A stretch of DNA of 63,763 nt, counting the filler, from Folioceros fuciformis (lineage: Eukaryota), in the NCBI GenBank assembly GCA_049999805.1. It is 3 parts of 3 records of this genome, joined end to end, with 100 filler letters (N's around TTAATTAATTAA, not from the genome) between each part and the next. Parts side by side here need not be neighbours in the genome. Positions count along the whole stretch, not along the records: positions 32,770 to 63,763 come from JBNGIO010006268.1; 2 more parts are not named here. One strand, written 5' to 3'. The notes below the pieces were generated by a model. It saw nothing but the letters and a program-made list of their open reading frames with translations. It did not search any database and was not told the DNA's origin. Positions 1 through 63,763 of the stretch are shown in pieces; positions within the stretch are counted from its first letter, which is position 1; each line of letters opens with the position of its first letter. The position numbers and the translations under genes are program-made.

Positions 1-1680
1 CGATAAGGAAAAGGGCATCCTGGTCCAACCACTCTGAGGACACTGCTGTCCCGTCAGATCACACTCAGTCTGAGGGTCCTAGTTTGGGTGTGGGTAAATT
101 AAGCCCGGACAAGAAAAACGTTTTGGTAGCTATTCTACCTCCCTCCAGTGAGACTGGAGTTTGGGGGCTAGCTTTCTCCGAGATATCAACAGGTATACCC
201 ATCTGGCATCTCTATCTACAGCAACTGTGTTGACAACAGTTGCGTGCTGCTTTTATACTTGCTTGAAATGGTCTCATGATTGGTTGCCAGTCCTCTAGAC
301 CAGTTAACACCCTGGTTTATCTGTCAGGCGAATTCGGTGTCACTCATTCATCCTTCTGATGTATGCTCCCTTTCTTTCACCCTGGTGATTTGTATTTCTC
401 TTGACTTCAGTTGGAAGGCTTGCGATCTGATTGTTACAGGTAACGATTGTGCTATGTATCCAACTCTTAGACCTGCGTCTGAAGCAGGTCCAGCGCTTGA
501 CTCAAGGAACCAGTGGATGTTTATACCTGGTGGGCATGCCCCTTCAGTTCTGTTATTCAGAGATGCCAAACTCTGGCCTTTTTTCGAGCTCTGCCAGAAA
601 GGTTAGGCTGACTGTTATATTTGTATCTGGAGCACATCACGCTTGTGGTTGGTGACATCGTGATCCAGCGGCAGGGTTTCTTACTTTTGTGTGTTTGGCA
701 TGGTGCAGAAGTCGCTGTCACGTTTCGGAGTCGATTCTCTTGAAAGCGTGGGAATCCAGGAAATGTAATATGGATTGCGGGCAGCAGGTGGTCTTGTGAG
801 GTAGACTCACGCTTCGCCCCCACTTGTAAACACATGGTCTTGTAGATGTTGCTGTCTGAGCACCTGTGTTACATGATCATAGGTTCAAGTTCCTGTGTTG
901 GCAAGTCTTGGACGCTTCTAACTCTCTTCCACATGCACGTTCCAAATTCATGTTCTGGTGTTGGATCCACACAGTTATTTGCAAGAAAGTAAGAAAGCGT
1001 GAAGTGGCAGTACCCCCCTTTGCACGCCTCGTCCTTATTCCGTCGGTCACTCTTATTTCGTGCACATGGACGAGACTGTTCGAAGCATGGATTCTCCAAA
1101 GTGGGGTATCTGGTTTGGGAAGAGAAGCCAGAAGGCACGCTCCACTGATGCAGTCTTCGGAGCAGTGACCAATCACTTCCTTCATCCCGGTTCCTCAATG
1201 GTCGAAGGCAATCATCAGGAGGTGACCAGAGCGGAGTTGGCAGGCAGGAGCAGCGATTGTCAATTCATGTCCGAGGAAGAGTTAGACAGTATATGGAAAC
1301 AGGTTCACGAATTCTTGCGCACCAAACCTGCTACTCAAGCACTGACAAAACAGAAGGTGTGTTTATGACCTGACCGGCTTGCGTCGCTTGAATTCCATGT
1401 CCTTCCTTGATCGAGATCATGGGGAGAAACCCAAGTCTCTCATGCACACACACACACGTTTGTGCAGGGTTCTTTGGTTTCCATCTCAAAAACCTCTGAG
1501 AACCTGGTAGTCTGCCTCGATGCACCTGCCCTTTCCGTCAAAAAGTTCCAGCAGCAGGAGCACGCCTCTGTTTTGCAGCATGCATTCGTTTGCGTCCTGA
1601 GGCAAGCAGTGGACCTCAAGATCGCCCTTGTTGGGGACCGAGCAAACATCAAGTTACCACATTTCTTGAGTAAGAAGTGA
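1..1680 (+). pseudogene. Decayed spliced 3' extension of a DPD1-like gene (copy 1): MutS-connector-like and DnaX/STICHEL C-terminal-like segments
   Basis: KLSPDKKNVLVAILP..GVWGLAFSEISTG|EF across a GT-AG intron (193-327); YLQESKKA*SGSTPLCTPRPYSVG; last exons (to 1356 and 1468-1680) give ELDSIWKQVHEFLRTKPATQALTKQK|GSLVSIS..VLQHAFVCVLRQAVDLKI. Internal stops or frameshifts are present. Confidence 0.5.
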
Positions 1681-1942
1681 GCCCGAGGGAACACTAGGCT
1701 GAAACATTGTTTCAAAGACCACCTCTTGATTGCCAATTTCCCTGACCACAGAAACCGTTGCCACGGTATATTCGGATCCAAAAGCATTTAGCGGTGGTTA
1801 CGTCGAGGTGACAGAAAGCGTGCGATGAAACCCTAGTCTAGGTAGTTTGGTGATCCACAGTGTAGTTGGAATCATTCGAACTAACGAACAGGACTTCAGT
1901 CGAGCGGAGGAGATCTCGGTCGCGGCGACGCAAGATCCGCAG
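1..1942. repeat. Copy 1 of a 1,942-bp direct duplication (identical by eye to 15079-17020)
   Basis: Same sequence and same ORF translations at offset 15,078; the second copy ends at an N-gap. Confidence 0.95.
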
Positions 1943-2199
1943 GTGCTGGGAATTTGAAACATCAGATTCTGAGTTGCGTTTCAATTCGCGAGAGCTTGCG
2001 TGGTACCCGTCGTCGTGTCTCCGTCGTGCGCGCAAGAGATTGAATCGCGTATTGCTGCAAGTGTGCTGTCGAGCTCCAAGTTTTGCTGCTAGCGGAAGCT
2101 CCTTTCCGGAAGGCGTCCGGATCCTGGAGCTTCGTTTCATGAGTACCTTGGGATCTGGTTGCCCGAAGTCGCCGGCCACTGTCATGTCACGTAGGATCT

Positions 2200-4148
2200 A
2201 TGAAGTATCTGGAGTACACTCCCCTTGCCAGGTGGATGCGAATTCCAGTTTTCTTCATGTTTCTGGTTTGTGCGGTTTTGGGAATTTCACTCATGACCCG
2301 GCGTGGCCTCATTTTCCGTAGCATAAACGCATTCCTACGAGATGTGGATGTGGGAGATTCCGTAATTCAAGGACTCTTGGAGGCCTACTCCTGTAAGTTT
2401 CTCAATAGAAGCGCGTACAGAAGAATTGTGACGAAGTTCTTGTGTTGGAAGCGAATTGACTGATGGAGTTGTCCCTGAATTGCACTGCTATGGCGTATCG
2501 TTTGACATGGATAAACTTTTCCGTTTCAGGCAAGGTTGCAGGGGTTGACAAAAAGCTGTCACGCAGCTTAGACCAAGATGTTGGTCACTACCTTCAGTTT
2601 TGTATTGTGATTATCTCTGTGCGCTGGATTTTCTTAAGCTGTGCGAGCGTAGGAGGATGAATTTTGTTTTCTGTTTCAGGTTGTCGAAGCGTTGGCTTTC
2701 TCCGCTTCGAGTTTGTCCACTTCCCCCGTTGGACCATTATCTAGCACGGCCAGGTTTGGTTTGCCTTGCCTTGATTTTCTTTTCTTTTCTGCTTTGGCTG
2801 ATGTGTCACTGAGGACGTCTTGGCATCCTCTTCATTGTGGCTAGTTCTGCGAAATGTGGAAAACCGTCTACCAATTCCGCTGCCATGACAGGGTTCGTTC
2901 TTACTCGTTTTTCTTATTTTTATTTTATTTTATGGCAGCCGACGGACACTGATCTACCTCATTCTGACCTTAAATCATATGTACCCGGACTATGATTTCA
3001 GGTATTGTGCTGTGTAAACCCAGTAAGCAAGTTGATTCATGTCGTCTGTGTGGCATGGTCCAAGTTGAGGACTGCTTATCTATGGGCATGAGCGTTTTTA
3101 TTCGTTCTTAGGTCGTCACCGGTACTTGGAAGTAAAGTCGTAGGAAATAAACAGTGGTATTGCACAAACCCTTATGCTGAGAAGCGAAACGATACAGCGG
3201 ACAGAAGTAGATGATCTGATTGTACCCTCATGCTTGCAGTCTCTCTGGGCCCCAGCATTTCTGTAATGTGCACGGATATTGCGCTGCTAAGCAAAAAATT
3301 GACACCTACCTCGTTGAAGCAAGCAAGGTGAAGATCGCCTTTGTTGATGTCGAGGACATAGTTTGTCTGTTGGGTAGCTGCTACTTATCTCTTGATGCAT
3401 GAGCATCTGAAGCGCACATTTGTCACAGAACATGCACTGTTATGCATGTTAGCACTGGTAGCTGTGCATTTGACCAGCGACATGCCTACAGATTTGGGCC
3501 CAGAAAAATGGCAAGGAGCAAGACTTCTTGGACTGCCTTTGGAATGCCATTGATGAGGTCCGTTTCTCGCAGGAGTCGTAGACCTGGGTTTAGACTTGGT
3601 CCCTTCAAGAGAATTGCAGCTCACACAAGATTCCCAACTGCACTGCTTCTAGTGGGCTTTAATATTCCCTGTGGTGCTACAGGTGATTGGGCTCGAAGAC
3701 TGCGATGTCTACAGCTACATGCCCGATAGTGAAGGGAATCCTTTCGCTGACAAAAGTAGCATGTGGGTCCTCTTGCTGAGTGGTTTATTTAATTTCCTTT
3801 CCTGAAATACATGCAAAATGGCTGATGGGAGACCTGTTGGCAGATGGAACTTCAACTTCTTCTTCTACAACAAAAAACTCAAACGGATGCTGTACTTCAG
3901 TTGCGATTGTTTCAGGTGATTTAGGCGGGAAACTTAGTCAGTTATCCGAAACGAGGCTCTCCTCTCTCGGTCTCTCATATGTCGAGACCTACGGACGGTT
4001 ATGGGCCTTTTCGGTCGACCGCCCGACCTAATCCTGTGGCTCTACGTGTATTGGTTCCTGCAGTAAGCTGACAATGGAGGAGTCCGACGAGTTTCTTGAC
4101 GTGGACGAAGAAGATTTTCCAGATGGCTTGGAGCTCATGGACGAATAG
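2200..4148 (+). CDS. MAF1: Repressor of RNA polymerase III transcription MAF1, 10 coding exons
   Basis: Exons 2200-2231, 2322-2392, 2530-2579, 2680-2753, 2939-3001, 3240-3327, 3492-3557, 3683-3762, 3844-3915, 4064-4148, all GT-AG. Translation: MKYLEYTPL..LEAYSCK..DKKLSRSL..SPVGPLS..RRTLIYLILTLNHMYPDYDFS..DCDVYSY..WNFNFFFYNKKLKR, then an acidic tail and TAG. Confidence 0.95.
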
Positions 4149-4489
4149 CTGCAATTTTAACGGCAGCACTGCACCTGTGTCTTTCAGGACTGACTTACAG
4201 GTTGTCCTCCCGTGGCAAATGCCGATGCCGCGTGTAAAGTATTTGGTTGAGTTTTCGGTTGCGACTTCACGGCTGAATTGGCCTCCAGCCGGTAGATTCG
4301 TATGTAAAGATAGCGATCTACAGACACACATAGAGTGGCACAGTAGTAAGTACATCGTCATCTGGTCTCGAGAGACGGGGTATTCTCCTCCCTCGGTCTA
4401 GTGTATGCATTCATGCATGGTTGGATGGTGGGTGTACAGTAACGACCAAGTTCTGCGGGGTGTACATTAACCAGCGGGTCCTGTTGTTG

Positions 4490-4690
4490 AAAGTAACGGG
4501 CAGCTCTGCCATTGTAAAGTAACGAGCATGTCCTGTAGTCGTAAAGTAACGAGCAGGTCCTGTAGTCGTAAAGTAACGAGCAGGTCCTGTAGTCCTCAAG
4601 TAACGAGCAGGTCCGGTAGTCCTCAAGTAACGAGCAGGTTCTGTAGTCCACAAGGAACGAGCAGGTTCTGGAAGGAACGAGCAGGTTTTG
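4490..4690. repeat. 27-bp minisatellite (AAGTAACGAGCAGGTCCTGTAGTCSTM), about 5 full plus 3 degenerate copies
   Basis: Units start at 4517, 4544, 4571, 4598, 4625 and 4652, with a shortened unit at 4672. Confidence 0.9.
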
Positions 4691-4735
4691 TATTTTGTTT
4701 TTAGATATAATTTTAAGAAACACAGTTCATCGCAA

Positions 4736-4806
4736 GCACCGGTGGTCTAGTGGTAGAATAGTACCCTGCCACGGTACAGACCCGGGTTCGATTCCCGGCC
4801 GGTGCA
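4736..4806 (+). tRNA. tRNA-Gly (anticodon GCC)
   Basis: GCACCGG/CCGGTGC acceptor stem, A box TGGTCTAGTGG, anticodon arm GTACCCTGCCACGGTAC, T-loop GGTTCGATTCC. CAA lies just upstream and an oligo-T terminator at about 4816. Confidence 0.97.
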
Positions 4807-5285
4807 TATAATGTATTTTTCTTTTAGGGCCGTTTCTCAACATGTATGTAGTTTCACTTTTCACAGTACTCCTACCTAATCAACACGAGAAATATGCAGG
4901 TGACTAAATAATGTCTTTGTGCGGATGACAAAGGGCTCTAAAGTAACACCTCACTATAGGTGTTTAAAGTAATGGGGGAACGGAAGAATTTGGGTTAAAG
5001 TAACTGCTTTCGGATGGTTAAGGGCTTCTGTGTGCATGGTTTCACGTGGGTAGTGGCCTGAGGAAAGTTTAATTGCGGATGGGGATGGAATTCCTAATCG
5101 AGGTTCCGTTATTAACCAGGGTAGGGTCTCCATTCTTTTTTGAATAGTGTTGCGGCCGCGCGAACGCAAGCCCCCATGCCACAAATCACACTATGACATT
5201 TGTTCTCGCTGACCTTCCGTAAATGATTCGGGTTTGCAGTGAGCTTTGGTGATCTGCTGCAGAATGGTGTGTGAAGAAGACGCGC

Positions 5286-6270
5286 ATTGGCGGGTCGTGG
5301 GGTGACGCCGGTTCTGGCGTTGCTCTTCGGCCTTGCCCTGGCCCTGGTACCTGTGGGAGTGCAAGCCATCTATTGCGATGAGCACAACTGCTACGATCTG
5401 CTGGGCATCACCCAGGATGCCACCTTGCAGGAGGTGAAGCAGGCCTACATGCGGCTCTCCATTAAGTACCATCCCGACAAGAATCCCGACCCCCTAGCCA
5501 ACCAGTTCTTTCTCAAGCTCGTGAATGCGTACGAGATCCTGCGAGATGAGGACCGACAGAATGGCTACGACTACGCTCTGGAGCATCCGGAGTACTACCT
5601 GTGGAACGCCGCTCGCTATTACCAGGGCTACTACGGGCATCAGGCAGATCCCTTGTCAGTGGTGCTGGGCCTGCTTGTCATTCTCTCAGGCTTCCAATAT
5701 CTCATCCAGTGAACACGCCACCGTCAGATGGTGAACTTGGTGAAGCAGACCCCCGCCTACCAGAATAAGCTGAAAGCTTTGGAACTGGAGCGTAGCGGAG
5801 GGGGCAGCAACAGGAAGATGGCGTCCAAGCCGAAGAGTAGCAGGCTCGATTCTCTGGAGCTCAGTAAGGACCTGGACCTGCAGATCCAAGGGGCAGATAA
5901 AGCGTGTGTTTGGGAATTGGTGGGGATTCGAGCAGCGCTTCTGCCCTTCACGCTGTCCAAACTTCTTTTGTGGAGACTTTGCTGGATCTGGAGGTACTGG
6001 GTGAGACGACAACCCTATACCTGGGAGGATGCTGCCCTCCTTACCAGACGTAGTCTTCGCATCAACACTGCCATCTGGGCTGGGATGGGTCATGCAGCCA
6101 GGGACAATCTTATCATCAGAAGACTGTGGCCCAAACCTAACATGAGCAAGTATGTGGAGGTCAGTAGAAAGGAAGCTAGGGAATTATGTAGAAATAGGGG
6201 ATTTGCATGTTCAGCAACTAGCAAGAAGGGGGAAAAAAAATATGGACCTCAAGATTTAAAGATATTATAA
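5286..6270 (+). pseudogene. Intronless ER-membrane J-domain protein (DNAJC25/ERdj7/C50-like), disrupted
   Basis: Signal peptide, IYCDEHNCYDLLG, KYHPDKNPD J-domain, YDYALEHP, TM segment and KQTPAYQNKLKALELERSGG. In-frame TGA at 5710-5712 (likely Trp TGG). No ATG at the start (ATTGGCG in place of ATGGCG). Confidence 0.85.
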
Positions 6271-7299
6271 GGTGGGAGAATGATGTAGTGTCGAAAGTCA
6301 TTCGAAATGTAAAGGCTATCGTTTCATTATGCTTTAATCTTGTTATGCCTTAGTAGATTTAGAGGCTCTCTAGGGAATTCCACATTGAACACAAGTTTGA
6401 TGCGGTTGTTGTCTTATATTAGGAACTCAAATCTAGCTAAATATTTATCAAATCTTATGAATATTTTTAAACTTTGCTCAACCCACTGTGGACATAGACC
6501 ATATTTGTTGTAGCACTTTTACCAACATCAATAAATCACCACAATAGATGCAATATTATGGCAAACTGTGATTCTTAAACCAAACTATCTTAGTGGGTTA
6601 GCATTGCAATAGCTACGAGTGGTTGATGCCTCCTGCCACTCTATTTGTGAGATGTATGCATGAAGCCTACTCTTAAGCTATTTACGAAACCTATGCCCAC
6701 TCTTAGGTTTGGCCTTCCATGAGGGGAAGGAGGCCACTTAAGGCCAGCTATGACTATGACTGAAGGAGCTTAAGCCTTGTGACCATGTGGCAATTTAAGC
6801 CTCGTCGCCTCTATGTCATACAACCTCATGCCTTAGAATTACAAAGCCACACATTATGCATGGCCAAAGTTATTTCACACCCAACAAGTCTACATGGATT
6901 GGAGTTTAGTGCTCTTCACCAATGTAGAATCGATTCTGCATGGCTAGATAAAGTTATTTCACATCCCATAAGCCTACATGAATTAGGGCCCTTGAACACT
7001 ATAAAAGAGGAAGTATTTGATATGGTAGGGATTTGCAAACTACCTACATGGATTATGGTCTAGGCCCTAAACCATTCAAAATGGAAGGTGTTCGTATGGC
7101 ACGGATTGTTAGACTTTCTCTCACATTCTTGTCAATATCCCTACCAATACCACACTAAGTGTGCAATTTTGAATATTGCAACCAAGGACAATCACCACAC
7201 TGCACATGTGATTTTTTAATATCCTAAATCCTAAAAGAGATAGAAAAGTGTAAAAGGATGGGTGTAGAGGAGTAGAGCGGTATGGAACCATGGATGTAG

Positions 7300-8030
7300 G
7301 ATTGATGTCAAGGCATCATGATTAAGCATTGTAGGAGTAATATGAGTGATGTAGAGGCAATATGAATATGAGTGATGTAGAGGCAATATGACTGTGAGGC
7401 AATATGATTGTGTGGTGTAGGAGCAATATGATTCAACACTGTGATTAAGTAATGTAAAAGCAATATGATTAAGTAATGTAAAAGCAGTATGACTAAAGGA
7501 TGTAGAGCGATATTATAAAGTTGTGTAGAAGCTATGTAAGAGTGACATGTACTATAAAAGCACTATGACTAAGGGCTGCAGGAGAAATATGATTGAGTGA
7601 TGTAGGAATGGTGTAGGAGTGACATGTAATGTATGATTAAGGGTTGTAGGAGCGATATGATGTAATGTATGATTAAAGGTTGTAGGAGCGATATGATTGA
7701 GTGATGTAGAAGCGGTGTAGGAGTGCTATGTAATGTAAAAGCAATATGACTAAGGGCTGTAGGAGCGGTGTAGGGGTGACATGTAATGTAAAAGTAATAT
7801 GACTAAGGGTTGTAAGAGCGATATGATATAATTGAGTGATGTAGGAGCGGTGTAGGGGTGACGTGTAATGTAAAAGCAATATGACTAAGGGTTGTAAGAG
7901 CGATATGATATAATTTAGTAATGTAGGAGCGGTGTAGGCGTGACATGTAATGTAAAAGCAATATGACTAAGGGTTGTAAGAGCGATATGATTGAGTGATG
8001 TAGGAGCGGTGTAAGAGTGACATGGTGGAT
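7300..8030. repeat. Degenerate tandem array; youngest units 82 bp (GTAGGAGCGGTGTAGGGGTGACATGTAATGTAAAAGCAATATGACTAAGGG...)
   Basis: Near-identical units start at 7759, 7841, 7923 and 8000; shorter GTAGGAG/AATATGA sub-repeats lie upstream. Confidence 0.85.
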
Positions 8031-8479
8031 CAGTCTAGGAATGGTTTAGCGGTATTGCAGCATAGAATGGGTTTAGGATTTAGCAACATAGCAATGCTTG
8101 TTGGGTTTAGGCTTTAGCAACATAGTAGTGGAAAATGGGTTCAAAATATAGTAGAGTGTAAGGAGTGGATCATACGGTTTTAGCTTACAAGGAAGAGTAA
8201 GATCGGGGGTTTAACGAAGATTTATAATTATTAGTATTAGAATTTTTTTGTACCCCCCTATACCGTTTTACAAGACTTTCTTCAGGTTTTGATTTCATCT
8301 GCTATAAGTTTTTCTACGGAAGTAATTTGTTTGCAAGAGTTTGTTTTCTTTGTGGCTTTTGATATTTTGATGCAATTGTAAATGTAAGCCTTTATCACAT
8401 GGCACATAATACTCAACCTTTGATGTTACATATACCTAATAACTAGTGTGCTATTAAGTTTGTTCCAAGGTGTTGGGTT

Positions 8480-9990
8480 AGAAGACTCTTCCAGGAATAG
8501 TAGGACGATCAGTAGCCCTTATAACTCATTGAGCATGTAATGTTTTTATCTTGGCTACTAGATCCACCAACCCGAGACCTCCCAAGTGCCAAGATTAAAT
8601 AATGTGTTGCCAAGCAACTTTGGGAACCCCAAAAACTCCATTCCCATATCTGCTCCATAGAAATGTGATCATAATCTATTGTAGCCTCTTCACATCCATC
8701 TTGGAAGGAGCCCATACAAACAAATAATACCTGAGGGAATCTAAAAGAATGTGGTTAATTGCTATCATCCTACCAACAAGGTTGAGCTCCAACAACTATA
8801 AGCCCAAGGCTTTTCGAATGAATTTGAGGCATACAAATTTTCCTATCTCCCCGTTCTCATCATCCTCTTAAAAGGGGAGCCCCAAATACTTGTGCATGGA
8901 GCCTGGCAAAACCCTCTTGATGCGGCTAACGCACTAAGGTGGCTCTACTAACATATTTAAGCATATCATACAAGTCTTACTCCAATTCACCTTGCAGCTT
9001 GATAGCTCGCCAAAGACCTTGACCTGTTGGAGCATGGCGTTCAAGGAAGCCTCCACCGCCGAGGAGAAGAGGAGAGTGTCATTCGCAAACGATAAAACCC
9101 TTAATTACCACCCACCTGTGTTCTGAATGCCAACAATTGTGGGGTCCTCTTTAACTGTGTGCAACAAAAAAATCTGTAATAATAAGAAACAAGAAAGAGG
9201 CTAAGGGACATCCTTACCATACCGGACGATTGATGCCAAAACATTCCATAAAAGAACCATTGACGGGCGACCGCACCTGTGTCTTCACATAAGATAGTAA
9301 TCCACCTACAGAAGCTGTTTCCAAACCCAAAAGTACGGAGGCATTTCCATAAGAAATGCCATTGAATGGAGTCATAAGCCTTACAAAAGTCTAGGGAAAT
9401 GAAGGCTATTGATTTCTTCTGTACTTGGATATTATACTTGGCTTCCTGCAAAAAAATTAAGTTGTCCAAAATACACGTATTTTGAATGAAGCTCCTCTAT
9501 TCTTTCTCAATCCATTAATCTAGAAGAGGTCGGATGCAATTAGCAAGTACCTTTTCGATCACCTTGTAAGTTGTAGTGAGCAAATTGATTGGACACCAGT
9601 TGGAAATTGACCAACTCACATCTTGCTTAGGTAGCAGAGAGATTATGCCCAAATTGAACCACTTGTCCATACTGCCTTCCTCCCAAATTTGGTTCACTGC
9701 CTCCATGAATAAAGGCTCCATAAACTCCAACCCTCAAAGCAAGAATTTTGAGGGGATACTGTCTACTGTCATGTCCAAGGATCTATTCAAGATTAATTTT
9801 CTCTTGAGAATCCTTCAAGTAGCTTTTCAGAGCTTTTTACACTAGTAGTTGCTATAACTAGGGGAGGAGTTCTCATATTAATCAAAAGCTCTTCCAAGTG
9901 CATCTTGCAACCCACAAATTTTGAATCACTACCCCATATAGGTGCGAATCTACTACCCTCAGCATCTAGGCCACCCTTATGTCACATCCT
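8480..9990 (-). mobile_element. Degenerate L1-clade LINE ORF2 (reverse transcriptase) remnant; upstream remnants probably extend to about 11400
   Basis: NWCPINLLTTTYKVIEKVLANCIRP and ISLDFCKAYDSIQWHFLWKCLRTFGFG, with many stops and frameshifts. Same family as 57683-60600. Confidence 0.85.
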
Positions 9991-12388
9991 CATTGATGGC
10001 TTTGTAGATGGATATTAAGAATGCTTTCAGCATCATCTCTAGATTCACTATCTTCTTGAAGCTCAAGAGTGCAGGATGTCCATTGTCTTGTCTCATCTTA
10101 TTTGTTCTCTTCTTCTACGGCTTACTATCCAAGATCTACTACCAACACAGCTCGGCCATGAAGAGGTGCTCAATTTTTTATTTAGCGATGGGTACAAAGG
10201 CAAGGGGATCTACTTAGAAGCGTTCTTTTTGCTATGGTGCATTTTGTGTTGCTGGTGGGGGGTAAGGAGGAATGATTTCATCCCCATGCAAGAACCTTGG
10301 GGGCTCTTATGGGTCTTTGTTGGTCTTTAAGCCATGAAGGCCACTGCCCTGGTTGCCTTTCACGATAGCTAGGCCTTCTTGACTACAATTTTGGCCTCTT
10401 GTTGTTTGCTCAATTATTCCCCCTCATTGAAGATTTTATCTTAGGGTGTTGAGGAGGTTGTTTTCCCTTTATATGTGCCTTTTAGGTAAGTGAGAGACTC
10501 TTTACCTTTGGAGGCTCGTAAGACCCTACCTCCTTTCACCACCTTGTCTAAAAAAGGGTTGAGGGGTGTTGAGGCCTCCCTCATGGAAAGGCATTATGGT
10601 TAGATACTTAGAGCCCTTCACTTGGACTCATCCATCTCCAAGTCTTCTTGGGCTCGTGTTTGTTTATGTCAAGTAAAGGAGCAGGCTCTTAGCTTTTGGC
10701 ATGCCCCTAGATCCAAGCATTTTGAATTGCACTAGCAACTTTCGTCGTCATGATGAGATTTTGAGTCCAAACCTACCCCTCGGCTTTTTCTCTCTACGTG
10801 CAATTGGGGGGTTGCGATTGTCGACACAGGGTTCCATCGAGCATATTGTCCCTTTGGGGGGCACTACAATGCCATCCATGATATAGTCCAAGATATTATG
10901 TTCTCAATGGCTAGGGAGTGTGGGTTTCTTCCACACATGGAGTGTTTGTATACTTTGCACAATGGGGCTTTACTTAGGGCCGGCCTTTTCTTTACTAGGG
11001 GGAGTAGGTTTGTGTCGCTGATGTGGTTGTCACAAATCCTAATAGGCATTCAATTTATGAGCAGGTTGTCATCAACCCCCTTAGATAGACGACGCAGGGT
11101 TGTGCAAGTGCTAAAGTCCATAAATATTCTCCCCAACAAGATGGGCTTGTTTTCATCCCCTTGCTCTAAAAACCCATAGAGCCATGGACAAGTACTTTTC
11201 AAGGTTTATCAAGGAGTATACGAAGGTATGTTATATTCATAAGAATAAGGTTCTTCCTCTTTCCTCAGCGGTGGCCTTCTTCCATTGCGGATCCATTGCT
11301 CCATTGCTTTACAAAGAGCNNNNNNNNNNCATTGCTCCATTGCTTTACAAAGAGCATTGGTCAATGCGGTCTTTAGAATAACAACAAGTGCATTTCAAGC
11401 AGCTTCTTGTTGGTAGGCCTTTTGTTATTTCACATCATGATATTTTGGGAGTAATCAGTAGTTTTGAGAATGATGTTTGAAGGGACTAGTACCTTTACGG
11501 CAATACTCTTAAGTACCGTTACGAAAATACTCTTATGGTTTTTGGCTTTGTTTGGGTTGTTCTGCTCATCTTTAGAGTAGATGGGATTTTTCATTTATTT
11601 TTAATATTAAAAAAACTTTCACTCCATATTTTCTGGTGTCATATATATTTGTTAGAACGGCTGCTGTCCCTCTTGAGGCTGAAAGCTTTCCCTCTAGGCG
11701 AATGCTTCACTCTAGTGGTTGTGTATCCTTGCTCTTTGCACAATGAAGCTCTAAATTTCGAAGAATATGGCTCTGGTCGAATACCGTTTGTCTTTTGAAC
11801 TGAACCCTTTCAAACAAACGTCTAGACTGCGCTTCTTGGTCGAGTACAGTATTCCACGTTTGGTACTGGTACTCCATTGTTGTTGCTGCCCCGCCAAGAT
11901 AGTTGTTACTTCCCTTTGAGCACCGAACAAATCAGTCCGGGACAGTGCGGCCTGGTCGCAGAGGAGGTGAGGACATCAAAATTTCGCGACTTGGTCCTTT
12001 GCCGAGAATATGCATACAAGTATAGTTGTGACGCTGAAGGACCCCGGCTCTGCTGACGAGGCTCATGTACCGAATTCTGGCAAGGCTTGCATGCGCCGCT
12101 CAGTGTCCCACAATCATCGAGCTGGCCTCACCGAGATGTACCGCGCTCGTGCCCACATCGTCTAAGTACTTCGCGAAGGCAGGCAAAGGGGCAAGAAAGA
12201 AAATCTGGAGCACCGGATAACGGAACAGATGTTCGAGGAGCGATGGCGATGGCCCTTCGAGAAGCAGAAACTTCTAGAGTACCAGCCTCCTGAGGCATGA
12301 GGCGCAGGAGCCGCAGCAGGTGGAGCGGACATGAGCCTGGGATGGGATCGGCTTCCGGCAAGTCGCTGGGACTGGCAGCCGGCAGGTG

Positions 12389-13138
12389 CTGGTCGGATCG
12401 CAGGCGTGGAGTGGGCATTGCTACCGTCCGTGTCCGACATCGGGAGGATGGCAAGGACCAATACCTGGAATACTCCAGCTGTGGGCCTCACAGGCGAGAT
12501 TCGAGGAGCAGGAGACGCTGGAGTGGGAGGAAAGTGGGCGCTTTGCACCTCAGTATGCCTGGGTGGTGTGCCCCGGTCGAAGAAGCTTTGGGATTTGGTT
12601 GATTGATTTGGGTGCATTTGCGATAGGTGAGGACTCGAATTTTGGATCCTGCTGTGCGATTGTAGTGTGTCGCAAGGGTGATTTGGATGTCAGAATGTTT
12701 GAATCCGGCGTTTCCGTTCTGTTGCTGGCGGCAGAGAGCATGCTGTGCGTGCTGGCTCGCAGGCTGGTCTGATCGCAAGCGTGGAGTGGGTATTGCTGCC
12801 GTGCGTGTGCGACCTCGGGAGGATGGCAAGGACGAATACTTGGAATGCTCCAGCTGTGGGCCTCACAGGCGAGGTTCGAGGAGCAGGGGAGGCTGCAGTG
12901 GCAGGAAAGTGGGAGCTTTACAGCTCAGCCTGCCTGGGAGGTGTGTCCCGATCGAAGAAGCTTTGGAATTGGGTTGACTGATTTGCCTGTATTTGGGAGA
13001 GGTGAGGACTCGAATTTTGGGTCTTGCTGTGGGATTGTAGTGTGTCGCAAGGGCAATCTGGATGTCAGATTGTTTGAATTCGGCGTTTCCGTTCTGCTGC
13101 AGGCGGCAGCGAGCATGCTGTGCGTGCTGGGTCGCAGG
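12389..13138. repeat. Diverged tandem duplication, 2 x 375 bp
   Basis: 12389-12763 aligns with 12764-13138; paralogous ORF translations (RMARTNTWN.PAVGLTGE). Confidence 0.9.
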
Positions 13139-15062
13139 CTCTTTGTACTCTGTCGGAAGGGAAGGTAGTTCTCTCTTAAGGACGTACTTCTTTCAAGGTG
13201 CTCTGGGATGGCGGACATCAGTCAGACATCAGCTGCTGTGGGCTGGTCCTAGGGTTTTTGTGGGTGTAGCATCATCCAGTTGTGTGGCACAACGTCAAGC
13301 TGAGAATGGTAGATTTGGCAATGGAGCACAGCTTGCCAGTCCACCTGGACAGAGGGGGCTGGATGATGACCATGTCAGAGGTCAAGCTGAATCTGGTGTG
13401 CATCATCACAGTGTTGATTCTGTGGTGCAGGAAGTGGGGGACAGTGTGCCCAGTCCGTCAACTGGAAGCCATGCCCTGCCAAGAAAGAATCAGCTTACCT
13501 TCATCGTTTTCGACATTGAGACCACAGGATTCAAGCGCGGTGACGACCGCATCATTGAATTTGCTGCTCGTGATTTAGCTGGTGGTGAGAACAGCACCTT
13601 GCAAACTCTAGTTAATCCCGAGGGAGTATCGGTTGGCAGCAGTTTTAGTACTCACGGTATTTCTGACAAGATGATCAACAATCCTGAGACCCCAAAGTGA
13701 GTCTGGGTGGGCCTGTCCCCCGATCCCTGCCTTGGATACAGTCTGTTTCTTGTGACGAGCTTGCTTCTTATGGTTGTGGATATCCTCAGGTGGGACGAGG
13801 TTGCCCCAACCATTGTGGAGTTCGTGGAGTCACGTCGAAAGGGCAACGGACATGTTCTATTGGTTGCCCACAATGCGAAAGTCTTTGATGTTCCGTTCCT
13901 CATCAGCCACTTCGAGCGTAGTTCCGTGCAGCTTCCTGAGCACTGGCTGTTTCTCGACACCTTGCCTCTAGCAAAAGCTGTGATGGCTGCCAAAGGTATG
14001 ATGACTTCGGGAAGCGACTGAGGTTCTGTAGGTATGGGACTGTGTATGGATGGTGGAGGGACAATGACGGCCAGTTCTGCTAGGAAGAGCCAGGCATGGA
14101 AGAGTGTTCCTCAGATGCTGAGAAGAGTCCTGAACCATGGGGTCACTAATGCACAAAGAAAAGGAAGACTAGGTTCATGAAGGAGGCCGTGCGGCACAGT
14201 TGACCCACTTGCTTGCCATAGTTGTTCATCTGCCAAGGGTCTATCGGGCCGTAGGGCTAAGAATCTGAATGTGAAAATTGTGTGTGAGAGCCAAGAGGGT
14301 GGCGGAAGTTCGCACTTCTCTGGTACACAGCTAGCTGTCTAACCAGTTCTGCTGGCATAATCTCCTGACATTTTCAATTGAAGGAGTATCAGGTATTTGT
14401 GAATACTGACGATGACCAACATGAAGTACTTAACATGTGTTCCCATGAGATGTACGATTTCGAGTGTCGAGCTGTTTGATCGCCAGGTTGATTGCCTTCC
14501 ATGTTTACCTCATGGACTGGATTCTGTTGGTCTTGCAGGTGGGAAAGGTGCAAACCTTAGTGCTCTCCGTGACTTCTACAGGTTGCCAGATGCTGGGCAA
14601 GCCCACAGGGGCCTGCCTGATGTGAATGTCCTAGTGTCTGTGCTTCGATATCTTATGAGGGAACTTCGACTGACACCAGATGATTTGGTAGAGAGGGCGT
14701 TCAGAGCCAGCGATTGTAAGAAGCACTCACAGGGAAGAGGCACTGACGGAGCTACTAAGAGAGGAGATGACTTCACGGCCTGCACCATTTCTGACACAGG
14801 TGACACAGAACTGTCGAGTGTAGTCGTCACTGGCAAGGTGGTTCCTGATACTGAAGAGGTTATGGACGAAATGAATGAGGAAGAGGGTATCATTGCAGGT
14901 CCTGCCTCAGGACATGGCATTTTTGACGTCCAAGCAGAAGCTCTTGCTAGATCACTTGAGCCTGGCCTGGTTCCTCAGCCTTTGTCACTGATAGAAGAGG
15001 ATCCAGCTGGGATTGAGGGGAACTCAGGGGGGAATTTCTCCCTTGACGATGCTGGCAGTTAG
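13062..15062 (+). CDS. DEDDh 3'-5' exonuclease, DPD1-like (organellar DNase family)
   Basis: Exons about 13062-13696, 13790-13995 and 14539-15062 (GT-AG). ExoI FDIETTG, RIIEFA..GGENSTLQTLVNP, ExoII VAHNAKVFD, LDTLPLA, ExoIII AHRGLPDV. N-terminal extension and acidic tail; start codon uncertain. Confidence 0.85.
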
Positions 15063-16758
15063 AAACGTGACCCAACACCGATAAGGAAAAGGGCATCCTG
15101 GTCCAACCACTCTGAGGACACTGCTGTCCCGTCAGATCACACTCAGTCTGAGGGTCCTAGTTTGGGTGTGGGTAAATTAAGCCCGGACAAGAAAAACGTT
15201 TTGGTAGCTATTCTACCTCCCTCCAGTGAGACTGGAGTTTGGGGGCTAGCTTTCTCCGAGATATCAACAGGTATACCCATCTGGCATCTCTATCTACAGC
15301 AACTGTGTTGACAACAGTTGCGTGCTGCTTTTATACTTGCTTGAAATGGTCTCATGATTGGTTGCCAGTCCTCTAGACCAGTTAACACCCTGGTTTATCT
15401 GTCAGGCGAATTCGGTGTCACTCATTCATCCTTCTGATGTATGCTCCCTTTCTTTCACCCTGGTGATTTGTATTTCTCTTGACTTCAGTTGGAAGGCTTG
15501 CGATCTGATTGTTACAGGTAACGATTGTGCTATGTATCCAACTCTTAGACCTGCGTCTGAAGCAGGTCCAGCGCTTGACTCAAGGAACCAGTGGATGTTT
15601 ATACCTGGTGGGCATGCCCCTTCAGTTCTGTTATTCAGAGATGCCAAACTCTGGCCTTTTTTCGAGCTCTGCCAGAAAGGTTAGGCTGACTGTTATATTT
15701 GTATCTGGAGCACATCACGCTTGTGGTTGGTGACATCGTGATCCAGCGGCAGGGTTTCTTACTTTTGTGTGTTTGGCATGGTGCAGAAGTCGCTGTCACG
15801 TTTCGGAGTCGATTCTCTTGAAAGCGTGGGAATCCAGGAAATGTAATATGGATTGCGGGCAGCAGGTGGTCTTGTGAGGTAGACTCACGCTTCGCCCCCA
15901 CTTGTAAACACATGGTCTTGTAGATGTTGCTGTCTGAGCACCTGTGTTACATGATCATAGGTTCAAGTTCCTGTGTTGGCAAGTCTTGGACGCTTCTAAC
16001 TCTCTTCCACATGCACGTTCCAAATTCATGTTCTGGTGTTGGATCCACACAGTTATTTGCAAGAAAGTAAGAAAGCGTGAAGTGGCAGTACCCCCCTTTG
16101 CACGCCTCGTCCTTATTCCGTCGGTCACTCTTATTTCGTGCACATGGACGAGACTGTTCGAAGCATGGATTCTCCAAAGTGGGGTATCTGGTTTGGGAAG
16201 AGAAGCCAGAAGGCACGCTCCACTGATGCAGTCTTCGGAGCAGTGACCAATCACTTCCTTCATCCCGGTTCCTCAATGGTCGAAGGCAATCATCAGGAGG
16301 TGACCAGAGCGGAGTTGGCAGGCAGGAGCAGCGATTGTCAATTCATGTCCGAGGAAGAGTTAGACAGTATATGGAAACAGGTTCACGAATTCTTGCGCAC
16401 CAAACCTGCTACTCAAGCACTGACAAAACAGAAGGTGTGTTTATGACCTGACCGGCTTGCGTCGCTTGAATTCCATGTCCTTCCTTGATCGAGATCATGG
16501 GGAGAAACCCAAGTCTCTCATGCACACACACACACGTTTGTGCAGGGTTCTTTGGTTTCCATCTCAAAAACCTCTGAGAACCTGGTAGTCTGCCTCGATG
16601 CACCTGCCCTTTCCGTCAAAAAGTTCCAGCAGCAGGAGCACGCCTCTGTTTTGCAGCATGCATTCGTTTGCGTCCTGAGGCAAGCAGTGGACCTCAAGAT
16701 CGCCCTTGTTGGGGACCGAGCAAACATCAAGTTACCACATTTCTTGAGTAAGAAGTGA
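15063..16758 (+). pseudogene. Decayed spliced 3' extension of the DPD1-like gene (copy 2): MutS-connector-like and DnaX/STICHEL C-terminal-like segments
   Basis: The reading frame stays open after TAG 15060-15062 up to a donor at 15271; motifs are as in copy 1. Confidence 0.5.
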
Positions 16759-17020
16759 GCCCGAGGGAACACTAGGCTGAAACATTGTTTCAAAGACCAC
16801 CTCTTGATTGCCAATTTCCCTGACCACAGAAACCGTTGCCACGGTATATTCGGATCCAAAAGCATTTAGCGGTGGTTACGTCGAGGTGACAGAAAGCGTG
16901 CGATGAAACCCTAGTCTAGGTAGTTTGGTGATCCACAGTGTAGTTGGAATCATTCGAACTAACGAACAGGACTTCAGTCGAGCGGAGGAGATCTCGGTCG
17001 CGGCGACGCAAGATCCGCAG
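15079..17020. repeat. Copy 2 of the 1,942-bp duplication
   Basis: Matches 1-1942 and ends at the gap. Confidence 0.95.
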
Positions 17021-17120
17021 NNNNNNNNNNNNNNNNNNNNNNNNNNNNNNNNNNNNNNNNNNNNTTAATTAATTAANNNNNNNNNNNNNNNNNNNNNNNN
17101 NNNNNNNNNNNNNNNNNNNN
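17021..17120. other. Assembly gap with artificial six-frame-stop linker
   Basis: N runs flank TTAATTAATTAA. Confidence 0.95.
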
Positions 17121-19110
17121 CCCCAACTATCTCATTCAGATTGAGTGTAGAAGGTTGACCACTTGCTGCTGCTGAGTAGGCATCACGCAAAGTGGCATTT
17201 TGGCTGGAAATAAACGATTGGTAGGATAAGGGCAGGCTAATCAGCAGCTGTGCTGTCATCTCCACTTCAATGATCTTGGTACCTAACGCAGCAAGTTGTG
17301 CTCGTAGGTGCCTCAACTTGGTGACATGAGCACCAACTGGTTCCCCCTCCCTCAACCTCAAACTGTGAAAGTCGTTTCTTGCGTTGATCATAGTACATAT
17401 GTTTCTAACCTGATAAGTGTCATGAAGTTGTTTCCACACAGCTTCTACTGACTCAAGCAAATCAACCTCAGTGACTGTAGTCTCATCCAGGCCTGACAAG
17501 AGGATGGCAAATGCAACCTTGTTGCACTTCTTCCACTTTGCCTTGTCATCAGGCGTGGGCTGAACTGCAGCTATAGCTGGTACAAGGAAAGGATTGGCTA
17601 TAGTGCCATCAACATACTCCAGAACGTTGCGAGCATCAAGGTTAGCTCTCATACGTGCTTTCCAGCTTTAAAAACGTAGTGCTTTTCCATCAAACCTATC
17701 TTTTTCCTTAAACTCACCGTAATATGATGATCCTACAGATATGGACAAGGGTCCTTGACCTGTAGTCATGTTGACACCAACATAAGGTGGAGGAAGTGAT
17801 GGATTTGAGAAGAGCCAGGAGAGTTGATCAGGATCACTATCAGAATCAATGTCTGCGACAAACAGGGACATACTCTACTATATGCTCAGAAACCAGAACG
17901 GGCGCCATATGAGACATGAAATGGTAAGTTCTAAAACTTAAATGCCCCCTTCAAGTTTTTTTTTTTTTTTTTTTTTAAGTGAATAACGTTTCAACAAACC
18001 CTAAGCATGTCACATGACATCTAACTGGTAACCGTTTGTGCCTGCAGACATTCTCAGAATGCAAGGGACGCGACCCAAGCATCAATCAGGAAGACAGCAA
18101 GGACATCTCCAACACCTGGACACTCCAACCAATAGGCGTAGTCTTCAGTGGCGCCTGTTGAGAGCTTCCAAGGCAGCGTGTTGTAAATTCACAAGTTGTC
18201 TCGCACCCCTTCAAATCTGAGGGGTCATCGATGGCTAATCCTCAGCGCAAGCTCCATCTCTCATGGGAACAAGAGATTCCAGGTACAGCGCTGTGACTGG
18301 TTGCACTACAGAGGTAGGAGCAAGTGATTGTTGAACTCTGAATTGAGCAAGCTGAGTAACAAGTTCTGCAACTTCAGATTGCAGGGACTCCACACTTCTG
18401 ATAACTTCACCAAGTCTTGGAATTGTGAAGGCAAAGGTGTGATCAGCAAATGATTCAATACTGTTCAACTTGAGGATGAGTCGGTCAGTTGCATGAGGAC
18501 ATGCTGTCAGATCTTGTTGCTCAAGTAATGCCGCATCTTTATGAACTTCTCCTAACCAATTTTCTCGTTCAATCCTTGATTGCAGAAGCTCAAGGCGCCT
18601 GGAAACCACTCGACTGGAATAGCTGTGGGGAGAGGCAGAAGATTCTCTCACCTTGTCCTTCTTCCTGGCATCTGAGATCAGATCATTGTGTAGTCTACGA
18701 ATGTAGTCAGCCCTGGCAGCCTAAGGAGATGAAGAGATAGGCCAATTACGCCTACCACTCCTTCTAGGCATTTTAAGCACAAGAACAAAAGTCTGATATG
18801 TCTATCATCTAAGATGGCTAGGGCACCAGAATAGACACACTAGACCAAACATGTTTGCAATCACATTGCAAACAACATGAGTAACAATACAGCGGAAGTC
18901 TCAGAGCATCGAGAGCTCTGATACCATGTTATTTTATGCATTTGTTCAAGGTTTACTTAGACAAAGAACACTTGAAGCAATGCAGCAAAAGAACTTAATT
19001 AAATTTATACAAAATTGTAGCTTTTATAGTGTCAAGTTGTTAAACCCAAAAGGCATGTGTTTACCCGAGTTAGGTTAACTTAACCCATGGTTATCTAAAT
19101 AACCTTAACA
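17121..19110 (-). mobile_element. Ty1/Copia element A, 5' part (LTR 18927-19110, PBS, ORF0, gag), cut by the gap
   Basis: 184-bp TG..CA LTR; PBS TGGTATCAGAGC (tRNA-iMet) at 18915-18926. gag 17871-17121 (EFKEKDRFDG..WKARMRA..LRLREGEPVGAHV..LLISLP) has one in-frame TAA at 17668-17670. Confidence 0.9.
18235..18771 (-). pseudogene. ORF0 of Copia A (accessory ORF upstream of gag), one in-frame TAG
   Basis: MPRRSGRRNW..SP*AARADYIRRL..VVSRRLELLQSRIERE..coiled-coil; TAG at 18721-18723. Confidence 0.55.
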
Positions 19111-19519
19111 CCCTACCCCTCCTCTCGTAAGTAGGTTCCCTACCATTCCCACCCATTGTCGTAGGTAGACAGCCTACCCCATTGCCGTAGTGGGGTGTCT
19201 ACCATATAAGTACCTTCCCTACCTACGTAGGTTTCTTCCATTTTCTCCACATAATACTCTCTCTACGTACGTAGGTAGACATCCTACTATGTAGGTATCT
19301 TCTTATTTTAACCTACCGAAATAGAACTAAAAAACTCCATAAAACCCGTTACCGGAATAAAACTAAAAAACTCCATAAAACCCGTCACCAGCCACTCACT
19401 ACCTACCATGGGCACTTGCCCAAAAACCTACCTTCCATATGCCTCCCTTCGAACTATTTTGACAAAAAAGAAACAAAGTTAGACTTTCTTAGACCCGATT
19501 ACCAAACTTTTCCGTTCCA

Positions 19520-22490
19520 CAAGTATAATCAAAACAAGAAGGTTGAAGAGTCTTATCAAGAGAGGATTTGACTAAATCAGCTTCCACTGCTACAAACAAG
19601 ATGTGCGACTCATGAAAAGTGCCTTGTACAATACTTTGCTAGAGAAGTGTGCTAATGATACACTGATGAGAATCATGCACTAGTTCATTGAGCAATATGT
19701 GGTGCATTGATTGATAATAGAAAGTACTTGCCTTTATGTAGGCAAGGTTGTTGTAATCATTAAGTGGTTATAATGAATCAATATTAATATAATAATATAT
19801 ATGAATCAAATATAACTACTAAAAGAAATTAACCTGAGGATTAAATAAAATATAAAGTATGAGGTATCTTAAGTGAAAATGGCCTAATAATAATAATAAT
19901 AATAAGCTATTTTATCAAAACTTCCCTGAAGTACAATGACACCCTCGCTATCACTAAACAAAGATGTAGGCTTAAGTTTAGGGTTCATACAAAAATATTA
20001 AAGAAGGTTGTACCTTAAAGTGTGGGTTCTTCATCCAAAGAAGCTAGACCCACCATAGGATTTGGTGGCTATATCTTAAAGTGTAGGTTCATCATCCAAA
20101 GGAGCTAGATCTACCATAGGATTTGACGCCTCCTCAACTGGGTTTAGATGATTATCGTGTCTAGATGTAGCTACTTTGGTTTGGATGATGCACCTTTACT
20201 CATTAGAGAATCATCATGAGTGCCTATAGGTGTCTCTACTCGAATGTCAACAACAAAGTAGGTAGGTTGAGTTGTAGTAGGTTGTGGAATGGATGATAAC
20301 TCATCCTCCTCCTCATACTCCTGCATAAGAGGTTCAATTCAAGGAACATGAGAAGTAAGAATGGGAAAGAGAGGAAGAGTATAATCAAAACAAGAAGGTT
20401 GAAGAGTCTTATCAAGAGAGGATTTGAGTAAATCAGCGTCCATCGTTATAAACAAGAGGTGTGACTCATGAAAAGTGCTTGTACAATGCTTTGCCAGAGA
20501 AGTGCTAATGATACATTGATGAGAATCATGCATTAGTTTATTGAGCAATATGTGGTGCATTGATTGATAATAGATGCCTTTATTAGGCAAGGTTGTTGTA
20601 ATCATTAAGTGGTTATAACGAATCAAATAACTATTAAAAGAACTGAGGATTAAATAACTACTAAATTTTTTTAACCTGAGGATTAAATAAAATATAAAGT
20701 ATGAGGTATCTTAGGTGAAAGTGGTCTCATAATGATAATAATAATAATAATAATAAGTTATTTTATCAAAACTTCCCTTGAAGTAACACCCCCTTTTAGA
20801 TGGGGGAGAACCACACAATTAGAAGCAAAGGCAAGGGTCAGTAATTAAACACTAGACACAACACTAGGCCTTGAAGTAGCCCGCCCTCTTCTTTTAGGAA
20901 GACTCGCAGCCAACACCCTTGCTACTGCTCTTTATTCACACGATGAGTCAACAAGAACATACAAAGCTAGAGGGCTAGAGAGAACTTCTCATCTTTGCCT
21001 AAGCTAGGAGCTTAATTCTCCCTTCTCTTGACCTCCTCCCACAGCTCCTTCACGACACACCTTTCATGTGCTCACAGCCCAAGCGACACATGCTCTCAAA
21101 GCATCGCCCAAGCACCAAGTGCTCTCAAGGCTTTGAGAAGATACCGAACTCAACTCAACTGTACTCCTTAGCCCTTGGCTATGTCCCCTTTCATACACAA
21201 ACTCTAGTCATTAACTTAGCAACTATTGACTTAAGCCTTAAGCTATTATTCAACTACTGACTTAAACCTTAAGCTATTATTCAACTACTTACTTAAGCCT
21301 TAAGCTATTATTCAACTACTTACTTAAGCCTTAAGCTATTATTCACTACCACACACTTTTCTTAGAGCTGCATGCTTGTCATGCTCTTAGTAACCTGCTT
21401 TGCTAAACATGCCTCTGCATGGAGCTTACTTGCTTAGCACTCTAACTAGCGTTTTTACTCTTAATCTGGTTTAGAAGTTAAAATAGATGCGATCAAATTT
21501 GCTTTATACAAAATTTATATTTTATATTTTATAATTAAAATAAATGCAATAAAATATGATATATAAGAAAATGTTTTTTCATCCCTCTTTTTTCATATTG
21601 TCTTTGTTGCTTCTATGTGTTGAGCACATAATTTGTTCTAGTTGTCTTATAGGACCATCTCTTTTCCTAACTTTATGCCTCCTCTTTAGAGAGTTGGGGC
21701 TTAAAAGCATTCTTTTAAGAGAATTATGAGAATAGAAAGAACTCATTTAACAATAGCAATTCTACAATAAACACAATTCATCCACTTGCTTCAAATGTTG
21801 ATCCTCAATGTCTCCAAAGTCATTGGCACTTCCACCTAAAGCACAAAGAAATGAGGGTCATCAACTATATGAGGTGGGATCATTCCATTCTAATCCTAAA
21901 TAACAATTATGTATAGATCTTTAGGGCAGATATCATATGCTTGGAGTATATTTTCTCCTTTCTTCCTTAGAAGATTGAAGACTTGCATCATTTTATCCAT
22001 GCTCTTGATAGTGCAAACTTCCTTCAGCCCAAAACTTTGAAGGCCCATTAGAGAAAGATTGAAAAGTAAGATGTTCTAACATTTTTAGTATATAGTGATT
22101 TTCAACAACTATATGTTTTGTTTTAGAGTAAAGATCAAGATTTCTCTCGAGTACAATGGGACCCTCGCTATCACTAAACGAAAATGTAGGCTTAAGTTTA
22201 TGGTTCATACAAAAATATTAAAAAATATTAAAGGAGGTTGTACCCTAAAGTGTAGGTTCATCATCTAAAGAAGCTAGACCCACCATAGGATTTGGTGGCT
22301 ACACCTTAAAGTGTAGGTTCATCATCCAAAGGAGTTGGATCTACCATAGGATTTGGCGACTCCTCAACCGAATTTAGATGATTATCGTGTCTAGATGTAG
22401 CTACTTTGGTTTGGATGATGCACCTTTACTCATTAGAGAATCATCAAACTCACCATCATGAGTGCCTATAGGTGTCTCTACTCGAATGAA
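19520..22490. repeat. AT-rich repeat mosaic with internal duplications and a Copia RNase H remnant
   Basis: About 19520-19935 matches about 20378-20785; about 19936-20250 matches about 22150-22488; minus-strand SKTKHIVVENHYI at about 22090-22130. Confidence 0.7.
21228..21345. repeat. 31-bp tandem repeat x about 4 (ACTTAAGCCTTAAGCTATTATTCAACTACTT)
   Basis: Directly visible. Confidence 0.9.
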
Positions 22491-23064
22491 ACATGAAATC
22501 ACACTATAGAGTAATCTTAAATAACTTGTTAATTTACAAACTTAGTGTCTACCATGTTGAACATACATGTTCCAAGAATGGGTTTGCAGACTGCCCTATA
22601 AGTGGATTAGTCATGGACACCATCCTTGGCATAGGCATGAGTTTGAGTCCATGCCCATATCAAAATATCGGGAATTTGCTTGTCATAGATGGATGGACTT
22701 GGACATCAAGTCCATCCAAGTCCGGGGTCGTCCAGCCCATGAATTCGGCATGGACCCATAGATGGACCATCCACGCCCATATAGGGCATTAGTCTAGATG
22801 TCCTCATACCTTTTCTGAGCATGAGACTAGGCAAGTTCGGTCGATGAGTTTTGTATGGACCTATGGATGGACCATCCATGCTCATGTAGGGCATGAGTCC
22901 ATACGTATCGCATTAGAGATGTTTGGGTCCATCCATGCCTTTGCTAGGCATGAGTCTAAGCGTGATGCCATGATGTCCTGACAACAGAATAGACCCACAT
23001 GATGTCTGAAAAGATTATACCAAGATCACATAAACATAAAGAAGGTTTTATAACATAAGAGCAA

Positions 23065-23286
23065 GAACACAGAGACCGACAAGAGGCTCAACAACAAGAC
23101 CCACAAGGGACTCACACCAAGACTCACTCCAACCTTAGAGGAGGCCCTTTATATACCCTAGGAGAGACACACAGAGACAACAACACGGAGACCGACAAGA
23201 GGCTCAACAACAAGACCCACAAGGGACTCACACCCAAGACTCACTCCAACCTTAGAGGAGGCCCTTTATATACCCTAGGAGAGACC
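23065..23286. repeat. Direct duplication of about 105 bp (period about 117)
   Basis: GAGACCGACAAGAGGCTCAACAAC..ATACCCTAGGAGAGAC occurs twice. Confidence 0.85.
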
Positions 23287-23429
23287 GCTATATATTATAG
23301 TACTACAGTCTAATCCACAAACCCTTGAGACTTGCCATAAGTAACCACTAACATCACAAACTATAACAGAATCTACTATTCCTCTCAACGTCCACGACAT
23401 TAATTCGTCGACGACATTAGAGGAGAGTT

Positions 23430-25700
23430 GTAATTCCATCTTAGGGGCTTGCTGGATGAGAGAAAGCTAACCCTTTGCCATCAGTCCAACTTGAGATGTT
23501 GTGGGCGATTAGCAAGGATTTTGGCAGCGCCCCACAAGGTAGTTTCCCAGATCGAGCATAACACCTGGAGCTTGTTGCCTGGAGGGGCGCCCCCAAATGT
23601 CACCTCTGTCCAGTGGTTCCATAGCAGTTGGAGTGGCAGCCCACAATATCGGCCACCAGTCGACCTGTAAGAAGGATTTTGTGTGGTGGCTTTAATCCCA
23701 AATGAAGCTGTGACCTCCGAAATGATCAGGTGTGGGGAGTGACGAGCTTTGCGTAGCCAGGTTTCCACATCCATCCAGATCCCCCCTGCAAACGAGCACC
23801 TGTAGAATATCTGTTCGCTTTTGTGCTCTCGTCCTTGGTCACATACGGTGCAGAATGGTGTCCCTGCAGCCTCAAACAACCCATTCCACCTGTAAGCCAC
23901 ACTGTCGTGCCCTCGATGCCAACTAATGGCATATTGCAGTGACGAGTAATAGCGCACAGCAGTTCGGTCTATGATTATGACTGCGTGAAAGCTTTGCAGC
24001 AGTCTGGGGGCATTCGTGATCTGGTTTGCAAGAAGTTACTACTTCATGACTACGAGAATATCAAGACAGCGGGACGTCCCAGGCGGGCGAGCCTATGGGA
24101 TCGAGTCCCAGCTTTTGAAGTAATGGGAGGGATCAGAATTGTTGAAGATATGTCGAGTCCTTTCCGGAAACTCTTCATCAACCCGGTTGCTCTGAATAAT
24201 ATGATTGAGTCTCTTTACCATCTCGATGACAAATACAGAGGGGATCTGGAAATCATTGTCAATGCAGCGTGCTATCATTTTCTGGCTCGAAACTGATCCT
24301 ATGCTGCCTTTTTCTGCGAATGGGATCTGGTGACCATTGACTCCACTGCGGCAGTGGAGTCAATGTCACCAGATGGAGTGATTGAGTCACTCCGGCAGCC
24401 CTGGATGCAGTGATTGCCAATGGTACTCCGCTCAATTGACTCCGAGCCAATACCTGCTGCTCGTGGACGCCCTTGCACAGCTTCTGAATACCATTCCCAG
24501 CTTGCTACCTGCTCCACAGCCGAGAGCTCCATTCGAACATAGGTGTCACATAATGGAAACCGATTGGTATTCGATTACTATTGCGCTAAATGTTCCAAAC
24601 CCGTTACTGCGATGCGTTCATCAGCTGTATGGAAAAGATTGTGTCGGATGTGACAGAAATGTAAGATCTCCTGGTAGACGGGGGTTCATGGATACTGTTG
24701 TGTAAGTCGAGAAAGATTTTCGAAAACGATGCGAAGGCTGCCAGGTTACAGTTTGATCGATTCATATCTAAGCTCTCCGTGGACAAGTTTGGAAACAGCC
24801 TGATTTAAGGTGCCGGCGCTCACAACAGGGGCAGAGATGGGATATCTGTGGTGGTTTCTCCACCCGATGCCTGTGTCGAGAAGGTACTGGATACTGGTGT
24901 TGCTCTAGCTGACGATCCAAATGCAGACAAGGAAGACTACAAACTGTGGGAGTTTAGACCACCTACTCCTACATCTAAAGCGTTCCCGACCTTCAAGCCA
25001 TTCGTGCTCTACAAAGGCCTCTACAGCGCACAACGTCAGGCAGACCCACGGGATGCCACCTATGAGGACACCCGAGCAGTGTTACAGTGAAGTGCTGACA
25101 AAGTTGAACCATGATGAGCAAATAGCAGAGTTCAAGAAGGTCAGGTTCGATTCAGATTCTGATGCCTATTGAAATTGCTTTTGTCGGAGACTAGGACTTG
25201 TTGGACTCATTCCTTTTCGTAAAGTTTTCCAATAAAGTCTTGATGGCTGTTTCCTAGGACATGTAACGGGGTTGAATGAGACTATCTCTTTGTAGATAGT
25301 ACACGGAACACAGGAGGAAACGATCAGGTCAAGATTTCAACACCCTCCACCTTCACCGTGTGGTTCGTATAGCATGATTCCAGTTTCCTGGCCCGGCCGG
25401 GCAAGCACATCACAATACAGCATTACAGTGATGATATCTTAGCGCAAATGCTTTGTTGACGAATCTCTTTGATCTGGATGATCCTTCTTTTTTTCATCTT
25501 GTAGACTTGGGCTTGAGAGGTTTGCCTTAGTCTGGATATCGCACCCGTTTGTAGACTCGTGGTTCAGAAGGTTGCCAAGCCTGGATGTCTAAGGCATTCG
25601 TTTGTAGGTTCCAGATGAGAAGAACAGCAGACCACATTGGTTCTATACCAAATTGGTGAAGACAACCGGACCGAGTAGTTGGTTAACTAGACTAGGAACA
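23430..25700 (-). mobile_element. Degenerate LINE 3' region (zf-RVT)
   Basis: CTVCDQGREHKSEQIFYRCSFAGGIW zinc-finger motif; LYEPHGEGG..LDL motif near 25330-25380; boundaries approximate. Confidence 0.6.
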
Positions 25701-28290
25701 GGGCACACCCTCGGGAGACCGCTTATGAAATCAAGGACGCTTTCCCCATGCAGTTCTAACTGTTCCTGCTTCAGTTTGTCCGAATGCAGTTCTAACAGTT
25801 CTTGCTTCAGTTTGGCATGGCTGAGAATCCGACGAATTCTGAGAATCTAACGAATTCCCCGTCCGATGGCTGATGCATTTGGTCATATTGCGTCATGGTT
25901 CAACTGCTGCGTTTTCAAGGCATGTTGGTGAGTCATAGCAACTTCTATGCTGACCACAGAAGTAAACACGTAGCACAAACGGAGGTGTTGATTCACAGGA
26001 CAGAAAAGCAAAAGGGTCAAAGAGAGGAAGAAATGTGGTGCAGAGCAAATCTTCCTGGCTTCGTGCAGGAGAAAGGACAACAGGGAGCAAAAGGTGGAGG
26101 CAGTGCACTCTCAATGCCTGTCCGACTGAGCAGGCAACTTCCTTTTTGTTTGTGGTCCAAGGGTGATGAGACCCAATGATGAGGGGGAAGGCACAGATCA
26201 GGCCATCGCGATACTGTCCTCCCATCCCACGGGCGGGATTATGTGCACTCAAGCTCAAGCATGCCTCGTCGCATTCGTGGCAATATAAAAAAATCCTAGG
26301 GCTAGGGGGAGGTGGTCGCCCTTGCTGTCAAAAGCGGCCATCCCAACGATGTCCTGTACTGCCTTGCGTGAAGGCTGTATCACAAGCGGGATGAAAAATC
26401 TACAGTTCCGTTACCAGGCTTGACGGATGAGCAGGCTTCACACAGATCACACACGATCCATATGGCGAGGTTTTCACGCGCAACATCATCGAATGAGAGG
26501 AGGAGGGAAAGTTGCAGATGACGGCAGAGGTTGCTGTCAAGGAGGTAGCTAGCGACAAAGACCGGCAGGTTCAAATCTGGAAACACAGTGACCACACGAT
26601 AAGCAAGGTTTAGGTGCCCCTGCGCGGTTCAAGCAGGAGGCAAGGCGGCAGAAGGCAAGAACTAGGCTGTCCAGCTCAAGATGCAGCTGAGCTGCTACCA
26701 CAAGCTGTTAGCGGTGCAGGCAGCACGGGAAGCTTGGTCTGGTGGAGGAACTGTCCCACAGTGAAGAACTCAGGAGAGGCCCGCTTGTCTCAACTCCCCC
26801 ACCGTAGGATCTCCGTGTCGAGAAGTAAGCTGGAAACAATGCACGTCTCTCAAGTCTTCTGGAAGATGCAGTCGTCGCCAACTTCGAACCCTCGTCCTCA
26901 ACTCCCTCAAATCCTTCTCCGTACTCGGGAATTTATGAGCAGTATTTCACAGTTTGTATTCGTCTTTTGTTGTTTTATGTAATTATTTTTCCTAGGGATA
27001 GCTCCTGCCGTGTAGTGGAAAGTGCTAACAGGCAGGCATGTGCGAAGGCGGCCTGATCTCGTCCTATCAAACCCAGCATGGAACCCTATTCTATTTCAAG
27101 AAAACGTCAGGTATTGTAGTTGGAAAGAATAAATGTGGCATCAATCATCCTATCGGAGTCCTATCCTACAGATTGTCCGGCCTTGAATGCGAACGGTGCG
27201 ATACGTGGGAGTCTCAAATGCAACTGATCACACGACGGATGCTTGGGTGCGATCTTTGCCATAACTGCGCCTATGAGATTCTTGGAACTCAATCCGCGCA
27301 ACGGACAACATCCTCCGTAATCAGGAGAGGAAGGCGATTACGAGGCACTGGCTTGATTGATTATTCGTCTCAATTCCACGATTCCCCACTGATTAGCGAG
27401 ATCGCGAGGCAACGCTCTCACGCTTTCCCGAATCGGAAACCGTTGGACCCACCCTGTTCAGTTCGCACCAGCACGCCCATGATTCCCAGACAAAACACCA
27501 AGATACACCATCCTGTGAATGTTTTTGTCTTCCGTTTGGAAAACAACCCGACTCTGGGGCCCGCTGTGGATGAGCCAGGAGGTCCGAGCTGGGATGTCAG
27601 AACTGTGTGCCCAATATCATCAGACTACAGACGAGATGGGAGCCACGGTGGGAAGTGGGATAGGATAGTTGCGCTGGTCTTAAGGGTAGGCCCAAGGCAT
27701 TGGCTCCCGAGTCCCGTGCATCGGGCTTTTTCCTTCCTTTTTGTGGCAAGAGAAAACAGTTTGTTTAGTCTGCCGGTCATGCGAGCCATTGAGCTGGACT
27801 GGCGCTGGCATGCAGAGCATCGCAAAGCTGCAACGGGAGTCTCTGCTGACAGAGAATGAGAGCAACATTTGATTTGCTTTTGCTGCATGCAACAAATTAC
27901 ACACCTCTGGTGTCCCATCCCGTGTCCTCACATCCTGCGATGTGCATAATGCACAGGGCAGGAAAATGCTCCACTCAGCACCGGCCTGCCATCCCCAATG
28001 TCCCTGACTGAGAGCGGAGGCCGTGCGGAGTGGAGAGGGGAGGACGGAATGAGTGAGCAAGGACCACCTGGGTCTTACAAAGGAGGGCCTTCTTATATGA
28101 CTGTAAAGAATGACATACCTGCTATCAAAACCAGGTTCTACAGGTCTTCTTGTACATAAGGCACGTTGCAGCCTTGGTGGACATAACTAATAGACAATGG
28201 GTTGGGGGCGGGGGGGGAAGGGAAGCGAAAAGGAGGGGGGCAATCCAAAGCAAGCAAGGAAGGAATTGTGGCTGGTTGAGGATGTTGGAG

Positions 28291-29679
28291 TCATACCATG
28301 TAGATGACAACAAAGCAAGGGAGCACAGCCTTGGCATTGAAGACGAGGAGATCCCCCATGTTGGAGTAGGGGCCGACATCCGAGGCCACAGAATCGTATC
28401 CGGCAGGAGGGGAAGAGTGAGCATCAAGGGCGAGGGAGTCGGGGCCGGCAGCAGCCGTGTGCACTCTCCCAGCAATGACTCTGCACACCACCATGGCGCG
28501 CCGGGCCTTGCACACATCGTCGTCGTCGAACCCTGGCCAGTAGGCGATGGAGTCGTGAGCCTTGCCGCTGGTGGAGGTGGTCTGGATGCCTTTCCCCTCG
28601 TCCCTGTGCGAGGAGAAGCCCTGCCGGATGATCTGACACACGCTGCAGGAGGGCAGGAAGCAGAGGCTGGTGGAGCCGCTGTAGCCCAGGGAGCACATGA
28701 CGGTGGTGCCGTAGAATCGCAGGAGCTCGTTCCCGTCCGCCATGCACCGCGGATGCTTCTTTGGGAGCTTGTTGGCCCGCGCCTTCACCGCGTCCCGGAA
28801 CTCCTCGAACTTGGCGATGGTCCTCTGCGTGTTGTGCACCTTGAGGATGCGCTCGATCTTCCCGCACGGGATCTCCTTCTTTAGCCAGCTCGTCCTGAAG
28901 ATGATCTCCACCACGTTCCGCGACGAGTCGCCCGGATGGAGCTCCGTCACTGCACAATCGCACACGCACATTGCATTGGCATTGCATCTTCAGGAAAAGA
29001 GAAGCAAGCGCACTCCAATTACCCCATACAACTGTGGCCCGAGGCAAAGAGCAACTGGAAGCACTAATTTGGTACCAGCGTGGCGGATGATCTGGTGCTG
29101 CTCCAGCGCTTCCACCCGGTTGAAGAGCTGCCCACATTTCTGGCACCCGGGCTTGGGGGAGTCGCACGCCACGCCCGCCTCCCGCTCCAGCGCCTCGTAC
29201 CCCTGCCCCAGAGTGCAGTCGTAGCAGCCCGAGAATCTCCGCAGCGGCGTCCCCCTGCTCACGTAGCTGGAAGAGATAGGCGTCCCGCAGTAGGAGCTGA
29301 TGCCTTTTTCCCTCAGCAGTCCCCGCTCCCCGACCACGTCGTTGTCCACGCTGTCGAAGAATTCGCTCACGCTGTCCCGCGACACCGGGCTGCACGACGA
29401 GCTCTGCTTGTGCATCACCCTGGTGTTGCCGTGAATCACATCCTTGAGCGACCTGGCGCAGGCTCCCGAGCCAGGAGCCTTCCTGTCCACTTTTTCCCTC
29501 TCCCGCTCCCGCTCCCGGTCCCGCTCCCGGTCCTTCCCTTCCCTCTCCCGGTCCTTCCTTTCCCTCCCCCCTTTCTTTCCATTCTTGGATTTCCCACTTC
29601 CCGCCCGCGGCTCATGCACCTGCTCCAAGTCCGTCTTGCAAGACAGCGTCTTCTTCCATGTCTGCCATGGCGCCGGCAT
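28291..29679 (-). CDS. Plant C2H2 zinc-finger plus PARP/ADP-ribosyltransferase-like domain protein (420 aa, 2 exons)
   Basis: Exons 29679-29076 and 28949-28291 (GT-AG). WQTWKKTLSCK, LKDVIHGNTRV, CQKCGQLFNRVEALEQHQIIRHA|VTEL, KKHPRCMADGNELLRF, TTSTSGKAHD, VCRVIAGRV, LPCFVVIY. Confidence 0.9.
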
Positions 29680-30967
29680 CTCGTTCCCCCCTCCCGCTGC
29701 TCTCTCCCTTCCCTTCCTACGGTCCTTCCCTTGCCCTCCTCACCTACCACGCCCTCGCCCTCCCGACCTCCTTTCCCCGGAATTCCCCTCTCATCCTCCC
29801 CATTCCGCCCCTGCAATTGCAGCCGGCCGGGAATGCGTTACCGCGCGTCCGAATTGCAACCAGCGGATTCGTTTGCTGCTGGCGGGGGGCAAGCCACATG
29901 CTTTCCGCGTACGACAAGCGGGAGCGAGAGACCGCGAGAGCAGAGTCCTGAAGCCAAGCAGGACACGGGGGAGGCAGCCAAGCGCGCAGTGTAACAGAAA
30001 CAGAATGCGGGAGGAGCCGGACAGCAGCAGGGCAGACACCGACACAAGGGAAGGTGACCTGCTGGGAGGCGCAGGAAATGGAAACTCCTAGAACCGGATT
30101 GCTCGCAGACTGCAAGGACCGGCCTTCTCCTTCTCCTTCTCTTCTTCTCCTCTTCTCCTCTTCTCCTCGTCCTCCTAGGACTGACTGACTCGCTTCACCG
30201 AGCGATGAGAGAGACGAGACCAGGCATAGCCAGAGTCTCTCACGAGAGAGCCCGGCAGGAAGAAAGAGAGAGAGGGCAAGGCCGCTGTCAGACCACATGA
30301 GGCTTGTTTAATAACAATGCATTATTTACCATATCCTAAATATCTCCGAAAATCGCACGGCGTACCCGGCTAAGCACGCCCCTCTTCCTGCCTCCCTTTT
30401 CCCACGGTCCGACCGCGAGCCGCACAGCTCGCGTTTCCACACCCAGCCTCGACACGTCAAATTTGTATCTCGGCAAACGCAGCGCAGTCGTGAACTTGAC
30501 TCCAGGTCCCGTCAGGTCGGGCCCGCGTTGCATCTGGCTTGGTAAAAACCCGTTTTGGAACGGGTTATTATGTATGGGGCAAGTCGCCATGCCGACCAGA
30601 CCGTTTGAAAGGCTCGAGCCGATGACGCACGCTGGGACCCGGTTGTTGCGACTTGGCACATGGTTACTGTTTACACGACGCAGTACCTCATGTCATACGG
30701 TCTACAGTTGGCTTGGAGGCGACTCCGTCAGGTGGGGAGCCGCCCGTTCCATGCGGCCGTTTTTGTGGGTCCCGTTGAGCTGGGCTGGGCTGGGCTCGGC
30801 TTGCCTTGCCTTGCCTTGGGTTGGCTTGCCTTGGCTTGGCTGCGTCTCTAAATCTAATGCCAAATTCAAAAATGAGCTATATTTGAACGAAAAGAAGTCT
30901 CGACTGTACATGAATACCTTATGTTGCAACCGTACGTACGGTGTATCCATGCCAAATGTACTCAACA

Positions 30968-30999
30968 GACATACATACATACATACATACATACATACA
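30968..30999. repeat. (ACAT)n microsatellite
   Basis: About 8 perfect units. Confidence 0.9.
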
Positions 31000-32669
31000 T
31001 CTATGTCGTATACACAAAATGTATGTACAGTGGCCGGTACTGTAGTCTTTATGTCGAAAGAGGTGGACGAGTTAATGTGTTTTTGAATTTCCTCATAATT
31101 TGAGCTCCAATGAGGGGGAAGGATTGCGTGGTGTCAGGCGGGACAGGATTTGGGCCGTATCCCAAATCCTAGCGTGGTTGTCCCTACAGGTCAATGAATT
31201 CGGTTTGGTGGTCTGCACACACACAGCTCATGGCTGTGTCCAAGGACGGACTGCCTGGACGCACCATGGCATGGAGTAGGACGTGACTGTTTGTGGAAGG
31301 CAGCAATGCTAAATTTGCAATGAATGTGTGCGCATTTTGGAGGCAATTTTGAAGCTGGGGTTGCGGTGCGCGTCACTTGCGCACAATACGAGAAACGTAG
31401 GTCCCAGGAGAGACCCAGAGGTCATGACCCCAGAGCCAGAGGCACAGCCAGAGGCAGAGCCCGAGAGATCGTTATCGAATGTGCTGTAGCCTGTAGTAGC
31501 CTGTGGGGTGTGTGTGAGAGGTCAGTCTCACCCTTTTTCTATGACGTCTTGATGGCTATAAGACTATTCAGCCTGTGTCCCCGGCTTGACCGGGCGCTAA
31601 AAAACGCCGCTCTGACGTTTCAAATTGACGTGGGCTTACGTTTTATAACTACCTCCAGTCCTTGACTGCTGTGAACGGGGTCAGAAGGTGTTCGAACCCG
31701 GGTGGGTGGGTGAGGGTGAGCCTTTGACCTCACCCCCTGGTTACGATCGTGTAGTCGGCATGGTGTACAGCAGTGTGCGGTGTGCAGTTTGGGGGGCCGA
31801 GCCGGGACCCGGGACCCGGGAGCCAGGGCGTGCGCGTGCGCCAGCAACGGAACGGGGGTCCAGCCCTGCCCGCTCCCAGGTTTGAACGACTCATGACCCT
31901 CCGGGAGCGCTGGCAGGTGTCCGTGGGTGGGAGGAGTCGTCGCCTTCGAGCTCCGCCCCGCGTCCGGGCGGCCATGGGCCATGGCCGACTCTGCCTCCTC
32001 CTGCAAGTGCAGTGCACACTGCAGCGACAGACTCTGCGCCTTATTACCCTTGCTTGTCTGCCGCACTGGCAGCCTTTGCAGGCTTTCGGCATGTGCGGAT
32101 ACGGCCCTTGGTTTTCCAGCTCCTCTTCGTCTTTCGCCTCCGGATAGCTGGAGAGTGGAGGTGCTTCGCGTGTGCGGTTGCCGCCTTGCGCTTGCGGCCA
32201 CGCTTTGCTCCAGATGGGATAGACCTATCCTCTGCCTTCATGCAGCACTTGCTTCCTTCCTTCCACCGCTGCACCGATATGTCCAGTTCGACACGCACAC
32301 ACAACTTGGCTATGCAAGAGTGATCGGCATCTAGAGATGAATGGACTGAAGGAATGCCGTAGCAGGTGCAGGGGGCAGGGGCAGGGGCAGGGGCAGGGGC
32401 AGGAGCAGGAGCAGCTGGTCCGAGAGCCCGACGGCCCCGACATCCTCGAAGCTAGGCCGGGCCGGCCCGGCGGTAGCATACACGCGCAAGCAACCCAGAC
32501 CATGTACGCGAACGAGGGTTTGGAGACAAGTCCCTGTCAGGGCTCACTTCCTTGCGGCCAACCCTAGCAAACGATTCGGGAATTTCGCACGCGTTTCTGT
32601 AACTTGTGTGTGGGAATGAGCAATCAGCGTGCGAGGAGTGCACCGCACGGCAGGCTGTTGATCAATGTG

Positions 32670-32769
32670 NNNNNNNNNNNNNNNNNNNNNNNNNNNNNNN
32701 NNNNNNNNNNNNNTTAATTAATTAANNNNNNNNNNNNNNNNNNNNNNNNNNNNNNNNNNNNNNNNNNNN
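32670..32769. other. Assembly gap with artificial linker
   Basis: N runs flank TTAATTAATTAA. Confidence 0.95.
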
Positions 32770-33112
32770 TCATTCAGGAGAGATGCAATAGTCAAGGGGT
32801 CATGGTTGAAAAGTGGTCAGGTATTGCTGGCAAATATTTATTCTTTTTAATCTATTTTAATCCATAAATATGTGAAATTGCACTAAAACGGTAATATGTC
32901 AGAAACAGCATCACATAGATCATGATCCTGTAGTTGAGCGCCAAACCAAACCTTCTAAGTCACAATCACCTGCTGTTGTCTTGAAGAATGGAAATGGCCA
33001 TAGTTTCACTTCTTCACAACCTAAGAGTGTAGTCTCAGGTGGAAAATGCCTAGTTGTCTATCTTTTCAGTTTAATTTTTGAAGCTCATTTGGTCTTACTG
33101 TAATTCTTACTA

Positions 33113-33775
33113 ATGAATATAGAGACATTCAAGCATGGGGACCAACATCAGGCTCAAAATCAAGTGTCTCCCACATTTATCAAAAGGCAATATGATCACT
33201 CTGTGATCACACATGTAGATGAGAAGTATGCTACTAGCAGCTTGAATCCCATATCATCTTCACAATCTCTACCCTTTTCTAGAAGAGATCTTGAGGCATA
33301 TAGGTCGCAACCCATATTATCTCACCTTCCAATCTATGGCGGAGGAAACTCATACTCCAATCCTCTTATCCCCACTTCCCAACCCTTTGCCACAAAAGAC
33401 AATGGATCATATGTATCATCCAACCTTCCAGTTTATGGTGGAGGAAACTTGAACTTGAACTTGACTCCAAGAATACCCACTTCCCAACCATCTCCTACAA
33501 TAGATAATGGTTCACACACAACCCAACAACGATCTTCTCACTTACCAACTTATGGTGCAACTAAGTTCTGGAACTCACCTAGTGAAAGGGAGAGCTCAAG
33601 TTACACACAAAATGCATCACATGGCTCAAGTGAGACTTCTGTCTTGACGCCCATTGTAGCAAAAAATGCAACACTTGTGCAACATGAAGACTACAATGAG
33701 GCGGCAAGTCATGAATCTTTTAGGCAAGCTGTAGCTGCTTGGAGGAATACAGGTGAGGAGACAAAACGAACATGA
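33113..33775 (+). CDS. Partial exon of an unknown gene with a ZBBX-like motif
   Basis: 220-codon S/P-rich ORF with a thrice-repeated S[HN]LP.YG motif, ending EDYNEAASHESFRQAVAAWRNTG with a possible donor CAG|GTGAG. The gene is probably cut by the upstream gap. Confidence 0.45.
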   Translation: MNIETFKHGDQHQAQNQVSPTFIKRQYDHSVITHVDEKYATSSLNPISSSQSLPFSRRDLEAYRSQPILSHLPIYGGGNSYSNPLIPTSQPFATKDNGSYVSSNLPVYGGGNLNLNLTPRIPTSQPSPTIDNGSHTTQQRSSHLPTYGATKFWNSPSERESSSYTQNASHGSSETSVLTPIVAKNATLVQHEDYNEAASHESFRQAVAAWRNTGEETKRT

Positions 33776-35289
33776 AAGCATTGAAACTTATTTATTGGGT
33801 TATTGTATATCAAAGCTATTATTAGTTACTAAGTTGATTAAAAATAAAGCTTACTCTCCTAAGTTGTGGTTGCAAAGTGTAGCTCATGCATCTTATGCAT
33901 CTAGTGCATCAAGACAAAAAGATTGTGATACTTTGGGCTGCCAGACTGAAAGTCCAAGGATAAATGATGAGGAATCAACCGCTGCAACCACAAACAACAA
34001 GTCATATTTTTACCACGTATGTTTGTGAAATATGTATTTAGCACCACGTTCTAGTTCTTTGTTGAGCTCTAACTTTTTTGGTTGAATTTTTCAATGTTGT
34101 GTAGCTCCTTTTCCAGTTCCCAAGCCATGGTTCTTTTGTGAAAAGCATGACCCAACTTGAAGAGGAGAGGAAACTAGCATGTGCACATCATTAAGTGAGT
34201 GTTCCAAAATCAGGTCAAGTGTGGATTAAGAAGAAGTAGCAATTCAAGCGAGGAACAAGATGGAAAACCCATCTACCCCTTAAGAGGGAGATAAATCTAG
34301 GACCCTAGGGGTTAAGAAGGAGAAGTTCAAGTATGGGTTAAGAAAAAGAAGTTCAAAGTATATGGGCTAAGAAGAAGTTCAAGTATGGGTTAAGAAGAGG
34401 AATTCTATTACAGTCCAGTAAGGACTGTTAAGTCCAAGCAAAGCCCTGATTAGAATAGAAGCCATTTGTGGTCTTTTCACTTATTTTTCTCGTTGGAGAA
34501 CAAGCAATGGAGGTTGCAATTTGTAGAAACGCTACATGTTGTACTTGTTGCCTGGATATTGTTCATTTTTTATTCCTACCCGAAATTCGAATTCGAATTC
34601 GAGTAGGTCAGCAATCGGAAGGGAGCCGGTGATGAGAGTTAGCAACATGGTGTGCCTGCGAAGGCGAAATCTAGCTCGAGACTCTGGAAGTCGGTGTGTT
34701 GTGATCTTTCACCCACATTGACAGTATCCTCCACTCCACCTCCTGAAAGAATGAATGGCCCAGAGCCTCAGATGAAGCAGATGAACATAGCCATATCCTG
34801 CATGTGCAGACTGTGAAACAAAGTTGTACACAGAGCGTACAACTTTCTCACTTTCTAGCCCTAGTGAATGGCACCGTCAGTCTCATCGATTTGCCGTCTC
34901 CTCGCGCATTCGAGTAGCTGACGACTTGCTCTCATCCTTAGCCTGGACCCTCTCGTCCTTCTCATTTCTCGTACCATTTATCAATTCCCAATTCCACATC
35001 GCTCCCGTGGCTTTCTGTGGCTACATGTGCCTTCCCGTGGCCGTGTCCTGGACCGTGGCCTGCCGAGAGGCCACGACGGCCCCTCCCTGGGACCTGTAAA
35101 GCTGTCGTGGCCTGCCCCCGCCGCACAGGAGGGCGGCCTCTCTACCCCGCTCCGATCCGCGAGGCAGGCGCCTCCTCGGCCTGGCCATCCCGGCCTCCCT
35201 CGTGGGAACAAAAGCCGCGTGAGCGAGGAACACGATTCATCGCTCCTGGGTAGGTGATTAGTTTTAATACGAGCAAAAACAAGGGCCCT

Positions 35290-35510
35290 TAGGATTTAGG
35301 GTTTACGATCCAAACCCTAAACTCTACACCCCTGAAACCCTAAACTCTAGACTGTGAATCCTCAACTATGGACGTTGAACCCTACATTCTAGACCCTGAC
35401 GTCTACATTCTAGACCCTAAGCCCTAAATTCTACCCTAACCCCTAAATTCTAGACCTCGAACCCTAAATTCTAGATCTCAAACCCCTAGACCCATAAACC
35501 CTAAATAGGC
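35290..35510. repeat. Degenerate telomere-like array (AAACCCTAAA / ACCCTAAATTCTAG units)
   Basis: About 10 imperfect units of roughly 21 bp. Confidence 0.7.
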
Positions 35511-36022
35511 CAGCATTCCAGCCTAAGTGAGAGACCTGCATCATTTGTGGTCCAAGGGTCACTAAAGGTTTAGGGTTTGTTACTAAAGAACTCTATGACT
35601 AACGATTAATGATAGCAAATGACTAACCAAGATCATTAGTCATTCAACACCCCGCATTCTAACAGTGACACTTTTGCTTTTTGAGACTTCATGCCTATCA
35701 CATCTCACGTCTTGCTCGACGAGATAGACCTATCACATCTTATGCAAATATTCCACATACTAACCGACATGTACTTTTTTGGCCTTCTGATCTAGACCTA
35801 TCACATCTTTTGCAAATATTCCACATATTGATAGACATGTACTTTTTCGGTCTTCCACTCGGTCTCCAAGATCTCTTTCACTCGTGCTTGTTATGTTGTG
35901 GGGTACATATTTCATTCCACGATGTACTTCTAGTTGTACGTTCATTGATGTATCCTTCCTCTTGACCCACTTGTACGTTCATTGCTGTATGCTTCCTCTT
36001 GGTTGATTTGCACCACACACAA

Positions 36023-36446
36023 CAGTACCTCTTGGCTGTAAAGCTCTTGGTTGACAATACCTCTTGGCTTTAAAGCTTTTGGTTGCTTTGTAGATATGAA
36101 AGTACTCTCATGTTCTTGTCGCATAATCTTGGTAGTTGACATGATCTCATTGGTGATTGGTTCGTGCGTTTGTAAGTGCCTATCTGTAAGTACATTTAGA
36201 TCTGCATGAACATGCAAATCAGGTCGTTTGTACACACGACAGTACCTCTTGGCTGTAAAGGTCTTGGTTGACAATACCTCTTGGCTTTAAAGCTGTTGGT
36301 TGGTTTGTAGATACGAAAGTACTCTCATGTTCTTGTCGTATTAGTCATTGACATGGTCTGATTCGTGATTGGTTCTTGCGTTTGTAAGTGCCTATCTGTA
36401 AGTACATTTAGATTTGCATGCACATGCAAATCAGGTCGCTTGTACA
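36023..36446. repeat. Tandem duplication, 2 x about 217 bp
   Basis: CAGTACCTCTTGGCTGTAAAG starts at 36023 and 36240; paralogous ORFs YKRPDLHVHA.LNVLTDRHLQT. Confidence 0.9.
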
Positions 36447-37416
36447 ATTTGATGTTTGTGTCCAAGGATCTTGCTGCAGACATGGTTACATCATGTTGGA
36501 CTTTCTCTAGACAATATATCATATTACGTCTGGACATATTTGTAAATAAATTATACTGTGGTCTGGACTTTGTGATACATAGATGTATGGAGTAGCTGGG
36601 AGAGCTTGTTTCTTGTTAGCCACCGAACTTGATCCATTTAGAGGAATAGATGAGGTTATCGCTCTTAAAAAAATATTAAACTCCAAGTAAGGAAGTGTGA
36701 AAGGAAAAATCCTGCCTGCGAGGGTGGGGCTCGGGCAGACGAGGATGAGAAATCGAGAATCGGGAAGGGGAGCGACGAAAGATCGGGACGTGAGCCTCGG
36801 AGGCGGCAGACAAGCGAGATGGTACAGGATAAATGCTACACGGGTCTGGTGTAATGTGAACAAGTTGTACGTGTCCTGGCAGCGTGAAGGATTCCAACGT
36901 TCCGGCTCTGTGAATCTGGGCCCAGCAGCAGAAGCCGCGGGTCGTGGCCAACAGCGACGAATCGCCTGCCGCTGTCTGCCAAACTGTCCTGCCTGCCCCT
37001 CTCGCTGTGTTGCAATCAAAGCTCATCACGAGAGCGACCAGTCGTTCCCGAACCCTAAACCCCGGGGCAACCCCTGCGTCCCAGCGTGCCGGGCAGGCGC
37101 CCAGCTTGCGTCCCGTGCAGCCATGGCGGAGACCGTGCACACGCTTTGGAGGCCCAGGCAGGATGGCGTTGGCGTCATCCATCCCGCCTTGAGCAGTATA
37201 TAAGCCTCCTCTCCCGCCCTGGGCAATCCACATTCCCAAGAGTGATCAGCTCCTGCTCTTTGCTCCCGCTTTCCTCTGTTCCTGCTGTTTCCCCCCTTCC
37301 TTCTCTTCCTTGCTTCCTCTGCTTCCGGCTCCAGTTGCCTGGAGGGGAGCAAGCCCTGGTAGGGTTTCGGTGTTGGGTCCAGGTGAGGTGAATTTCGCGC
37401 TTTGTGGGTGGGTGCC

Positions 37417-39585
37417 ATGGCTTTGCGATTCTTCGGCAGTGCCGTCACCGGGATCAGCGCGGGGCTGGCGTTGCCGGGGCAGGTGGCGGAGGGGAAAGTG
37501 AAGAAGGCGGGGAATTGGGTGTGCACCGTTGCGCCCGCGGAGGGAGAGGTTGCGGAGCCGCAGCTGCCTAGCCAGAGCCATGCGCAGACCCCAAACGCTG
37601 TCGTGGAGGAGCGGCGGATTGCGGGGATTTCCATGATGCAGCAGCGGCCCAAGAATTCGCGGAGGTGGATTGTGCCGGGCTCGTGCGCCGGGCCCGACGG
37701 GCTCACGTCCCGCGTTGTGAAGAAGGAGGTGCAAGTGGATCCTGCTGTTGTGGATTTCTCCGTGGACCTGAGTCGGCTCAAGAATTCGCGCAAGTGGAAT
37801 GCTGCGCGGGCAGAGGCCAGTTCCGTCATTCGCAGCTCGGGGTGGCGGATGCACAAGACAATGGCCGCCCGGGCTGAGGCTGGGAACGGGAGTGGCGGGC
37901 TTACGTACAAGGCTGCCGGGGTGGATATCGATGCCGGGGCCGAGCTCGTACGGCGCATTGCTGCCATGACGCCGGGAATTGGTGGATTCGGGGGCCTCTA
38001 TCCGTTCGGTGAGTTTTGTTTCAATAGCGGCTGTGGCTTTCATGGGTTGTTGGTAGGCAGCGTTCTTTGTGGTGCTTCGAGGGTTTGGGTTTTGTGCGTG
38101 AGAGTGAGAAGTTTTGGGGGAGTGATGGAATGTGGGTTTGGTGGTTGACAGCCATCGCAGGCGTGGAAGAATGATGCAATGCGCTTGTGGGTTTTTTGTG
38201 GTTGACTGGAATTGAGTTTGGCTGTTGCAGGTGATTCTTACCTTGTTGCGGGAACTGACGGCGTGGGGACCAAACTGAAGCTGGCGTTCGAGACGGGTAT
38301 TCACGACACGATCGGAATCGATCTGGTGAGTGGTGAAGACGTGGGGGAAGTTTTACGGGGTTTGCAGGTGCTGGTGGGTCTGACGTCCTGTGCCTGCTGC
38401 TGTCCCGGCTTTGCTCGCAGGTTGCCATGAGTGTGAACGACATCGTGACCTCCGGGGCTCAGCCGCTCTTCTTCCTGGATTACTTTGCCACCAGCACTCT
38501 CGATGTGGATTTGGCGGAGAAGGTGATCCAGGGGATCGTGGAAGGATGCAGGATGTCCAACTGTGCTCTCCTCGGTGGAGAGGTAGGTGGTGCTGCCAGG
38601 TTGCACATCCCGTGGTGCGTTTCTGCTTGGGTTTGTTGTTTGCTCAGGAATGTGCTTACTTGGCCCGGTTTGCCTGCTTGCAGACTGCGGAAATGCCCGA
38701 TTTCTATGCTGAGGGCGAGTACGACCTCAGCGGCTTTGCTGTCGGCGCTGTGAAGAAGGACAGACTGATAGACGGAAGCAAGATTGTAGAAGGGGATGTC
38801 GTCATCGGGATGGCATCGAGTGGAGTTCACTCGAATGGATACTCTCTCGTTCGCAAGTAGGTTTTGGGTTGCTTCTGCCGGGATGGCTGTCTGCTGCTGC
38901 TGCTGCTGCCTCCCTAACTTGATTTCCGGGCGGATGGGCGACAGGATCGTTGAAAAGAGCGGAGCGTCGTTGAATGACGAGCTGCCCAACGGTGGTGGCA
39001 TAACAATTGGCCAGGCTCTGATGGTTCCAACTAGGATCTATGTCCCAGAGGTGGGTGTGATTTGCATCTCTTATCGCCTAATGTCATTCGGCGGGTTCGG
39101 GGCGACGACGAGGGGGTTTCTCTAATTCTCCAACCTCTGTTGGCAGGTCTTGAAAGCTGTTAACCTGGGTGGAGTGAAGGGCATTGCCCACATCACGGGG
39201 GGAGGATTTACGGAGAACATCCCTCGGATCTTTCCTGACGGTCTTGGTGCCCACGTCGAGCTTGGTCAGTGGAAAGTGCCCCCGATCTTCAACTGGCTTC
39301 AGAAGGTATGTCCAGTGGCACTCCATCCTCGATCATCGCCTTCCATGCCTCTACTTTCTACATGGTGCTGACGGCCACCATTTGTTTTGCCTTCTTCAGG
39401 CCGGTAATGTAAGCGAGAAGGAGATGTTTCGCACGTTCAACATGGGCATCGGGATGGTACTGATTGTGGATTCTCATGCCGGTCACCACATCTTGACTGG
39501 TGAAGCAGGTATTGGTAAAGCATACCGTATCGGCACTGTGAAGGAGGGCGACGGGGTCATGTTCAACAGCATGAAGAGCACGTGA
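37417..39585 (+). CDS. PUR5: Phosphoribosylformylglycinamidine cyclo-ligase (AIR synthetase, PurM), organellar precursor, 7 exons
   Basis: Exons 37417-38008, 38231-38325, 38421-38582, 38684-38856, 38945-39050, 39147-39305, 39400-39585. [60 protein letters not shown]. Confidence 0.97.
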
Positions 39586-41248
39586 TTCGCAGAGCACCAT
39601 CTAACTGTCAGCCGCGTAAAGGCTCGGCTGTGACTGCCTGCCACCACCATGCTGACCCCTTACCTCGGCCAGGGGTTTGTACAGGCTAGCGAAGTAGCGT
39701 CTGTGTCCACTGGGCTTCCGGAACTAGCTGCACAAGCCCAATCGGTCATTTACTTGTACACTGCAGGGATGGCAACTTGGTGATGCCCAATGCTGGTAGT
39801 TGTGGGTGAGACACGGCATTGGAGTCGAGCTCGTGGTGCCCAAAGTTGTTTTCTGAAAAACTTCCCTAGTTGCCATATCACAAATCCGTGGCCATTTTTA
39901 TAGGATTCGAAGCAAGCCAGAGAAGCACAGTGTGCATCACCAGGCTAGGTATCAACCCCTGCTATAGGTCGCATGTAAGGCGTCTGGCCGACGTATGTAG
40001 AAATTATGTACCAAATGGGTAGGTCTGCGGATAGTAAGATTCCCTTATAAGCTGGTGCAGAAGGGATCACACCTACGACGTGATATGAAGAGATAGAAAG
40101 CGGTAGAGAAAACATAACCGAGAGCAAGGAAACTGGAAAAGAGTACTTTCCTACGCTTGCACTTTTCTAATGGCCATCTTCGAGTTTCCCTACGTAGCCA
40201 ATCCAAACTCGGAGTTTTCTCAAAAATTGTTTGTTGCAGAGAGTGACAGCAAGGGTCGTCCTCTTGAGAACTATCGCAATCAAGTGAGCATCCTGCTCTG
40301 AGTCATGCATCATGGAAAACCGTTTCCATATCCAGGCAAGGAGCAAACAGCTGACCAGGCTTACCAGCGACACTGAGGAGAGACCCGGAATCACGAGCGA
40401 GCACCCACCGAACGATAGGCGAACAACCCGGGAAATGCATTCCCGTGTCGCTGGGATAAGGAGAATCCGGAACGGCCATTTGCGAAGTCCTGGGTGGTAG
40501 GACACATCGACGGTAATCAACTTTGGCAGCCGGAAGATGATGTCCGCTTAAACTTGTACCCAAAAGCATGCATTCAAAACCAGAAAGCTGGTGGAAAGCC
40601 GTGATCGCTGGATACGCCTAGAAGAACATGCGGCATAATAACCAGTTGCAGAGGAAATAAGAAACCAGAGTCTTGTGCAATCATCGTTGCACCAGATTAA
40701 ATGACGACATGGAATGCTCCAGCCCACACTCGCCCCTAATGAGGAATCTTATGCACGTTTTTCTACACTATAAACCGAAGGGAATAGGGTGTAAAGGGAG
40801 CAGGATGCAAGCCAGGGAATAGGATGTACACTGAAGGGAGTACGATGTGCACTAAAAGGAGTAGGGACGGGGTTCCATGTAGAGAGGAATCCCATCTGTA
40901 TCCTCCCATTTTCAATTCCCGACTGAGGGAGGGCAACTACACGTCCACAAGGAGGTTGAAGCAGTTCGGGGCAGGAAAGGCGACGGTGGGCACACTCCAG
41001 TTCCGAAGCAGGGAAAGCAATTCCATGAATAAACACAGCTTCACCCAGACACGCTTGTGGGCAAACAGAAAACGACGAGGCTAAGTACGAACCCGAGCAA
41101 AAACAATTAATTTCGCCCTCAATCTCGGGCTTCGATCTAACTTACACTCAGAACTCCCACGAAAACCGCACCCAACAGCCGAGGAGATACGGCGAGCAGG
41201 TGCGGGAGTGGGAGAAACTATTCTGGGAAAATTGAGGTCACATGGTCA

Positions 41249-42110
41249 TCAGTGACTTTTAACGTACTCCTGTACTACGTTCAACCCCTCAGTCTCTTCG
41301 CCGTAATCCTGAAAGAAATGGCGGAAAACCAGCCTGTTAGTTCTACAATTCCAGAGCTGCGATGTGCGCCACATTTCTAGATGCTGGAAAACTTTGTGGT
41401 GTTATAATTCAGAGCCCCCATTAGACGAATAAGAAGAGCCCGCACCTTAATCACGACACATGAGCAGCCAACCACCTTCCGCGCTTTCCCTTCGGAATCG
41501 ATCTTGCAAAGCTGCAAAACAAGAAAAAGAAAACCCTGAACCGACTCAGCTGGAGACACATAATAACAGTCATCTACAAACTCAAGTCATTTAGGAGATG
41601 CCACGCTTCCATATCACTCCACGCACCCCTGCCCATTCTCCGAGTTTCTTGGCACTTGGTACCGAGATGAGACTGACGCTGTGCTCACTGCAGAGGGCTC
41701 GAACCAGTTTGGAGTAGTCAGGCTGATCGCAGTCGGCGGCCAGTACACAAAGCTGCGCCGCATGCTTTTCGATGGCTTTGGCTGCCTCGTGCAAACCACG
41801 AGCTAGGCCATCATGCGCCAGCGATTTCTTCAATACCAGCTGAAGACCAGTTAGAAGGTCCATCGGCTCCCCGAGCGTCGGGCCTGAGGAAGCTGCCTGG
41901 TCGGCCAGAACATCTCCGGCCGCTTCTGGCTCCCTGCTCGCAACAAACAGCGCACATGGCGACACCACAGAATCGCTCAGATCAAACCCGTTCTTAGTTC
42001 AGCAGCGACGCCAGGCTCTTCCACATCATTCTTCTGCAAACAACCAAGACGAGGAAACACAGCAAAAACTGAAATTCTGGCAGGGCAGATTGCACATACC
42101 CGTCAGACAT
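41249..42110 (-). CDS. RPS12: 40S ribosomal protein eS12, 4 coding exons
   Basis: Exons 42110-42100, 41933-41627, 41511-41446, 41308-41249. [60 protein letters not shown]. Confidence 0.97.
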
Positions 42111-42199
42111 GATGGCGAAATATTGTAGTACACAAACGTCGGCAAAGATGCCACCACCTGAGCCCTTCGAAGTCGCTCGACGGCAGATATGACAGAGAG

Positions 42200-42450
42200 A
42201 TCGAATGGATTACCACTCTGGATATATGAATCTAGGGCTCCCAAAACCCTAGTATTCATACGGAGCGTGAGGGCCTCAAAACTTAGAAACCCTAAAGTTT
42301 CTACACTCGACTTCGTAATATCAGCGCTGAATTCCATCTATAGAAGTCTCGCCGCGAAAGGCAATGTCCCAGGTGTTTCTACATTCGTAAGCTGGGATAT
42401 GTGTAATCGGGCTTTTGTCTGTCGAGGAGTGCCTGTGCTCTAGAGGTCGG
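42200..42450. promoter_or_regulatory. Putative bidirectional promoter with telo-boxes
   Basis: AAACCCTAG at 42244 and AAACCCTAA at 42287, between the divergent RPS12 and SURF6 ATGs about 345 bp apart. Confidence 0.6.
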
Positions 42451-42454
42451 CGCT

Positions 42455-44363
42455 ATGGCGGTCTCTACCGAGGAATTGGCGGATGTTGTGCATCAGCATA
42501 CAGTGTGTAAGATCCTCATGCGTCTTGGACAGGGTGATTGATGTGGTGCGTTGTCAGGTCTGTGGTGGTTGCTGACATTTTGTTGGCTATGGCAATGCAC
42601 CAGTTTTCAACAACCTAGTGGACATGATACCAGCCAAATTCTACATTCCATCCACGTCCGAAGGGCAGCAGGTGGGTGTGCTATCAGTGCGGTGCATGCG
42701 TGTCTTGGTTGCGCTGCCGATTAGCTGACGAACGTGCTGGTGCAAGCAGACGTACGGTTTGAGCAAAAAAGCCCGTGAAGCGAGAAGAAAACAAACGAAG
42801 CAGAATTTGAAGCTGGCAAAACGAAAGAAGGTGTACTTTTGCAGCTGTTTGCTGCCATTGCTCGTATGAGCCTGCATGGCGAGAGGTGATGGTGTCTGGC
42901 TCATGGGTGTTTGGCTGTGTTTTACAGCTTGACCCAGAAAAATTTGTTAGCACGTCGCAGCAGCTGCTGGTGGAGCAGGAAAGTGGTGAGGGGGAAGAGG
43001 AGCCGCCTGTTTTGAAGAAAAAAGGTTAGTAAGGTTTGTTGGCGGTTTCTACGTTCTTGCTGTAATTTGGTGACGGGCTGTTTTGTGACTTGGTTATGGG
43101 TTTGCAGACGTGAACAGAGCAGTTACTCGAGAGCAGCTTCTTGAACGGCTTCACAAGCGGCTTGAAACTCTACGTGCTCAGCATGCCGTTGATACTGCTA
43201 AGAAGGCTAAAACATGGCAAACTGAGCAGAGGAAAGAAAGCAGAAAAAGGAAACGTGCATCTGTCCCAGCTGATAACGTTGGATCCGGTACTCGTCCTGC
43301 TGGAGGCGCCCCTGTTAAGGTCAAGCCAGTAAGTGAAGGGCCGGGTCCAGTCTCCACTGAAGGTTTGCTTCGTAGGGAGTTCCTGACGTGAGCGAGCACA
43401 CATTGGGCTAACCAATCCACGTGTGGTCTTTTGTGTTGTAGATTGAAGCCCAGCCTGTAAATATGGAGTTTGGTCGAGTAAAGATGGGCCTGGATTCTAC
43501 AGCTTTCCAGCTGCAAAAGAAAAGACCAAAAGTGTCAAAAGAAGAGCTGCTTGTTAAGGTTGATGTGACACCAAGACCAAGTTTGAGGAGCTCTTGTTGA
43601 TGTGCCTGGTACTGAGCTTTGCCTTTTTATCTGCAGGCTACTGCTCTGCAAAAGGAGATGCAAGATCCAACAAAGGGACAGGTAATAGACGTTTCGATCA
43701 TATGGTGTACCTGGTGACCTGTGTGATGGGAAGTAGCTCTGACTATAGCAGTTGAAGTTGGCGTGTAGGTGGTGGCCAGTAAGCATGCGTGGAGTGCTTC
43801 TGTGACTCGCGCCGCAGGAGATAAGGTGTGTGACTGATTGGCATGAATGTTTCTGTAGGATGTGTCCAGGAGTGGGTCTGATTGTGCGATTTGTCTGGTG
43901 CAGGTGCTCGATGATCCAATTCTTCTAAAGCGAAGTTTGAAGAAGGAGAAACAGCAACGGCAGAAGAGTGTTCAGAAATGGTTTGTACAGTCAAGAAAGT
44001 GTAGCACTGCTTGTGTTGTTCGAGTAGGGGAGTGCACCGAGCTCATGAACAGTGAGCTAAAGACTTCGAATGTCTTCGATTCGTCTGATGTGTTGCAGGC
44101 AAGACAGGAAGGATACCGAGAGGAAAAACTCTCAGGAAAAGCAACAGAAAAGGCAGGAACATATTTCGCAGCGCATTGAGGGTAAAAAAGCGCGTCAGAT
44201 AGCCAAGGTAAGTCCGTCATGTTGTCTACAGACGGTGGCTGTGCATCTATTCGGTGGGCTTGAAAGCTGACCAGTGTTGCTATCCGCCTGATGTCCGTAG
44301 AGGGAGAAAAAACTTTTGAGACCCGGATTTGAGGGACGAAAGGAGGGCTTTATAAACCCTTGA
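42455..44363 (+). CDS. SURF6/RRP14 ribosome-biogenesis protein, multi-exon
   Basis: N-terminal H..FFNNLVDMIPAKFY; LAKRKK|LDPE; REQLLERLHKRLETLR; AW..RAAG.KV|LDDPILLKRSLKKEKQQRQKS..KW; C-terminal REKKLLRPGFEGRKEGFINP*. Confidence 0.9.
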
Positions 44364-46118
44364 GCGTTCCAGCGGTGGAAAGCTGAAACTCATCACCTTT
44401 CTAATTGAAAGCAGAGTCTGAAGGTAACAGTCTGCTGCCATCATGCGATGTCTCTGGATTCAACTCAGGAAAAATTTAACGCCGTGATTTTCTGTTACTT
44501 TAGGTGGGACATGGCGTTGTGGGGCTGCAGCCGCGAGATAAAGTTACCTTGCTCCTGCGGTTTGATACCTCGCACATGCGCCGCAACCGAGAAAAAACAA
44601 AAAAATCTTGGACGCTTCGCCCAGTTTGTATTCTACCATTCTAGTTCGGAACGGCGCTTGTTTCCTGGAAACTGATCAACAATTCCAAGATACGCTTAAG
44701 TGACATGCCGTCCTTAAGCTTGCCAAGGTCGTCCCCTTCGTTTCCGGATGCACAATGTACTAAGATGATGTTGAAAAGCGGTATTGACATGGTTCTCGTC
44801 TTCTTCAACAGGTTTATTGTTTGTTCTTGCACGTTGACTAGGCACCTGAAGTGTGAGTGCGGAACAATGCGCCTTTCTCATGGTGAAAAGTAGAAAAAGT
44901 GAAAGCTAAATTTATAGCTGGCCTCACGAGGTGTGTATGCTTGATGCTGTGTTGGGAAACAAGTCGTGTGTCCTTGGCATAAACTCCGAGGATCGATGAA
45001 GTTGTAATAGCCACTACTATTTTGAGATGAGTGGCAGTTTAAAATGCTATGGATAAAATCTTGAATATAAAAGGCTAGGTCTATGGATAAAATCTTGAAT
45101 ATAAAAGGCTAGTCCTAAGGCCTTTTTTTCCTCGTGAAAAAGAGAGTTAGATAAAACAGGTAGAATTCTGCTTGGAAAGTACATGAATTGAGTCGAGGTC
45201 CTATTGATAGTCATAGCACGTGAAAACAAAGGCTTGATAAGAGCACTAACCGTCCTACATCCTAATTACCTTCGCTTCATGGCCCAGCCATGGAAACCAG
45301 CCATGACATAGTTCTTCCTCTTAAAACCAGCCATGACCTAGTTCTTCCTCTTAAATTTGCGAGGAGAGGAGGCTTTGAGATTTTCTGCCGCGATTAGCAC
45401 CTGTTCCCAAATGCACCACGCTACTGCCTTGGTGGAAAGCAAGGCCCTCTCGCCGTATACGATTGCTGTCCAGTTATTCCATATGCCGAAAATGCAAGAG
45501 CTCCACACCAATCCCCACCATTAATTCGACACCAATGGGTGATTGGAAGCTAGATCTAGCCCGAAGAGGGCAGATTGTTCAGTTAGAATCGGATTGGCCA
45601 AAGGAAAGTGTTCAGTTAGAATCGGATTGGCCAAAGGAAAGAGCCCTTGTAGCCAGCCCTCCACCTCTCATCAGACCTCGCGAGCAAACTTGCAATGGAA
45701 GAATAATAAAATCTATACTACGGATCATACAACTTAAGTGCGGAGGCATTGGGAAAGTAGGCAAGACAAGATGTAAGAGATCATCAGCATAAAAGAGAAT
45801 TAATTAAGAAGGGTAGAGCATTGTGCTATATGCCCAAAAACGTAAGCGGTTATTAAACCGTCATAACTAAAATATAAAACTAACTATTTAACCTAGGGTA
45901 GAAGTCTTAACTTTACTCTAGGTTTTCTATACTCCCACTTAGTTTAGTATTTTAGGAGTACGAAATGGGCATTAAACTGAATGCATGTTTTTGTGTGAGT
46001 CATTATCAGTTTATGAACTCTTGCTAAACGTGAAGATAGTCTCATGCTTGTCAATCAATGTCCAACAACTCCTTACGCTCCATTGCCTTGCTCTCCACAG
46101 ATCACCATAAAAGCAACA

Positions 46119-46895
46119 ATGGCTACACTAAGTGCCACAAAACTCTTGTTGCTTGTGGTGATGTCTTCATCTTTGGTGCTTTTTGTCATTGGAGATCTTC
46201 AGTCGTTCAGTCGAGTTGCACACACTCTAGGATTTCGTGGCTTGAGATGGAAGACTCTATTCAAGGTCTCGAGTGTCTGGGTTGTGATCGCTTGCGGATA
46301 CCAGTCTGCCAAACGTCAGTCTTGTCTTCATGCAATGAACTGTCTGGACTCCAACATCGTGTCCTTTGAGTCTCCAACTGGTGCTCCTCTTCCTACAGAT
46401 AGCTCAAAAGGCAAGACTGCAAGGAGAATTCACAACTTTGACAACAAGGGAAATCCTAAACATGTGTTTGCTACTGCCTCAGTAGACTTTGAAAAAGTTG
46501 CTTGTAAGGAGACAGAGATGCAGTGCAAGCAAGCTTGTGTGATGGACATTGGTATAGACCCAAGCATGGAAGAATTCTTACGCTTCACAAAGGTACCTCT
46601 CCCTATGACTCTGAAGATGAGAAGTACATGGAGAAAGAGTAGGGACGGAAGCCTATGAAGAATCCCACAAAGAAGAAGGGTGAGGTAGTAAAGCCTAAGT
46701 CTCATACCACTGAGACTGGTCTATTGGTCACTTATAGATGTAAGTACCTAAACTCTATTTGGTGATATATTGCTCATATTCTAACTCTGATACTGCTGTA
46801 CAGCACTCACAGAAGAGTTTGCCAAATCCAACAAGACTCGAGAAGAGCTAATCAAACTTCTGAACAAGGATGGCAAGCTCCCACACAAGGATTAG
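46119..46895 (+). pseudogene. Antisense, apparently spliced membrane-protein gene inside Copia B
   Basis: AACAATGGC start; hydrophobic LLLLVVMSSSLVLFVIG; candidate introns 45995-46100 (5' UTR) and 46740-46803; frameshift and TAG near 46600-46642. Confidence 0.5.
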
Positions 46896-49572
46896 TCAAT
46901 GAGCAGTCCCCTTTGTAACAACAGGAGGAATTAGGCAAATACCAGCAGCTGATGTATGTTTTTCATGAGCTAGTTTAGATAAAGCCTTCGTGAGAAGGTC
47001 TGAAACATTGTCCTCAATTGGGACATAGGATACTGTTACATCTCCATTCTCTGCTGCATGTTATATAAAGTGATGACTTATCTCAATATACTTTGATCAG
47101 GCATGAAAAACAGGATTCTTCATAAGTGGTATAGCAGACTGATTATCACACCAAACAGGAGTTGGTCCAAGCTGTTGTAGGCGTACTCCCTTAAGAAAAC
47201 TTCAAATCCAAGTAATCTCCTTAGATGCTTGTGTCATAGCTGCATGCTCAGCTTCAGTTGAGGAGAGACTGACTGTAGGTATCTTCTTACTAGACCATGA
47301 CACTACAGAAGTGCCCATAAAAATACAATTAGCAGCTACACTTCGCCTTGTGTCAAGATCTCTTGCCCAGTCGGCATCACAGTATGCTGTGAGATCCAAA
47401 CCTTCCTTGCATTTCCGAAATCGTAGACCCTTCTTAGCAGTCCCCTTCAAATAATGGAATATGCGTTTTACAGCTGTCCCGTGTACGGGTCTAGGGTTCC
47501 CTAGGAATTGACTAACAACTCCCACCGCCCTGGTAATGTCCATCCTAGTCCAGCTAGATAAGTAAATAAGGGATCCCATAGCCTGCCTATAAGGGGTTCC
47601 AGACATAGCTTGTTTCTCTTCTAGGGTAACTCGACACTGTTCCAAGGACAGTTTCTCACCTACTGTCATAGGTGTAGAGACTGGTTTAGCATCTAACATA
47701 TTGAAACGCTCAAGTAGCTAATGAACAAAATGTTCCTGATGTATGTCAATTGTACCATCTACCCTATTGAAATGAAACTGAACACCTGAGGAAAAAGTGA
47801 GTTCCCCTAGATCAGCCATCTGCTCGGCTAAGATCCTTGTCCTTAAATGGCAAACTATGTGCCTTACTAAGTTGTCAGGCCTCACAAAAGGAAGTTGGGT
47901 CAAAAGTAAAATCAAGGGGTTCTCTGTATGTCTCACCTTTGACAAGAGTGGCTAATCGTTGGAAATTGACATGACCTAAACGACAATGCCATAGTTGGGT
48001 GAAAGGTGTACCGGTAATATGTGCATAGGGTCTGTTTGTAGAAAGAGTAGACACATCTAGTAAATAAAGATCATGGAAAGAATTTCCTTTGAAGAGGATC
48101 TGACCTGACCTTGAGACAATACAACCTTGTTGATCAAAGCACACTTGACAGTTGTGGTCTTGTATAAGCTTCATAATAGACATTAAGTTTTTGGTCATCA
48201 AAGGCACATAAAGGACATCAATAAGGATAAGTTGAGAAGAGTTTGGCAGGAGCATTGTTACTGAATTAGTTCCCTTGATGGAAAGTCCACTATCATCACC
48301 AAGTAAGACAAACTGTTTAGAATCATTGGCTGGAATGAAACTAGAGAAAGCAATCTTGTCAAAACAAATATAACTGGTGGCACCAGAACCTAAAAACCAA
48401 GAGGTAGGTTGAGTTTTAATAGTTGACAAACAGACCGCCATAATAGTTGGCTGCTTAGCCTTACTCACTGTGAGATTGCTTTCTTCTGGAGAAATGTTGC
48501 GTCGAGGCTCTCCTTGTTTATTCTTACGGCAATCACGTTTGTAGTGTCCAAGAATCTTACACCAATTGCACACAAAAGTTTTCTTGGTGATATTGGTGTT
48601 GAGCCGTTGAGGTTGTGTTGGAAAACCACGACCTCGTCCTCTGAAACCGCCTTGTCCTTTGGAGGAATAAAGTACTCTTGCACCACTATTTGAAATTGAA
48701 GATCGAGACTTATGAAAATTGCGTGAGCGTTCCTCAACCAGTATTGCTCCTATAACCTCTTCAAGTGTGACTGTAGGTAACTGACCTACTGCAGCTGCCT
48801 TAACTGCAATGTGTATCGTGGCATTCTGGCTACCAATAAAGTTGCTGTAGCTCTCAGGTAAAGAGGCAGGGAGGCTTATTGCTGATTGCACCTCTGTAAG
48901 TACAATGCCACAATACACTAGATCGCTCTATGCATCCTGTAATTGTTGATGTAGGCCTCCATATGCTCATTTTCCTTCATCCTCAAATTAAAGAAATCCC
49001 TGTATGCATGGACAAGAGATGCAAAGCTCTTGTCCTGATAAATGGACTCAAAAACCTTCCACACATTATTAGAAGTCTTGGCTCCAATGGTGTGGGGCAT
49101 CATGGTTTGATCTAAGGCAGCAATGAGTATAGATCGGGCACGCCTATCCTTTCGCTCCCAAGCTAGGATTTCGTCTGCCGATCTCGCAGGTACTGTGACC
49201 TTTGGTTTTGATCCATCTAGTATGGAAAATAGCTCATTCTCCTCAAAGATCTGAGTGAGTCTCATGTCCCAGATTTGATAGTCCGTTCCATTGAACCTAT
49301 CTTTATCTCAAAAATCTATTTTCAAAGGGACCAAGGCTGATGCTGGGACTGCAGGCGTTTGCGCTGCCATGCTTGATGAGTTGAAGATGGACTGAAGGAC
49401 TGACTGAAGTTGAAATTGTCTTGCTCTCTCTAAAAGATTGGAAGGAGAGAAATCCCATATTGGGTATGAGAAAGAATCAGCAAACAAGAAGGAGATGTCA
49501 TAAACATCATCATCATCTTCATGATCAGGTGCTTGCATAGAAGATAAGCAAGTCACAACATAGTGGAGGACT

Positions 49573-50022
49573 TTAAGCCAAAAGGAGAATGTCTGAGGAA
49601 AGATAATTTTCACATAAAATGTTCCATGAAAGAATTCCCTCGCAGAGCTTCTCGATGAGATCACTTGACTCCACACGTTTTCTCAAGCTGATGAGTTGAC
49701 GTGAAATGACAAGTTGTGTGTCTTTCTTTCGATGGAGAGTCGTGTCCTTCATAATATCGTAGCTTCCCCTGCCGTGATGATGTAACGTCGTATCCGACTT
49801 GTGAGGATGAGAATCGCAGCAACCGTCAGAGGAAGAAATTGATATTCTATCCCGATTTCTTCTGGGTGGATGAACGTCCCTTCGTGTCAACAGAGACTTT
49901 CGTCTGACTGATTGTGGGACGGTGTGCTCCTCGAATCTGCAATCAATATAGGATAAAGGAAATGAGTCTCTTTGTCTGTTGATTATCTTGGGAAACGGTG
50001 CTATGAATCTGCGCCTATGCAT
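49573..50022 (-). CDS. ORF0 of Copia B (149 aa, between PBS and gag)
   Basis: MHRRR.., R/S-rich, then VISRQLISLRKRVE, similar to element A ORF0. Confidence 0.5.
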   Translation of the reverse strand: MHRRRFIAPFPKIINRQRDSFPLSYIDCRFEEHTVPQSVRRKSLLTRRDVHPPRRNRDRISISSSDGCCDSHPHKSDTTLHHHGRGSYDIMKDTTLHRKKDTQLVISRQLISLRKRVESSDLIEKLCEGILSWNILCENYLSSDILLLA

Positions 50023-50969
50023 CTTGAAGCTTAGATGCCAGAATGCTCCACATCCAACGCACTTGATGAAGCAAGCTTTAATACCATAATAAAATCTATA
50101 CTACGGATCATACAACACAAGTGCGAGGCATTGGCAAAGTAGGCAAGACAAGATGCAAGAGATCATTAGCATAAAAGAGAATTAATTAAGAAGAGCAGAG
50201 CATTGTGCTATATACCCAAAAATGTAAGCGGTTATTAAACCATCATAACTAAAATACAAAACTAACTATTTAACCTAGAGTAGAAGTCTTAACTTTACTC
50301 AAGATTTTCTATAAAGAACATATGTTGGCTTTTGTGGAGGACCCCATTGCTGCATAGTCTACACACATCCTCCCCCGCCGCTACTAACAAACCATCCCAT
50401 CAGTCGCCATTAGACAAGCAAGCTTAAAAAAGGCACCAAACCATGACTTTGACCTTGGGGGGAATTCCAATAGCCGACCAAAGGAGATGGAGAGCTTCTT
50501 TTTGGCGCCGGACTAACAAGCTCCATTGAGAGCCCATCGATCGGCATTGCCTAGCTTTCTACGAGTGAACGAGCCAATGATAGATATCTGTCATTAGAAA
50601 GTTAAACAAGGACCGAGAGCTCCCTTGTTGGCCACCTAGCCGCTTCAGCCAACGCAAGAGGTCAGGTCACAAGGTCAGTTGCCAATTCTCCCCCAGATAG
50701 AGCCAATGCTGGGACGGAGGCTTGTTAGGATTTTGTAGAGCGGAGCTAGAGAAATCTCATAGTTGGCAAAAAGATAATTAATTACTCAGCAAAAAATTGT
50801 TTTTTAAATACAAGTGTAAATGACTCTTCATATATTGACGCTTCAAATTAGGGTTTACTAATAAACCAAGACTTAAATCTAAGCTACGTGGTTACCTATA
50901 CCAGGGATGGTATGCTAACACACCCCCTTAACCACGAGGCGACACGGTAACTGCGACAGTCCCAGAAGC

Positions 50970-51278
50970 ATGACGAGTTCGCTCCTGTTGATACTGGCAA
51001 GCTGCGCACTCGGGATCGCCATATTCCTCCTCGGACAGCATGTGCAGAAGGAGCTGCGAAGAGCTGCGCGCAGAATGCAAGCAAAGAGAGTATCATATGC
51101 GCACTGGAGAAAACACGACGCAGAACTGGAGATGACTCTGGCGGGATGGTAAATCAAGCTGTCGATAGCTGTGAGCATCGACCCAGAAGCTGGCCATACT
51201 CCATCAAGACGATTGAGAAGGCGCGAGCTGGTGATGAATAAGCTGGCAACGGCAGCGAAGATTCCATTGCCAGAGTAG
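50970..51278 (+). pseudogene. Antisense TM ORF of Copia C (102 codons, one in-frame TAA)
   Basis: MTSSLLLILASCALGIAIFLLG..ELEMTLAGW*IKLSIAVS..RRRELVMNKLATAAKI; resembles the element D antisense ORF on both sides of the stop. Confidence 0.6.
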
Positions 51279-51362
51279 CATCAGGAGCCGTGATTGGATG
51301 AGGGCGCTGAAGATTCATCCACGGACAGCTGATGCTCATCTTGGCGAGGTAGCTGTAAATCC

Positions 51363-54300
51363 CTAACCCGCCAGAGGAAGGATAGCCTGATAGTCTGTAA
51401 GGCCCATCTCTGCAAGAAAAAGGCTGTGCTTGATGCGAGGCAGCGCCTTTGTGAGTAGATCAGCTAGATTCTGATCTGTAGGGATATAAGCAATGTTGAC
51501 GATCTTCCTTTCAACAGAGTGGCGCACAAAATGGTGCTGAATCTCAATATGTTTCGTACGGGCGTGAAAACGAGGGTTCCCCACCAAGGCAATCGTCGAA
51601 CGATTGTCACAGAATACAGTAGTCGGCCGAACCTGAGGGAATTTGAGGCAAGCAAGGAAACTCCGTGCCCACTCTGCCTCCTTGGTAGCATCGGTAAGTG
51701 CCTTATACTCGGCTTCGGTCGAGGAAAGGGCAACTGAAACTTGCTTTTTAGTGCTCCAATTGACAATTGCCCCAGCAAGGGAGAAACAATATGCAGATAA
51801 GCTCCGACGAGTCTCAGGGTCCGAGGCCCAATCTGCGTCGGCATAAGCTTGCAACACAAAATCTGTATCAGGTGAATCACCACGGTAACAGAGTCCATAT
51901 GTTGATGTGCCCTTTAAGTATCTCAATATACGTTTGACCGCTCCCCAGTGATCCTTCCTAGGATTTTCGAGAAACTGAGAGACACAGCTCACAGCGTGCT
52001 GGATATCAAGTCGAGTCCAGCATGCTATGTAATTTAAGCAACCGACTGCATGTCGGTACGGTATATCAGCCATGTCCTGAGATTCCTCATCTGTCTTGGG
52101 AGACTGATCACAGGTAAGTCTCAAACCTACCACACCAGGTGTGCTTACAGGTTTCGCTTCGAACAAATTAAAACGTCTAAGAGTTTCATGCACATATTTG
52201 GTCTGATGCAGGATAAGGGTCTTGTGGTCACGATCCCGAAGCAGTTGAACTCCGAGAACAAAGGTAAGGACTCCGATATCCTTCATGTCATACTGTTTAT
52301 GTAGCATCTGCTTGACCCAGTCCAGAAGTTCCCGATCATCAGAGGCTAAGATGGCGTCATCCACATATAAAGCCAAAATAACCAAGTGTCCATTTTTGGA
52401 ATACATGTAGACATTAGAATCAGTGGGGTTTTGAACAAAACCGATCGACTTCAGGTAAGCATCGATTGTTTTATACCATTCACGAGCACTTTGTTTTAAA
52501 CCGTAAATGGTCTTCTTAAGTCTGCAGACCCAGGTTGGGTGAACAGGATCCACAAAACCTTCAGGTTGCTCCATGAAAATGTCTTCCTCTAATTCACCAT
52601 AGAGGAATGCAGTGGAAACATCCATCTGCTCAAGATCCCAGTCACGAGCAGCAGCTAAGGCAAGAATCATACGGATGGATTGTGTCTTGACTACAGGACT
52701 AAAGGTGTCGGTGTAATCCACACCAGCAACTTGTGAGAAACCACGTGCGACGAGCCTGGACTTATATCTGGCAATCTGGCCTTTGGCGTTTAATTTATGC
52801 TTAAACACCCATTTACAGCTGATAGCCTTGCGTCCAGCAGGTAAGGGGCAAAGTTCCCAAGTATCATTCTTGATGAGAGAATCATACTCGTCCTGTATAG
52901 AAGGTATCCACTTATTCTTATCTCGGCCTAATATTGCTTCTTGATAAGATCTGGGTTCTGTAGGGTGCTCCGTTGAAGAGGAGAAAACTGTAGGGAAGTG
53001 AGAAACCAACCGCGAGGATCTAGGGTTTCGAAAATCAATGGCCTCATATGGTTTTTCATGCCACTGATCCCTAGGGTTTCGAGTGCGACTAGGGTACCGT
53101 CGCTCTTCAGGAGCTGAGGGCTCATAATTTTGTACTGCAGGTTGAACAAGAGTTGGGTGTAATGCTTCATCATCATCAGAGGAGGCATCTACATCAGAAA
53201 TAACATTTTCCAAGCTATCCAGCTGATCAGCATCATGATCATGAGGTTCAGGGTGTGTTGCTTGAGGTTCTGTCTCTGCATAAGGTTCAGGCGGTTCAGG
53301 CTCAGCATCTTCTAACGGCATGTCAGAAACAGGAGACGGTGGCTGAGCAGGAACTGGTAAATCAGCCCCAGAATCAGGTGGAGTGCCACCCCCTGAACAT
53401 GAACCGTTATGAGTTCCACACCCTGAACCGTGAGCAGCACCACCTGAAGCAGGGAGCATATAGAAATCTTGAGGAAATTCAGAGACAGCAGTGTCGAAGT
53501 CATCAAAAGGATGCTCAGGGGATGCGGCAGCATCAGCAGATTGGTGAGTAGCTGGATAGGTAAGCTCCTTAAAGGTAACACTGCGGGCAAACGAGCAGCT
53601 GCGAGAAGAAGGGTCATAAAGTTTGTAGGCTTTAGTTTCTTCGCCATAACCGATAAAAATAAGAGGCCGAGCACGATCCTCTAACTTTTTACGTTGCTTG
53701 GCAGGAACATAAGCATAGGCCGGGGAGCCAAAGACACGAAGATGAAGGAGGCTTGGCCGACGGTGCCAAACTAACTCAAAAGGTGTCCTTCCCGCAACAG
53801 AACTGGTAAGCAACCGATTTAGTATGTAAGTAGCAGTGACCACGGCTTCAGCCCAGTAAGCCTTGTGAAGACCCAACCACTGTAGCATGCTGTGGGTCAT
53901 GCCTAAAAGAGTCTGATTGCGTCGTTCAGATACGCCGTTTTGTTGCTGTGTATAAGGGACAGCAAGCTGGCGTAATATGCCTTGATCAGCCAAATATTGA
54001 TCAAAAGCAGGGTTTACAAATTCGGATCCATTGTCGGACCGCAAGCACCGAAGTAACCGACCAGTCTGTCTTTGAACCATGGTAAGCCATTCTTGGAAAA
54101 CTCCAAAGGTGTCTGATTTCCGCTTGAGAGGGTATGTCCAACTATACCTACTATAATCGTCTGTGAGAGTAAGGTAATAATTGGAACCGCCAAGAGAAGA
54201 AACATGTATCTTACCTGAAATGTCTATATGCACCAGGTCAAGAACATTAGAGGTTCTAAAAGCGACAGTGGTTGGAAAAGGCAGTTCCTTTTGTTTGGCA

Positions 54301-56387
54301 ATAACACAAGAATCGCATAAGGGAAGATCCTTAAAGCACTTGGACAAAGGCTCCCAGTAACAGTCTGTATTTGACATTATGATCAGGTTGTTTTTATTAG
54401 CATGACCTAGGCGTGCATGCCAATGTTGTGCTAAAGCTGATTGAGTTTGTGAGGCCACAAAGGTACTTCAGGCTGGTGAGCAGCTTATATCCAGCTGATA
54501 CAAGTCATCCACCAAGATACCCTTGGCGATAGGAGCAAGTTGATCTTTATATTTAAGGAGGCAGCAATCAGCTGCAAAGGTGAGATCAAACCTGCGGGAT
54601 TTCATCAGCTGACTGACTGATAAAAGATGCTTTGCCATATTAGGAACATAAAGAACATGTTCCAGCTGCAAGGCAGAGCCATCCTTAAGGCGGAAAGTAC
54701 ATGTGCTTGAACCGAGAATCTTTAGTCCTGTACGGGTAATCTCATCACCAAGTAAAACCTTTTCTGTGGTATGGGCAGGAACATAATTGCTAAGTAATTT
54801 CCTGTTGTGGCAAATGTGCGAAGTCGCGCCAGAATCCAAATACCAGGAGTCAGGCTCACATGCAGAGATATGGTGACTCACTGTCATAACAACGGGCTGC
54901 TTGCCAGAAGATGATGCTTGGTGAGACCGGTCTTTGGAAACCGTATGTGCCTCAGCCACCTTATGTGACTTCTCGGCCTTTTTCGGTTCTCCATTCTTTT
55001 TCTTCTTACATTCCCGTTCCCAGTGTCCTTGAATTCCACACCAATTACATGAACCAGCTCTCTTTCCTTGAACTGGCTTGACAACGCCACTTCCTGGAAG
55101 TGTGTTCTTTGCCTTGCCCTGAAACTTACTCTTGTTTGAGTACAGTACTTTATCAATTTTCGTCTTGCGTGTAGTAGAGTGATGAACTTTGCTTTGCTCT
55201 TCTTGGAGTAAAGCTCCAACTACATCTGTAAAGGAGATGTTGGGCGCTAAGCCTAATGCTGCTGCATGCTGAGCAGCATTTAGGATAGCACCATAACTGG
55301 AGACGAAAGTTGGATAACTTGGTGGGAGGCTGCTGAGGAGCTGTGCAACTGCGTTAACGTCATCAAGCTGTGTGCCTAGAGAGATCAGCTGTGATCTCAA
55401 GAGCCGAAACTTGGCAACGAAGGTACCAACTTTCTCACCTTCCTTCATACGTAGGGAGAATAATTCGGTACGTACAGTGCACAGCGTGTGAATATTTCTG
55501 ACATCGTAAATTTGTGCCAGTTGCTTCCAGATGTCCTCTGCCTTAAGCAGGTAGGCTACGTCTGGAACAAGAGCCTCATCTAATCCACTGATGAGTAGGG
55601 CACGCGCAACGCTGTTGGCGTTCGCCCATCTGTCCTTCTCATCCTGTGTGGCATTAGGTGGAGGTTCTGCATACTGTCCTGTAACAACCAACCAAACGTG
55701 TCTGGCTTCCAGGGCCGCGCGCATCCGGACACTCCAAACTGGGTATTTGGTGCCATTAAACCTGTCACGTTCCTTGAATTCAATAGTGTTAGTAGGCTGA
55801 TAAAGATGTGGTTGTGCAGCGTGCGGACCAGGTACAGATGGGTTTGAAGGAGGAACTGGTGGCCCTGGAGGATTCGGAGGTGGTGTGGGGTTTAAAGGAG
55901 GAGGAGGTGGAATTGGTGGGGCTTGTGCGAAACCACCTAACCCACCATACCCACCATAATTCCCTCCGAAACCCGTGTACCAGTTTGGGATTCCGAGACC
56001 TCCAGGTGCGGTATAAATCCCAGCCAAAGGATTCGGGAAGAGCCCACCGCTGCCAACAGAAGGAGTCGTGAAGAATCCTGGTACTGTCATGCCGCTAGGA
56101 TTGTGGGCGATTCCACCAGCCGCTGCGGAGACACCTCCCGATGCAGCAACTCTGCCAGGTAAGGCGGCTTCGCCTGAGACACCCCTCCTGGGTGTTGAGG
56201 TTCCCTGTGTCTGAGTTGCGACCCCAGCAGAATGTGCGCCGGAACCAATTGCTGGTGAATTGCTGTGACTCGTGCTGGGTGCAGTGCTTGCATTGACACC
56301 CGTTTGGGCCGCAGAGGATGCGAAGCCATCTGCGTCGCCAGAGTCACCTTCATCACCGGAGCCGAACTGGATTCTGCCATCACTCAT
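51363..56387 (-). CDS. Gag-Pol polyprotein of Copia C, interrupted by a single in-frame TGA (54468-54470)
   Basis: CNWCGIQGHWEREC, WYLDSGAT, WHARLGH, DDE integrase (LRSDNGSEF, QQNGVSERRN), RT (MDVSTAFL, LYVDD), RNase H (YADADWA, TKHIE). The two listed ORFs share one frame: ..SPA*STFVASQ.. Confidence 0.95.
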
Positions 56388-56633
56388 TCTGCTGTACAGT
56401 ATCGCGAACTGGAACTGTAGACCTGCAGGTGAAAATCACGCACCACGAGACCTTGCGGTTACAGGTATGAACCAGTTAGGTTCCACACCCGCGTGCCGAT
56501 TGGAATTGTTGAGTGTCTTCCACGCTGTAAGTTGCAAGTCTGTCGATTTGATCGATCGCGTCGCTTCAAATCTCACATTCCTTGTAATGGCATCTTGCGA
56601 TTGATGCAGAGATGCGCGCGTGGGCAAGACGAA

Positions 56634-57062
56634 TCAGAGAAATGCAGATCTTCTCCGACGTCTTCGAGTGGCCTTTCGATTCATCAATGTCTCGCGAAAT
56701 GCTAGGCTGACGGCTTCGTCCAAATCAGTTTCTGATTGTAAAACACTTGGATCGTTTCCCACAAGAAGATCCTCCAGCAGAGAGTAAATTCTCTCACACC
56801 TGTCAATCACATTGCGTAGTTGAATCTGTCGAGGAGGCCTCTGCGAACGAGAGCTCTCTGCCTACGAGGATCTCCGCTGGGTAAAATCCTGATCACAATC
56901 AGACGATTGTCTGCAATTCCGAGAGTGATTTGAAGCCGTTTTCAAGCAAGGTCTGACTATCCTGAAACTGTCTGCAACTGGGCTTCGTTCCCAACACGCG
57001 TTGGTCGCAGGTCTGACATTTCTTGAAAACCGGGCGCTACTCTCAAAATCACGACAAGGCAT
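56634..57062 (-). pseudogene. ORF0 of Copia C, one in-frame TAG
   Basis: MPCRDF..RRSS*AESSRSQRPPRQIQLRNVIDRCERIYSLLEDLL..RKATRRRRRRSAFL*. Confidence 0.45.
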
Positions 57063-60000
57063 TTTTGCCAGGATTTCTTTCTCCGCTCATTTCAGAAATT
57101 GAAGCAGATGTATTCACTTTAGACTGTATACTGCGCTATATAGGAAGGAAAAAATGCTGACACACGATCCAAAAACCATAAGACTTATGACAGATGGATC
57201 ATGTAGTCCTCATTTTTTCTTCCTATCTGTATGCATTTTTGTCTATAGTAGATATGCTAATTTCAGATGATTGCAGCGGAAAGATGTCTCTAAGCTAGAC
57301 ATTAAAATACATATCTGGGAGAAAAAATTGAAACCATAAAATCCATAAGCCACCAAAATTGTGATTAATGGATATTGTGGTTCTCTTTTTTTTTTTTTTT
57401 TTTTTGACATATGTATATATATTTGTAGACTAGCATCTCTACAAATATGATCAATCTATTATCTAGAATATGGCTCTGATACCATGTTAGGATTTTGTAG
57501 AGCGGAGCTAGAGAAATCTCATAGTTGGCAAAAAGATAATTAATTACTCAGCAAAAAACTGTTTTTTAAATACAAGTGTAAATGACTCTTCATATATTGA
57601 CGCTTCAAATTAGGGTTTACTAATAAACCAAGACTTAAATCTAAGCTACGTGGTTACCTATACCAGGGATGGTATGCTAACAAGGCTTGCGTTTGGGGGC
57701 TAAGAGAGCACTTTGTTCATCTTGGGTAAGCCATCGTCTTGCTCGTGGAGCTCTTGTCAAGACTGTGATAGGGCGTAGAGAAAGTCAAAGGAGCTGACTT
57801 TCTCTCCATCCTTGCTTCTACAAGAGTCCCTCTACTGAAGCCACCTTAAAGGATTGTGGGCCACCGTCGCCTTCTTGCATGGAACAAGGAATGCCTGGTC
57901 GAACTCCAATGGGGCCTCATGGTCATCGATGTCTGAGACTCCCCGCCAACGATCAATGCTATAAGGCCCCCAAGCCTCCTTGGCCACCTCCAGCTTATGA
58001 AGCAAGTCCTGCTTTATCACCACATTCATCCCCTCCTGCACCCAGGCATACATTAGACGAATGTGATGTACAAGGATACCAAAGTTCTCCCAGACCTCCT
58101 CCACCTCTCTCCAGCAGCCCTCAGCGCTGTTCCATAAGAGCCCAAGTTGATACACTCCTTGGCGACCTGCAGCCCCAAAGATTTGCAAATGAAAAACACT
58201 CGAAACGAACTCTAGTGTCCACAGCCTCCGAAAACGTTGTAGAGGGATACCTAAGACATCGTCCATGCTTGAAGGAGGGGATGGCATCATCAATGACTTC
58301 ACTTCCAGGTAGCTGCTCCAAATGGATCTAAATAGTGGGGAGCACTCCATGGTGTTTAATAGTGGTTTATCTGCCAAGATATTGTTGAATGACCTTCTTC
58401 CTTGTGGAACCGCTTGTGTGCCATTTAGGAGCTATCTAAGAAGACTTTTCCATGGGTAGCGAGTTGGGTCCCATGATTTAACCACCCACTGCGCATGTAA
58501 GGCCTTCATCTTGCTGGAGGGGTCAACTAGTCTCAGGCCCCTACCCATCAATGTTGGATTACATGAGTCCACGCCACTTTATGAGGTGACGTTACCAACT
58601 CTAGTGACCTATCCCATAAGAAGCTGCCAATCACCTGTTGCAGCTTCTTAATTTCCATCCTGTTTGGAGCGCATAAAAAAAAGGTAATACCATTGGGATG
58701 CCGACAAGATATGGTTAGTCACAACCAGCCTACCAGCTAAGTTAAGATCTAGGAGCTTTAAACTTTTGGCTTTCCGAATAAACCTGAGGCATACAAATTT
58801 GCCAATTGCTTCATTTTCCTCCAATTCCTGGAACGATAGACCCAAATACTTATGGGATGATCCAGCCTAGACTCTGCTAATATGCTTGATGCATTCAGGA
58901 ACTTCCCCCTCCAAGTTAGTACACATCATTCGGGTCTTGCTCCAATTTACCTTGCATCCAAAGAGAAGCCCAAAGATCTGTACCTGATGAAGAAGAGCTT
59001 GTAGAGACGTCTCTGTAGCAGAGAATAAAAGGAGAGTATCATCCGCAAAGGCTGATATCCATAGTTTGGACCCATATGAGAGGATCAGACCTTCAATCTC
59101 TGGATCTTGTTTAACAGCCCTTAGAAAAGAATCAATGACGATGATGAATAGGAAGCGTGCCAACGGGCAGCCTTGACGCACGAAGCGGGAAATGTCAAAC
59201 CTCTCCGTGAAAGCCCCATTGACAGCTACCTTGGCTCCTGCGTCTTCGCATAAGATGCCCACCCATCGGCAAAAGTTGTTTCCAAAACCGAAGCTCCGGA
59301 GGCACCTCCACAAAAAAGGCCATTCCATAGAGTCGAGCGCCTTGTAGAAGTCCAATGAGATAAGACAGCAAGCTCACCCAAGGACATGGCCTTAGACTTG
59401 GCTTCTAGCAATAGCAGAAGATTATCAAGAATGCATCTATTCTTTATGAAGCCCCTTTGATCCTCCTATCCATTCATCCAAGAAAGGTTTGGCCCTATTA
59501 GCAAGCACCTTTGCCATAACTTTGTAAGTTGTGGTAAGCAAAGTGATAGGCCGCCAATTGGAGATTGAAAGGCTTGCACCTTGCTTAAGTAATAGGGAGA
59601 TGACTCACAAGTTGAACCACTTGCCCATAGTACCTTCCTCCCTCATTAAATGCACAACCTCCGTAAAAGTGGTTCCAAAAATTCCCAGCCCCAGAGAAGG
59701 AATTCTACCAAGATGCCATCATGTCCTGGCGACTTATTCCTTGGCAAGGAATTTAAGGCTTGATCAACCTCCTCTGCAGATATTGGTCTATCAAGCATCA
59801 TGTGTTGCACCTCAGACACTTTGGCCGGGAGATGGTTGCAAGTTGAGGTCCAAATCTGCTCCCACCCTATAGCTTTGCCAAAGTTGGAGACGATTTAGGG
59901 TTTAGGGCGACTCTTGAATCACACCATTAGCGTTCTGGAGAGTGGGAATTCTGGCCTTGTGCTTGTTAACAGATACCTTGTCAAAAAAGAACTTAGAAGG

Positions 60001-60605
60001 GTAGTCACCTTCTCTTACCCACTTGACCTTGGCCCGCTTGAACTACCCGTGTGCTCTGTCTTCCTCAATCTTGGCTAACGAGCATTGGGCATCCAGGTGA
60101 AGGCTTTCATCCCCACTGTTCAGGCCTTGTTCTTCTCCTAAGCGTTGCAGGTGACTCAACTCCTCCCTTAGAAACTCTTCCCTTTTCCTTTGCTCCTTCT
60201 CCCGCTGAGCCCTATATCTCCTTAGGAAACTCGTTGCTTGACTATTTGCTTGCATAAATTTGAGCACTGCAGGATCCTCTCCCTTCTTTGCTTCTTGCCA
60301 AAGATGCTTAATCTGGTCATCGACTCCTTCTTCTGCTAGCAAAGACGTGTTCACTCGGGACGAAGTTCAACCTGCTTAGTTTATGTCTACCTAAGCTAAG
60401 AGCCAAGCAGAGGTGCAAGCTGATTGGGTGATGGTCCGATTGGATGGTGCCCGCCACTATGTTGTAAGCTAGCACTGATGGCAACCAACTCGTGGGAATG
60501 TAGAACGTGTCAAGCCTTCTAGCCACTGGAGCCACGACTTGCAGATTCGACCAGCTAAACAAGAGTGAGTCATTCTAGCGATGAGCTAGTAGCGCTAGCC
60601 AGGGG

Positions 60606-63300
60606 TGTAAATTTACGGGCATGAACAATGCTCGTTATAGAGTGCGACAGCCAAGATGACTAGAAGCACAAGACTCATAAGTACAAAAATGAATAAGTGA
60701 ATAATTACATCTCAAATGTCTGTTTATATACTAAACCCTAAATAGTCCATGTAGATACATTTGTCCAACCCTAACATAACTAACTTAAGCTTGTACCAGG
60801 GTTAACATAACTTTACACTCCCTCTTAAGCTAGACAAGCGTAAGTAGGCACATGCCAGACTTCACGCCCACCAAACGAACTTGATCGCACCCGGATGCAG
60901 CTGAACACTGTGAGCCAGCGATGGTGATCCAACTGGACACTGCCCTGGCTTATATTTTGGCATCCCTCTTCGTAATCACACGTCTTGCAATTGCTGTTGT
61001 GATGAAGATGAGAAGCGGGCAGCTGTATGTTGGGAAGGCAGGCAGTGGCAGCAATCGACGAGCGAAGGGAAGGATAGAGCGAAGACCTGAGCCTAGCTCT
61101 CAATCCAGTGTCCATGAGCCGGAAGTTGTGATAGATGGGGACGAGCAACGCTTGTGTTGTGGCCAGTATCTCAACATCAGAGGATATAGAGTTGAGCTGA
61201 ACATCACCCTCAGCTGGAAATGGCCAACACAGAGTGTAGAAGATGAGGCAGGTGAATCGCGGCCATGGACGGAGGAGGAAATCGAGCGAGAGATTGGCTT
61301 GCTCACACGCCTCAGGGAGGCTGTGAAACTCATGGGTCAACTCAAGCAAGATGGAGAATACGGGATGTGACCCATCAAGCAGCCAGGCGAGAAGGCAAAC
61401 GTTGAGCTTCATCCGCCTGCTGTCGATAATCTGAACTGTGCTGAACATACTGTAACTGCGCCCTAACCAATTTGTTGTTGCGGGGCTGTAGTTCCCATAA
61501 CTTGGAGGTTAGGAGGCAATTGATTTATCATCCATATCATCAAGCACGGGTCCATAAAACTGGGTCCCTTTTAGGTATCTGAATACTCGTTTAGTAGCTA
61601 CCCAGTGAGCTCGACCAGGCTTATCTAGAAATTGTGACCGAGTACTGACAGAGTACTGTATATCTGGTCAAGTCTAGTTTGCAACAAACAGGAGACTGCC
61701 TACTACATGGTGATAGGGAATATCTACCATCTTATTTTGTTCCTCAGCAGACTGAGGACACTGTAAGCTTGTGAGCTTGACTCCTAGGGCAAATGGAGTA
61801 GATGTAGGACGTGCTTCATCAAGCTTGAACTTGTGCAACAGTTGTTGGATGTACTTGTATTGGTGTATGAACAGGAGACCTTCAAATCTGACCCGAAGCA
61901 GCTGGATACCCAAGCAGAATTTCAATTCACCTATGTCTTTCATCTCAAATTTGTTGCTCAACATTGTCTTTACTTCTGCTAACAAGATCTGACTATTTGT
62001 CGCCAGAATCACATCGTCCACATATAAGGCGAGCACAACATAATCATTTCCTCTCGACAGTCTGTAGACATTACTGTCAGCAGCACTTTGAATGAAAGAA
62101 ACATTCAGCAAATATTTGTGTATAGTCAGATACCACACTCTACCACTTTGTTTCAAGCCATAAATCGTTTTAAGTAGCTTGAGAACTTTCTTAGGATGCT
62201 TAAGATCCTCATAACCCTCTGGTTGAGTCATGTAGAGATCTTTGTCAAGGGATCCATACAAGAATGTCGTACAGACATCCATCTGATGCAAGTCCAGATC
62301 ATGCTCGGCTGCAACTGCCAAAATCACCCTGATGGATTGTGATCTAACTACTGGGGAAAATGTTTCCTGATAATCCAGGCCTTCAACCTGAGTGAAACCT
62401 CTCACTACCAAGCGTGCCTTGTAGCGAGCTATCTCTCCTTTTGCATTCAGTTTGACTTTGAATACCCATTTGCATGATATGGGTTTTCGATCAGGAGGAA
62501 GATCAACCAATCTCCAGGTTTGATTCTTTATCAATGAATTGTACTCATCGTCAAGTGCAAGTTTCCACTTGTCACGTTCTGCACTTGAATATGCTTTTTT
62601 GAGTGATTGTGGTTCCAGATGTAATGTCATAGACATTGAATAAACAACCTCAGCATATGCAGTTGTGAAATCAATTGATGTGTATCGTGGTTCTCTCCAT
62701 TGATCCGGAGGAGGAGGATGTCAGGAGGAGCGTCTAAGTGGTTCAGGTTCAGGTTCCATTGCCACTTGCACGGGTGCAAGAGCATCATCAGCCATTTCTG
62801 CAAGATCTTCGTTTCCATATAGGAAATCATAGCCCAGATTTTGATCACCGTCAGGTGCATCATTAGCTCTCTCTAAGCCCAACCCTTCATTTTCAGTAAT
62901 TGGAAACTCATCAGCAGGTGGGTCAAAATCATTTCTTGCTAGTGGCATTTGCTGTACAGGCTGCACAGGTAGTTGATTCTACGCAGGTTGATCTGAAGTG
63001 GAGAAAACCATATCAAAGTCTTCTTCTGGAAACCATGATGCTGAAGTTTCACCTTCAATGAGGTTAGTAGCGTTCATCTCCAAACTAGCCCAAATCCACC
63101 AGCCAGATCTAGCTCTAGTCCGTTGGTTTGGATAGGCAGCTTTAATCCCCATGATAAAAAGCTTGTACAGGGGAGTCCATAATTCACCATCATCTTCTGG
63201 TTCCTCCACTTGCACAAGCAACCAATTTTTGTCCACCAAGTCTATCACCTGCATTTGCGCAAATATACGTTTCAACACCATTGTGTCATCGTACCTGTAA
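60606..63300 (-). mobile_element. Truncated Ty1/Copia element D (3' LTR 60606-60817, antisense ORF, RT)
   Basis: TGTAAA..TTTACA LTR; PPT AAGAGGGAG; RT 61674-62636 (KARLVVRGF, LYVDD); RNase H deleted at about 61550. No integrase or 5' LTR recognised in the window. Confidence 0.88.
60921..61370 (+). CDS. Intact antisense membrane-anchored ORF of Copia D (149 aa)
   Basis: TM ALAYILASLFVITRLAIAVVM, basic linker, LNIRGYRVELNITLS, C-terminal helix; candidate 5' UTR intron GTAAGT..TGCAG at 60840-60900. Confidence 0.65.
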   Translation: MVIQLDTALAYILASLFVITRLAIAVVMKMRSGQLYVGKAGSGSNRRAKGRIERRPEPSSQSSVHEPEVVIDGDEQRLCCGQYLNIRGYRVELNITLSWKWPTQSVEDEAGESRPWTEEEIEREIGLLTRLREAVKLMGQLKQDGEYGM

Positions 63301-63763
63301 GGAGATTGAACATGAGGTTGAGCTCTTCGCGGCTGGCTTGGTTGCTCCCCATCGCCACTCGATTCCTTCCCCTGATTGTCCTAAAATGATACTATTATCT
63401 TGTACCATGGGTTCAACCTAACTACCCGCAAGCACTTATATGCAGCGGACAAGAAGGCCATTAGAGACAAACTTAGTGCATTGTGTGGGTGCATAGAGGC
63501 ACCAAGCGAGACAGGTTGTGATGATAGTGATGATAACAATGATGATGTCGTTACGTAGACGATGTATGATGACGTTTTGGATCAAGTCACTAATGACAAT
63601 TGCGAGCTGTTATTAGGAAATTAGATCATAGGCAGCAGTAAACACCCATTGTCCTCTATGTATCAACCGTTGATAAATAGTTAGGATTTACATGTTTTCA
63701 TCCACTTTGGTAGAATTGTTGAGAGTAAAAGCCAACACATAGTCTAAGTAACGTTAGGGTTAG

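Follow-up and report, generated by a model that had tools for sequence, protein, structure and literature searches.

The stretch of DNA analysed here, the window, comprises 63,763 nucleotides from Folioceros fuciformis (GCA_049999805.1; three records joined with filler). It carries the frame of a DPD1-type DEDDh exonuclease, which is spread over three exons and ends at TAG 15060-15062, followed on the same strand by relic exons with collinear homology to the plant DPD1-MutS1 fusions. The ribosomal protein S12 exon has its best named matches in a fern and a moss (80-85%), and the clusters of the closest exonuclease and S12 hits contained no near relative with a name; the sequence reads as that of a streptophyte, probably a land plant without seeds. 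Splice joints were taken from contigs of the public run X1, presumed to be RNA, whose contigs carry intron-skipping joints. The GT..AG joints in these contigs include 13696>13790, 13993>14537, 15267>15403, 15677>15785 and 15876>16051. The features are as follows.

1..1942, plus strand: copy 100% identical to 15079-17020 (relic and 3' flank), starting at the window's first base (self-blastn)
12388..13140, no strand assigned: 5' tandem duplication, unit of ~375 bp, 88.6% identity, in the exon/intron region of the gene (self-blastn)
12735..12940, plus strand: upstream exon in spliced contigs, exonuclease frame open and without ATG (contig joints, spliced translation)
13103..13696, plus strand: exon with the N-terminal extension and Exo I motif (FDIETTG) (Pfam, contig 13101-13696, profile alignment)
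13790..13995, plus strand: exon carrying Exo II (LVAHNAKVFD) (joints 13696>13790 and 13993>14537, GT..AG; Pfam RNase_T positions 68-129)
14539..15062, plus strand: part of an exon, holding Exo III (AHRGLPD) and ~140 linker codons, ending at TAG 15060-15062 (profile, contig 14537-15025)
15063..15270, plus strand: exon continuation past the TAG, with the old linker end and the MutS connector start (NVLVAI..WGLAFSEISTG) (tblastn E 4e-5, profile, contig 15079-15267)
15406..15427, plus strand: 22-nt micro-exon (..EFGVTH) (joints 15267>15403 and 15427>15566; frames)
15566..15679, plus strand: MutS_II relic exon (..LVGMPLQFCYSEMP..) (tblastn P0003 934-964, joint 15677>15785, profile)
15787..15878, plus strand: MutS_II relic exon (..FGVDSLE..LRAAGGLV) with in-frame TAA 15844-15846 (joints 15677>15785 and 15876>16051; tblastn, profile)
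16053..16434, plus strand: exon with the MutS_II end (YLQESKK), TGA 16078-16080, MutS_III start, deletion junction and first third of the C-terminal domain (tblastn, profile, alignment; contig 16051-16218 retains the TGA)
16546..16758, plus strand: last exon, completing the DnaA_N-like domain (STICHEL-type, PF23007) and closing with stop TGA 16756-16758 (Pfam, profile)
17021..17120, no strand assigned: assembly gap, runs of N around the TTAATTAATTAA linker, 262 bp past the relic stop codon

The exonuclease frame

The Pfam family RNase_T (PF00929) matched the open reading frame of exon 13103-13696 with 34.1 bits, above the cut-off of 24, and the second exon alone with 19.3 bits, the domain being spread over three exons. 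A profile of five intact fusions scored 284 bits on the exonuclease. All five catalytic residues stand at the columns conserved in those fusions, namely D and E in FDIETTG, D in HNAKVFD, and H and D in AHRGLPD; equivalent residues are given for Physcomitrium in the accessible text of PMC12292046. Moreover, 64 of the 78 columns invariant among six intact fusions are kept. The predicted enzyme is of the DEDDh type and belongs to the plant DPD1 clade: in a quick tree of 57 rows with SH-aLRT supports, it falls within a clade of 38 plant DPD1 and DPD1-MutS1 rows (SH-aLRT 97), inside which its placement is not settled. Its end branch is the longest in the neighbourhood (0.68 vs 0.04-0.44), which fits relaxed constraint.

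The stop-free run covers ~440 exonuclease codons and ~124 codons upstream. Each copy of the 375-bp unit holds one in-frame ATG, at 12687 and at 13062, and both lie inside segments that the X1 contigs splice out; exon 12735-12940 is flanked by the joints 12624>12733 and 12938>13101 (each GT..AG, cut +2). The sole splice form seen in the X1 contigs has no in-frame ATG upstream of Exo I. The start at ATG 13062, at which an earlier note on this DNA had placed the beginning of the gene, is lost with segment 12941-13102 in the spliced contigs. A comparison with P0131 had suggested ATG 13208 for the old start, but this codon is not in frame with the exonuclease and meets a stop after 14 codons.

The MutS relic and the C-terminal domain

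Beyond the TAG, the same frame stays open for 69 codons (15063-15269, ending ..KLSPDKKNVLVAILPPSSETGVWGLAFSEISTG) up to a donor GT at 15271, and the acceptor AG at 15404-15405 continues it as G-E-F. An X1 contig joins at this place (15267>15403, cut +3, GT..AG), and the coordinates and this joint agree with the open frame and the splice to EF described in the earlier note. The same is true of its YLQESKKA followed by a stop and two later exons: YLQESKKA-TGA-SGSTPLCTPRPYSVG occupies 16053-16150, and the coding blocks after TGA 16078-16080 are 16081-16434 and 16546-16758. The intron between these blocks (16435-16545) is predicted from sequence only, and X1 cover is nil over 16408-16881. A splice bypassing TAG 15060-15062 was considered, and the X1 contigs report no joint between 14539 and 15270.

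In tblastn against the window, the intact fusion P0003 gave collinear matches for its residues 857-896 at 15153-15272 (E 4e-5), 934-964 at 15587-15679, 970-994 at 15802-15876, 996-1030 at 16054-16164 and 1657-1755 at 16297-16719 (E 6e-12); P0005, P0006 and P0009 also match the relic collinearly. The relic was placed in the alignment by mafft --addfragments. With the profile of five intact fusions, the read-through MutS_II part reached 65.6 bits (profile positions 678-842) and the C-terminal domain, both exons joined, 84.6 bits (positions 1520-1610), while among 2491 six-frame ORFs the stretch 15063-15270 was matched at E 2.9e-7 and the last exon, 16546-16758, at E 1.8e-15. Riccia P0158 shares 45% identity with the locus in MutS_II, 51% in the C-terminal domain and 50% in the exonuclease. 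All three modules of the intact fusions thus have collinear homology here, and their order on one strand is the ancestral one found in six relatives (exonuclease, linker, MutS_II, C-terminal domain). Judged by these alignments, the match between relic and fusion is beyond chance by far, and there is very little doubt about the identification of the relic as such.

The region aligned is the one that Pfam assigns to MutS_II in intact homologs (P0003 872-1002, P0158 896-1026), and with the profile score this bears out the MutS connector identity proposed earlier. The suggested Pfam and profile check came out in part: the plant fusion profile matches the relic, but Pfam alone found no MutS family on single relic exons at E <= 1, so the homology is visible only with plant MutS1 sequences and profiles. 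A word-based search of exon 3 with the read-through tail against longer proteins had no match at E <= 0.001, and the 69-residue tail, compared with PDB sequences by phmmer, gave one unrelated match (E 0.76) and no MutS.

The MutS part is heavily damaged. Domains I, IV and V, and III past its first residues, are absent from the window in the profile scan of 2491 six-frame ORFs (63.7 kb), and profile positions 843-1519 have no match at the locus or in any window ORF. Domain I, which would bear the FxE mismatch-binding motif, is not present, only ~90 codons separating the exonuclease linker from MutS_II. Connector domain II is not intact: its frame is broken, a TAA and a TGA interrupt it, and it has an internal gap; it keeps 11 of 25 invariant columns, and six of the lost ones fall in gaps. 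Of these lesions, the earlier note had the TAG and TGA right and missed TAA 15844-15846 and the 2-nt break after exon 15406-15427; its view that the mismatch-binding and ATPase parts were deleted holds for the window save the first MutS_III residues. After the micro-exon 15406-15427, the frame is displaced by 2 nt relative to the following relic exon, and the joint at the donor of the micro-exon is a non-canonical AT..AG. For this joint at 15427/15428 (ATCCTT after the cut), a U12-type origin was weighed and dropped: the sequence matches a branch site poorly, and a cryptic donor combined with an internal deletion accounts for the joint just as well.

No frame joining DPD1 and MutS1 I-V exists at the locus: the frame stops at TAG 15060, and a MutS core is missing. 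As read from its sequence, the locus cannot make a MutS protein; it descends from the DPD1-MutS1 family, which is already known, and is a degenerate, non-working member of it. There are three disabling lesions in ~145 MutS_II codons vs none in 440 exonuclease codons, a contrast for which a rough Poisson estimate gives P ~1e-4 at the MutS_II density and ~0.02 at the whole-relic density. Furthermore, six of the seven contig-vs-genome differences in the relic frames change a residue, which together with the lesion contrast points to relaxed constraint on the relic. The last 198 relic codons (16081-16434 and 16546-16755) have no stop and no frame break.

For the C-terminal domain, PF23007 scored 31 bits in Selaginella (above the cut-off of 27), 22.4 in Riccia, 21.6 in P0003 and 19.6 in P0006. 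The last exon of the locus alone reached 18.6 bits (E 0.0021; profile positions 33-86), below that cut-off, the first third of the domain lying on the previous exon. The domain is homologous to the C-termini of the fusions, of which Selaginella P0009 passes Pfam, and keeps 25 of 30 invariant columns, compared with 64 of 78 in the exonuclease and 11 of 25 in MutS_II. An Atlas search with the Selaginella domain returned leads only, PF23007 at 0.91 and DnaX_C and DUF3646 at <0.9. PF23007 also occurs near the end of the DnaX of Pseudanabaenaceae L081 (residues 402-475 of 532), and the resemblance to DnaX and STICHEL recognised earlier is thereby supported. In the cyanobacteria checked, the module sits in DnaX, not in MutS; both cyanobacterial MutS1 proteins scanned (2/2) consist of domains I-V only, without PF23007, and the query beyond residue 1664 had no match in any of the best 80 prokaryotic loci. 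The published DPD1-MutS1 domain maps, in the accessible text of PMC12292046, make no mention of this module.

It is a doubtful reading that DPD1-MutS1 has in its C-terminal domain a third, so far unreported module, through which the enzyme may be tethered to the machinery of organelle replication. Recruitment on the eukaryotic side would follow from its lack in cyanobacterial MutS1. The domain may have outlived the MutS core, and exonuclease and C-terminal domain may both be or have been used without MutS, because the deletion of III-V kept the frame and the conservation of the domain equals that of the exonuclease. If true, the locus would be a physical intermediate in the break-up of a modular gene, and would also illustrate how stand-alone DPD1 genes repeatedly arise.

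Proposed history and competing explanations

The ancestor encoded one long protein with a transit region and DEDDh 3'-5' exonuclease, a cyanobacterial-type MutS1 (I-V) and a C-terminal DnaX/STICHEL-type DnaA_N-like domain. Intact homologs of this kind exist, with RNase_T and MutS I, II, III, IV and V in five of nine matches (P0009 without a MutS_IV match) and in Riccia P0158, and the ancestral fusion proposed in the earlier note is correct but already known from PMC12292046, as far as its accessible text goes. The MutS part has lost domain I, ~630 residues of domains III-V and an internal piece of domain II, and its frame is disabled by TAG 15060 in what was the linker, by two more in-frame stops and by a frame break. 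The exonuclease frame is untouched; if translated, it would give a stand-alone DPD1-like product of ~450-525 residues with the former interdomain linker at its end, and this product would presumably degrade or trim organelle DNA in the manner of DPD1. The relic exons, apparently still spliced at the old borders, would most likely form a long, intron-containing 3' UTR. We consider it somewhat probable that this whole account is right, namely that we are dealing with a decayed copy of the organellar DPD1-MutS1 gene in which the exonuclease still works.

A possible though less probable explanation is that the entire locus, exonuclease included, is a recent, transcribed and maybe duplicated pseudogene, and that the gene in use, either an intact fusion or a further DPD1, lies at another genomic site. 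The spliced form seen has no in-frame ATG, the 375-bp tandem duplication rearranges the 5' region, and the exonuclease branch is long. A stop upstream of several spliced introns typifies targets of nonsense-mediated decay, and here the stop is followed by at least four spliced introns. The relic also seems to be present at least twice: the 1942-bp redundancy that begins at 15079 and the contig-genome divergence of ~2.8% to the right of it (10/357 letters), vs 0.09% to the left (2/2352), make a second relic copy probable. However, the ~440 and ~124 codons without a stop contrast with three lesions in the adjacent MutS_II, the catalytic residues and most invariant columns of the exonuclease are kept, and a stand-alone protein of like size and layout is annotated in a liverwort (Calypogeia P0008). 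A true fission into the exonuclease and a separate DnaA_N-like ORF of ~100-166 codons (from an internal ATG in 16081-16434 to TGA 16758), both still in use and the latter with a transcript or start of its own, is improbable. The intact last 198 relic codons, a column retention at an exonuclease-like rate and above that of MutS_II, and a III-V deletion that left the frame intact within one exon would fit it, but the contrast with MutS_II weakens to 25/30 vs 11/19 without gapped columns, no promoter, transcript start or joint was seen for the small ORF, and the domain, with no known stand-alone role, is the tail of a 1200-1860-aa protein in every intact relative.

We regard it as very improbable that exonuclease and relic were misjoined in the assembly at the repeat boundary 15078/15079, even though 15079 is the exact start both of the 1942-bp redundancy and of an X1 contig, the divergence shifts sharply near it and a scaffold gap follows 262 bp after the relic end. 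In order, strand and position the parts agree with the intact gene of six relatives, which a chance misjoin would not reproduce, and a relic of such a gene must have had an exonuclease upstream. Since none of the X1 contigs listed bridges 15025-15079, co-transcription across the TAG is read from assembly order and bin depth. The mean depth of bin 14986-15143 (72.8) exceeds what contigs 14537-15025 and 15079-15267 alone give, which by our own arithmetic implies unlisted contigs over 15026-15078.

Returning to the degenerate copy with a working exonuclease, the locus would represent one concrete route of separation, with the MutS core deleted, a stop in the linker, the exonuclease frame whole and the old exons still spliced. 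On this subject we found PMC12292046 and a review citing it, and no description, as far as their accessible text goes, of how or how often DPD1 and MutS1 separated. Taken with the short forms from liverworts and algae that the tree contains, the locus suggests that MutS1 was lost with retention of DPD1 more than once. Neither the family nor the fusion is new; the conserved DnaX/STICHEL-like C-terminal domain in plant MutS1 offers a testable lead to the partners of the protein.

Relation to known fusions and stand-alone exonucleases

The plant DPD1-MutS1 fusion was published in 2024 (Sloan et al., Plant Cell, PMC12292046). According to its accessible text, seed-free plants carry DPD1 joined to a cyanobacterial-type MutS1 whose function is not known, while in seed plants a stand-alone DPD1 degrades organelle DNA. 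Named examples of the fusion are Riccia sorocarpa KAL3686956.1 (P0158), Selaginella SELMODRAFT_440920 (P0009) and Adiantum GOP47_0028498 (P0004), and RNase_T, MutS domains and PF23007 occur together in Riccia P0158 (1864 aa), P0003, P0006 and Selaginella P0009. The locus resembles these proteins in its N-terminal DEDDh exonuclease (49-54% identity), in module order, and in a recognisable MutS_II and C-terminal domain (45% and 51% to Riccia). It differs in the lack of domains I, IV, V and nearly all of III, and in a frame broken by TAG, TAA, TGA and a 2-nt shift. Compared with the cyanobacterial DnaX and with STICHEL, the C-terminal domain is here attached to, or left from, MutS, and not part of a clamp-loader subunit.

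The seed-plant DPD1 (Arabidopsis AT5G26940; accessible text of PMC12292046 and PMC12079397) is of the same clade, has no MutS part and shares the five catalytic residues. In contrast, the locus has MutS wreckage behind the exonuclease and a ~140-residue linker tail, its exonuclease is a predicted one, and it stands outside the seed-plant clade (24 rows, SH-aLRT 98). A further group comprises the short, exonuclease-only DPD1-like proteins of seed-free lineages whose relatives carry the fusion, known as annotated proteins only: P0007 (506 aa), Calypogeia fissa P0008 (549 aa), Spirogloea P0201 (319 aa) and Klebsormidium P0218 (806 aa). P0008 and P0007 are sister to the full fusion of Riccia (SH-aLRT 99), and P0008, with its exonuclease at 215-384, ends in the linker before MutS_I, much like the frame at the locus. 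The green-algal DPD1-like exonuclease-RecG fusion, as described in the accessible text of PMC12292046, likewise joins an exonuclease of the same family to an organellar DNA-binding enzyme; the partner differs, and the fusion is intact there and a relic here.

State of the MutS relic

Past the TAG at 15060-15062, which closes the frame of a DEDDh exonuclease, the frame stays open for 69 more codons and ends in ..NVLVAILPPSSETGVWGLAFSEISTG at a GT donor, exactly as the earlier note had described. The stretch YLQESKKA-stop-SGSTPLCTPRPYSVG, which runs from 16053 onward and whose stop is the TGA at 16078-80, and the two later exons were also found farther on, in the order given by that note. The TGA that it read following ..GEFGVTHSSF proved to lie inside an intron. 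The observation is confirmed, and the main points of its interpretation are supported. The window itself is eukaryotic and plant-like: its introns are short and have GT..AG borders, it contains copia and LINE elements, and its genes include those of ribosomal protein S12, AIR synthase and a DnaJ protein.

Features of the window
5275-6270, +: DnaJ-domain gene (Pfam DnaJ, 71.5 bits)
9101-9496, -: putative LINE-type reverse-transcriptase fragment (by eye only)
12388-12765 and 12763-13140: tandem duplication of the gene's 5' region (375 bp, 88.6% identity)
13.1-15.06 kb, +: DEDDh exonuclease, three exons (Pfam RNase_T, profile)
16081-16434 and 16546-16758, +: two last exons, ending at TGA 16756-58
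17121-17667, 47202-48927, 51366-56435 and 61674-62720, -: copia-type LTR retrotransposon sequences
28291-29739, -: GC-rich gene (~60%), ORFs of 232 and 249 aa, no Pfam match
37387-39585, +: AIR synthase (PurM-like) gene exons
41591-41998, -: ribosomal protein eS12 exon (78-91% identity to plant S12 proteins)
58867-59373, -: LINE-type reverse-transcriptase fragment (Pfam RVT_1)

In one copia element, the long open frame of gag (655 aa) and that of integrase/RT (1034 aa) have a lone stop between them, and a gag fragment begins directly after the N gap at 17021-17120. The DnaJ gene is followed by an ORF in the next frame that has no Pfam match, and the S12 exon shares 80-85% identity with proteins of ferns and mosses. 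By eye, the gene at 28291-29739 (-) appears to resemble a plant zinc-finger protein whose C-terminal region is conserved.

The identity of the relic with the connector domain of MutS (MutS_II), which the earlier note had proposed, was borne out by P0003, an exonuclease-MutS1 fusion protein, and by a profile of five fusions. The tblastn matches of P0003 form a collinear series along the window: residues 321-467 and 440-595 align to the exonuclease exons, 857-896 to 15153-15272 (E 4e-5, 50% identity), 934-964 to 15587-15679, 970-994 to 15802-15876, 996-1030 to 16054-16164 and, after a jump from 1030, 1657-1755 to 16297-16719 (E 6e-12). Pfam places MutS_II of P0003 at 872-1002 and MutS_III from 1027. 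Applied to the spliced read-through translation, in which X replaced each stop and the frame break, the profile scored the exonuclease part at 284 bits. Its positions 678-842, which cover MutS_II and the opening residues of III, scored 65.6 bits, and positions 1520-1610, which cover the C-terminal domain, scored 84.6 bits. The Pfam check for MutS_II was negative, with no MutS family at E <= 1 on any single relic exon, and phmmer found no MutS match for the 69-residue tail among PDB sequences. A six-sequence profile was scanned against all 2491 six-frame ORFs of the window, and it recovered just the pieces named above, with E 2.9e-7, 0.1 and 0.79 for MutS_II and E 2.6e-6 and 1.8e-15 for the C-terminal exons. 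MutS I, IV, V and the bulk of III were absent from these ORFs on both strands, and the absence of I and V upholds the earlier claim that the mismatch-binding and ATPase parts were deleted.

Domain I is missing, with just ~90 codons between the exonuclease linker and MutS_II; ~20-25 residues are gone within domain II, and ~630 residues across domains III-V are missing relative to intact relatives, the junction of this last loss lying inside one open exon (16081-16434). The frame is also interrupted by TAG 15060, TAA 15844-46 and TGA 16078-80, and by a 2-nt frame shift after the 22-nt exon 15406-15427. The TGA at 16078 is not an assembly error, because record 6 (16051-16218) of X1, a public sequencing run whose contigs were compared with the window, has the same TGA. 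The MutS_II relic carries three disabling lesions in ~145 codons and preserves 11 of 25 invariant columns, six of those lost sitting in gaps.

Exonuclease frame, splicing and copy number

On the exonuclease, Pfam RNase_T reached 34.1 bits with the ORF of exon 1, against a cut-off of 24, and 19.3 bits with exon 2. Its five catalytic residues align with the profile of five fusions, and 64 of the 78 columns invariant across six fusions are preserved. The open frame has ~440 codons (13103-15059), to which the spliced form adds ~124 open codons upstream of 13103; by a rough Poisson estimate, the exonuclease frame would be expected to hold ~9 lesions at the density of the MutS_II relic and ~4 at that of the whole relic (P ~0.02). 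Between contigs and genome, the exonuclease ORF proper shows a single difference, which is silent, and another at 12888, in the open frame of the upstream exon, changes a residue; in the relic frames six of seven differences alter the residue.

The frame has no ATG upstream of the Exo I motif in the splice form of the X1 contigs, and the candidate ATGs at 12687 and 13062 each lie within a segment that these contigs join across. The start proposed earlier, ATG 13062, is in the exonuclease frame but within such a segment. The predicted product would have 454 residues from ATG 13062 and 525 from ATG 12687; in the latter the exonuclease domain would begin near residue 217, compared with 215 in P0008 and 209 in P0007, two short DPD1-like liverwort proteins. 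Both ATGs are in the exonuclease frame, one in each copy of the 375-bp duplication, and similar Cys/Arg-rich peptides come after them. The missing start and the long tree branch (0.68) speak against a working exonuclease; the open frame, the preserved residues and the pattern of differences speak for it. On balance, the scales tip slightly towards an exonuclease that is still in use.

X1, whose kind is only guessed as RNA, covers 54% of the sampled words of 13000-17020. Its contigs join across GT..AG borders in the 5' and exonuclease part (12624>12733, 12938>13101, 13696>13790, 13993>14537) and in the relic (15267>15403, which is the splice from STG to EF read in the earlier note, 15677>15785 and 15876>16051); therefore the molecules in X1 had undergone splicing, which still uses the relic exons at borders that appear to be the old ones. 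One contig (13968-14566) retains the 543-nt intron. The joint 15427>15566, after the 22-nt micro-exon, is a non-canonical AT..AG with an intron beginning ATCCTT, and its donor at 15427/15428 is probably cryptic, the outcome of an internal deletion. The alternative of a U12-type donor that has decayed was considered for this site and found no support.

Positions 1-1942 are 100% identical to 15079-17020 (period 15,078 bp), and the latter segment ends at the N gap 17021-17120 with a TTAATTAATTAA linker; this self-overlap stems either from a tandem duplication of very recent date or from an unresolved redundancy of the assembly. One X1 contig begins exactly at 15079, and none among the listed contigs bridges 15025-15079. 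Left of 15025, in exonuclease exons and intron 2, contigs and genome differ at 2 of 2352 letters (~0.09%), versus 10 of 357 (~2.8%) right of 15079, in the relic, which suggests that the relic has another copy or haplotype of slightly different sequence. A wrong join between exonuclease and relic is unlikely, because the order and strand of the pieces reproduce the ancestral gene. Read most simply, the relic, or else the entire 15-kb unit, exists in at least two copies with slight differences that the assembly did not resolve.

The C-terminal domain

The final 198 codons of the C-terminal domain hold zero lesions. With 25 of 30 invariant columns preserved, the domain matches the rate of the exonuclease and exceeds that of MutS_II. 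This better preservation may be chance, since the contrast narrows to 25/30 versus 11/19 when gapped columns are left out; the domain could also have stayed useful once the MutS core was lost, which is not our main reading.

At the end of the fusions lies Pfam PF23007, the DnaA_N-like domain of STICHEL and DnaX; its score passed the cut-off of 27 bits in Selaginella (31.0 bits) and fell below it in the Riccia sorocarpa fusion P0158 (1864 aa, 22.4 bits), P0003 (21.6 bits) and P0006 (19.6 bits). Two fern-type proteins are without PF23007 in Pfam, and their own C-termini still match the C-terminal exons of the window. Among prokaryotes, cyanobacteria (Pseudanabaena, Tumidithrix) come closest to the MutS part of the fusions, with 40-42% identity. 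In the query of this prokaryotic search the C-terminal domain occupies residues 1776-1855, and none of the best 80 of 288 confirmed loci (374 pattern matches) matched past residue 1664; the two cyanobacterial MutS1 proteins that were scanned, of 901 and 829 aa, both consist of domains I-V alone. PF23007 was found in one of three cyanobacterial genomes searched (30 bits), at residues 402-475, near the C-terminus, of the 532-aa DnaX of a Pseudanabaenaceae MAG. In the other two, no match reached E <= 0.01, and the domain is either non-universal in cyanobacteria or too diverged for the model. Since PF23007 occurs in a cyanobacterial DnaX as well as in the fusions, the likeness of the last domain to DnaX and STICHEL, drawn in the earlier note, holds. 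From these sequences, the domain seems to have been gained once the gene was no longer in the cyanobacterium. The main text of PMC12292046 uses neither the word STICHEL nor the word DnaX, and none of the papers available to a literature search joins STICHEL with MutS; recognising a DnaX/STICHEL-type module at the C-terminus of plant MutS1 is new with respect to that main text, as available.

Place among DPD1-type exonucleases and their fusions

With the N-terminal exon as query, exhaustive searching by HMMER returned 168 proteins at E <= 0.001, 51 of them at E <= 1e-10, and because the best identities were 57-64%, there is no close relative among the sequences searched. Against longer proteins, the Exo I exon matched 9 of 76 candidates at E <= 0.001. 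Five of these (P0003, P0004, P0005, P0006 and P0009; 1208-1761 aa) combine RNase_T with MutS domains and are the intact Exo-MutS homologs that the earlier note had sought; P0002 has RNase_T and MutS_I, and three are exonuclease-only or fused to PPR repeats.

A quick tree, with SH-aLRT as its only support, was built from 57 exonuclease domains, namely 59 hits covering at least 160 of 196 query residues, from which three near-identical P0003-cluster members were taken out and to which the window was added. The window exonuclease falls within the plant DPD1 clade (SH-aLRT 97) and outside two further clades, that of seed plants (24 rows, 98) and that of seed-free land plants (9 rows, 89), in a comb of unsettled order with Spirogloea (319 aa), Klebsormidium (806 aa, exonuclease only) and Mesotaenium (1128 aa; exonuclease, MutS_I and MutS_III). 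Among liverworts, the full fusion of Riccia is sister to the short Calypogeia protein P0008 (549 aa), which stops in the linker ahead of domain I, and P0007 (506 aa). The sequences thus suggest that MutS was lost and the exonuclease kept several times, the short forms being annotated gene models that are possibly truncated.

The ancestral Exo-MutS1 protein of the earlier note is right, yet it is already in print. The available text of Sloan et al. (2024, PMC12292046) reports the fusion of a DPD1-type exonuclease with a cyanobacterial-like MutS1 from liverworts, mosses, lycophytes, ferns and some green algae, and describes seed plants as being without it; the available text of a 2025 review (PMC12079397) repeats the fusion, and among the papers available, 'DPD1-MutS1' occurs in versions of the 2024 work only. 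Beside these known fusions, what is new in Folioceros fuciformis is a degenerate derivative, showing how the MutS part can go while the exonuclease frame survives.

Follow-up and report, generated by a model that had tools for sequence, protein, structure and literature searches.

The short-LTR Ty1/copia retrotransposons that make up most of the Copia sampled in the seed-free plant Folioceros fuciformis very probably carry an additional protein-coding gene, ORF0, located between the PBS and gag. Three of these elements, A, B and C, lie in the window, i.e., the whole stretch of DNA that was analysed (63,763 nucleotides, assembly GCA_049999805.1). A 5′ extra-gene layout, so far described for Gypsy elements, is thus confirmed in a Copia clade, and it extends far beyond these three copies.

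Organization of the three elements

Elements A, B and C are decayed members of the ORF0 clade, A being placed through a sister copy. Their leader ORFs are found where a preliminary description of this DNA had located them, on the minus strand between a tRNA-Met PBS (at 18926, 50086 and 57484, respectively) and gag, and the ORF0 starts, the helices and the RRRRRR tail of C read as quoted there.

Element A
18927–19110, minus strand: 5′ LTR, 184 nt, TG...CA ends, matching the LTR pairs of sister copies
18915–18926, minus strand: PBS, tRNA-Met type
18773–18808, minus strand: uORF of 11 codons, stopping 1 nt ahead of the ORF0 ATG; equal length in both A subfamilies
18211–18771, minus strand: ORF0, 186 codons in the family; window copy interrupted at codons 17 and 179 by TAGs
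17065–17871, minus strand: gag with an acidic N-terminus and a single stop, truncated at the N gap

Element B
50087–50313, minus strand: 5′ LTR, TA...TA ends, TSD TTCTT, 14 mismatches to the 3′ LTR
50075–50086, minus strand: PBS, tRNA-Met type, two mismatches
49573–50022, minus strand: ORF0, 149 codons, open; relatives L031, L209, L210 and L212
46900–49538 (lower end approximate), minus strand: disrupted gag-pol that has lost the integrase core and the first part of RT
46017–46658, plus strand: antisense ORF of 204 aa, counted from its Met, with a single TM-like segment
45704–45931, minus strand: 3′ LTR

Element C
57485–57682, minus strand: 5′ LTR, 198 nt, TG...CA ends, TSD AGCCT, 1 mismatch to the 3′ LTR
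57473–57484, minus strand: PBS, tRNA-Met type
57315–57400, minus strand: leader stem-loop, copy 1
57141–57226, minus strand: leader stem-loop, copy 2; compensatory changes among 7 units from 5 elements
57049–57090, minus strand: uORF of 13 codons, overlapping the ORF0 ATG; also present in L097 and L098
56634–57062, minus strand: ORF0, 142 codons; window copy interrupted at codon 67 by a TAG
51363–56387, minus strand: gag-pol, order gag-protease-integrase-RT(-RNaseH), one internal TGA at 54470–54468
50970–51152, plus strand: antisense ORF, 60 aa, N-terminal TM segment, basic tail
50723–50920, minus strand: 3′ LTR

Only the 5′ part of A lies in the window, with an N gap at 17021–17064 and the 3′ half absent. 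The distance from the PBS to the gag ATG is 1055 nt in A and 1097 nt in C; in B, 548 nt separate the PBS from the first gag-frame Met. The A ORF was first described as 18771–18235 (178 codons plus stop, with a TAG at codon 17); the triplet at 18237–18235 is a premature TAG, and sister copies end 8 codons later (18213–18211 in the window). RNA contigs of run X1 mark spliced host genes at 37900–45200; they do not extend over ORF0 of B or C, which speaks neither for nor against its expression.

ORF0 is kept open under selection

Among 56 long non-Tork leaders, picked without regard to A, B or C, 34 contain a sense ORF with 100 codons or more, against 3 in antisense and 4.6 in shuffled sequences. 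When one member is taken per gag family, a sense ORF of this minimum length is present in 23/42 (antisense 3; shuffled 2.9), and the longest sense ATG-ORF reaches at least 140 aa in 27 of 76 long leaders (antisense 1; dinucleotide shuffles 1.3). The length of ORF0 across the clade is about 105–235 codons.

Substitution patterns indicate moderate purifying selection. The pooled dN/dS of ORF0 is ∼0.5 (8 family pairs; grid; 2ΔlnL 91), whereas the shifted frames give 1.25 and 1.5. DNA-aligned GY94 estimates of ω lie between 0.15 and 0.65 in 11 of 13 pairs, with p<0.05 in 8/13, and values of 0.59 and 0.57 are obtained between the two A subfamilies and between open relatives of C, respectively; the window copy of C compared with L097 gives 0.94 (DNA-aligned) or 0.72 (protein-guided). 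For most B pairs purifying selection does not reach significance (ω of 1.05, 0.62, 0.71 and 0.85), one pair of 50 codons giving 0.40 (p 0.026). ORF0 diverges much faster than gag, the cores of which show ω values of 0.02–0.17. In addition, 25 of 28 indels within ORF0 of family A are multiples of 3, against 12/76 in the spacer, although these are shared by descent and hence not independent.

The preliminary description supposed that A and C each require readthrough of a TAG. These TAGs are instead copy-specific decay: all six other A copies spanning codon 17 have a sense codon there, as does the one near-identical sister of C at codon 67. The same description named a lack of significant similarity among the ORF0 proteins as a finding that would refute it. 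The proteins are indeed dissimilar (best BLASTP E 0.18 for A–B, no match for A–C or B–C; hhalign probability 0.1% for A versus C), yet selection and the tree described below establish the gene. The 47 ORF0 proteins fall into 27 BLASTP groups, with HMM matches across groups only inside one RT subclade. A single origin is therefore argued from the location of ORF0 and from the tree, and the gene may instead have arisen several times independently.

The ORF0 clade

In an RT/RNaseH tree A (via its sister copy), B and C belong to one clade, which comprises 28 of the 49 rows with support of 99/97; two further trees give 98 and 94 SH-aLRT. The references in these trees were the 21–29 BLAST-nearest proteins, which carry no lineage labels. 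Of the references used, no named one from angiosperms or oomycetes groups with the clade, which joins only five unnamed Logan proteins. It is very diverse, with 48 gag families among 70 sampled elements. The elements are 6.7–7 kb long and have LTRs of about 200 nt and a PBS of the 3′-end tRNA-Met type; an LTR pair, PBS, PPT and 5-bp TSD are found in B, C and the A sisters, and the Ty1/copia order gag-protease-integrase-RT is evident from Pfam in C and from tblastn in B and the A sisters. Outside the clade, element L141 has a 410-nt leader with a basic ORF of 92 aa.

Openness controls, selection, indels and tree thus bear out the proposal that a 5′ extra ORF marks a short-LTR Copia clade. The antisense TM ORF, put forward as a second lineage trait, is not general: it bears a TM segment in B, C and some relatives, is a 124-aa non-TM ORF in family A, and is non-TM or absent in many others. 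Between pol and the 3′ LTR the longest sense ORF does not exceed 110 aa (40 elements). Somewhat tentatively, the elements may represent a 'complex' lineage of Copia, as yet without a name, that belongs to seed-free plants and dominates this genome, with two accessory genes reminiscent of complex retroviruses: ORF0 as regulator of the element's RNA or blocker of host silencing, and an antisense ORF at the 3′ end, the product of which is TM-anchored in some families. In that case ORF0 would be the first trans-acting RNA regulator or silencing suppressor of a Copia element.

Predicted properties of the ORF0 protein

By computation, the N-terminus of the ORF0 protein is rich in Arg and a coiled coil lies in its C-terminal part; a CxxC/CxC motif is frequent, and TM segments are absent. 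In 24 families the first 30 residues contain 20% Arg, compared with 9%, the maximal 19-residue hydropathy does not exceed 1.24, and a heptad run is significant (p<0.05) in 16, its heptad residues being conserved. The Cys motif occurs in 14 families, against 5.1 expected; the Cys content is 2.7%, with no CCCH pair, and family A is nearly Cys-free. The RRRRRR tail is restricted to C and its near-identical sister, relatives retaining just a basic tail.

AF2 models of ORF0 are all-helical, with helices 19–45, 54–90 and 95–153 in A (mean pLDDT 63.5) and, at low confidence (pLDDT 46), helices 95–122 and 130–158 in the C family. The best heptad run of A comprises residues 123–150, and the helices originally quoted for A and B do not correspond to one structural segment. 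A trimer model of residues 50–175 of family A scores 0.56, whereas the best of three controls scores 0.00; the runs have at least 55% of contacts in common, with a partner pLDDT of at least 55. The score mark is passed by 21/30 microbial homo-pairs and 0/23 monomers, and by 17/29 and 0/30, respectively, in eukaryotes, but by only 1/7 eukaryotic pairs without an older solved relative; the trimer job moreover used three copies, unlike the calibration, and no alignment, and coiled coils may pass by likeness. With these qualifications the model supports self-association of ORF0 through the coil.

Homologue searches gave no match at E≤0.1 among 1878 candidates, and a 9-sequence profile none at E≤0.001 in 1.84 billion representatives. 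None of 32 ORF0s reaches any Pfam cut-off, weak coiled-coil matches below it being the only ones, and neither a plant mobile domain, an Athila ORF1 nor an SMC-like domain is present among them. Foldseek comparison of the ORF0 model yields a best E of 0.62 against BFVD and no match in the PDB. In the Atlas there is no usable match for family A, and the ORF0 of L202 matches unnamed clusters at 0.90.

The leader and access to gag

A median of 13 ATGs precedes gag, and ORF0 itself contains 133 internal ATGs in 25 families. The ATG density is lower in ORF0 than in gag (3.0 versus 5.8 per 100 codons; ATG/CAT ratio 0.58 versus 1.27), with no depletion against a synonymous-codon shuffle (0.97). With so many upstream ATGs, and an ORF0 that is not AUG-free, plain leaky scanning is not enough to reach gag. 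In 15 of 26 families, where 8.2 are expected (p about 0.02), a uORF stops between −10 and +25 relative to the ORF0 ATG, and in 9/25 the ORF0 stop is at most 60 nt from the gag ATG.

The leader tends to be structured, with mean fold z values of −3.5 for 17 5′UTRs and −2.6 for 16 spacers; in several families the 5′UTR is only about 45 nt. In the C stem-loop 180 of 203 cells are paired, compared with 77–96 in slid controls, and 12 of 29 pairs have changed on both sides. Conservation of the stem-loop is seen for family C and L117 only. A single sub-threshold, A/T-rich Rfam match, on a poly-A stretch, was taken as chance.

Possible role of ORF0

The reading that we favour, at about even confidence, is that ORF0 encodes an accessory protein that forms oligomers, binds nucleic acids and acts on the RNA of the element itself, a role like that of accessory proteins, likewise small, basic and coiled-coil, in other reverse-transcribing elements. 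On the full-length RNA, ORF0 would come first among the long ORFs to be read, downstream of a structured leader that contains short uORFs. Its product would oligomerise and bind the element's own RNA, probably at the leader stem-loops, and this binding would steer the RNA between translation, export and packaging. Gag-Pol synthesis would start via reinitiation, leaky scanning or internal entry, not through a conserved splice.

A rather unlikely alternative is a real gene whose product antagonises host silencing by binding small or double-stranded RNA, or the DNA or chromatin of the element, like the basic, Cys- and coiled-coil-containing proteins of Virgaviridae. The three-part build is shared with hordeiviral gamma-b as portrayed in PMC12221039, and the Cys enrichment, the diversity of the clade and the fast divergence, with no cross-family similarity, would fit such a role, the last being in keeping with an arms race. 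Against this stand the absence of a CCCH pair and of Cys richness, the lack of any Pfam, BFVD or PDB match, and the observation that Gypsy ORF0, without known role, also diverges fast (PMC3485330).

It is improbable that ORF0 acts mainly as a long regulatory upstream ORF, the translation of which meters Gag-Pol output while its peptide sequence carries little weight. The clustering of uORF stops at the ORF0 start, the proximity of the ORF0 stop to the gag ATG, and an ω that, at 0.5, exceeds what is usual for a gene and comes close to 1 in B pairs are in line with this reading; significant purifying selection at the amino-acid level, conserved heptad residues and a common protein architecture in families without sequence similarity would not be expected from it. 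Moreover, 140–235 codons is long for reinitiation control.

There is likewise little probability that ORF0 is intronic, such that spliced RNA yields Gag-Pol and unspliced genome RNA yields ORF0 as a Rev-like exporter of unspliced RNA. An Arg-rich motif and a Leu-rich helix are present, the conserved stem-loop could serve as response element, the many upstream ATGs require a bypass, and single strong acceptors occur, e.g., 35 nt ahead of the C gag ATG (score 12.4; host range 5.2–17.2). However, with a matrix built from 13 host introns only, the 60 nt before the gag ATG of 33 elements show no excess of acceptors over three control windows (Wilcoxon p 0.61, 0.22 and 0.36); a consistent donor is absent, and none of 34 matches is a precisely spliced copy.

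That ORF0 is an artefact of a GC-rich, stop-poor leader, or depends on programmed TAG readthrough, is refuted and hardly credible: CG-rich DNA alone can give Arg-rich starts and the window copies of A and C do contain TAGs, but the antisense and shuffle controls, the frame-specific ω and the triplet indels all contradict it, and in sister copies both TAG positions are occupied by sense codons while stops of their own occur at other sites, TAG being the commonest stop in decayed gag copies too.

Comparison with known systems

Our literature searches, in which subscription literature was thinly covered, retrieved no description of a 5′ ORF for any Copia lineage, although REXdb supplements may list individual cases. 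Copia elements have been held uniform in build, the 3′ ORF of SIRE being the only lineage-wide extra gene in PMC6317226. The present elements indicate that Copia evolved accessory genes too and that another long ORF can precede gag on the genome RNA; they also raise the question of how Gag-Pol is translated behind so many upstream AUGs. The dozens of natural variants of this one small protein offer a test of whether RNA regulators or silencing suppressors are encoded by retrotransposons.

An extra sense ORF between the 5′ LTR and gag-pol is likewise present in the Ty3/gypsy lineages Tekay (ORF0 of Retrosat2, FRetro3 and RIRE3), TatII and Ogre. The preliminary description called it typical of Ogre; REXdb lists 5′ forward eORFs for 33% of Tekay, 23% of TatII and 21% of Ogre. 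These Gypsy ORF0s are also without homologues elsewhere and evolve faster than pol (for Retrosat2, Ka 0.26 versus 0.08 in PMC3485330). In contrast, our elements are Copia and lack the Ty3/gypsy domain order of Ogre and Tekay; their LTRs are about 200 nt instead of >3 kb, their ORF0 has 105–235 codons, and it contains neither the plant mobile nor the Athila ORF1 domain of Ogre/Athila eORF proteins. The REXdb cut-off for eORFs is 250 codons, above the size of ORF0 here, and a clade-wide 5′ gene escapes surveys that use it.

With the REXdb Copia lineages (SIRE, Ale, Ivana, Tork, Lyco, Bryco, Gymco, Bianca and Ikeros) the elements share domain order, a full tRNA-Met PBS and a 5-bp TSD. In the REXdb table, 14 of 16 Copia rows have no 5′ eORF, the columns being ambiguous for Bianca (5/2%) and Ikeros (4/6%). 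SIRE differs in that its extra ORF is 3′ and sense, a position where the ORF0 elements have no long sense ORF, and Bryco/Osser in having a half-tRNA-Met PBS, unlike the 3′-end type found here.

LINE-1 ORF1p also is the first ORF of a retroelement and forms a trimeric coiled coil. Among named Atlas clusters, those closest to one ORF0 belong to L1 ORF1p (0.84–0.85), a lead only; ORF1p contains an RRM and a C-terminal domain, whereas ORF0 has neither, shows no Transposase_22 match, and resides in an element with its own Gag.

Small ORFs ahead of a polyprotein, behind a structured leader with short uORFs, are known from ORFs I and II of badnaviruses and tungroviruses and the shunt leader of caulimovirids, as outlined in PMC5902531, and the ORF0 elements may have a similar arrangement. 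The badnavirus ORFs are free of internal AUGs, whereas ORF0 is not, its ATG density being roughly half that of gag; only one ORF is present here, with no sequence or fold match. Hordeivirus gamma-b is a protein of 15.8–20 kDa with a basic motif that binds RNA and a coiled coil needed for suppression, according to PMC12221039. It has two Cys clusters (C1/C2) and a CCCH motif, whereas ORF0 has at most one CxxC/CxC, in 14/24 families. Without sequence similarity, gamma-b as described there and ORF0 are alike in build, sharing size, a basic motif, a Cys motif and a C-terminal coiled coil that interacts with itself, as modelled for ORF0.

Organization of elements A, B and C

Elements A, B and C, three Copia elements of the window, lie on the minus strand, and each contains a sense ORF (ORF0) flanked by a tRNA-Met PBS and gag, in agreement with the preliminary description.

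Features of the window
18771-18235, minus strand: ORF0 of A, up to a premature stop
50022-49573, minus strand: ORF0 of B
57062-56634, minus strand: ORF0 of C
13041-13700, plus strand: RNase_T exonuclease match
28291-29739 (minus strand) and about 37900-45200: genes of the host, including a member of a C2H2 zinc-finger family
58867-59373, minus strand: LINE-type RT fragment, related to 8676-9747
60825-62720, minus strand: older Copia pol

Element C is a young, almost complete Copia, with LTRs of 198 nt (1 mismatch), TSD AGCCT and the domain order gag-protease-integrase-RT. B is older than C (14 mismatches in 227 nt for its LTR pair) and has lost its integrase core together with the front part of RT. 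The LTRs of B (50313-50087 and 45931-45704; TSD TTCTT) start and finish with TA instead of TG...CA; immediately before the PBS, TA occurs in 16 of 86 elements and GA in 4. A is represented in the window by its 5' LTR, its leader and the beginning of gag alone, up to an N gap, and full-length 6.7 kb sisters are present elsewhere in the genome. Adjoining this gap is a 100% identical 1942-nt repeat at both ends of one contig (1-1942 and 15079-17020), likely an assembly artefact. Among the host genes, one has liverwort proteins as its nearest relatives, at only 65% identity, which places the host among the seed-free land plants, presumably as a bryophyte and perhaps a hornwort. The host genes also include one resembling AIR synthase, and at about 37900-45200 introns of 78-222 nt are spliced out in the RNA contigs of run X1; these contigs do not extend over ORF0 of B or C, which counts neither for nor against its expression.

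C (60 aa), B and four further elements sampled from the genome (L098, L115, L205 and L147) carry antisense ORFs that include a hydrophobic segment. At 50970-51152 (plus strand) and in L098, L115 and L205, ORFs of 53-86 aa between pol and the 3' LTR have an N-terminal TM segment and a basic tail. The conserved antisense ORF of family A (124 aa; L087, L088 and L089), likewise between pol and the 3' LTR, is basic and helical, with no hydrophobic segment; L139, L155, L188 and L203 have antisense ORFs of similar size. Many elements show none within the stretch examined. An antisense TM ORF is not the clade-defining trait proposed earlier.

Occurrence and selection of ORF0

The tRNA-Met PBS pattern has 982 matches in the genome. 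From 100 regions sampled by PBS or gag Pfam match, irrespective of likeness to A, B or C, 70 contained both PBS and gag (48 gag families); 56 remained once the Tork-like elements (6), those whose leaders fall short of 300 nt (5) and those with Ns or a leader of 300-449 nt (3) were set aside. Of these 56 leaders, 34 hold a sense ATG-ORF that reaches 100 aa (antisense 3, shuffles 4.6), and 22 hold one that reaches 140 aa (antisense 0, shuffles 0.7); with one member per family, the former number is 23 of 42 (antisense 3, shuffles 2.9). An RT-RNaseH tree of 49 rows unites B, C, the A sisters, every other long-leader non-Tork element and five unnamed Logan proteins in a single clade of 28 rows (bootstrap 99, SH-aLRT 97), and quick trees with more rows concur (98 and 94). 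The references are BLAST-nearest proteins bearing no lineage labels. Outside the clade fall L137 and L169, both with short leaders, the Tork-like group, and also L141, whose 410-nt leader holds a 92-aa basic, Cys-bearing ORF, possibly an ORF0 that branched off early or arose independently. Leader and tree comparisons together show ORF0 to be clade-wide.

Codon comparisons show that ORF0 is a gene under selection. Relative to a reference copy of family A, 25 of 28 indels within ORF0 have a length divisible by three, against 12 of 76 for the spacer after it; many of these indels are shared by descent. With a codon model including transition bias, 11 of 13 pairs have an omega (dN/dS) of 0.15-0.65, and 8 of the 13 reach p<0.05. 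Higher values come from B versus L031 (1.05) and window C versus L097 (0.94; 0.72 protein-guided). For 8 independent family pairs taken together, omega is ∼0.5 (2dlnL 91 against 1), compared with 1.25 and 1.5 in shifted-frame controls and 0.02-0.17 in gag cores. The pooled set is under purifying selection. Around B, a recognisable ORF0 persists in three more relatives, one of them open (152 aa, 25% identical), yet significance is limited to one B pair in five (omega 0.40 over 50 codons).

Judged from sister copies, the TAG codons in A and C are decay, because both sites are occupied by sense codons (A codon 17 in the 6 other copies covering it, the C site in a near-identical sister) and these copies bear their own stops elsewhere; the proposed readthrough is unnecessary. 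The stop at 18237-18235, where ORF0 of A was earlier taken to finish, is likewise a premature TAG; the family frame runs to 186 codons. ORF0 is fully open in 3 close A sisters and 4 C relatives, and in at least one C-family copy neither ORF0 (142 aa) nor gag-pol (1643 aa) is interrupted. L090, an A-family copy, has a leader deletion of ∼670 nt which takes out most of ORF0 and whose ends are unlike splice sites.

Predicted build of the ORF0 proteins

The ORF0 proteins of A, B and C have no mutual similarity detectable by BLASTP or profile comparison. BLASTP divides 47 ORF0s into 27 groups, and HMM links better than the best reversed control (E 0.0023) run mainly between families in the RT subclade of A (E 2e-5 to 5e-4). 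Despite this, comparison of the families shows a shared build: Arg makes up 20% of the first 30 residues, 16 of 24 families have a heptad run, 14 of 24 a CxxC/CxC motif (5.1 expected), and TM segments are absent from all 24. Homologues were not found among 1878 candidates (E<=0.1), in 1.84 billion representatives (9-sequence profile, E<=0.001), in Pfam (32 ORF0s, at the cut-off), BFVD (Foldseek) or the PDB, and the Atlas gave no usable match to family A.

AF2 predicts long helices for family A (pLDDT 63.5) and a C-terminal helix pair for family C (pLDDT 46). With three copies of A residues 50-175, the modelled assembly scores 0.56 (best control 0.00) and forms a parallel coil at residues 100-151, with at least 55% of contacts common to runs and pLDDT of at least 55. 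The mark applied to the models was reached by 21/30 homo-pairs and 0/23 monomers in a microbial calibration and by 17/29 homo-pairs and 0/30 in a eukaryotic one (1/7 without an older relative), jobs differing in kind from the three-copy one. The model supports, but does not show, self-association of family A ORF0 via this coil.

Ahead of the conserved core, gag has an acidic, Asp-rich N-terminal extension in A (17871-17800), B (49538-49450), C (56387-56340) and several relatives, a possible partner of the basic ORF0.

Putative role and comparison with known systems

The most likely role of ORF0, at about even chances, is to act on the RNA of its own element as an accessory factor: it would be translated from full-length element RNA, oligomerise, and bind nucleic acid through its Arg-rich arm. 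A silencing antagonist, suggested by analogy of build with gamma-b (as described in part of PMC12221039), is less likely. A regulatory uORF is improbable. In the leaders, the median number of ATGs ahead of gag is 13 (33 elements), and short uORFs finish near the ORF0 start in 15 of 26 families (8.2 in shuffles). ORF0 itself has half the ATG density of gag and is not AUG-free. An equally improbable Rev-like exporter would involve splicing, but no enrichment of acceptors is seen ahead of the gag ATG (p 0.22-0.61, 33 elements). That ORF0 is an artefact is scarcely credible.

The leaders are predicted to fold upstream of ORF0 (mean z -3.5) and in the spacer (-2.6). An 86-nt stem-loop occurs in two copies in the C leader; over 7 units from 5 elements, 180/203 cells stay paired at 62% identity (slid controls 77-96), with 12/29 pairs changed on both sides. 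The leader of L166 (G000:C354:630-990) starts with 11 tandem 33-nt repeats, each containing one PBS.

These leaders resemble, without matching, the uORF- and structure-driven polycistronic translation of Caulimoviridae, as outlined in part of PMC5902531. The consulted part of REXdb (PMC6317226), which counts eORFs from 250 codons, has 5' forward eORFs in Gypsy Tekay, TatII and Ogre and, for Copia, leaves 14 of 16 rows without one, the entries for Bianca and Ikeros being small values in columns of uncertain assignment. In the portions consulted, PMC7264820 deals with 3' ORFs and PMC3485330 describes a Gypsy ORF0. The literature searched yielded no Copia lineage described as carrying a 5' ORF; subscription papers and supplements beyond it could contain one. 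A 5' extra ORF as such is already known from Gypsy, and its presence in a Copia clade appears to be new.

Follow-up and report, generated by a model that had tools for sequence, protein, structure and literature searches.

Antisense extra ORFs are an accepted yet unexplained trait of some plant Gypsy lineages, and Copia elements are usually described as almost wholly polyprotein-coding. In plant Ty3/gypsy elements, according to the available portions of two articles (PMC7264820, PMC11963269), the antisense ORFs located between pol and the 3′ LTR include Grande gene23, RIRE2, and Retand TRP28 and are classed as "aORF-3R" or "eORF-3′R"; the spacers of the Tat/Retand elements span 2.9–6.6 kb, and the ORFs are mostly longer than 600 bp, many of them containing Transposase_28 and showing nuclear localization. 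The window analyzed here, that is, the whole 63,763-nucleotide stretch of Folioceros fuciformis DNA (filler included), contains three neighboring Copia-type elements, B, C, and D, each with a short antisense ORF beside its 3′ LTR. These ORFs are similar to the plant Gypsy ORFs, as far as the latter are described in those portions (PMC7264820, PMC11963269), in their position, antisense orientation, and orphan, heterogeneous sequences. They differ in having Copia hosts, spacers of 0.43–1 kb, lengths of 60–204 codons, no Pfam domain, and a hydrophobic N-terminus.

Extracts of the REXdb survey (Neumann et al. 2019; PMC6317226) describe the extra ORFs of LTR elements as typically orphan and heterogeneous, those of Ty1/copia being chiefly the sense eORF-3′F of the SIRE lineage, and state that only ORFs of at least 250 codons were counted. 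The ORFs of B, C, and D resemble the SIRE-type ORFs in those extracts in lying downstream of pol in Copia elements and in their highly divergent sequences, whereas they run opposite to pol, unlike the sense env-like ORF of SIRE (PMC6317226). At 204, 60, and 149 codons, respectively, they are all below the 250-codon threshold; since they are both antisense and shorter than this, the survey, with the counting rule given in the extracts, would miss them.

The sORF2/FAST-like proteins of Drosophila MDG1-group LTR retrotransposons were, according to a partial text (bioRxiv 10.1101/2025.03.14.642691), found with a transmembrane filter and not by homology. Like sORF2 as described there, ORFs C and D would encode a short accessory protein with one transmembrane helix (judged from a hydropathy scale only) followed by a basic patch. 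Conversely, sORF2 belongs to insect Gypsy-type hosts and has a central helix, an N-terminal ectodomain, and an N-myristoylation motif that served as a filter (same source), whereas ORFs C and D have only 3 and 7 residues, respectively, before the helix, and their residue 2 is Thr or Val instead of Gly. In small fusogens of this FAST/sORF2-like kind, the ectodomain ahead of the helix has a myristoylation motif or a hydrophobic patch.

Antisense coding near the 3′ end also recalls HTLV-1 HBZ and the HIV-1 antisense protein, a likeness of description. Both are driven by a 3′ LTR antisense promoter in vertebrate retroviruses; HBZ is a nuclear bZIP protein, and the HIV-1 antisense protein is hydrophobic. 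HBZ and the antisense promoters of the HTLV 3′ LTR are mentioned in the portions of PMC7264820 and PMC11963269 noted above.

Results

Architecture of elements B, C, and D

Element C, on the minus strand, is a full Ty1/copia insertion whose gag and pol are intact.

50718–50722 and 57683–57687: 5-bp target duplication AGGCT of element C
50723–50920, minus strand: 3′ LTR of element C, 198 nt, TG..CA
50921–50933, minus strand: polypurine tract of element C, sense GGTTAAGGGGGTG, with TAA at 50930–50928 in the pol frame
50970–51152, plus strand: ORF C, 60 codons; hydrophobic residues 4–22, then 9 K/R per 28 residues; TAA at 51150–51152
51153–51278, plus strand: read-through extension of ORF C in the sequence-only reading, past the stop and outside the ORF
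51363–54377, minus strand: element C pol, 1004 aa; integrase, SH3-like domain, RVT_2, C-terminal RNase H region
54468–56387, minus strand: gag-protease ORF of element C, 639 aa
57473–57484 and 57485–57682, minus strand: primer binding site (complement of the tRNA-iMet 3′ end) and 5′ LTR of element C

All structural marks of Ty1/copia were present in this element: a TG..CA LTR pair (198 nt each, 99% identical), a 5-bp target duplication, a tRNA-Met primer binding site, and a polypurine tract. The gene order was gag-protease-integrase-RT-RNase H, with integrase ahead of RT, and Pfam detected Retrotran_gag_2 and Pol_BBD as well as, in pol, rve (residues 48–142) and RVT_2 (residues 504–747). ORF C starts at 50970, 50 nt from the LTR edge. 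The sequence-only reading had extended it to about 100 codons (50970–51278), but its real length is 60 codons, and the earlier alignment ran through the TAA at 51150–51152. This stop was also found in a read-derived contig with two differences, neither at the stop, although the run is possibly the assembly's own sample. Read contigs indicated that element C is low-copy and that its spacer is almost variant-free, with no diverged spacer copies. A sequencing run presumed to be RNA contributed nothing over the spacers, a result that does not bear on expression.

Element D is a minus-strand Copia remnant that continues past the window end and in which Pfam detected RVT_2 only.

60606–60817, minus strand: 3′ LTR of element D, inferred from the terminal inverted repeat TGTAAATTT...AACTTTACA; the 5′ LTR lies beyond the window
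60818–60830, minus strand: polypurine tract of element D, sense GCTTAAGAGGGAG, with TAA at 60827–60825 closing the sense open frame
60840–60900, plus strand: candidate 5′ UTR intron GTAAGT...AG, a sequence motif only
60921–61370, plus strand: ORF D, 149 codons; hydrophobic residues 8–28, then 9 K/R per 28 residues
60825–61448, minus strand: sense-strand ORF of element D, 207 codons, inside a 227-codon stop-free run; pol frame, codon-aligned with ORF D
61551–63002, minus strand: pol remnant of element D; RT, matching element C pol residues 336–828, with stops and no RNase H after it

The plus-strand ATGs that had been placed near the 3′ LTR and opposite to pol were found for both ORFs C and D, the start of ORF D (60921) lying 104 nt from the inferred LTR edge at 60817. 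Both ends of the proposed intron, GTAAGT at 60840 and AG at 60899–60900, were likewise there as motifs. The two ORFs had also been taken to occupy equivalent spacers; this did not hold, as element D has no RNase H, its pol homology stops at about 61551, and ORF D occupies the place where RNase H would be expected. The blastn similarity of D to C stops at 61564. Neither phmmer with the C-terminus of element C pol nor a profile built from this pol and 17 metagenome relatives revealed RNase H in the D sense stretch, which matched no Pfam family. Motifs that appeared collinear by eye had suggested a degenerate RNase H in the D sense frame below 61550; this candidate was rejected, the matches stopping at YLKGT.. 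(model positions 9–64). A relative of D at about 6x depth showed at least 80% identity across 60936–61029, the hydrophobic segment, in read contigs that align in blocks only.

Element B was inspected as a prediction after the hypothesis had been set, and its layout agreed with those of C and D. It is internally deleted and keeps gag and the pol C-terminal region.

45743–50313, minus strand: element B, internally deleted Copia; 189-nt LTRs at 45743–45931 and 50125–50313, 94% identical
46044–46658, plus strand: ORF B, 204 codons, antisense, between the end of B pol (about 46905) and the polypurine tract (45932–45944)

An internal Met of ORF B at 46119 (context ACAATGGC) marks the start of a signal-peptide-like segment. 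In all three elements, the ORF runs opposite to gag-pol in the interval from the end of pol (truncated in D) to the 3′ LTR, starts 50–190 nt inside the polypurine tract, and is codon-aligned with the pol frame, as derived from coordinates.

Similarity among the ORFs and among their hosts

The sequence-only reading had proposed a gene conserved between C and D. No significant protein or nucleotide similarity was found, and the span given for ORF C is interrupted by a stop. The Smith–Waterman score of the two ORFs was 36, compared with 26.4±4.6 in shuffled sequences, 4.95% of 2000 shuffles reaching 36; the pair ranked fourth among 36 frame pairs, below three nonsense pairs (37, 39, and 40), and its similarity is thus at chance level. 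The gap-free motif alignments put forward earlier amounted to 4/15 and 4/17 identities at differing offsets (29 and 39), and one of them crosses the ORF C stop. No pair among the three ORFs was significantly similar (shuffle fractions 0.05, 0.08, and 0.21). An ILAS tetrapeptide common to the ORFs falls in Leu/Ile/Ala-rich segments and has no evidential weight alone.

The host elements have polypurine-tract and LTR-terminus motifs in common, and their pol sequences are mutually closest (51–53% versus at most 47% to 23 metagenome loci). In the tree, B, C, and D formed a polytomy with no supported clade.

Length and openness of the frames

ORF lengths were compared with 3000 dinucleotide shuffles of each spacer. 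The 204 codons of ORF B were reached in none of them (0/3000) and the 149 codons of ORF D in 0.2%, whereas the 60 codons of ORF C were matched by 23%. In element B, the plus frame is open for 213 codons, and the codon-aligned sense frame has 8 stops per 204 codons, equal to the random rate. In the element C spacer, the sense pol frame contains 5 stops over 144 codons, so that there is no sense coding to mirror.

Both strands have open frames in the 0.7-kb stretch around ORF D. The sense pol frame is the longer of the two and closes with the stop codon fused to the polypurine tract; its 227-codon stop-free run occurred in 2/3000 shuffles, and the 161-codon plus run occurred in 0.5%. Since the sense pol frame is open longer than the plus frame and ends at the canonical stop with the polypurine tract, ORF D could be a mirror frame. 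Further double-open stretches exist within the window, for example at 57832–58350.

Hydrophobic N-termini and composition

The predicted N-terminal hydrophobic, helix-like segment was confirmed in ORFs C and D, with Kyte–Doolittle values of 2.55 and 2.32 over a 19-mer, as was the Arg/Lys-rich stretch (both with 9 K/R among the 28 residues that follow); the helix call uses this hydropathy scale alone and no dedicated transmembrane predictor. An N-terminal hydrophobic 19-mer (Kyte–Doolittle at least 2.2) was present in 5 of the 157 window ORFs of at least 60 aa and in 2 of 288 ORFs of at least 50 aa from 26 metagenome loci. Counted in all frames, stop-free hydrophobic segments numbered 30 in 127.5 kb-strands, which puts the chance that a spacer contains one or more at 0.10, 0.16, and 0.21 for the three spacers.

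Hydrophobicity was frame-specific in B, C, and D, one plus frame of the three being strongly hydrophobic, and the hydrophobic tracts had T at codon position 2 in 58–68% of codons. T-richness as the source of these segments holds in part for B and D (T 0.37–0.50) and fails for C (0.20–0.27). The amino-acid composition score of the plus frame was +0.02 to +0.05 in all three elements versus 0.00 to −0.05 for the aligned sense frame, in a test whose leave-one-out controls gave the correct sign for 8/10 real frames and 8/10 mirror frames. Codon usage was neutral for C (−0.04) and D (+0.03) and positive for B alone (+0.26).

Searches for homologs and relatives

Scanned against Pfam at E≤1, ORFs B, C, and D matched no family, Transposase_28 (PF04195) included. 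Word-index searches with ORF D (near its length), the D sense ORF (longer lengths), and ORF B found no homolog. An exhaustive HMMER search with ORF D gave a single match, a 1344-aa repeat protein (P0001), whose E-value of 6.6e-4 came from six summed matches of 25–30% identity and was read as chance. A tblastn search with the three ORFs against the 26 metagenome loci and the window returned nothing below E=0.35, and no relatives were found in the viral contig and genome contig collections. The protein atlas contained no usable match for ORF B, and the best one for ORF D stood at 0.84; the recognition scores of 1783 and 1942 were under 2300, a level attained by 91% of known-family proteins. AlphaFold2, run on single sequences, gave poor models (mean pLDDT 50.5 for ORF D and 43.5 for ORF B). 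Neither ORF C nor ORF D had a credible homolog in the collections searched.

Among the metagenome Copia relatives, an antisense hydrophobic-start ORF after pol was found in 0/16. A layout of pol stop, polypurine tract, and LTR was observed in 12 of 21 relatives, and most relatives have no spacer.

Discussion

The antisense-ORF pattern across B, C, and D looks like more than chance. Of the original proposal, an antisense accessory ORF adjoining the 3′ LTR gained from element B, which has the same layout and an ORF beyond chance length, and from the rarity of the hydrophobic N-terminus in controls, while the word "conserved" lacks support; as the three ORFs have no detectable mutual relatedness, a gene common to all is not established. 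The reading that we tentatively adopt, at somewhat less than even chances, is that these elements carry antisense extra ORFs, specific to each element, whose products are small proteins that are secreted or anchored in a membrane; the ORFs have no proven homology and are either diverged past recognition or of separate origin. Evidence for coding is best for B, equivocal for D, whose sense frame is open too, and weakest for C on grounds of length.

Under this element-specific reading, the ORFs would belong to the class of extra ORFs that run antisense between pol and the 3′ LTR, here in three related yet distinct Ty1/copia families. A plus-strand transcript would begin in or near the 3′ LTR, and each ORF would yield a small protein with a signal anchor or signal peptide at its N-terminus, followed in C and D by a polybasic patch. 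The product would insert into a membrane so that the basic tail faces the cytosol, like small viral membrane proteins, and may serve the element as an accessory factor; the movement and anti-silencing roles put forward in the sequence-only reading would be candidate functions. It is rather unlikely, but conceivable, that a Ty1/copia lineage has a fast-evolving antisense gene beside the polypurine tract whose product is a very small protein held in the membrane by a signal anchor, with a short N-terminus, a single helix, and a polybasic tail; such a gene would be the retrotransposon equivalent of the small membrane proteins of viruses and would escape both homology searches and the 250-codon survey threshold.

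The main competitor, only slightly less likely, is that C and D contain no antisense gene at all. ORF C would then be a chance ORF, as its frequency among shuffles allows, ORF D the mirror of a sense pol-frame coding stretch or a recent relic, and the recurrent hydrophobicity a coincidence noticed post hoc, the hydrophobic N-termini following from codon complementarity, as hydrophilic xAx codons become hydrophobic xTx codons on the other strand. The joint improbability of C and D is indeed post hoc, the two having been picked out visually, and their similarity is at chance level. The 227-codon sense run of D up to TAA and polypurine tract, the layout of 12/21 relatives, the codon alignment of all three plus ORFs with the pol frame, and the other double-open stretches in the window fit this explanation, as do the missing homologs, the low pLDDT values, and the 0/16 relatives with such an ORF. 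It is at odds, however, with element B, whose open plus frame and closed sense frame are the reverse of a mirror-frame relic, and with the 5 stops in the C sense frame; in addition, the D sense stretch matches neither an RNase H profile nor a Pfam family, and hydrophobic-start ORFs, rare in controls, occur in 3/3 spacers.

A single ancestral membrane-protein gene of C, D, and perhaps B, its architecture kept and its sequence unrecognizable, would be a sub-case of the element-specific reading and not an addition to it. The agreement of C and D in position, orientation, phase to pol, and order of short N-terminus, hydrophobic helix, and polybasic patch would be explained in this way, and the mutual closeness of the pol sequences and the common polypurine-tract and LTR-terminus motifs are in line with it; we nevertheless consider it improbable, given the insignificant ORF similarity, the disparate lengths, the polytomy, the location of ORF D at the place of RNase H, and an ILAS tetrapeptide that is uninformative alone. 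Still more improbable is that the spacers are captured or overprinted foreign sequences, such as reversed 5′ parts of host secreted- or membrane-protein genes, which would do nothing for the element. LTR elements are documented to capture genes (in the available part of PMC7264820), the ORFs are mutually unrelated, which is consistent with separate acquisitions, and most relatives have no spacer; but ORFs B and D have no host or other homolog in the collections searched, and random capture would not predict that three families each have a full ORF, from ATG to stop, at the same position and with the same orientation.

Should Copia elements really contain small antisense ORFs for membrane proteins, the coding capacity of the superfamily has been underestimated. 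Retrotransposons may then have invented small membrane proteins repeatedly, such proteins having recently been shown to drive the spread of insect Gypsy-type elements from cell to cell, and a transmembrane filter would be a practical way of screening for them. If the ORFs are not real, the case is a caution that mirror frames of sense open stretches, together with hydropathic complementarity, can mimic "membrane proteins."

As a minor observation on the ORF sequences themselves, the lone tandem repeat among them is an 8-bp unit present twice in ORF B (46198–46213).

Three neighboring Copia elements with antisense ORFs

Within its final 18 kb the window carries three minus-strand Ty1/copia elements. 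Element B, which the sequence-only reading did not use, was inspected as a prediction of that reading's idea of an antisense gene and does carry an antisense ORF.

Elements and antisense ORFs
45743-50313, minus: element B, the third element
46044-46658, plus: ORF B, 204 codons, antisense, between pol and the polypurine tract
50723-57682, minus: element C, complete
50970-51152, plus: ORF C, 60 codons
Running past the window end, minus: element D, pol remnant and inferred 3′ LTR
60921-61370, plus: ORF D, 149 codons, intact

Element C has 198-nt LTRs (99% identical), an AGGCT target duplication of 5 bp, a polypurine tract and a tRNA-iMet-complementary primer binding site, and its gag (639 aa) and pol (1004 aa) ORFs are intact and in the Copia domain order. 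In element B the LTRs are 189 nt long (94% identical), gag is present and pol is reduced to its C-terminal part. The stop-interrupted pol of element D (63002-61551) matches residues 336-828 of the element C pol protein (polC), and a terminal inverted repeat together with a C-like polypurine tract places its inferred 3′ LTR at 60606-60817. The three pols share 51-53% identity, as against at most 47% with the metagenome relatives, making them mutually nearest relatives; a tree of a 141-residue stretch left them unresolved.

ORF C and ORF D share an architecture and only chance-level similarity

The ORF at 50970 was present, but the 42 additional residues once assigned to ORF C fall past a TAA stop, which was also seen in a read-derived contig from a run that may be the assembly's own sample. 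ORF D proved to be the intact frame described, and both ORFs begin with the reported hydrophobic segment (19-mer Kyte-Doolittle values of 2.55 in C and 2.32 in D) followed by a Lys/Arg patch (9 per 28 residues in both). The internal Met of ORF B (context ACAATGGC) starts a signal-peptide-like segment. As a sequence motif, the candidate GTAAGT...AG intron at 60840-60900 in element D was also present.

The best local alignment of ORF C and ORF D scored 36, a value reached by 4.95% of 2000 shuffles (26.4±4.6). Across the 36 possible pairings of frames from the two spacers (the sequence from the pol end to the polypurine tract), scores were 22-40, with three nonsense pairs above the proposed one, and the spacers showed no significant nucleotide-level similarity. 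The motifs quoted as conserved share only 4/15 and 4/17 identities at different offsets, and one spans a stop. Judged from element anatomy, C and D do not have their ORFs at equivalent positions, since the pol of C reaches its normal C-terminus and is followed by a 432-nt spacer, whereas pol homology in D ends at the RT/RNase H boundary, with ~720 nt of unmatched sequence beyond. A conserved gene common to C and D is not supported.

A Pfam scan of ORFs B, C and D gave no match, and word-index searches with ORF D, the D sense ORF and ORF B returned no relatives. An exhaustive HMMER search with ORF D (1.84 billion representatives) gave one match, a repeat protein whose E-value (6.6e-4) is built up from six weak matches added together; we read it as chance. 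Protein-atlas recognition scores (1783 and 1942) and single-sequence AlphaFold models (pLDDT 43.5 and 50.5) lent no support; by the tools' own caveat, such failures of homology, atlas and AlphaFold support do not show a gene to be unreal.

Coding ORFs versus chance and mirror frames

The analysis leaves an architecture that recurs across three related Copia families and is statistically out of the ordinary. We tentatively favor additional antisense ORFs, specific to each element, that encode small proteins either secreted or anchored in a membrane; ORF B makes the strongest coding case, ORF D an ambiguous one and ORF C, by length, the weakest. The main rival, which we hold to be almost as likely, is chance combined with mirror frames, that is, codon-aligned opposite-strand frames of coding stretches. 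In 3000 dinucleotide shuffles per spacer, the length of ORF C was reached in 23%, as the rival would have it, compared with 0.2% for ORF D and 0/3000 for ORF B. Hydrophobic-start ORFs of 60 codons or more appeared in none of the shuffles for C and D and in 0.23% for B. Such starts occurred in 5 of 157 window ORFs (at least 60 codons) and in 2 of 288 ORFs (at least 50 codons) from 26 metagenome Copia loci. With all frames counted, the density of stop-free hydrophobic 19-mers is 0.235 per kb-strand, which corresponds to ~0.10, 0.16 and 0.21 in the three spacers, and the hydrophobicity of the antisense N-termini was frame-specific.

On the rival's side, 0.7 kb of element D is open in both directions, with 161 codons in the plus frame (0.5% of shuffles) and 227 in the longer sense frame (2/3000), both exceeding 150 codons in 0/3000. 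The D sense frame is the pol frame, terminated by a TAA immediately before the G-rich polypurine core, and since ORF D is codon-aligned to it, ORF D may be its mirror image; yet the sense stretch matches neither an RNase H profile nor any Pfam family. ORFs B and C are likewise codon-aligned to pol, and the pol-frame TAA before the core is found in B (45939-45941), C (50928-50930) and D (60825-60827). A spacer-less layout of pol stop, polypurine tract and LTR occurred in 12/21 metagenome relatives, the LTR start being backed by LTR pairs in three (L004, L006 and L011). Given this layout and the TAA shared by B, C and D, the spacers of C (432 nt) and B (~960 nt) behave like in-frame insertions before an ancestral stop. 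Against a mirror origin of ORF B, its 204-codon span holds eight stops in the codon-aligned sense frame and none in the plus frame, so that of the two it is the plus frame that is preserved. A test of amino-acid composition in real versus mirror frames preferred the plus frame in B, C and D (leave-one-out sign correct for 8/10 real and 8/10 mirror frames), and a codon-usage test trained on C gag-pol was positive for B alone among the three ORFs.

Relatives and known systems

The 26 metagenome relatives are 33-48% identical to polC; 10 were left out for want of downstream sequence or of the pol C-terminus. None of the 16 with sufficient downstream sequence had an antisense hydrophobic-start ORF after pol (top score 1.22), which favors the rival. 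Two loci, L003 (4952-5365) and L017 (1799-2026; both on the locus minus strand), have a common antisense ORF starting MEQSPQLDRFADSGK, without a hydrophobic start; it lies inside the LTRs, as the LTR begins ~10 nt past the pol stop. These loci are identical over the 141-aa pol stretch used in the tree.

Gypsy lineages (Grande, RIRE2 and Retand with TRP28) are known to carry antisense ORFs of unknown function in the interval from pol to the 3′ LTR (PMC7264820, PMC11963269). In the REXdb survey, which counted ORFs only from 250 codons upward, Copia is structurally uniform and its extra ORFs are chiefly the SIRE sense ORF (PMC6317226). A literature search of limited scope turned up no account of small membrane-type ORFs lying antisense in Copia. 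Drosophila LTR elements have small transmembrane accessory proteins that function in transfer between cells and are missed by homology searches, as a preprint shows (10.1101/2025.03.14.642691). The ORFs here resemble these in architecture only, and differ in the ectodomain and myristoylation features described there.

Copies, reads and other features of the window

Element C was present in two DNA runs from the same organism. Its spacer gave essentially one contig with two differences in 765 nt, one being Leu6Pro in ORF C, indicating no population of copies there. A relative of D at ~6x depth aligned at 80% or more only at the polypurine tract, across the hydrophobic segment (60936-61029) and from 61262 on. 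Differences between sequencing run X3 and window 50921-61560 were almost all C>T (602 places) and G>A (645 places), a pattern that fits a bisulfite-converted library; if so, X3 could yield the methylation states of these elements.

Adjoining the C 5′ LTR on the outside, 57832-58350 has long open frames on either strand (172 codons minus, 150 plus) and is probably another repeat family, given a read depth of ~120-180 versus ~8-12 for unique sequence. An RT fragment of LINE type (RVT_1, E=1.9e-15) occupies 58867-59328. The window has five N runs (186 bases in all), including 11320-11329, 17021-17120 and 32670-32769; one pair flanks a minus-strand Copia gag fragment (17122-17715, 46% identical to C gag), for which no pol was found. 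Host-gene-like exons at 13062-15062, 28291-28971 and 37417-38148 include an exonuclease-like motif (FDIETTGF), a PARP-like domain (GC3 0.84) and an AIR-synthase-like stretch, and GC3 varies from gene to gene over 0.44 to 0.84.
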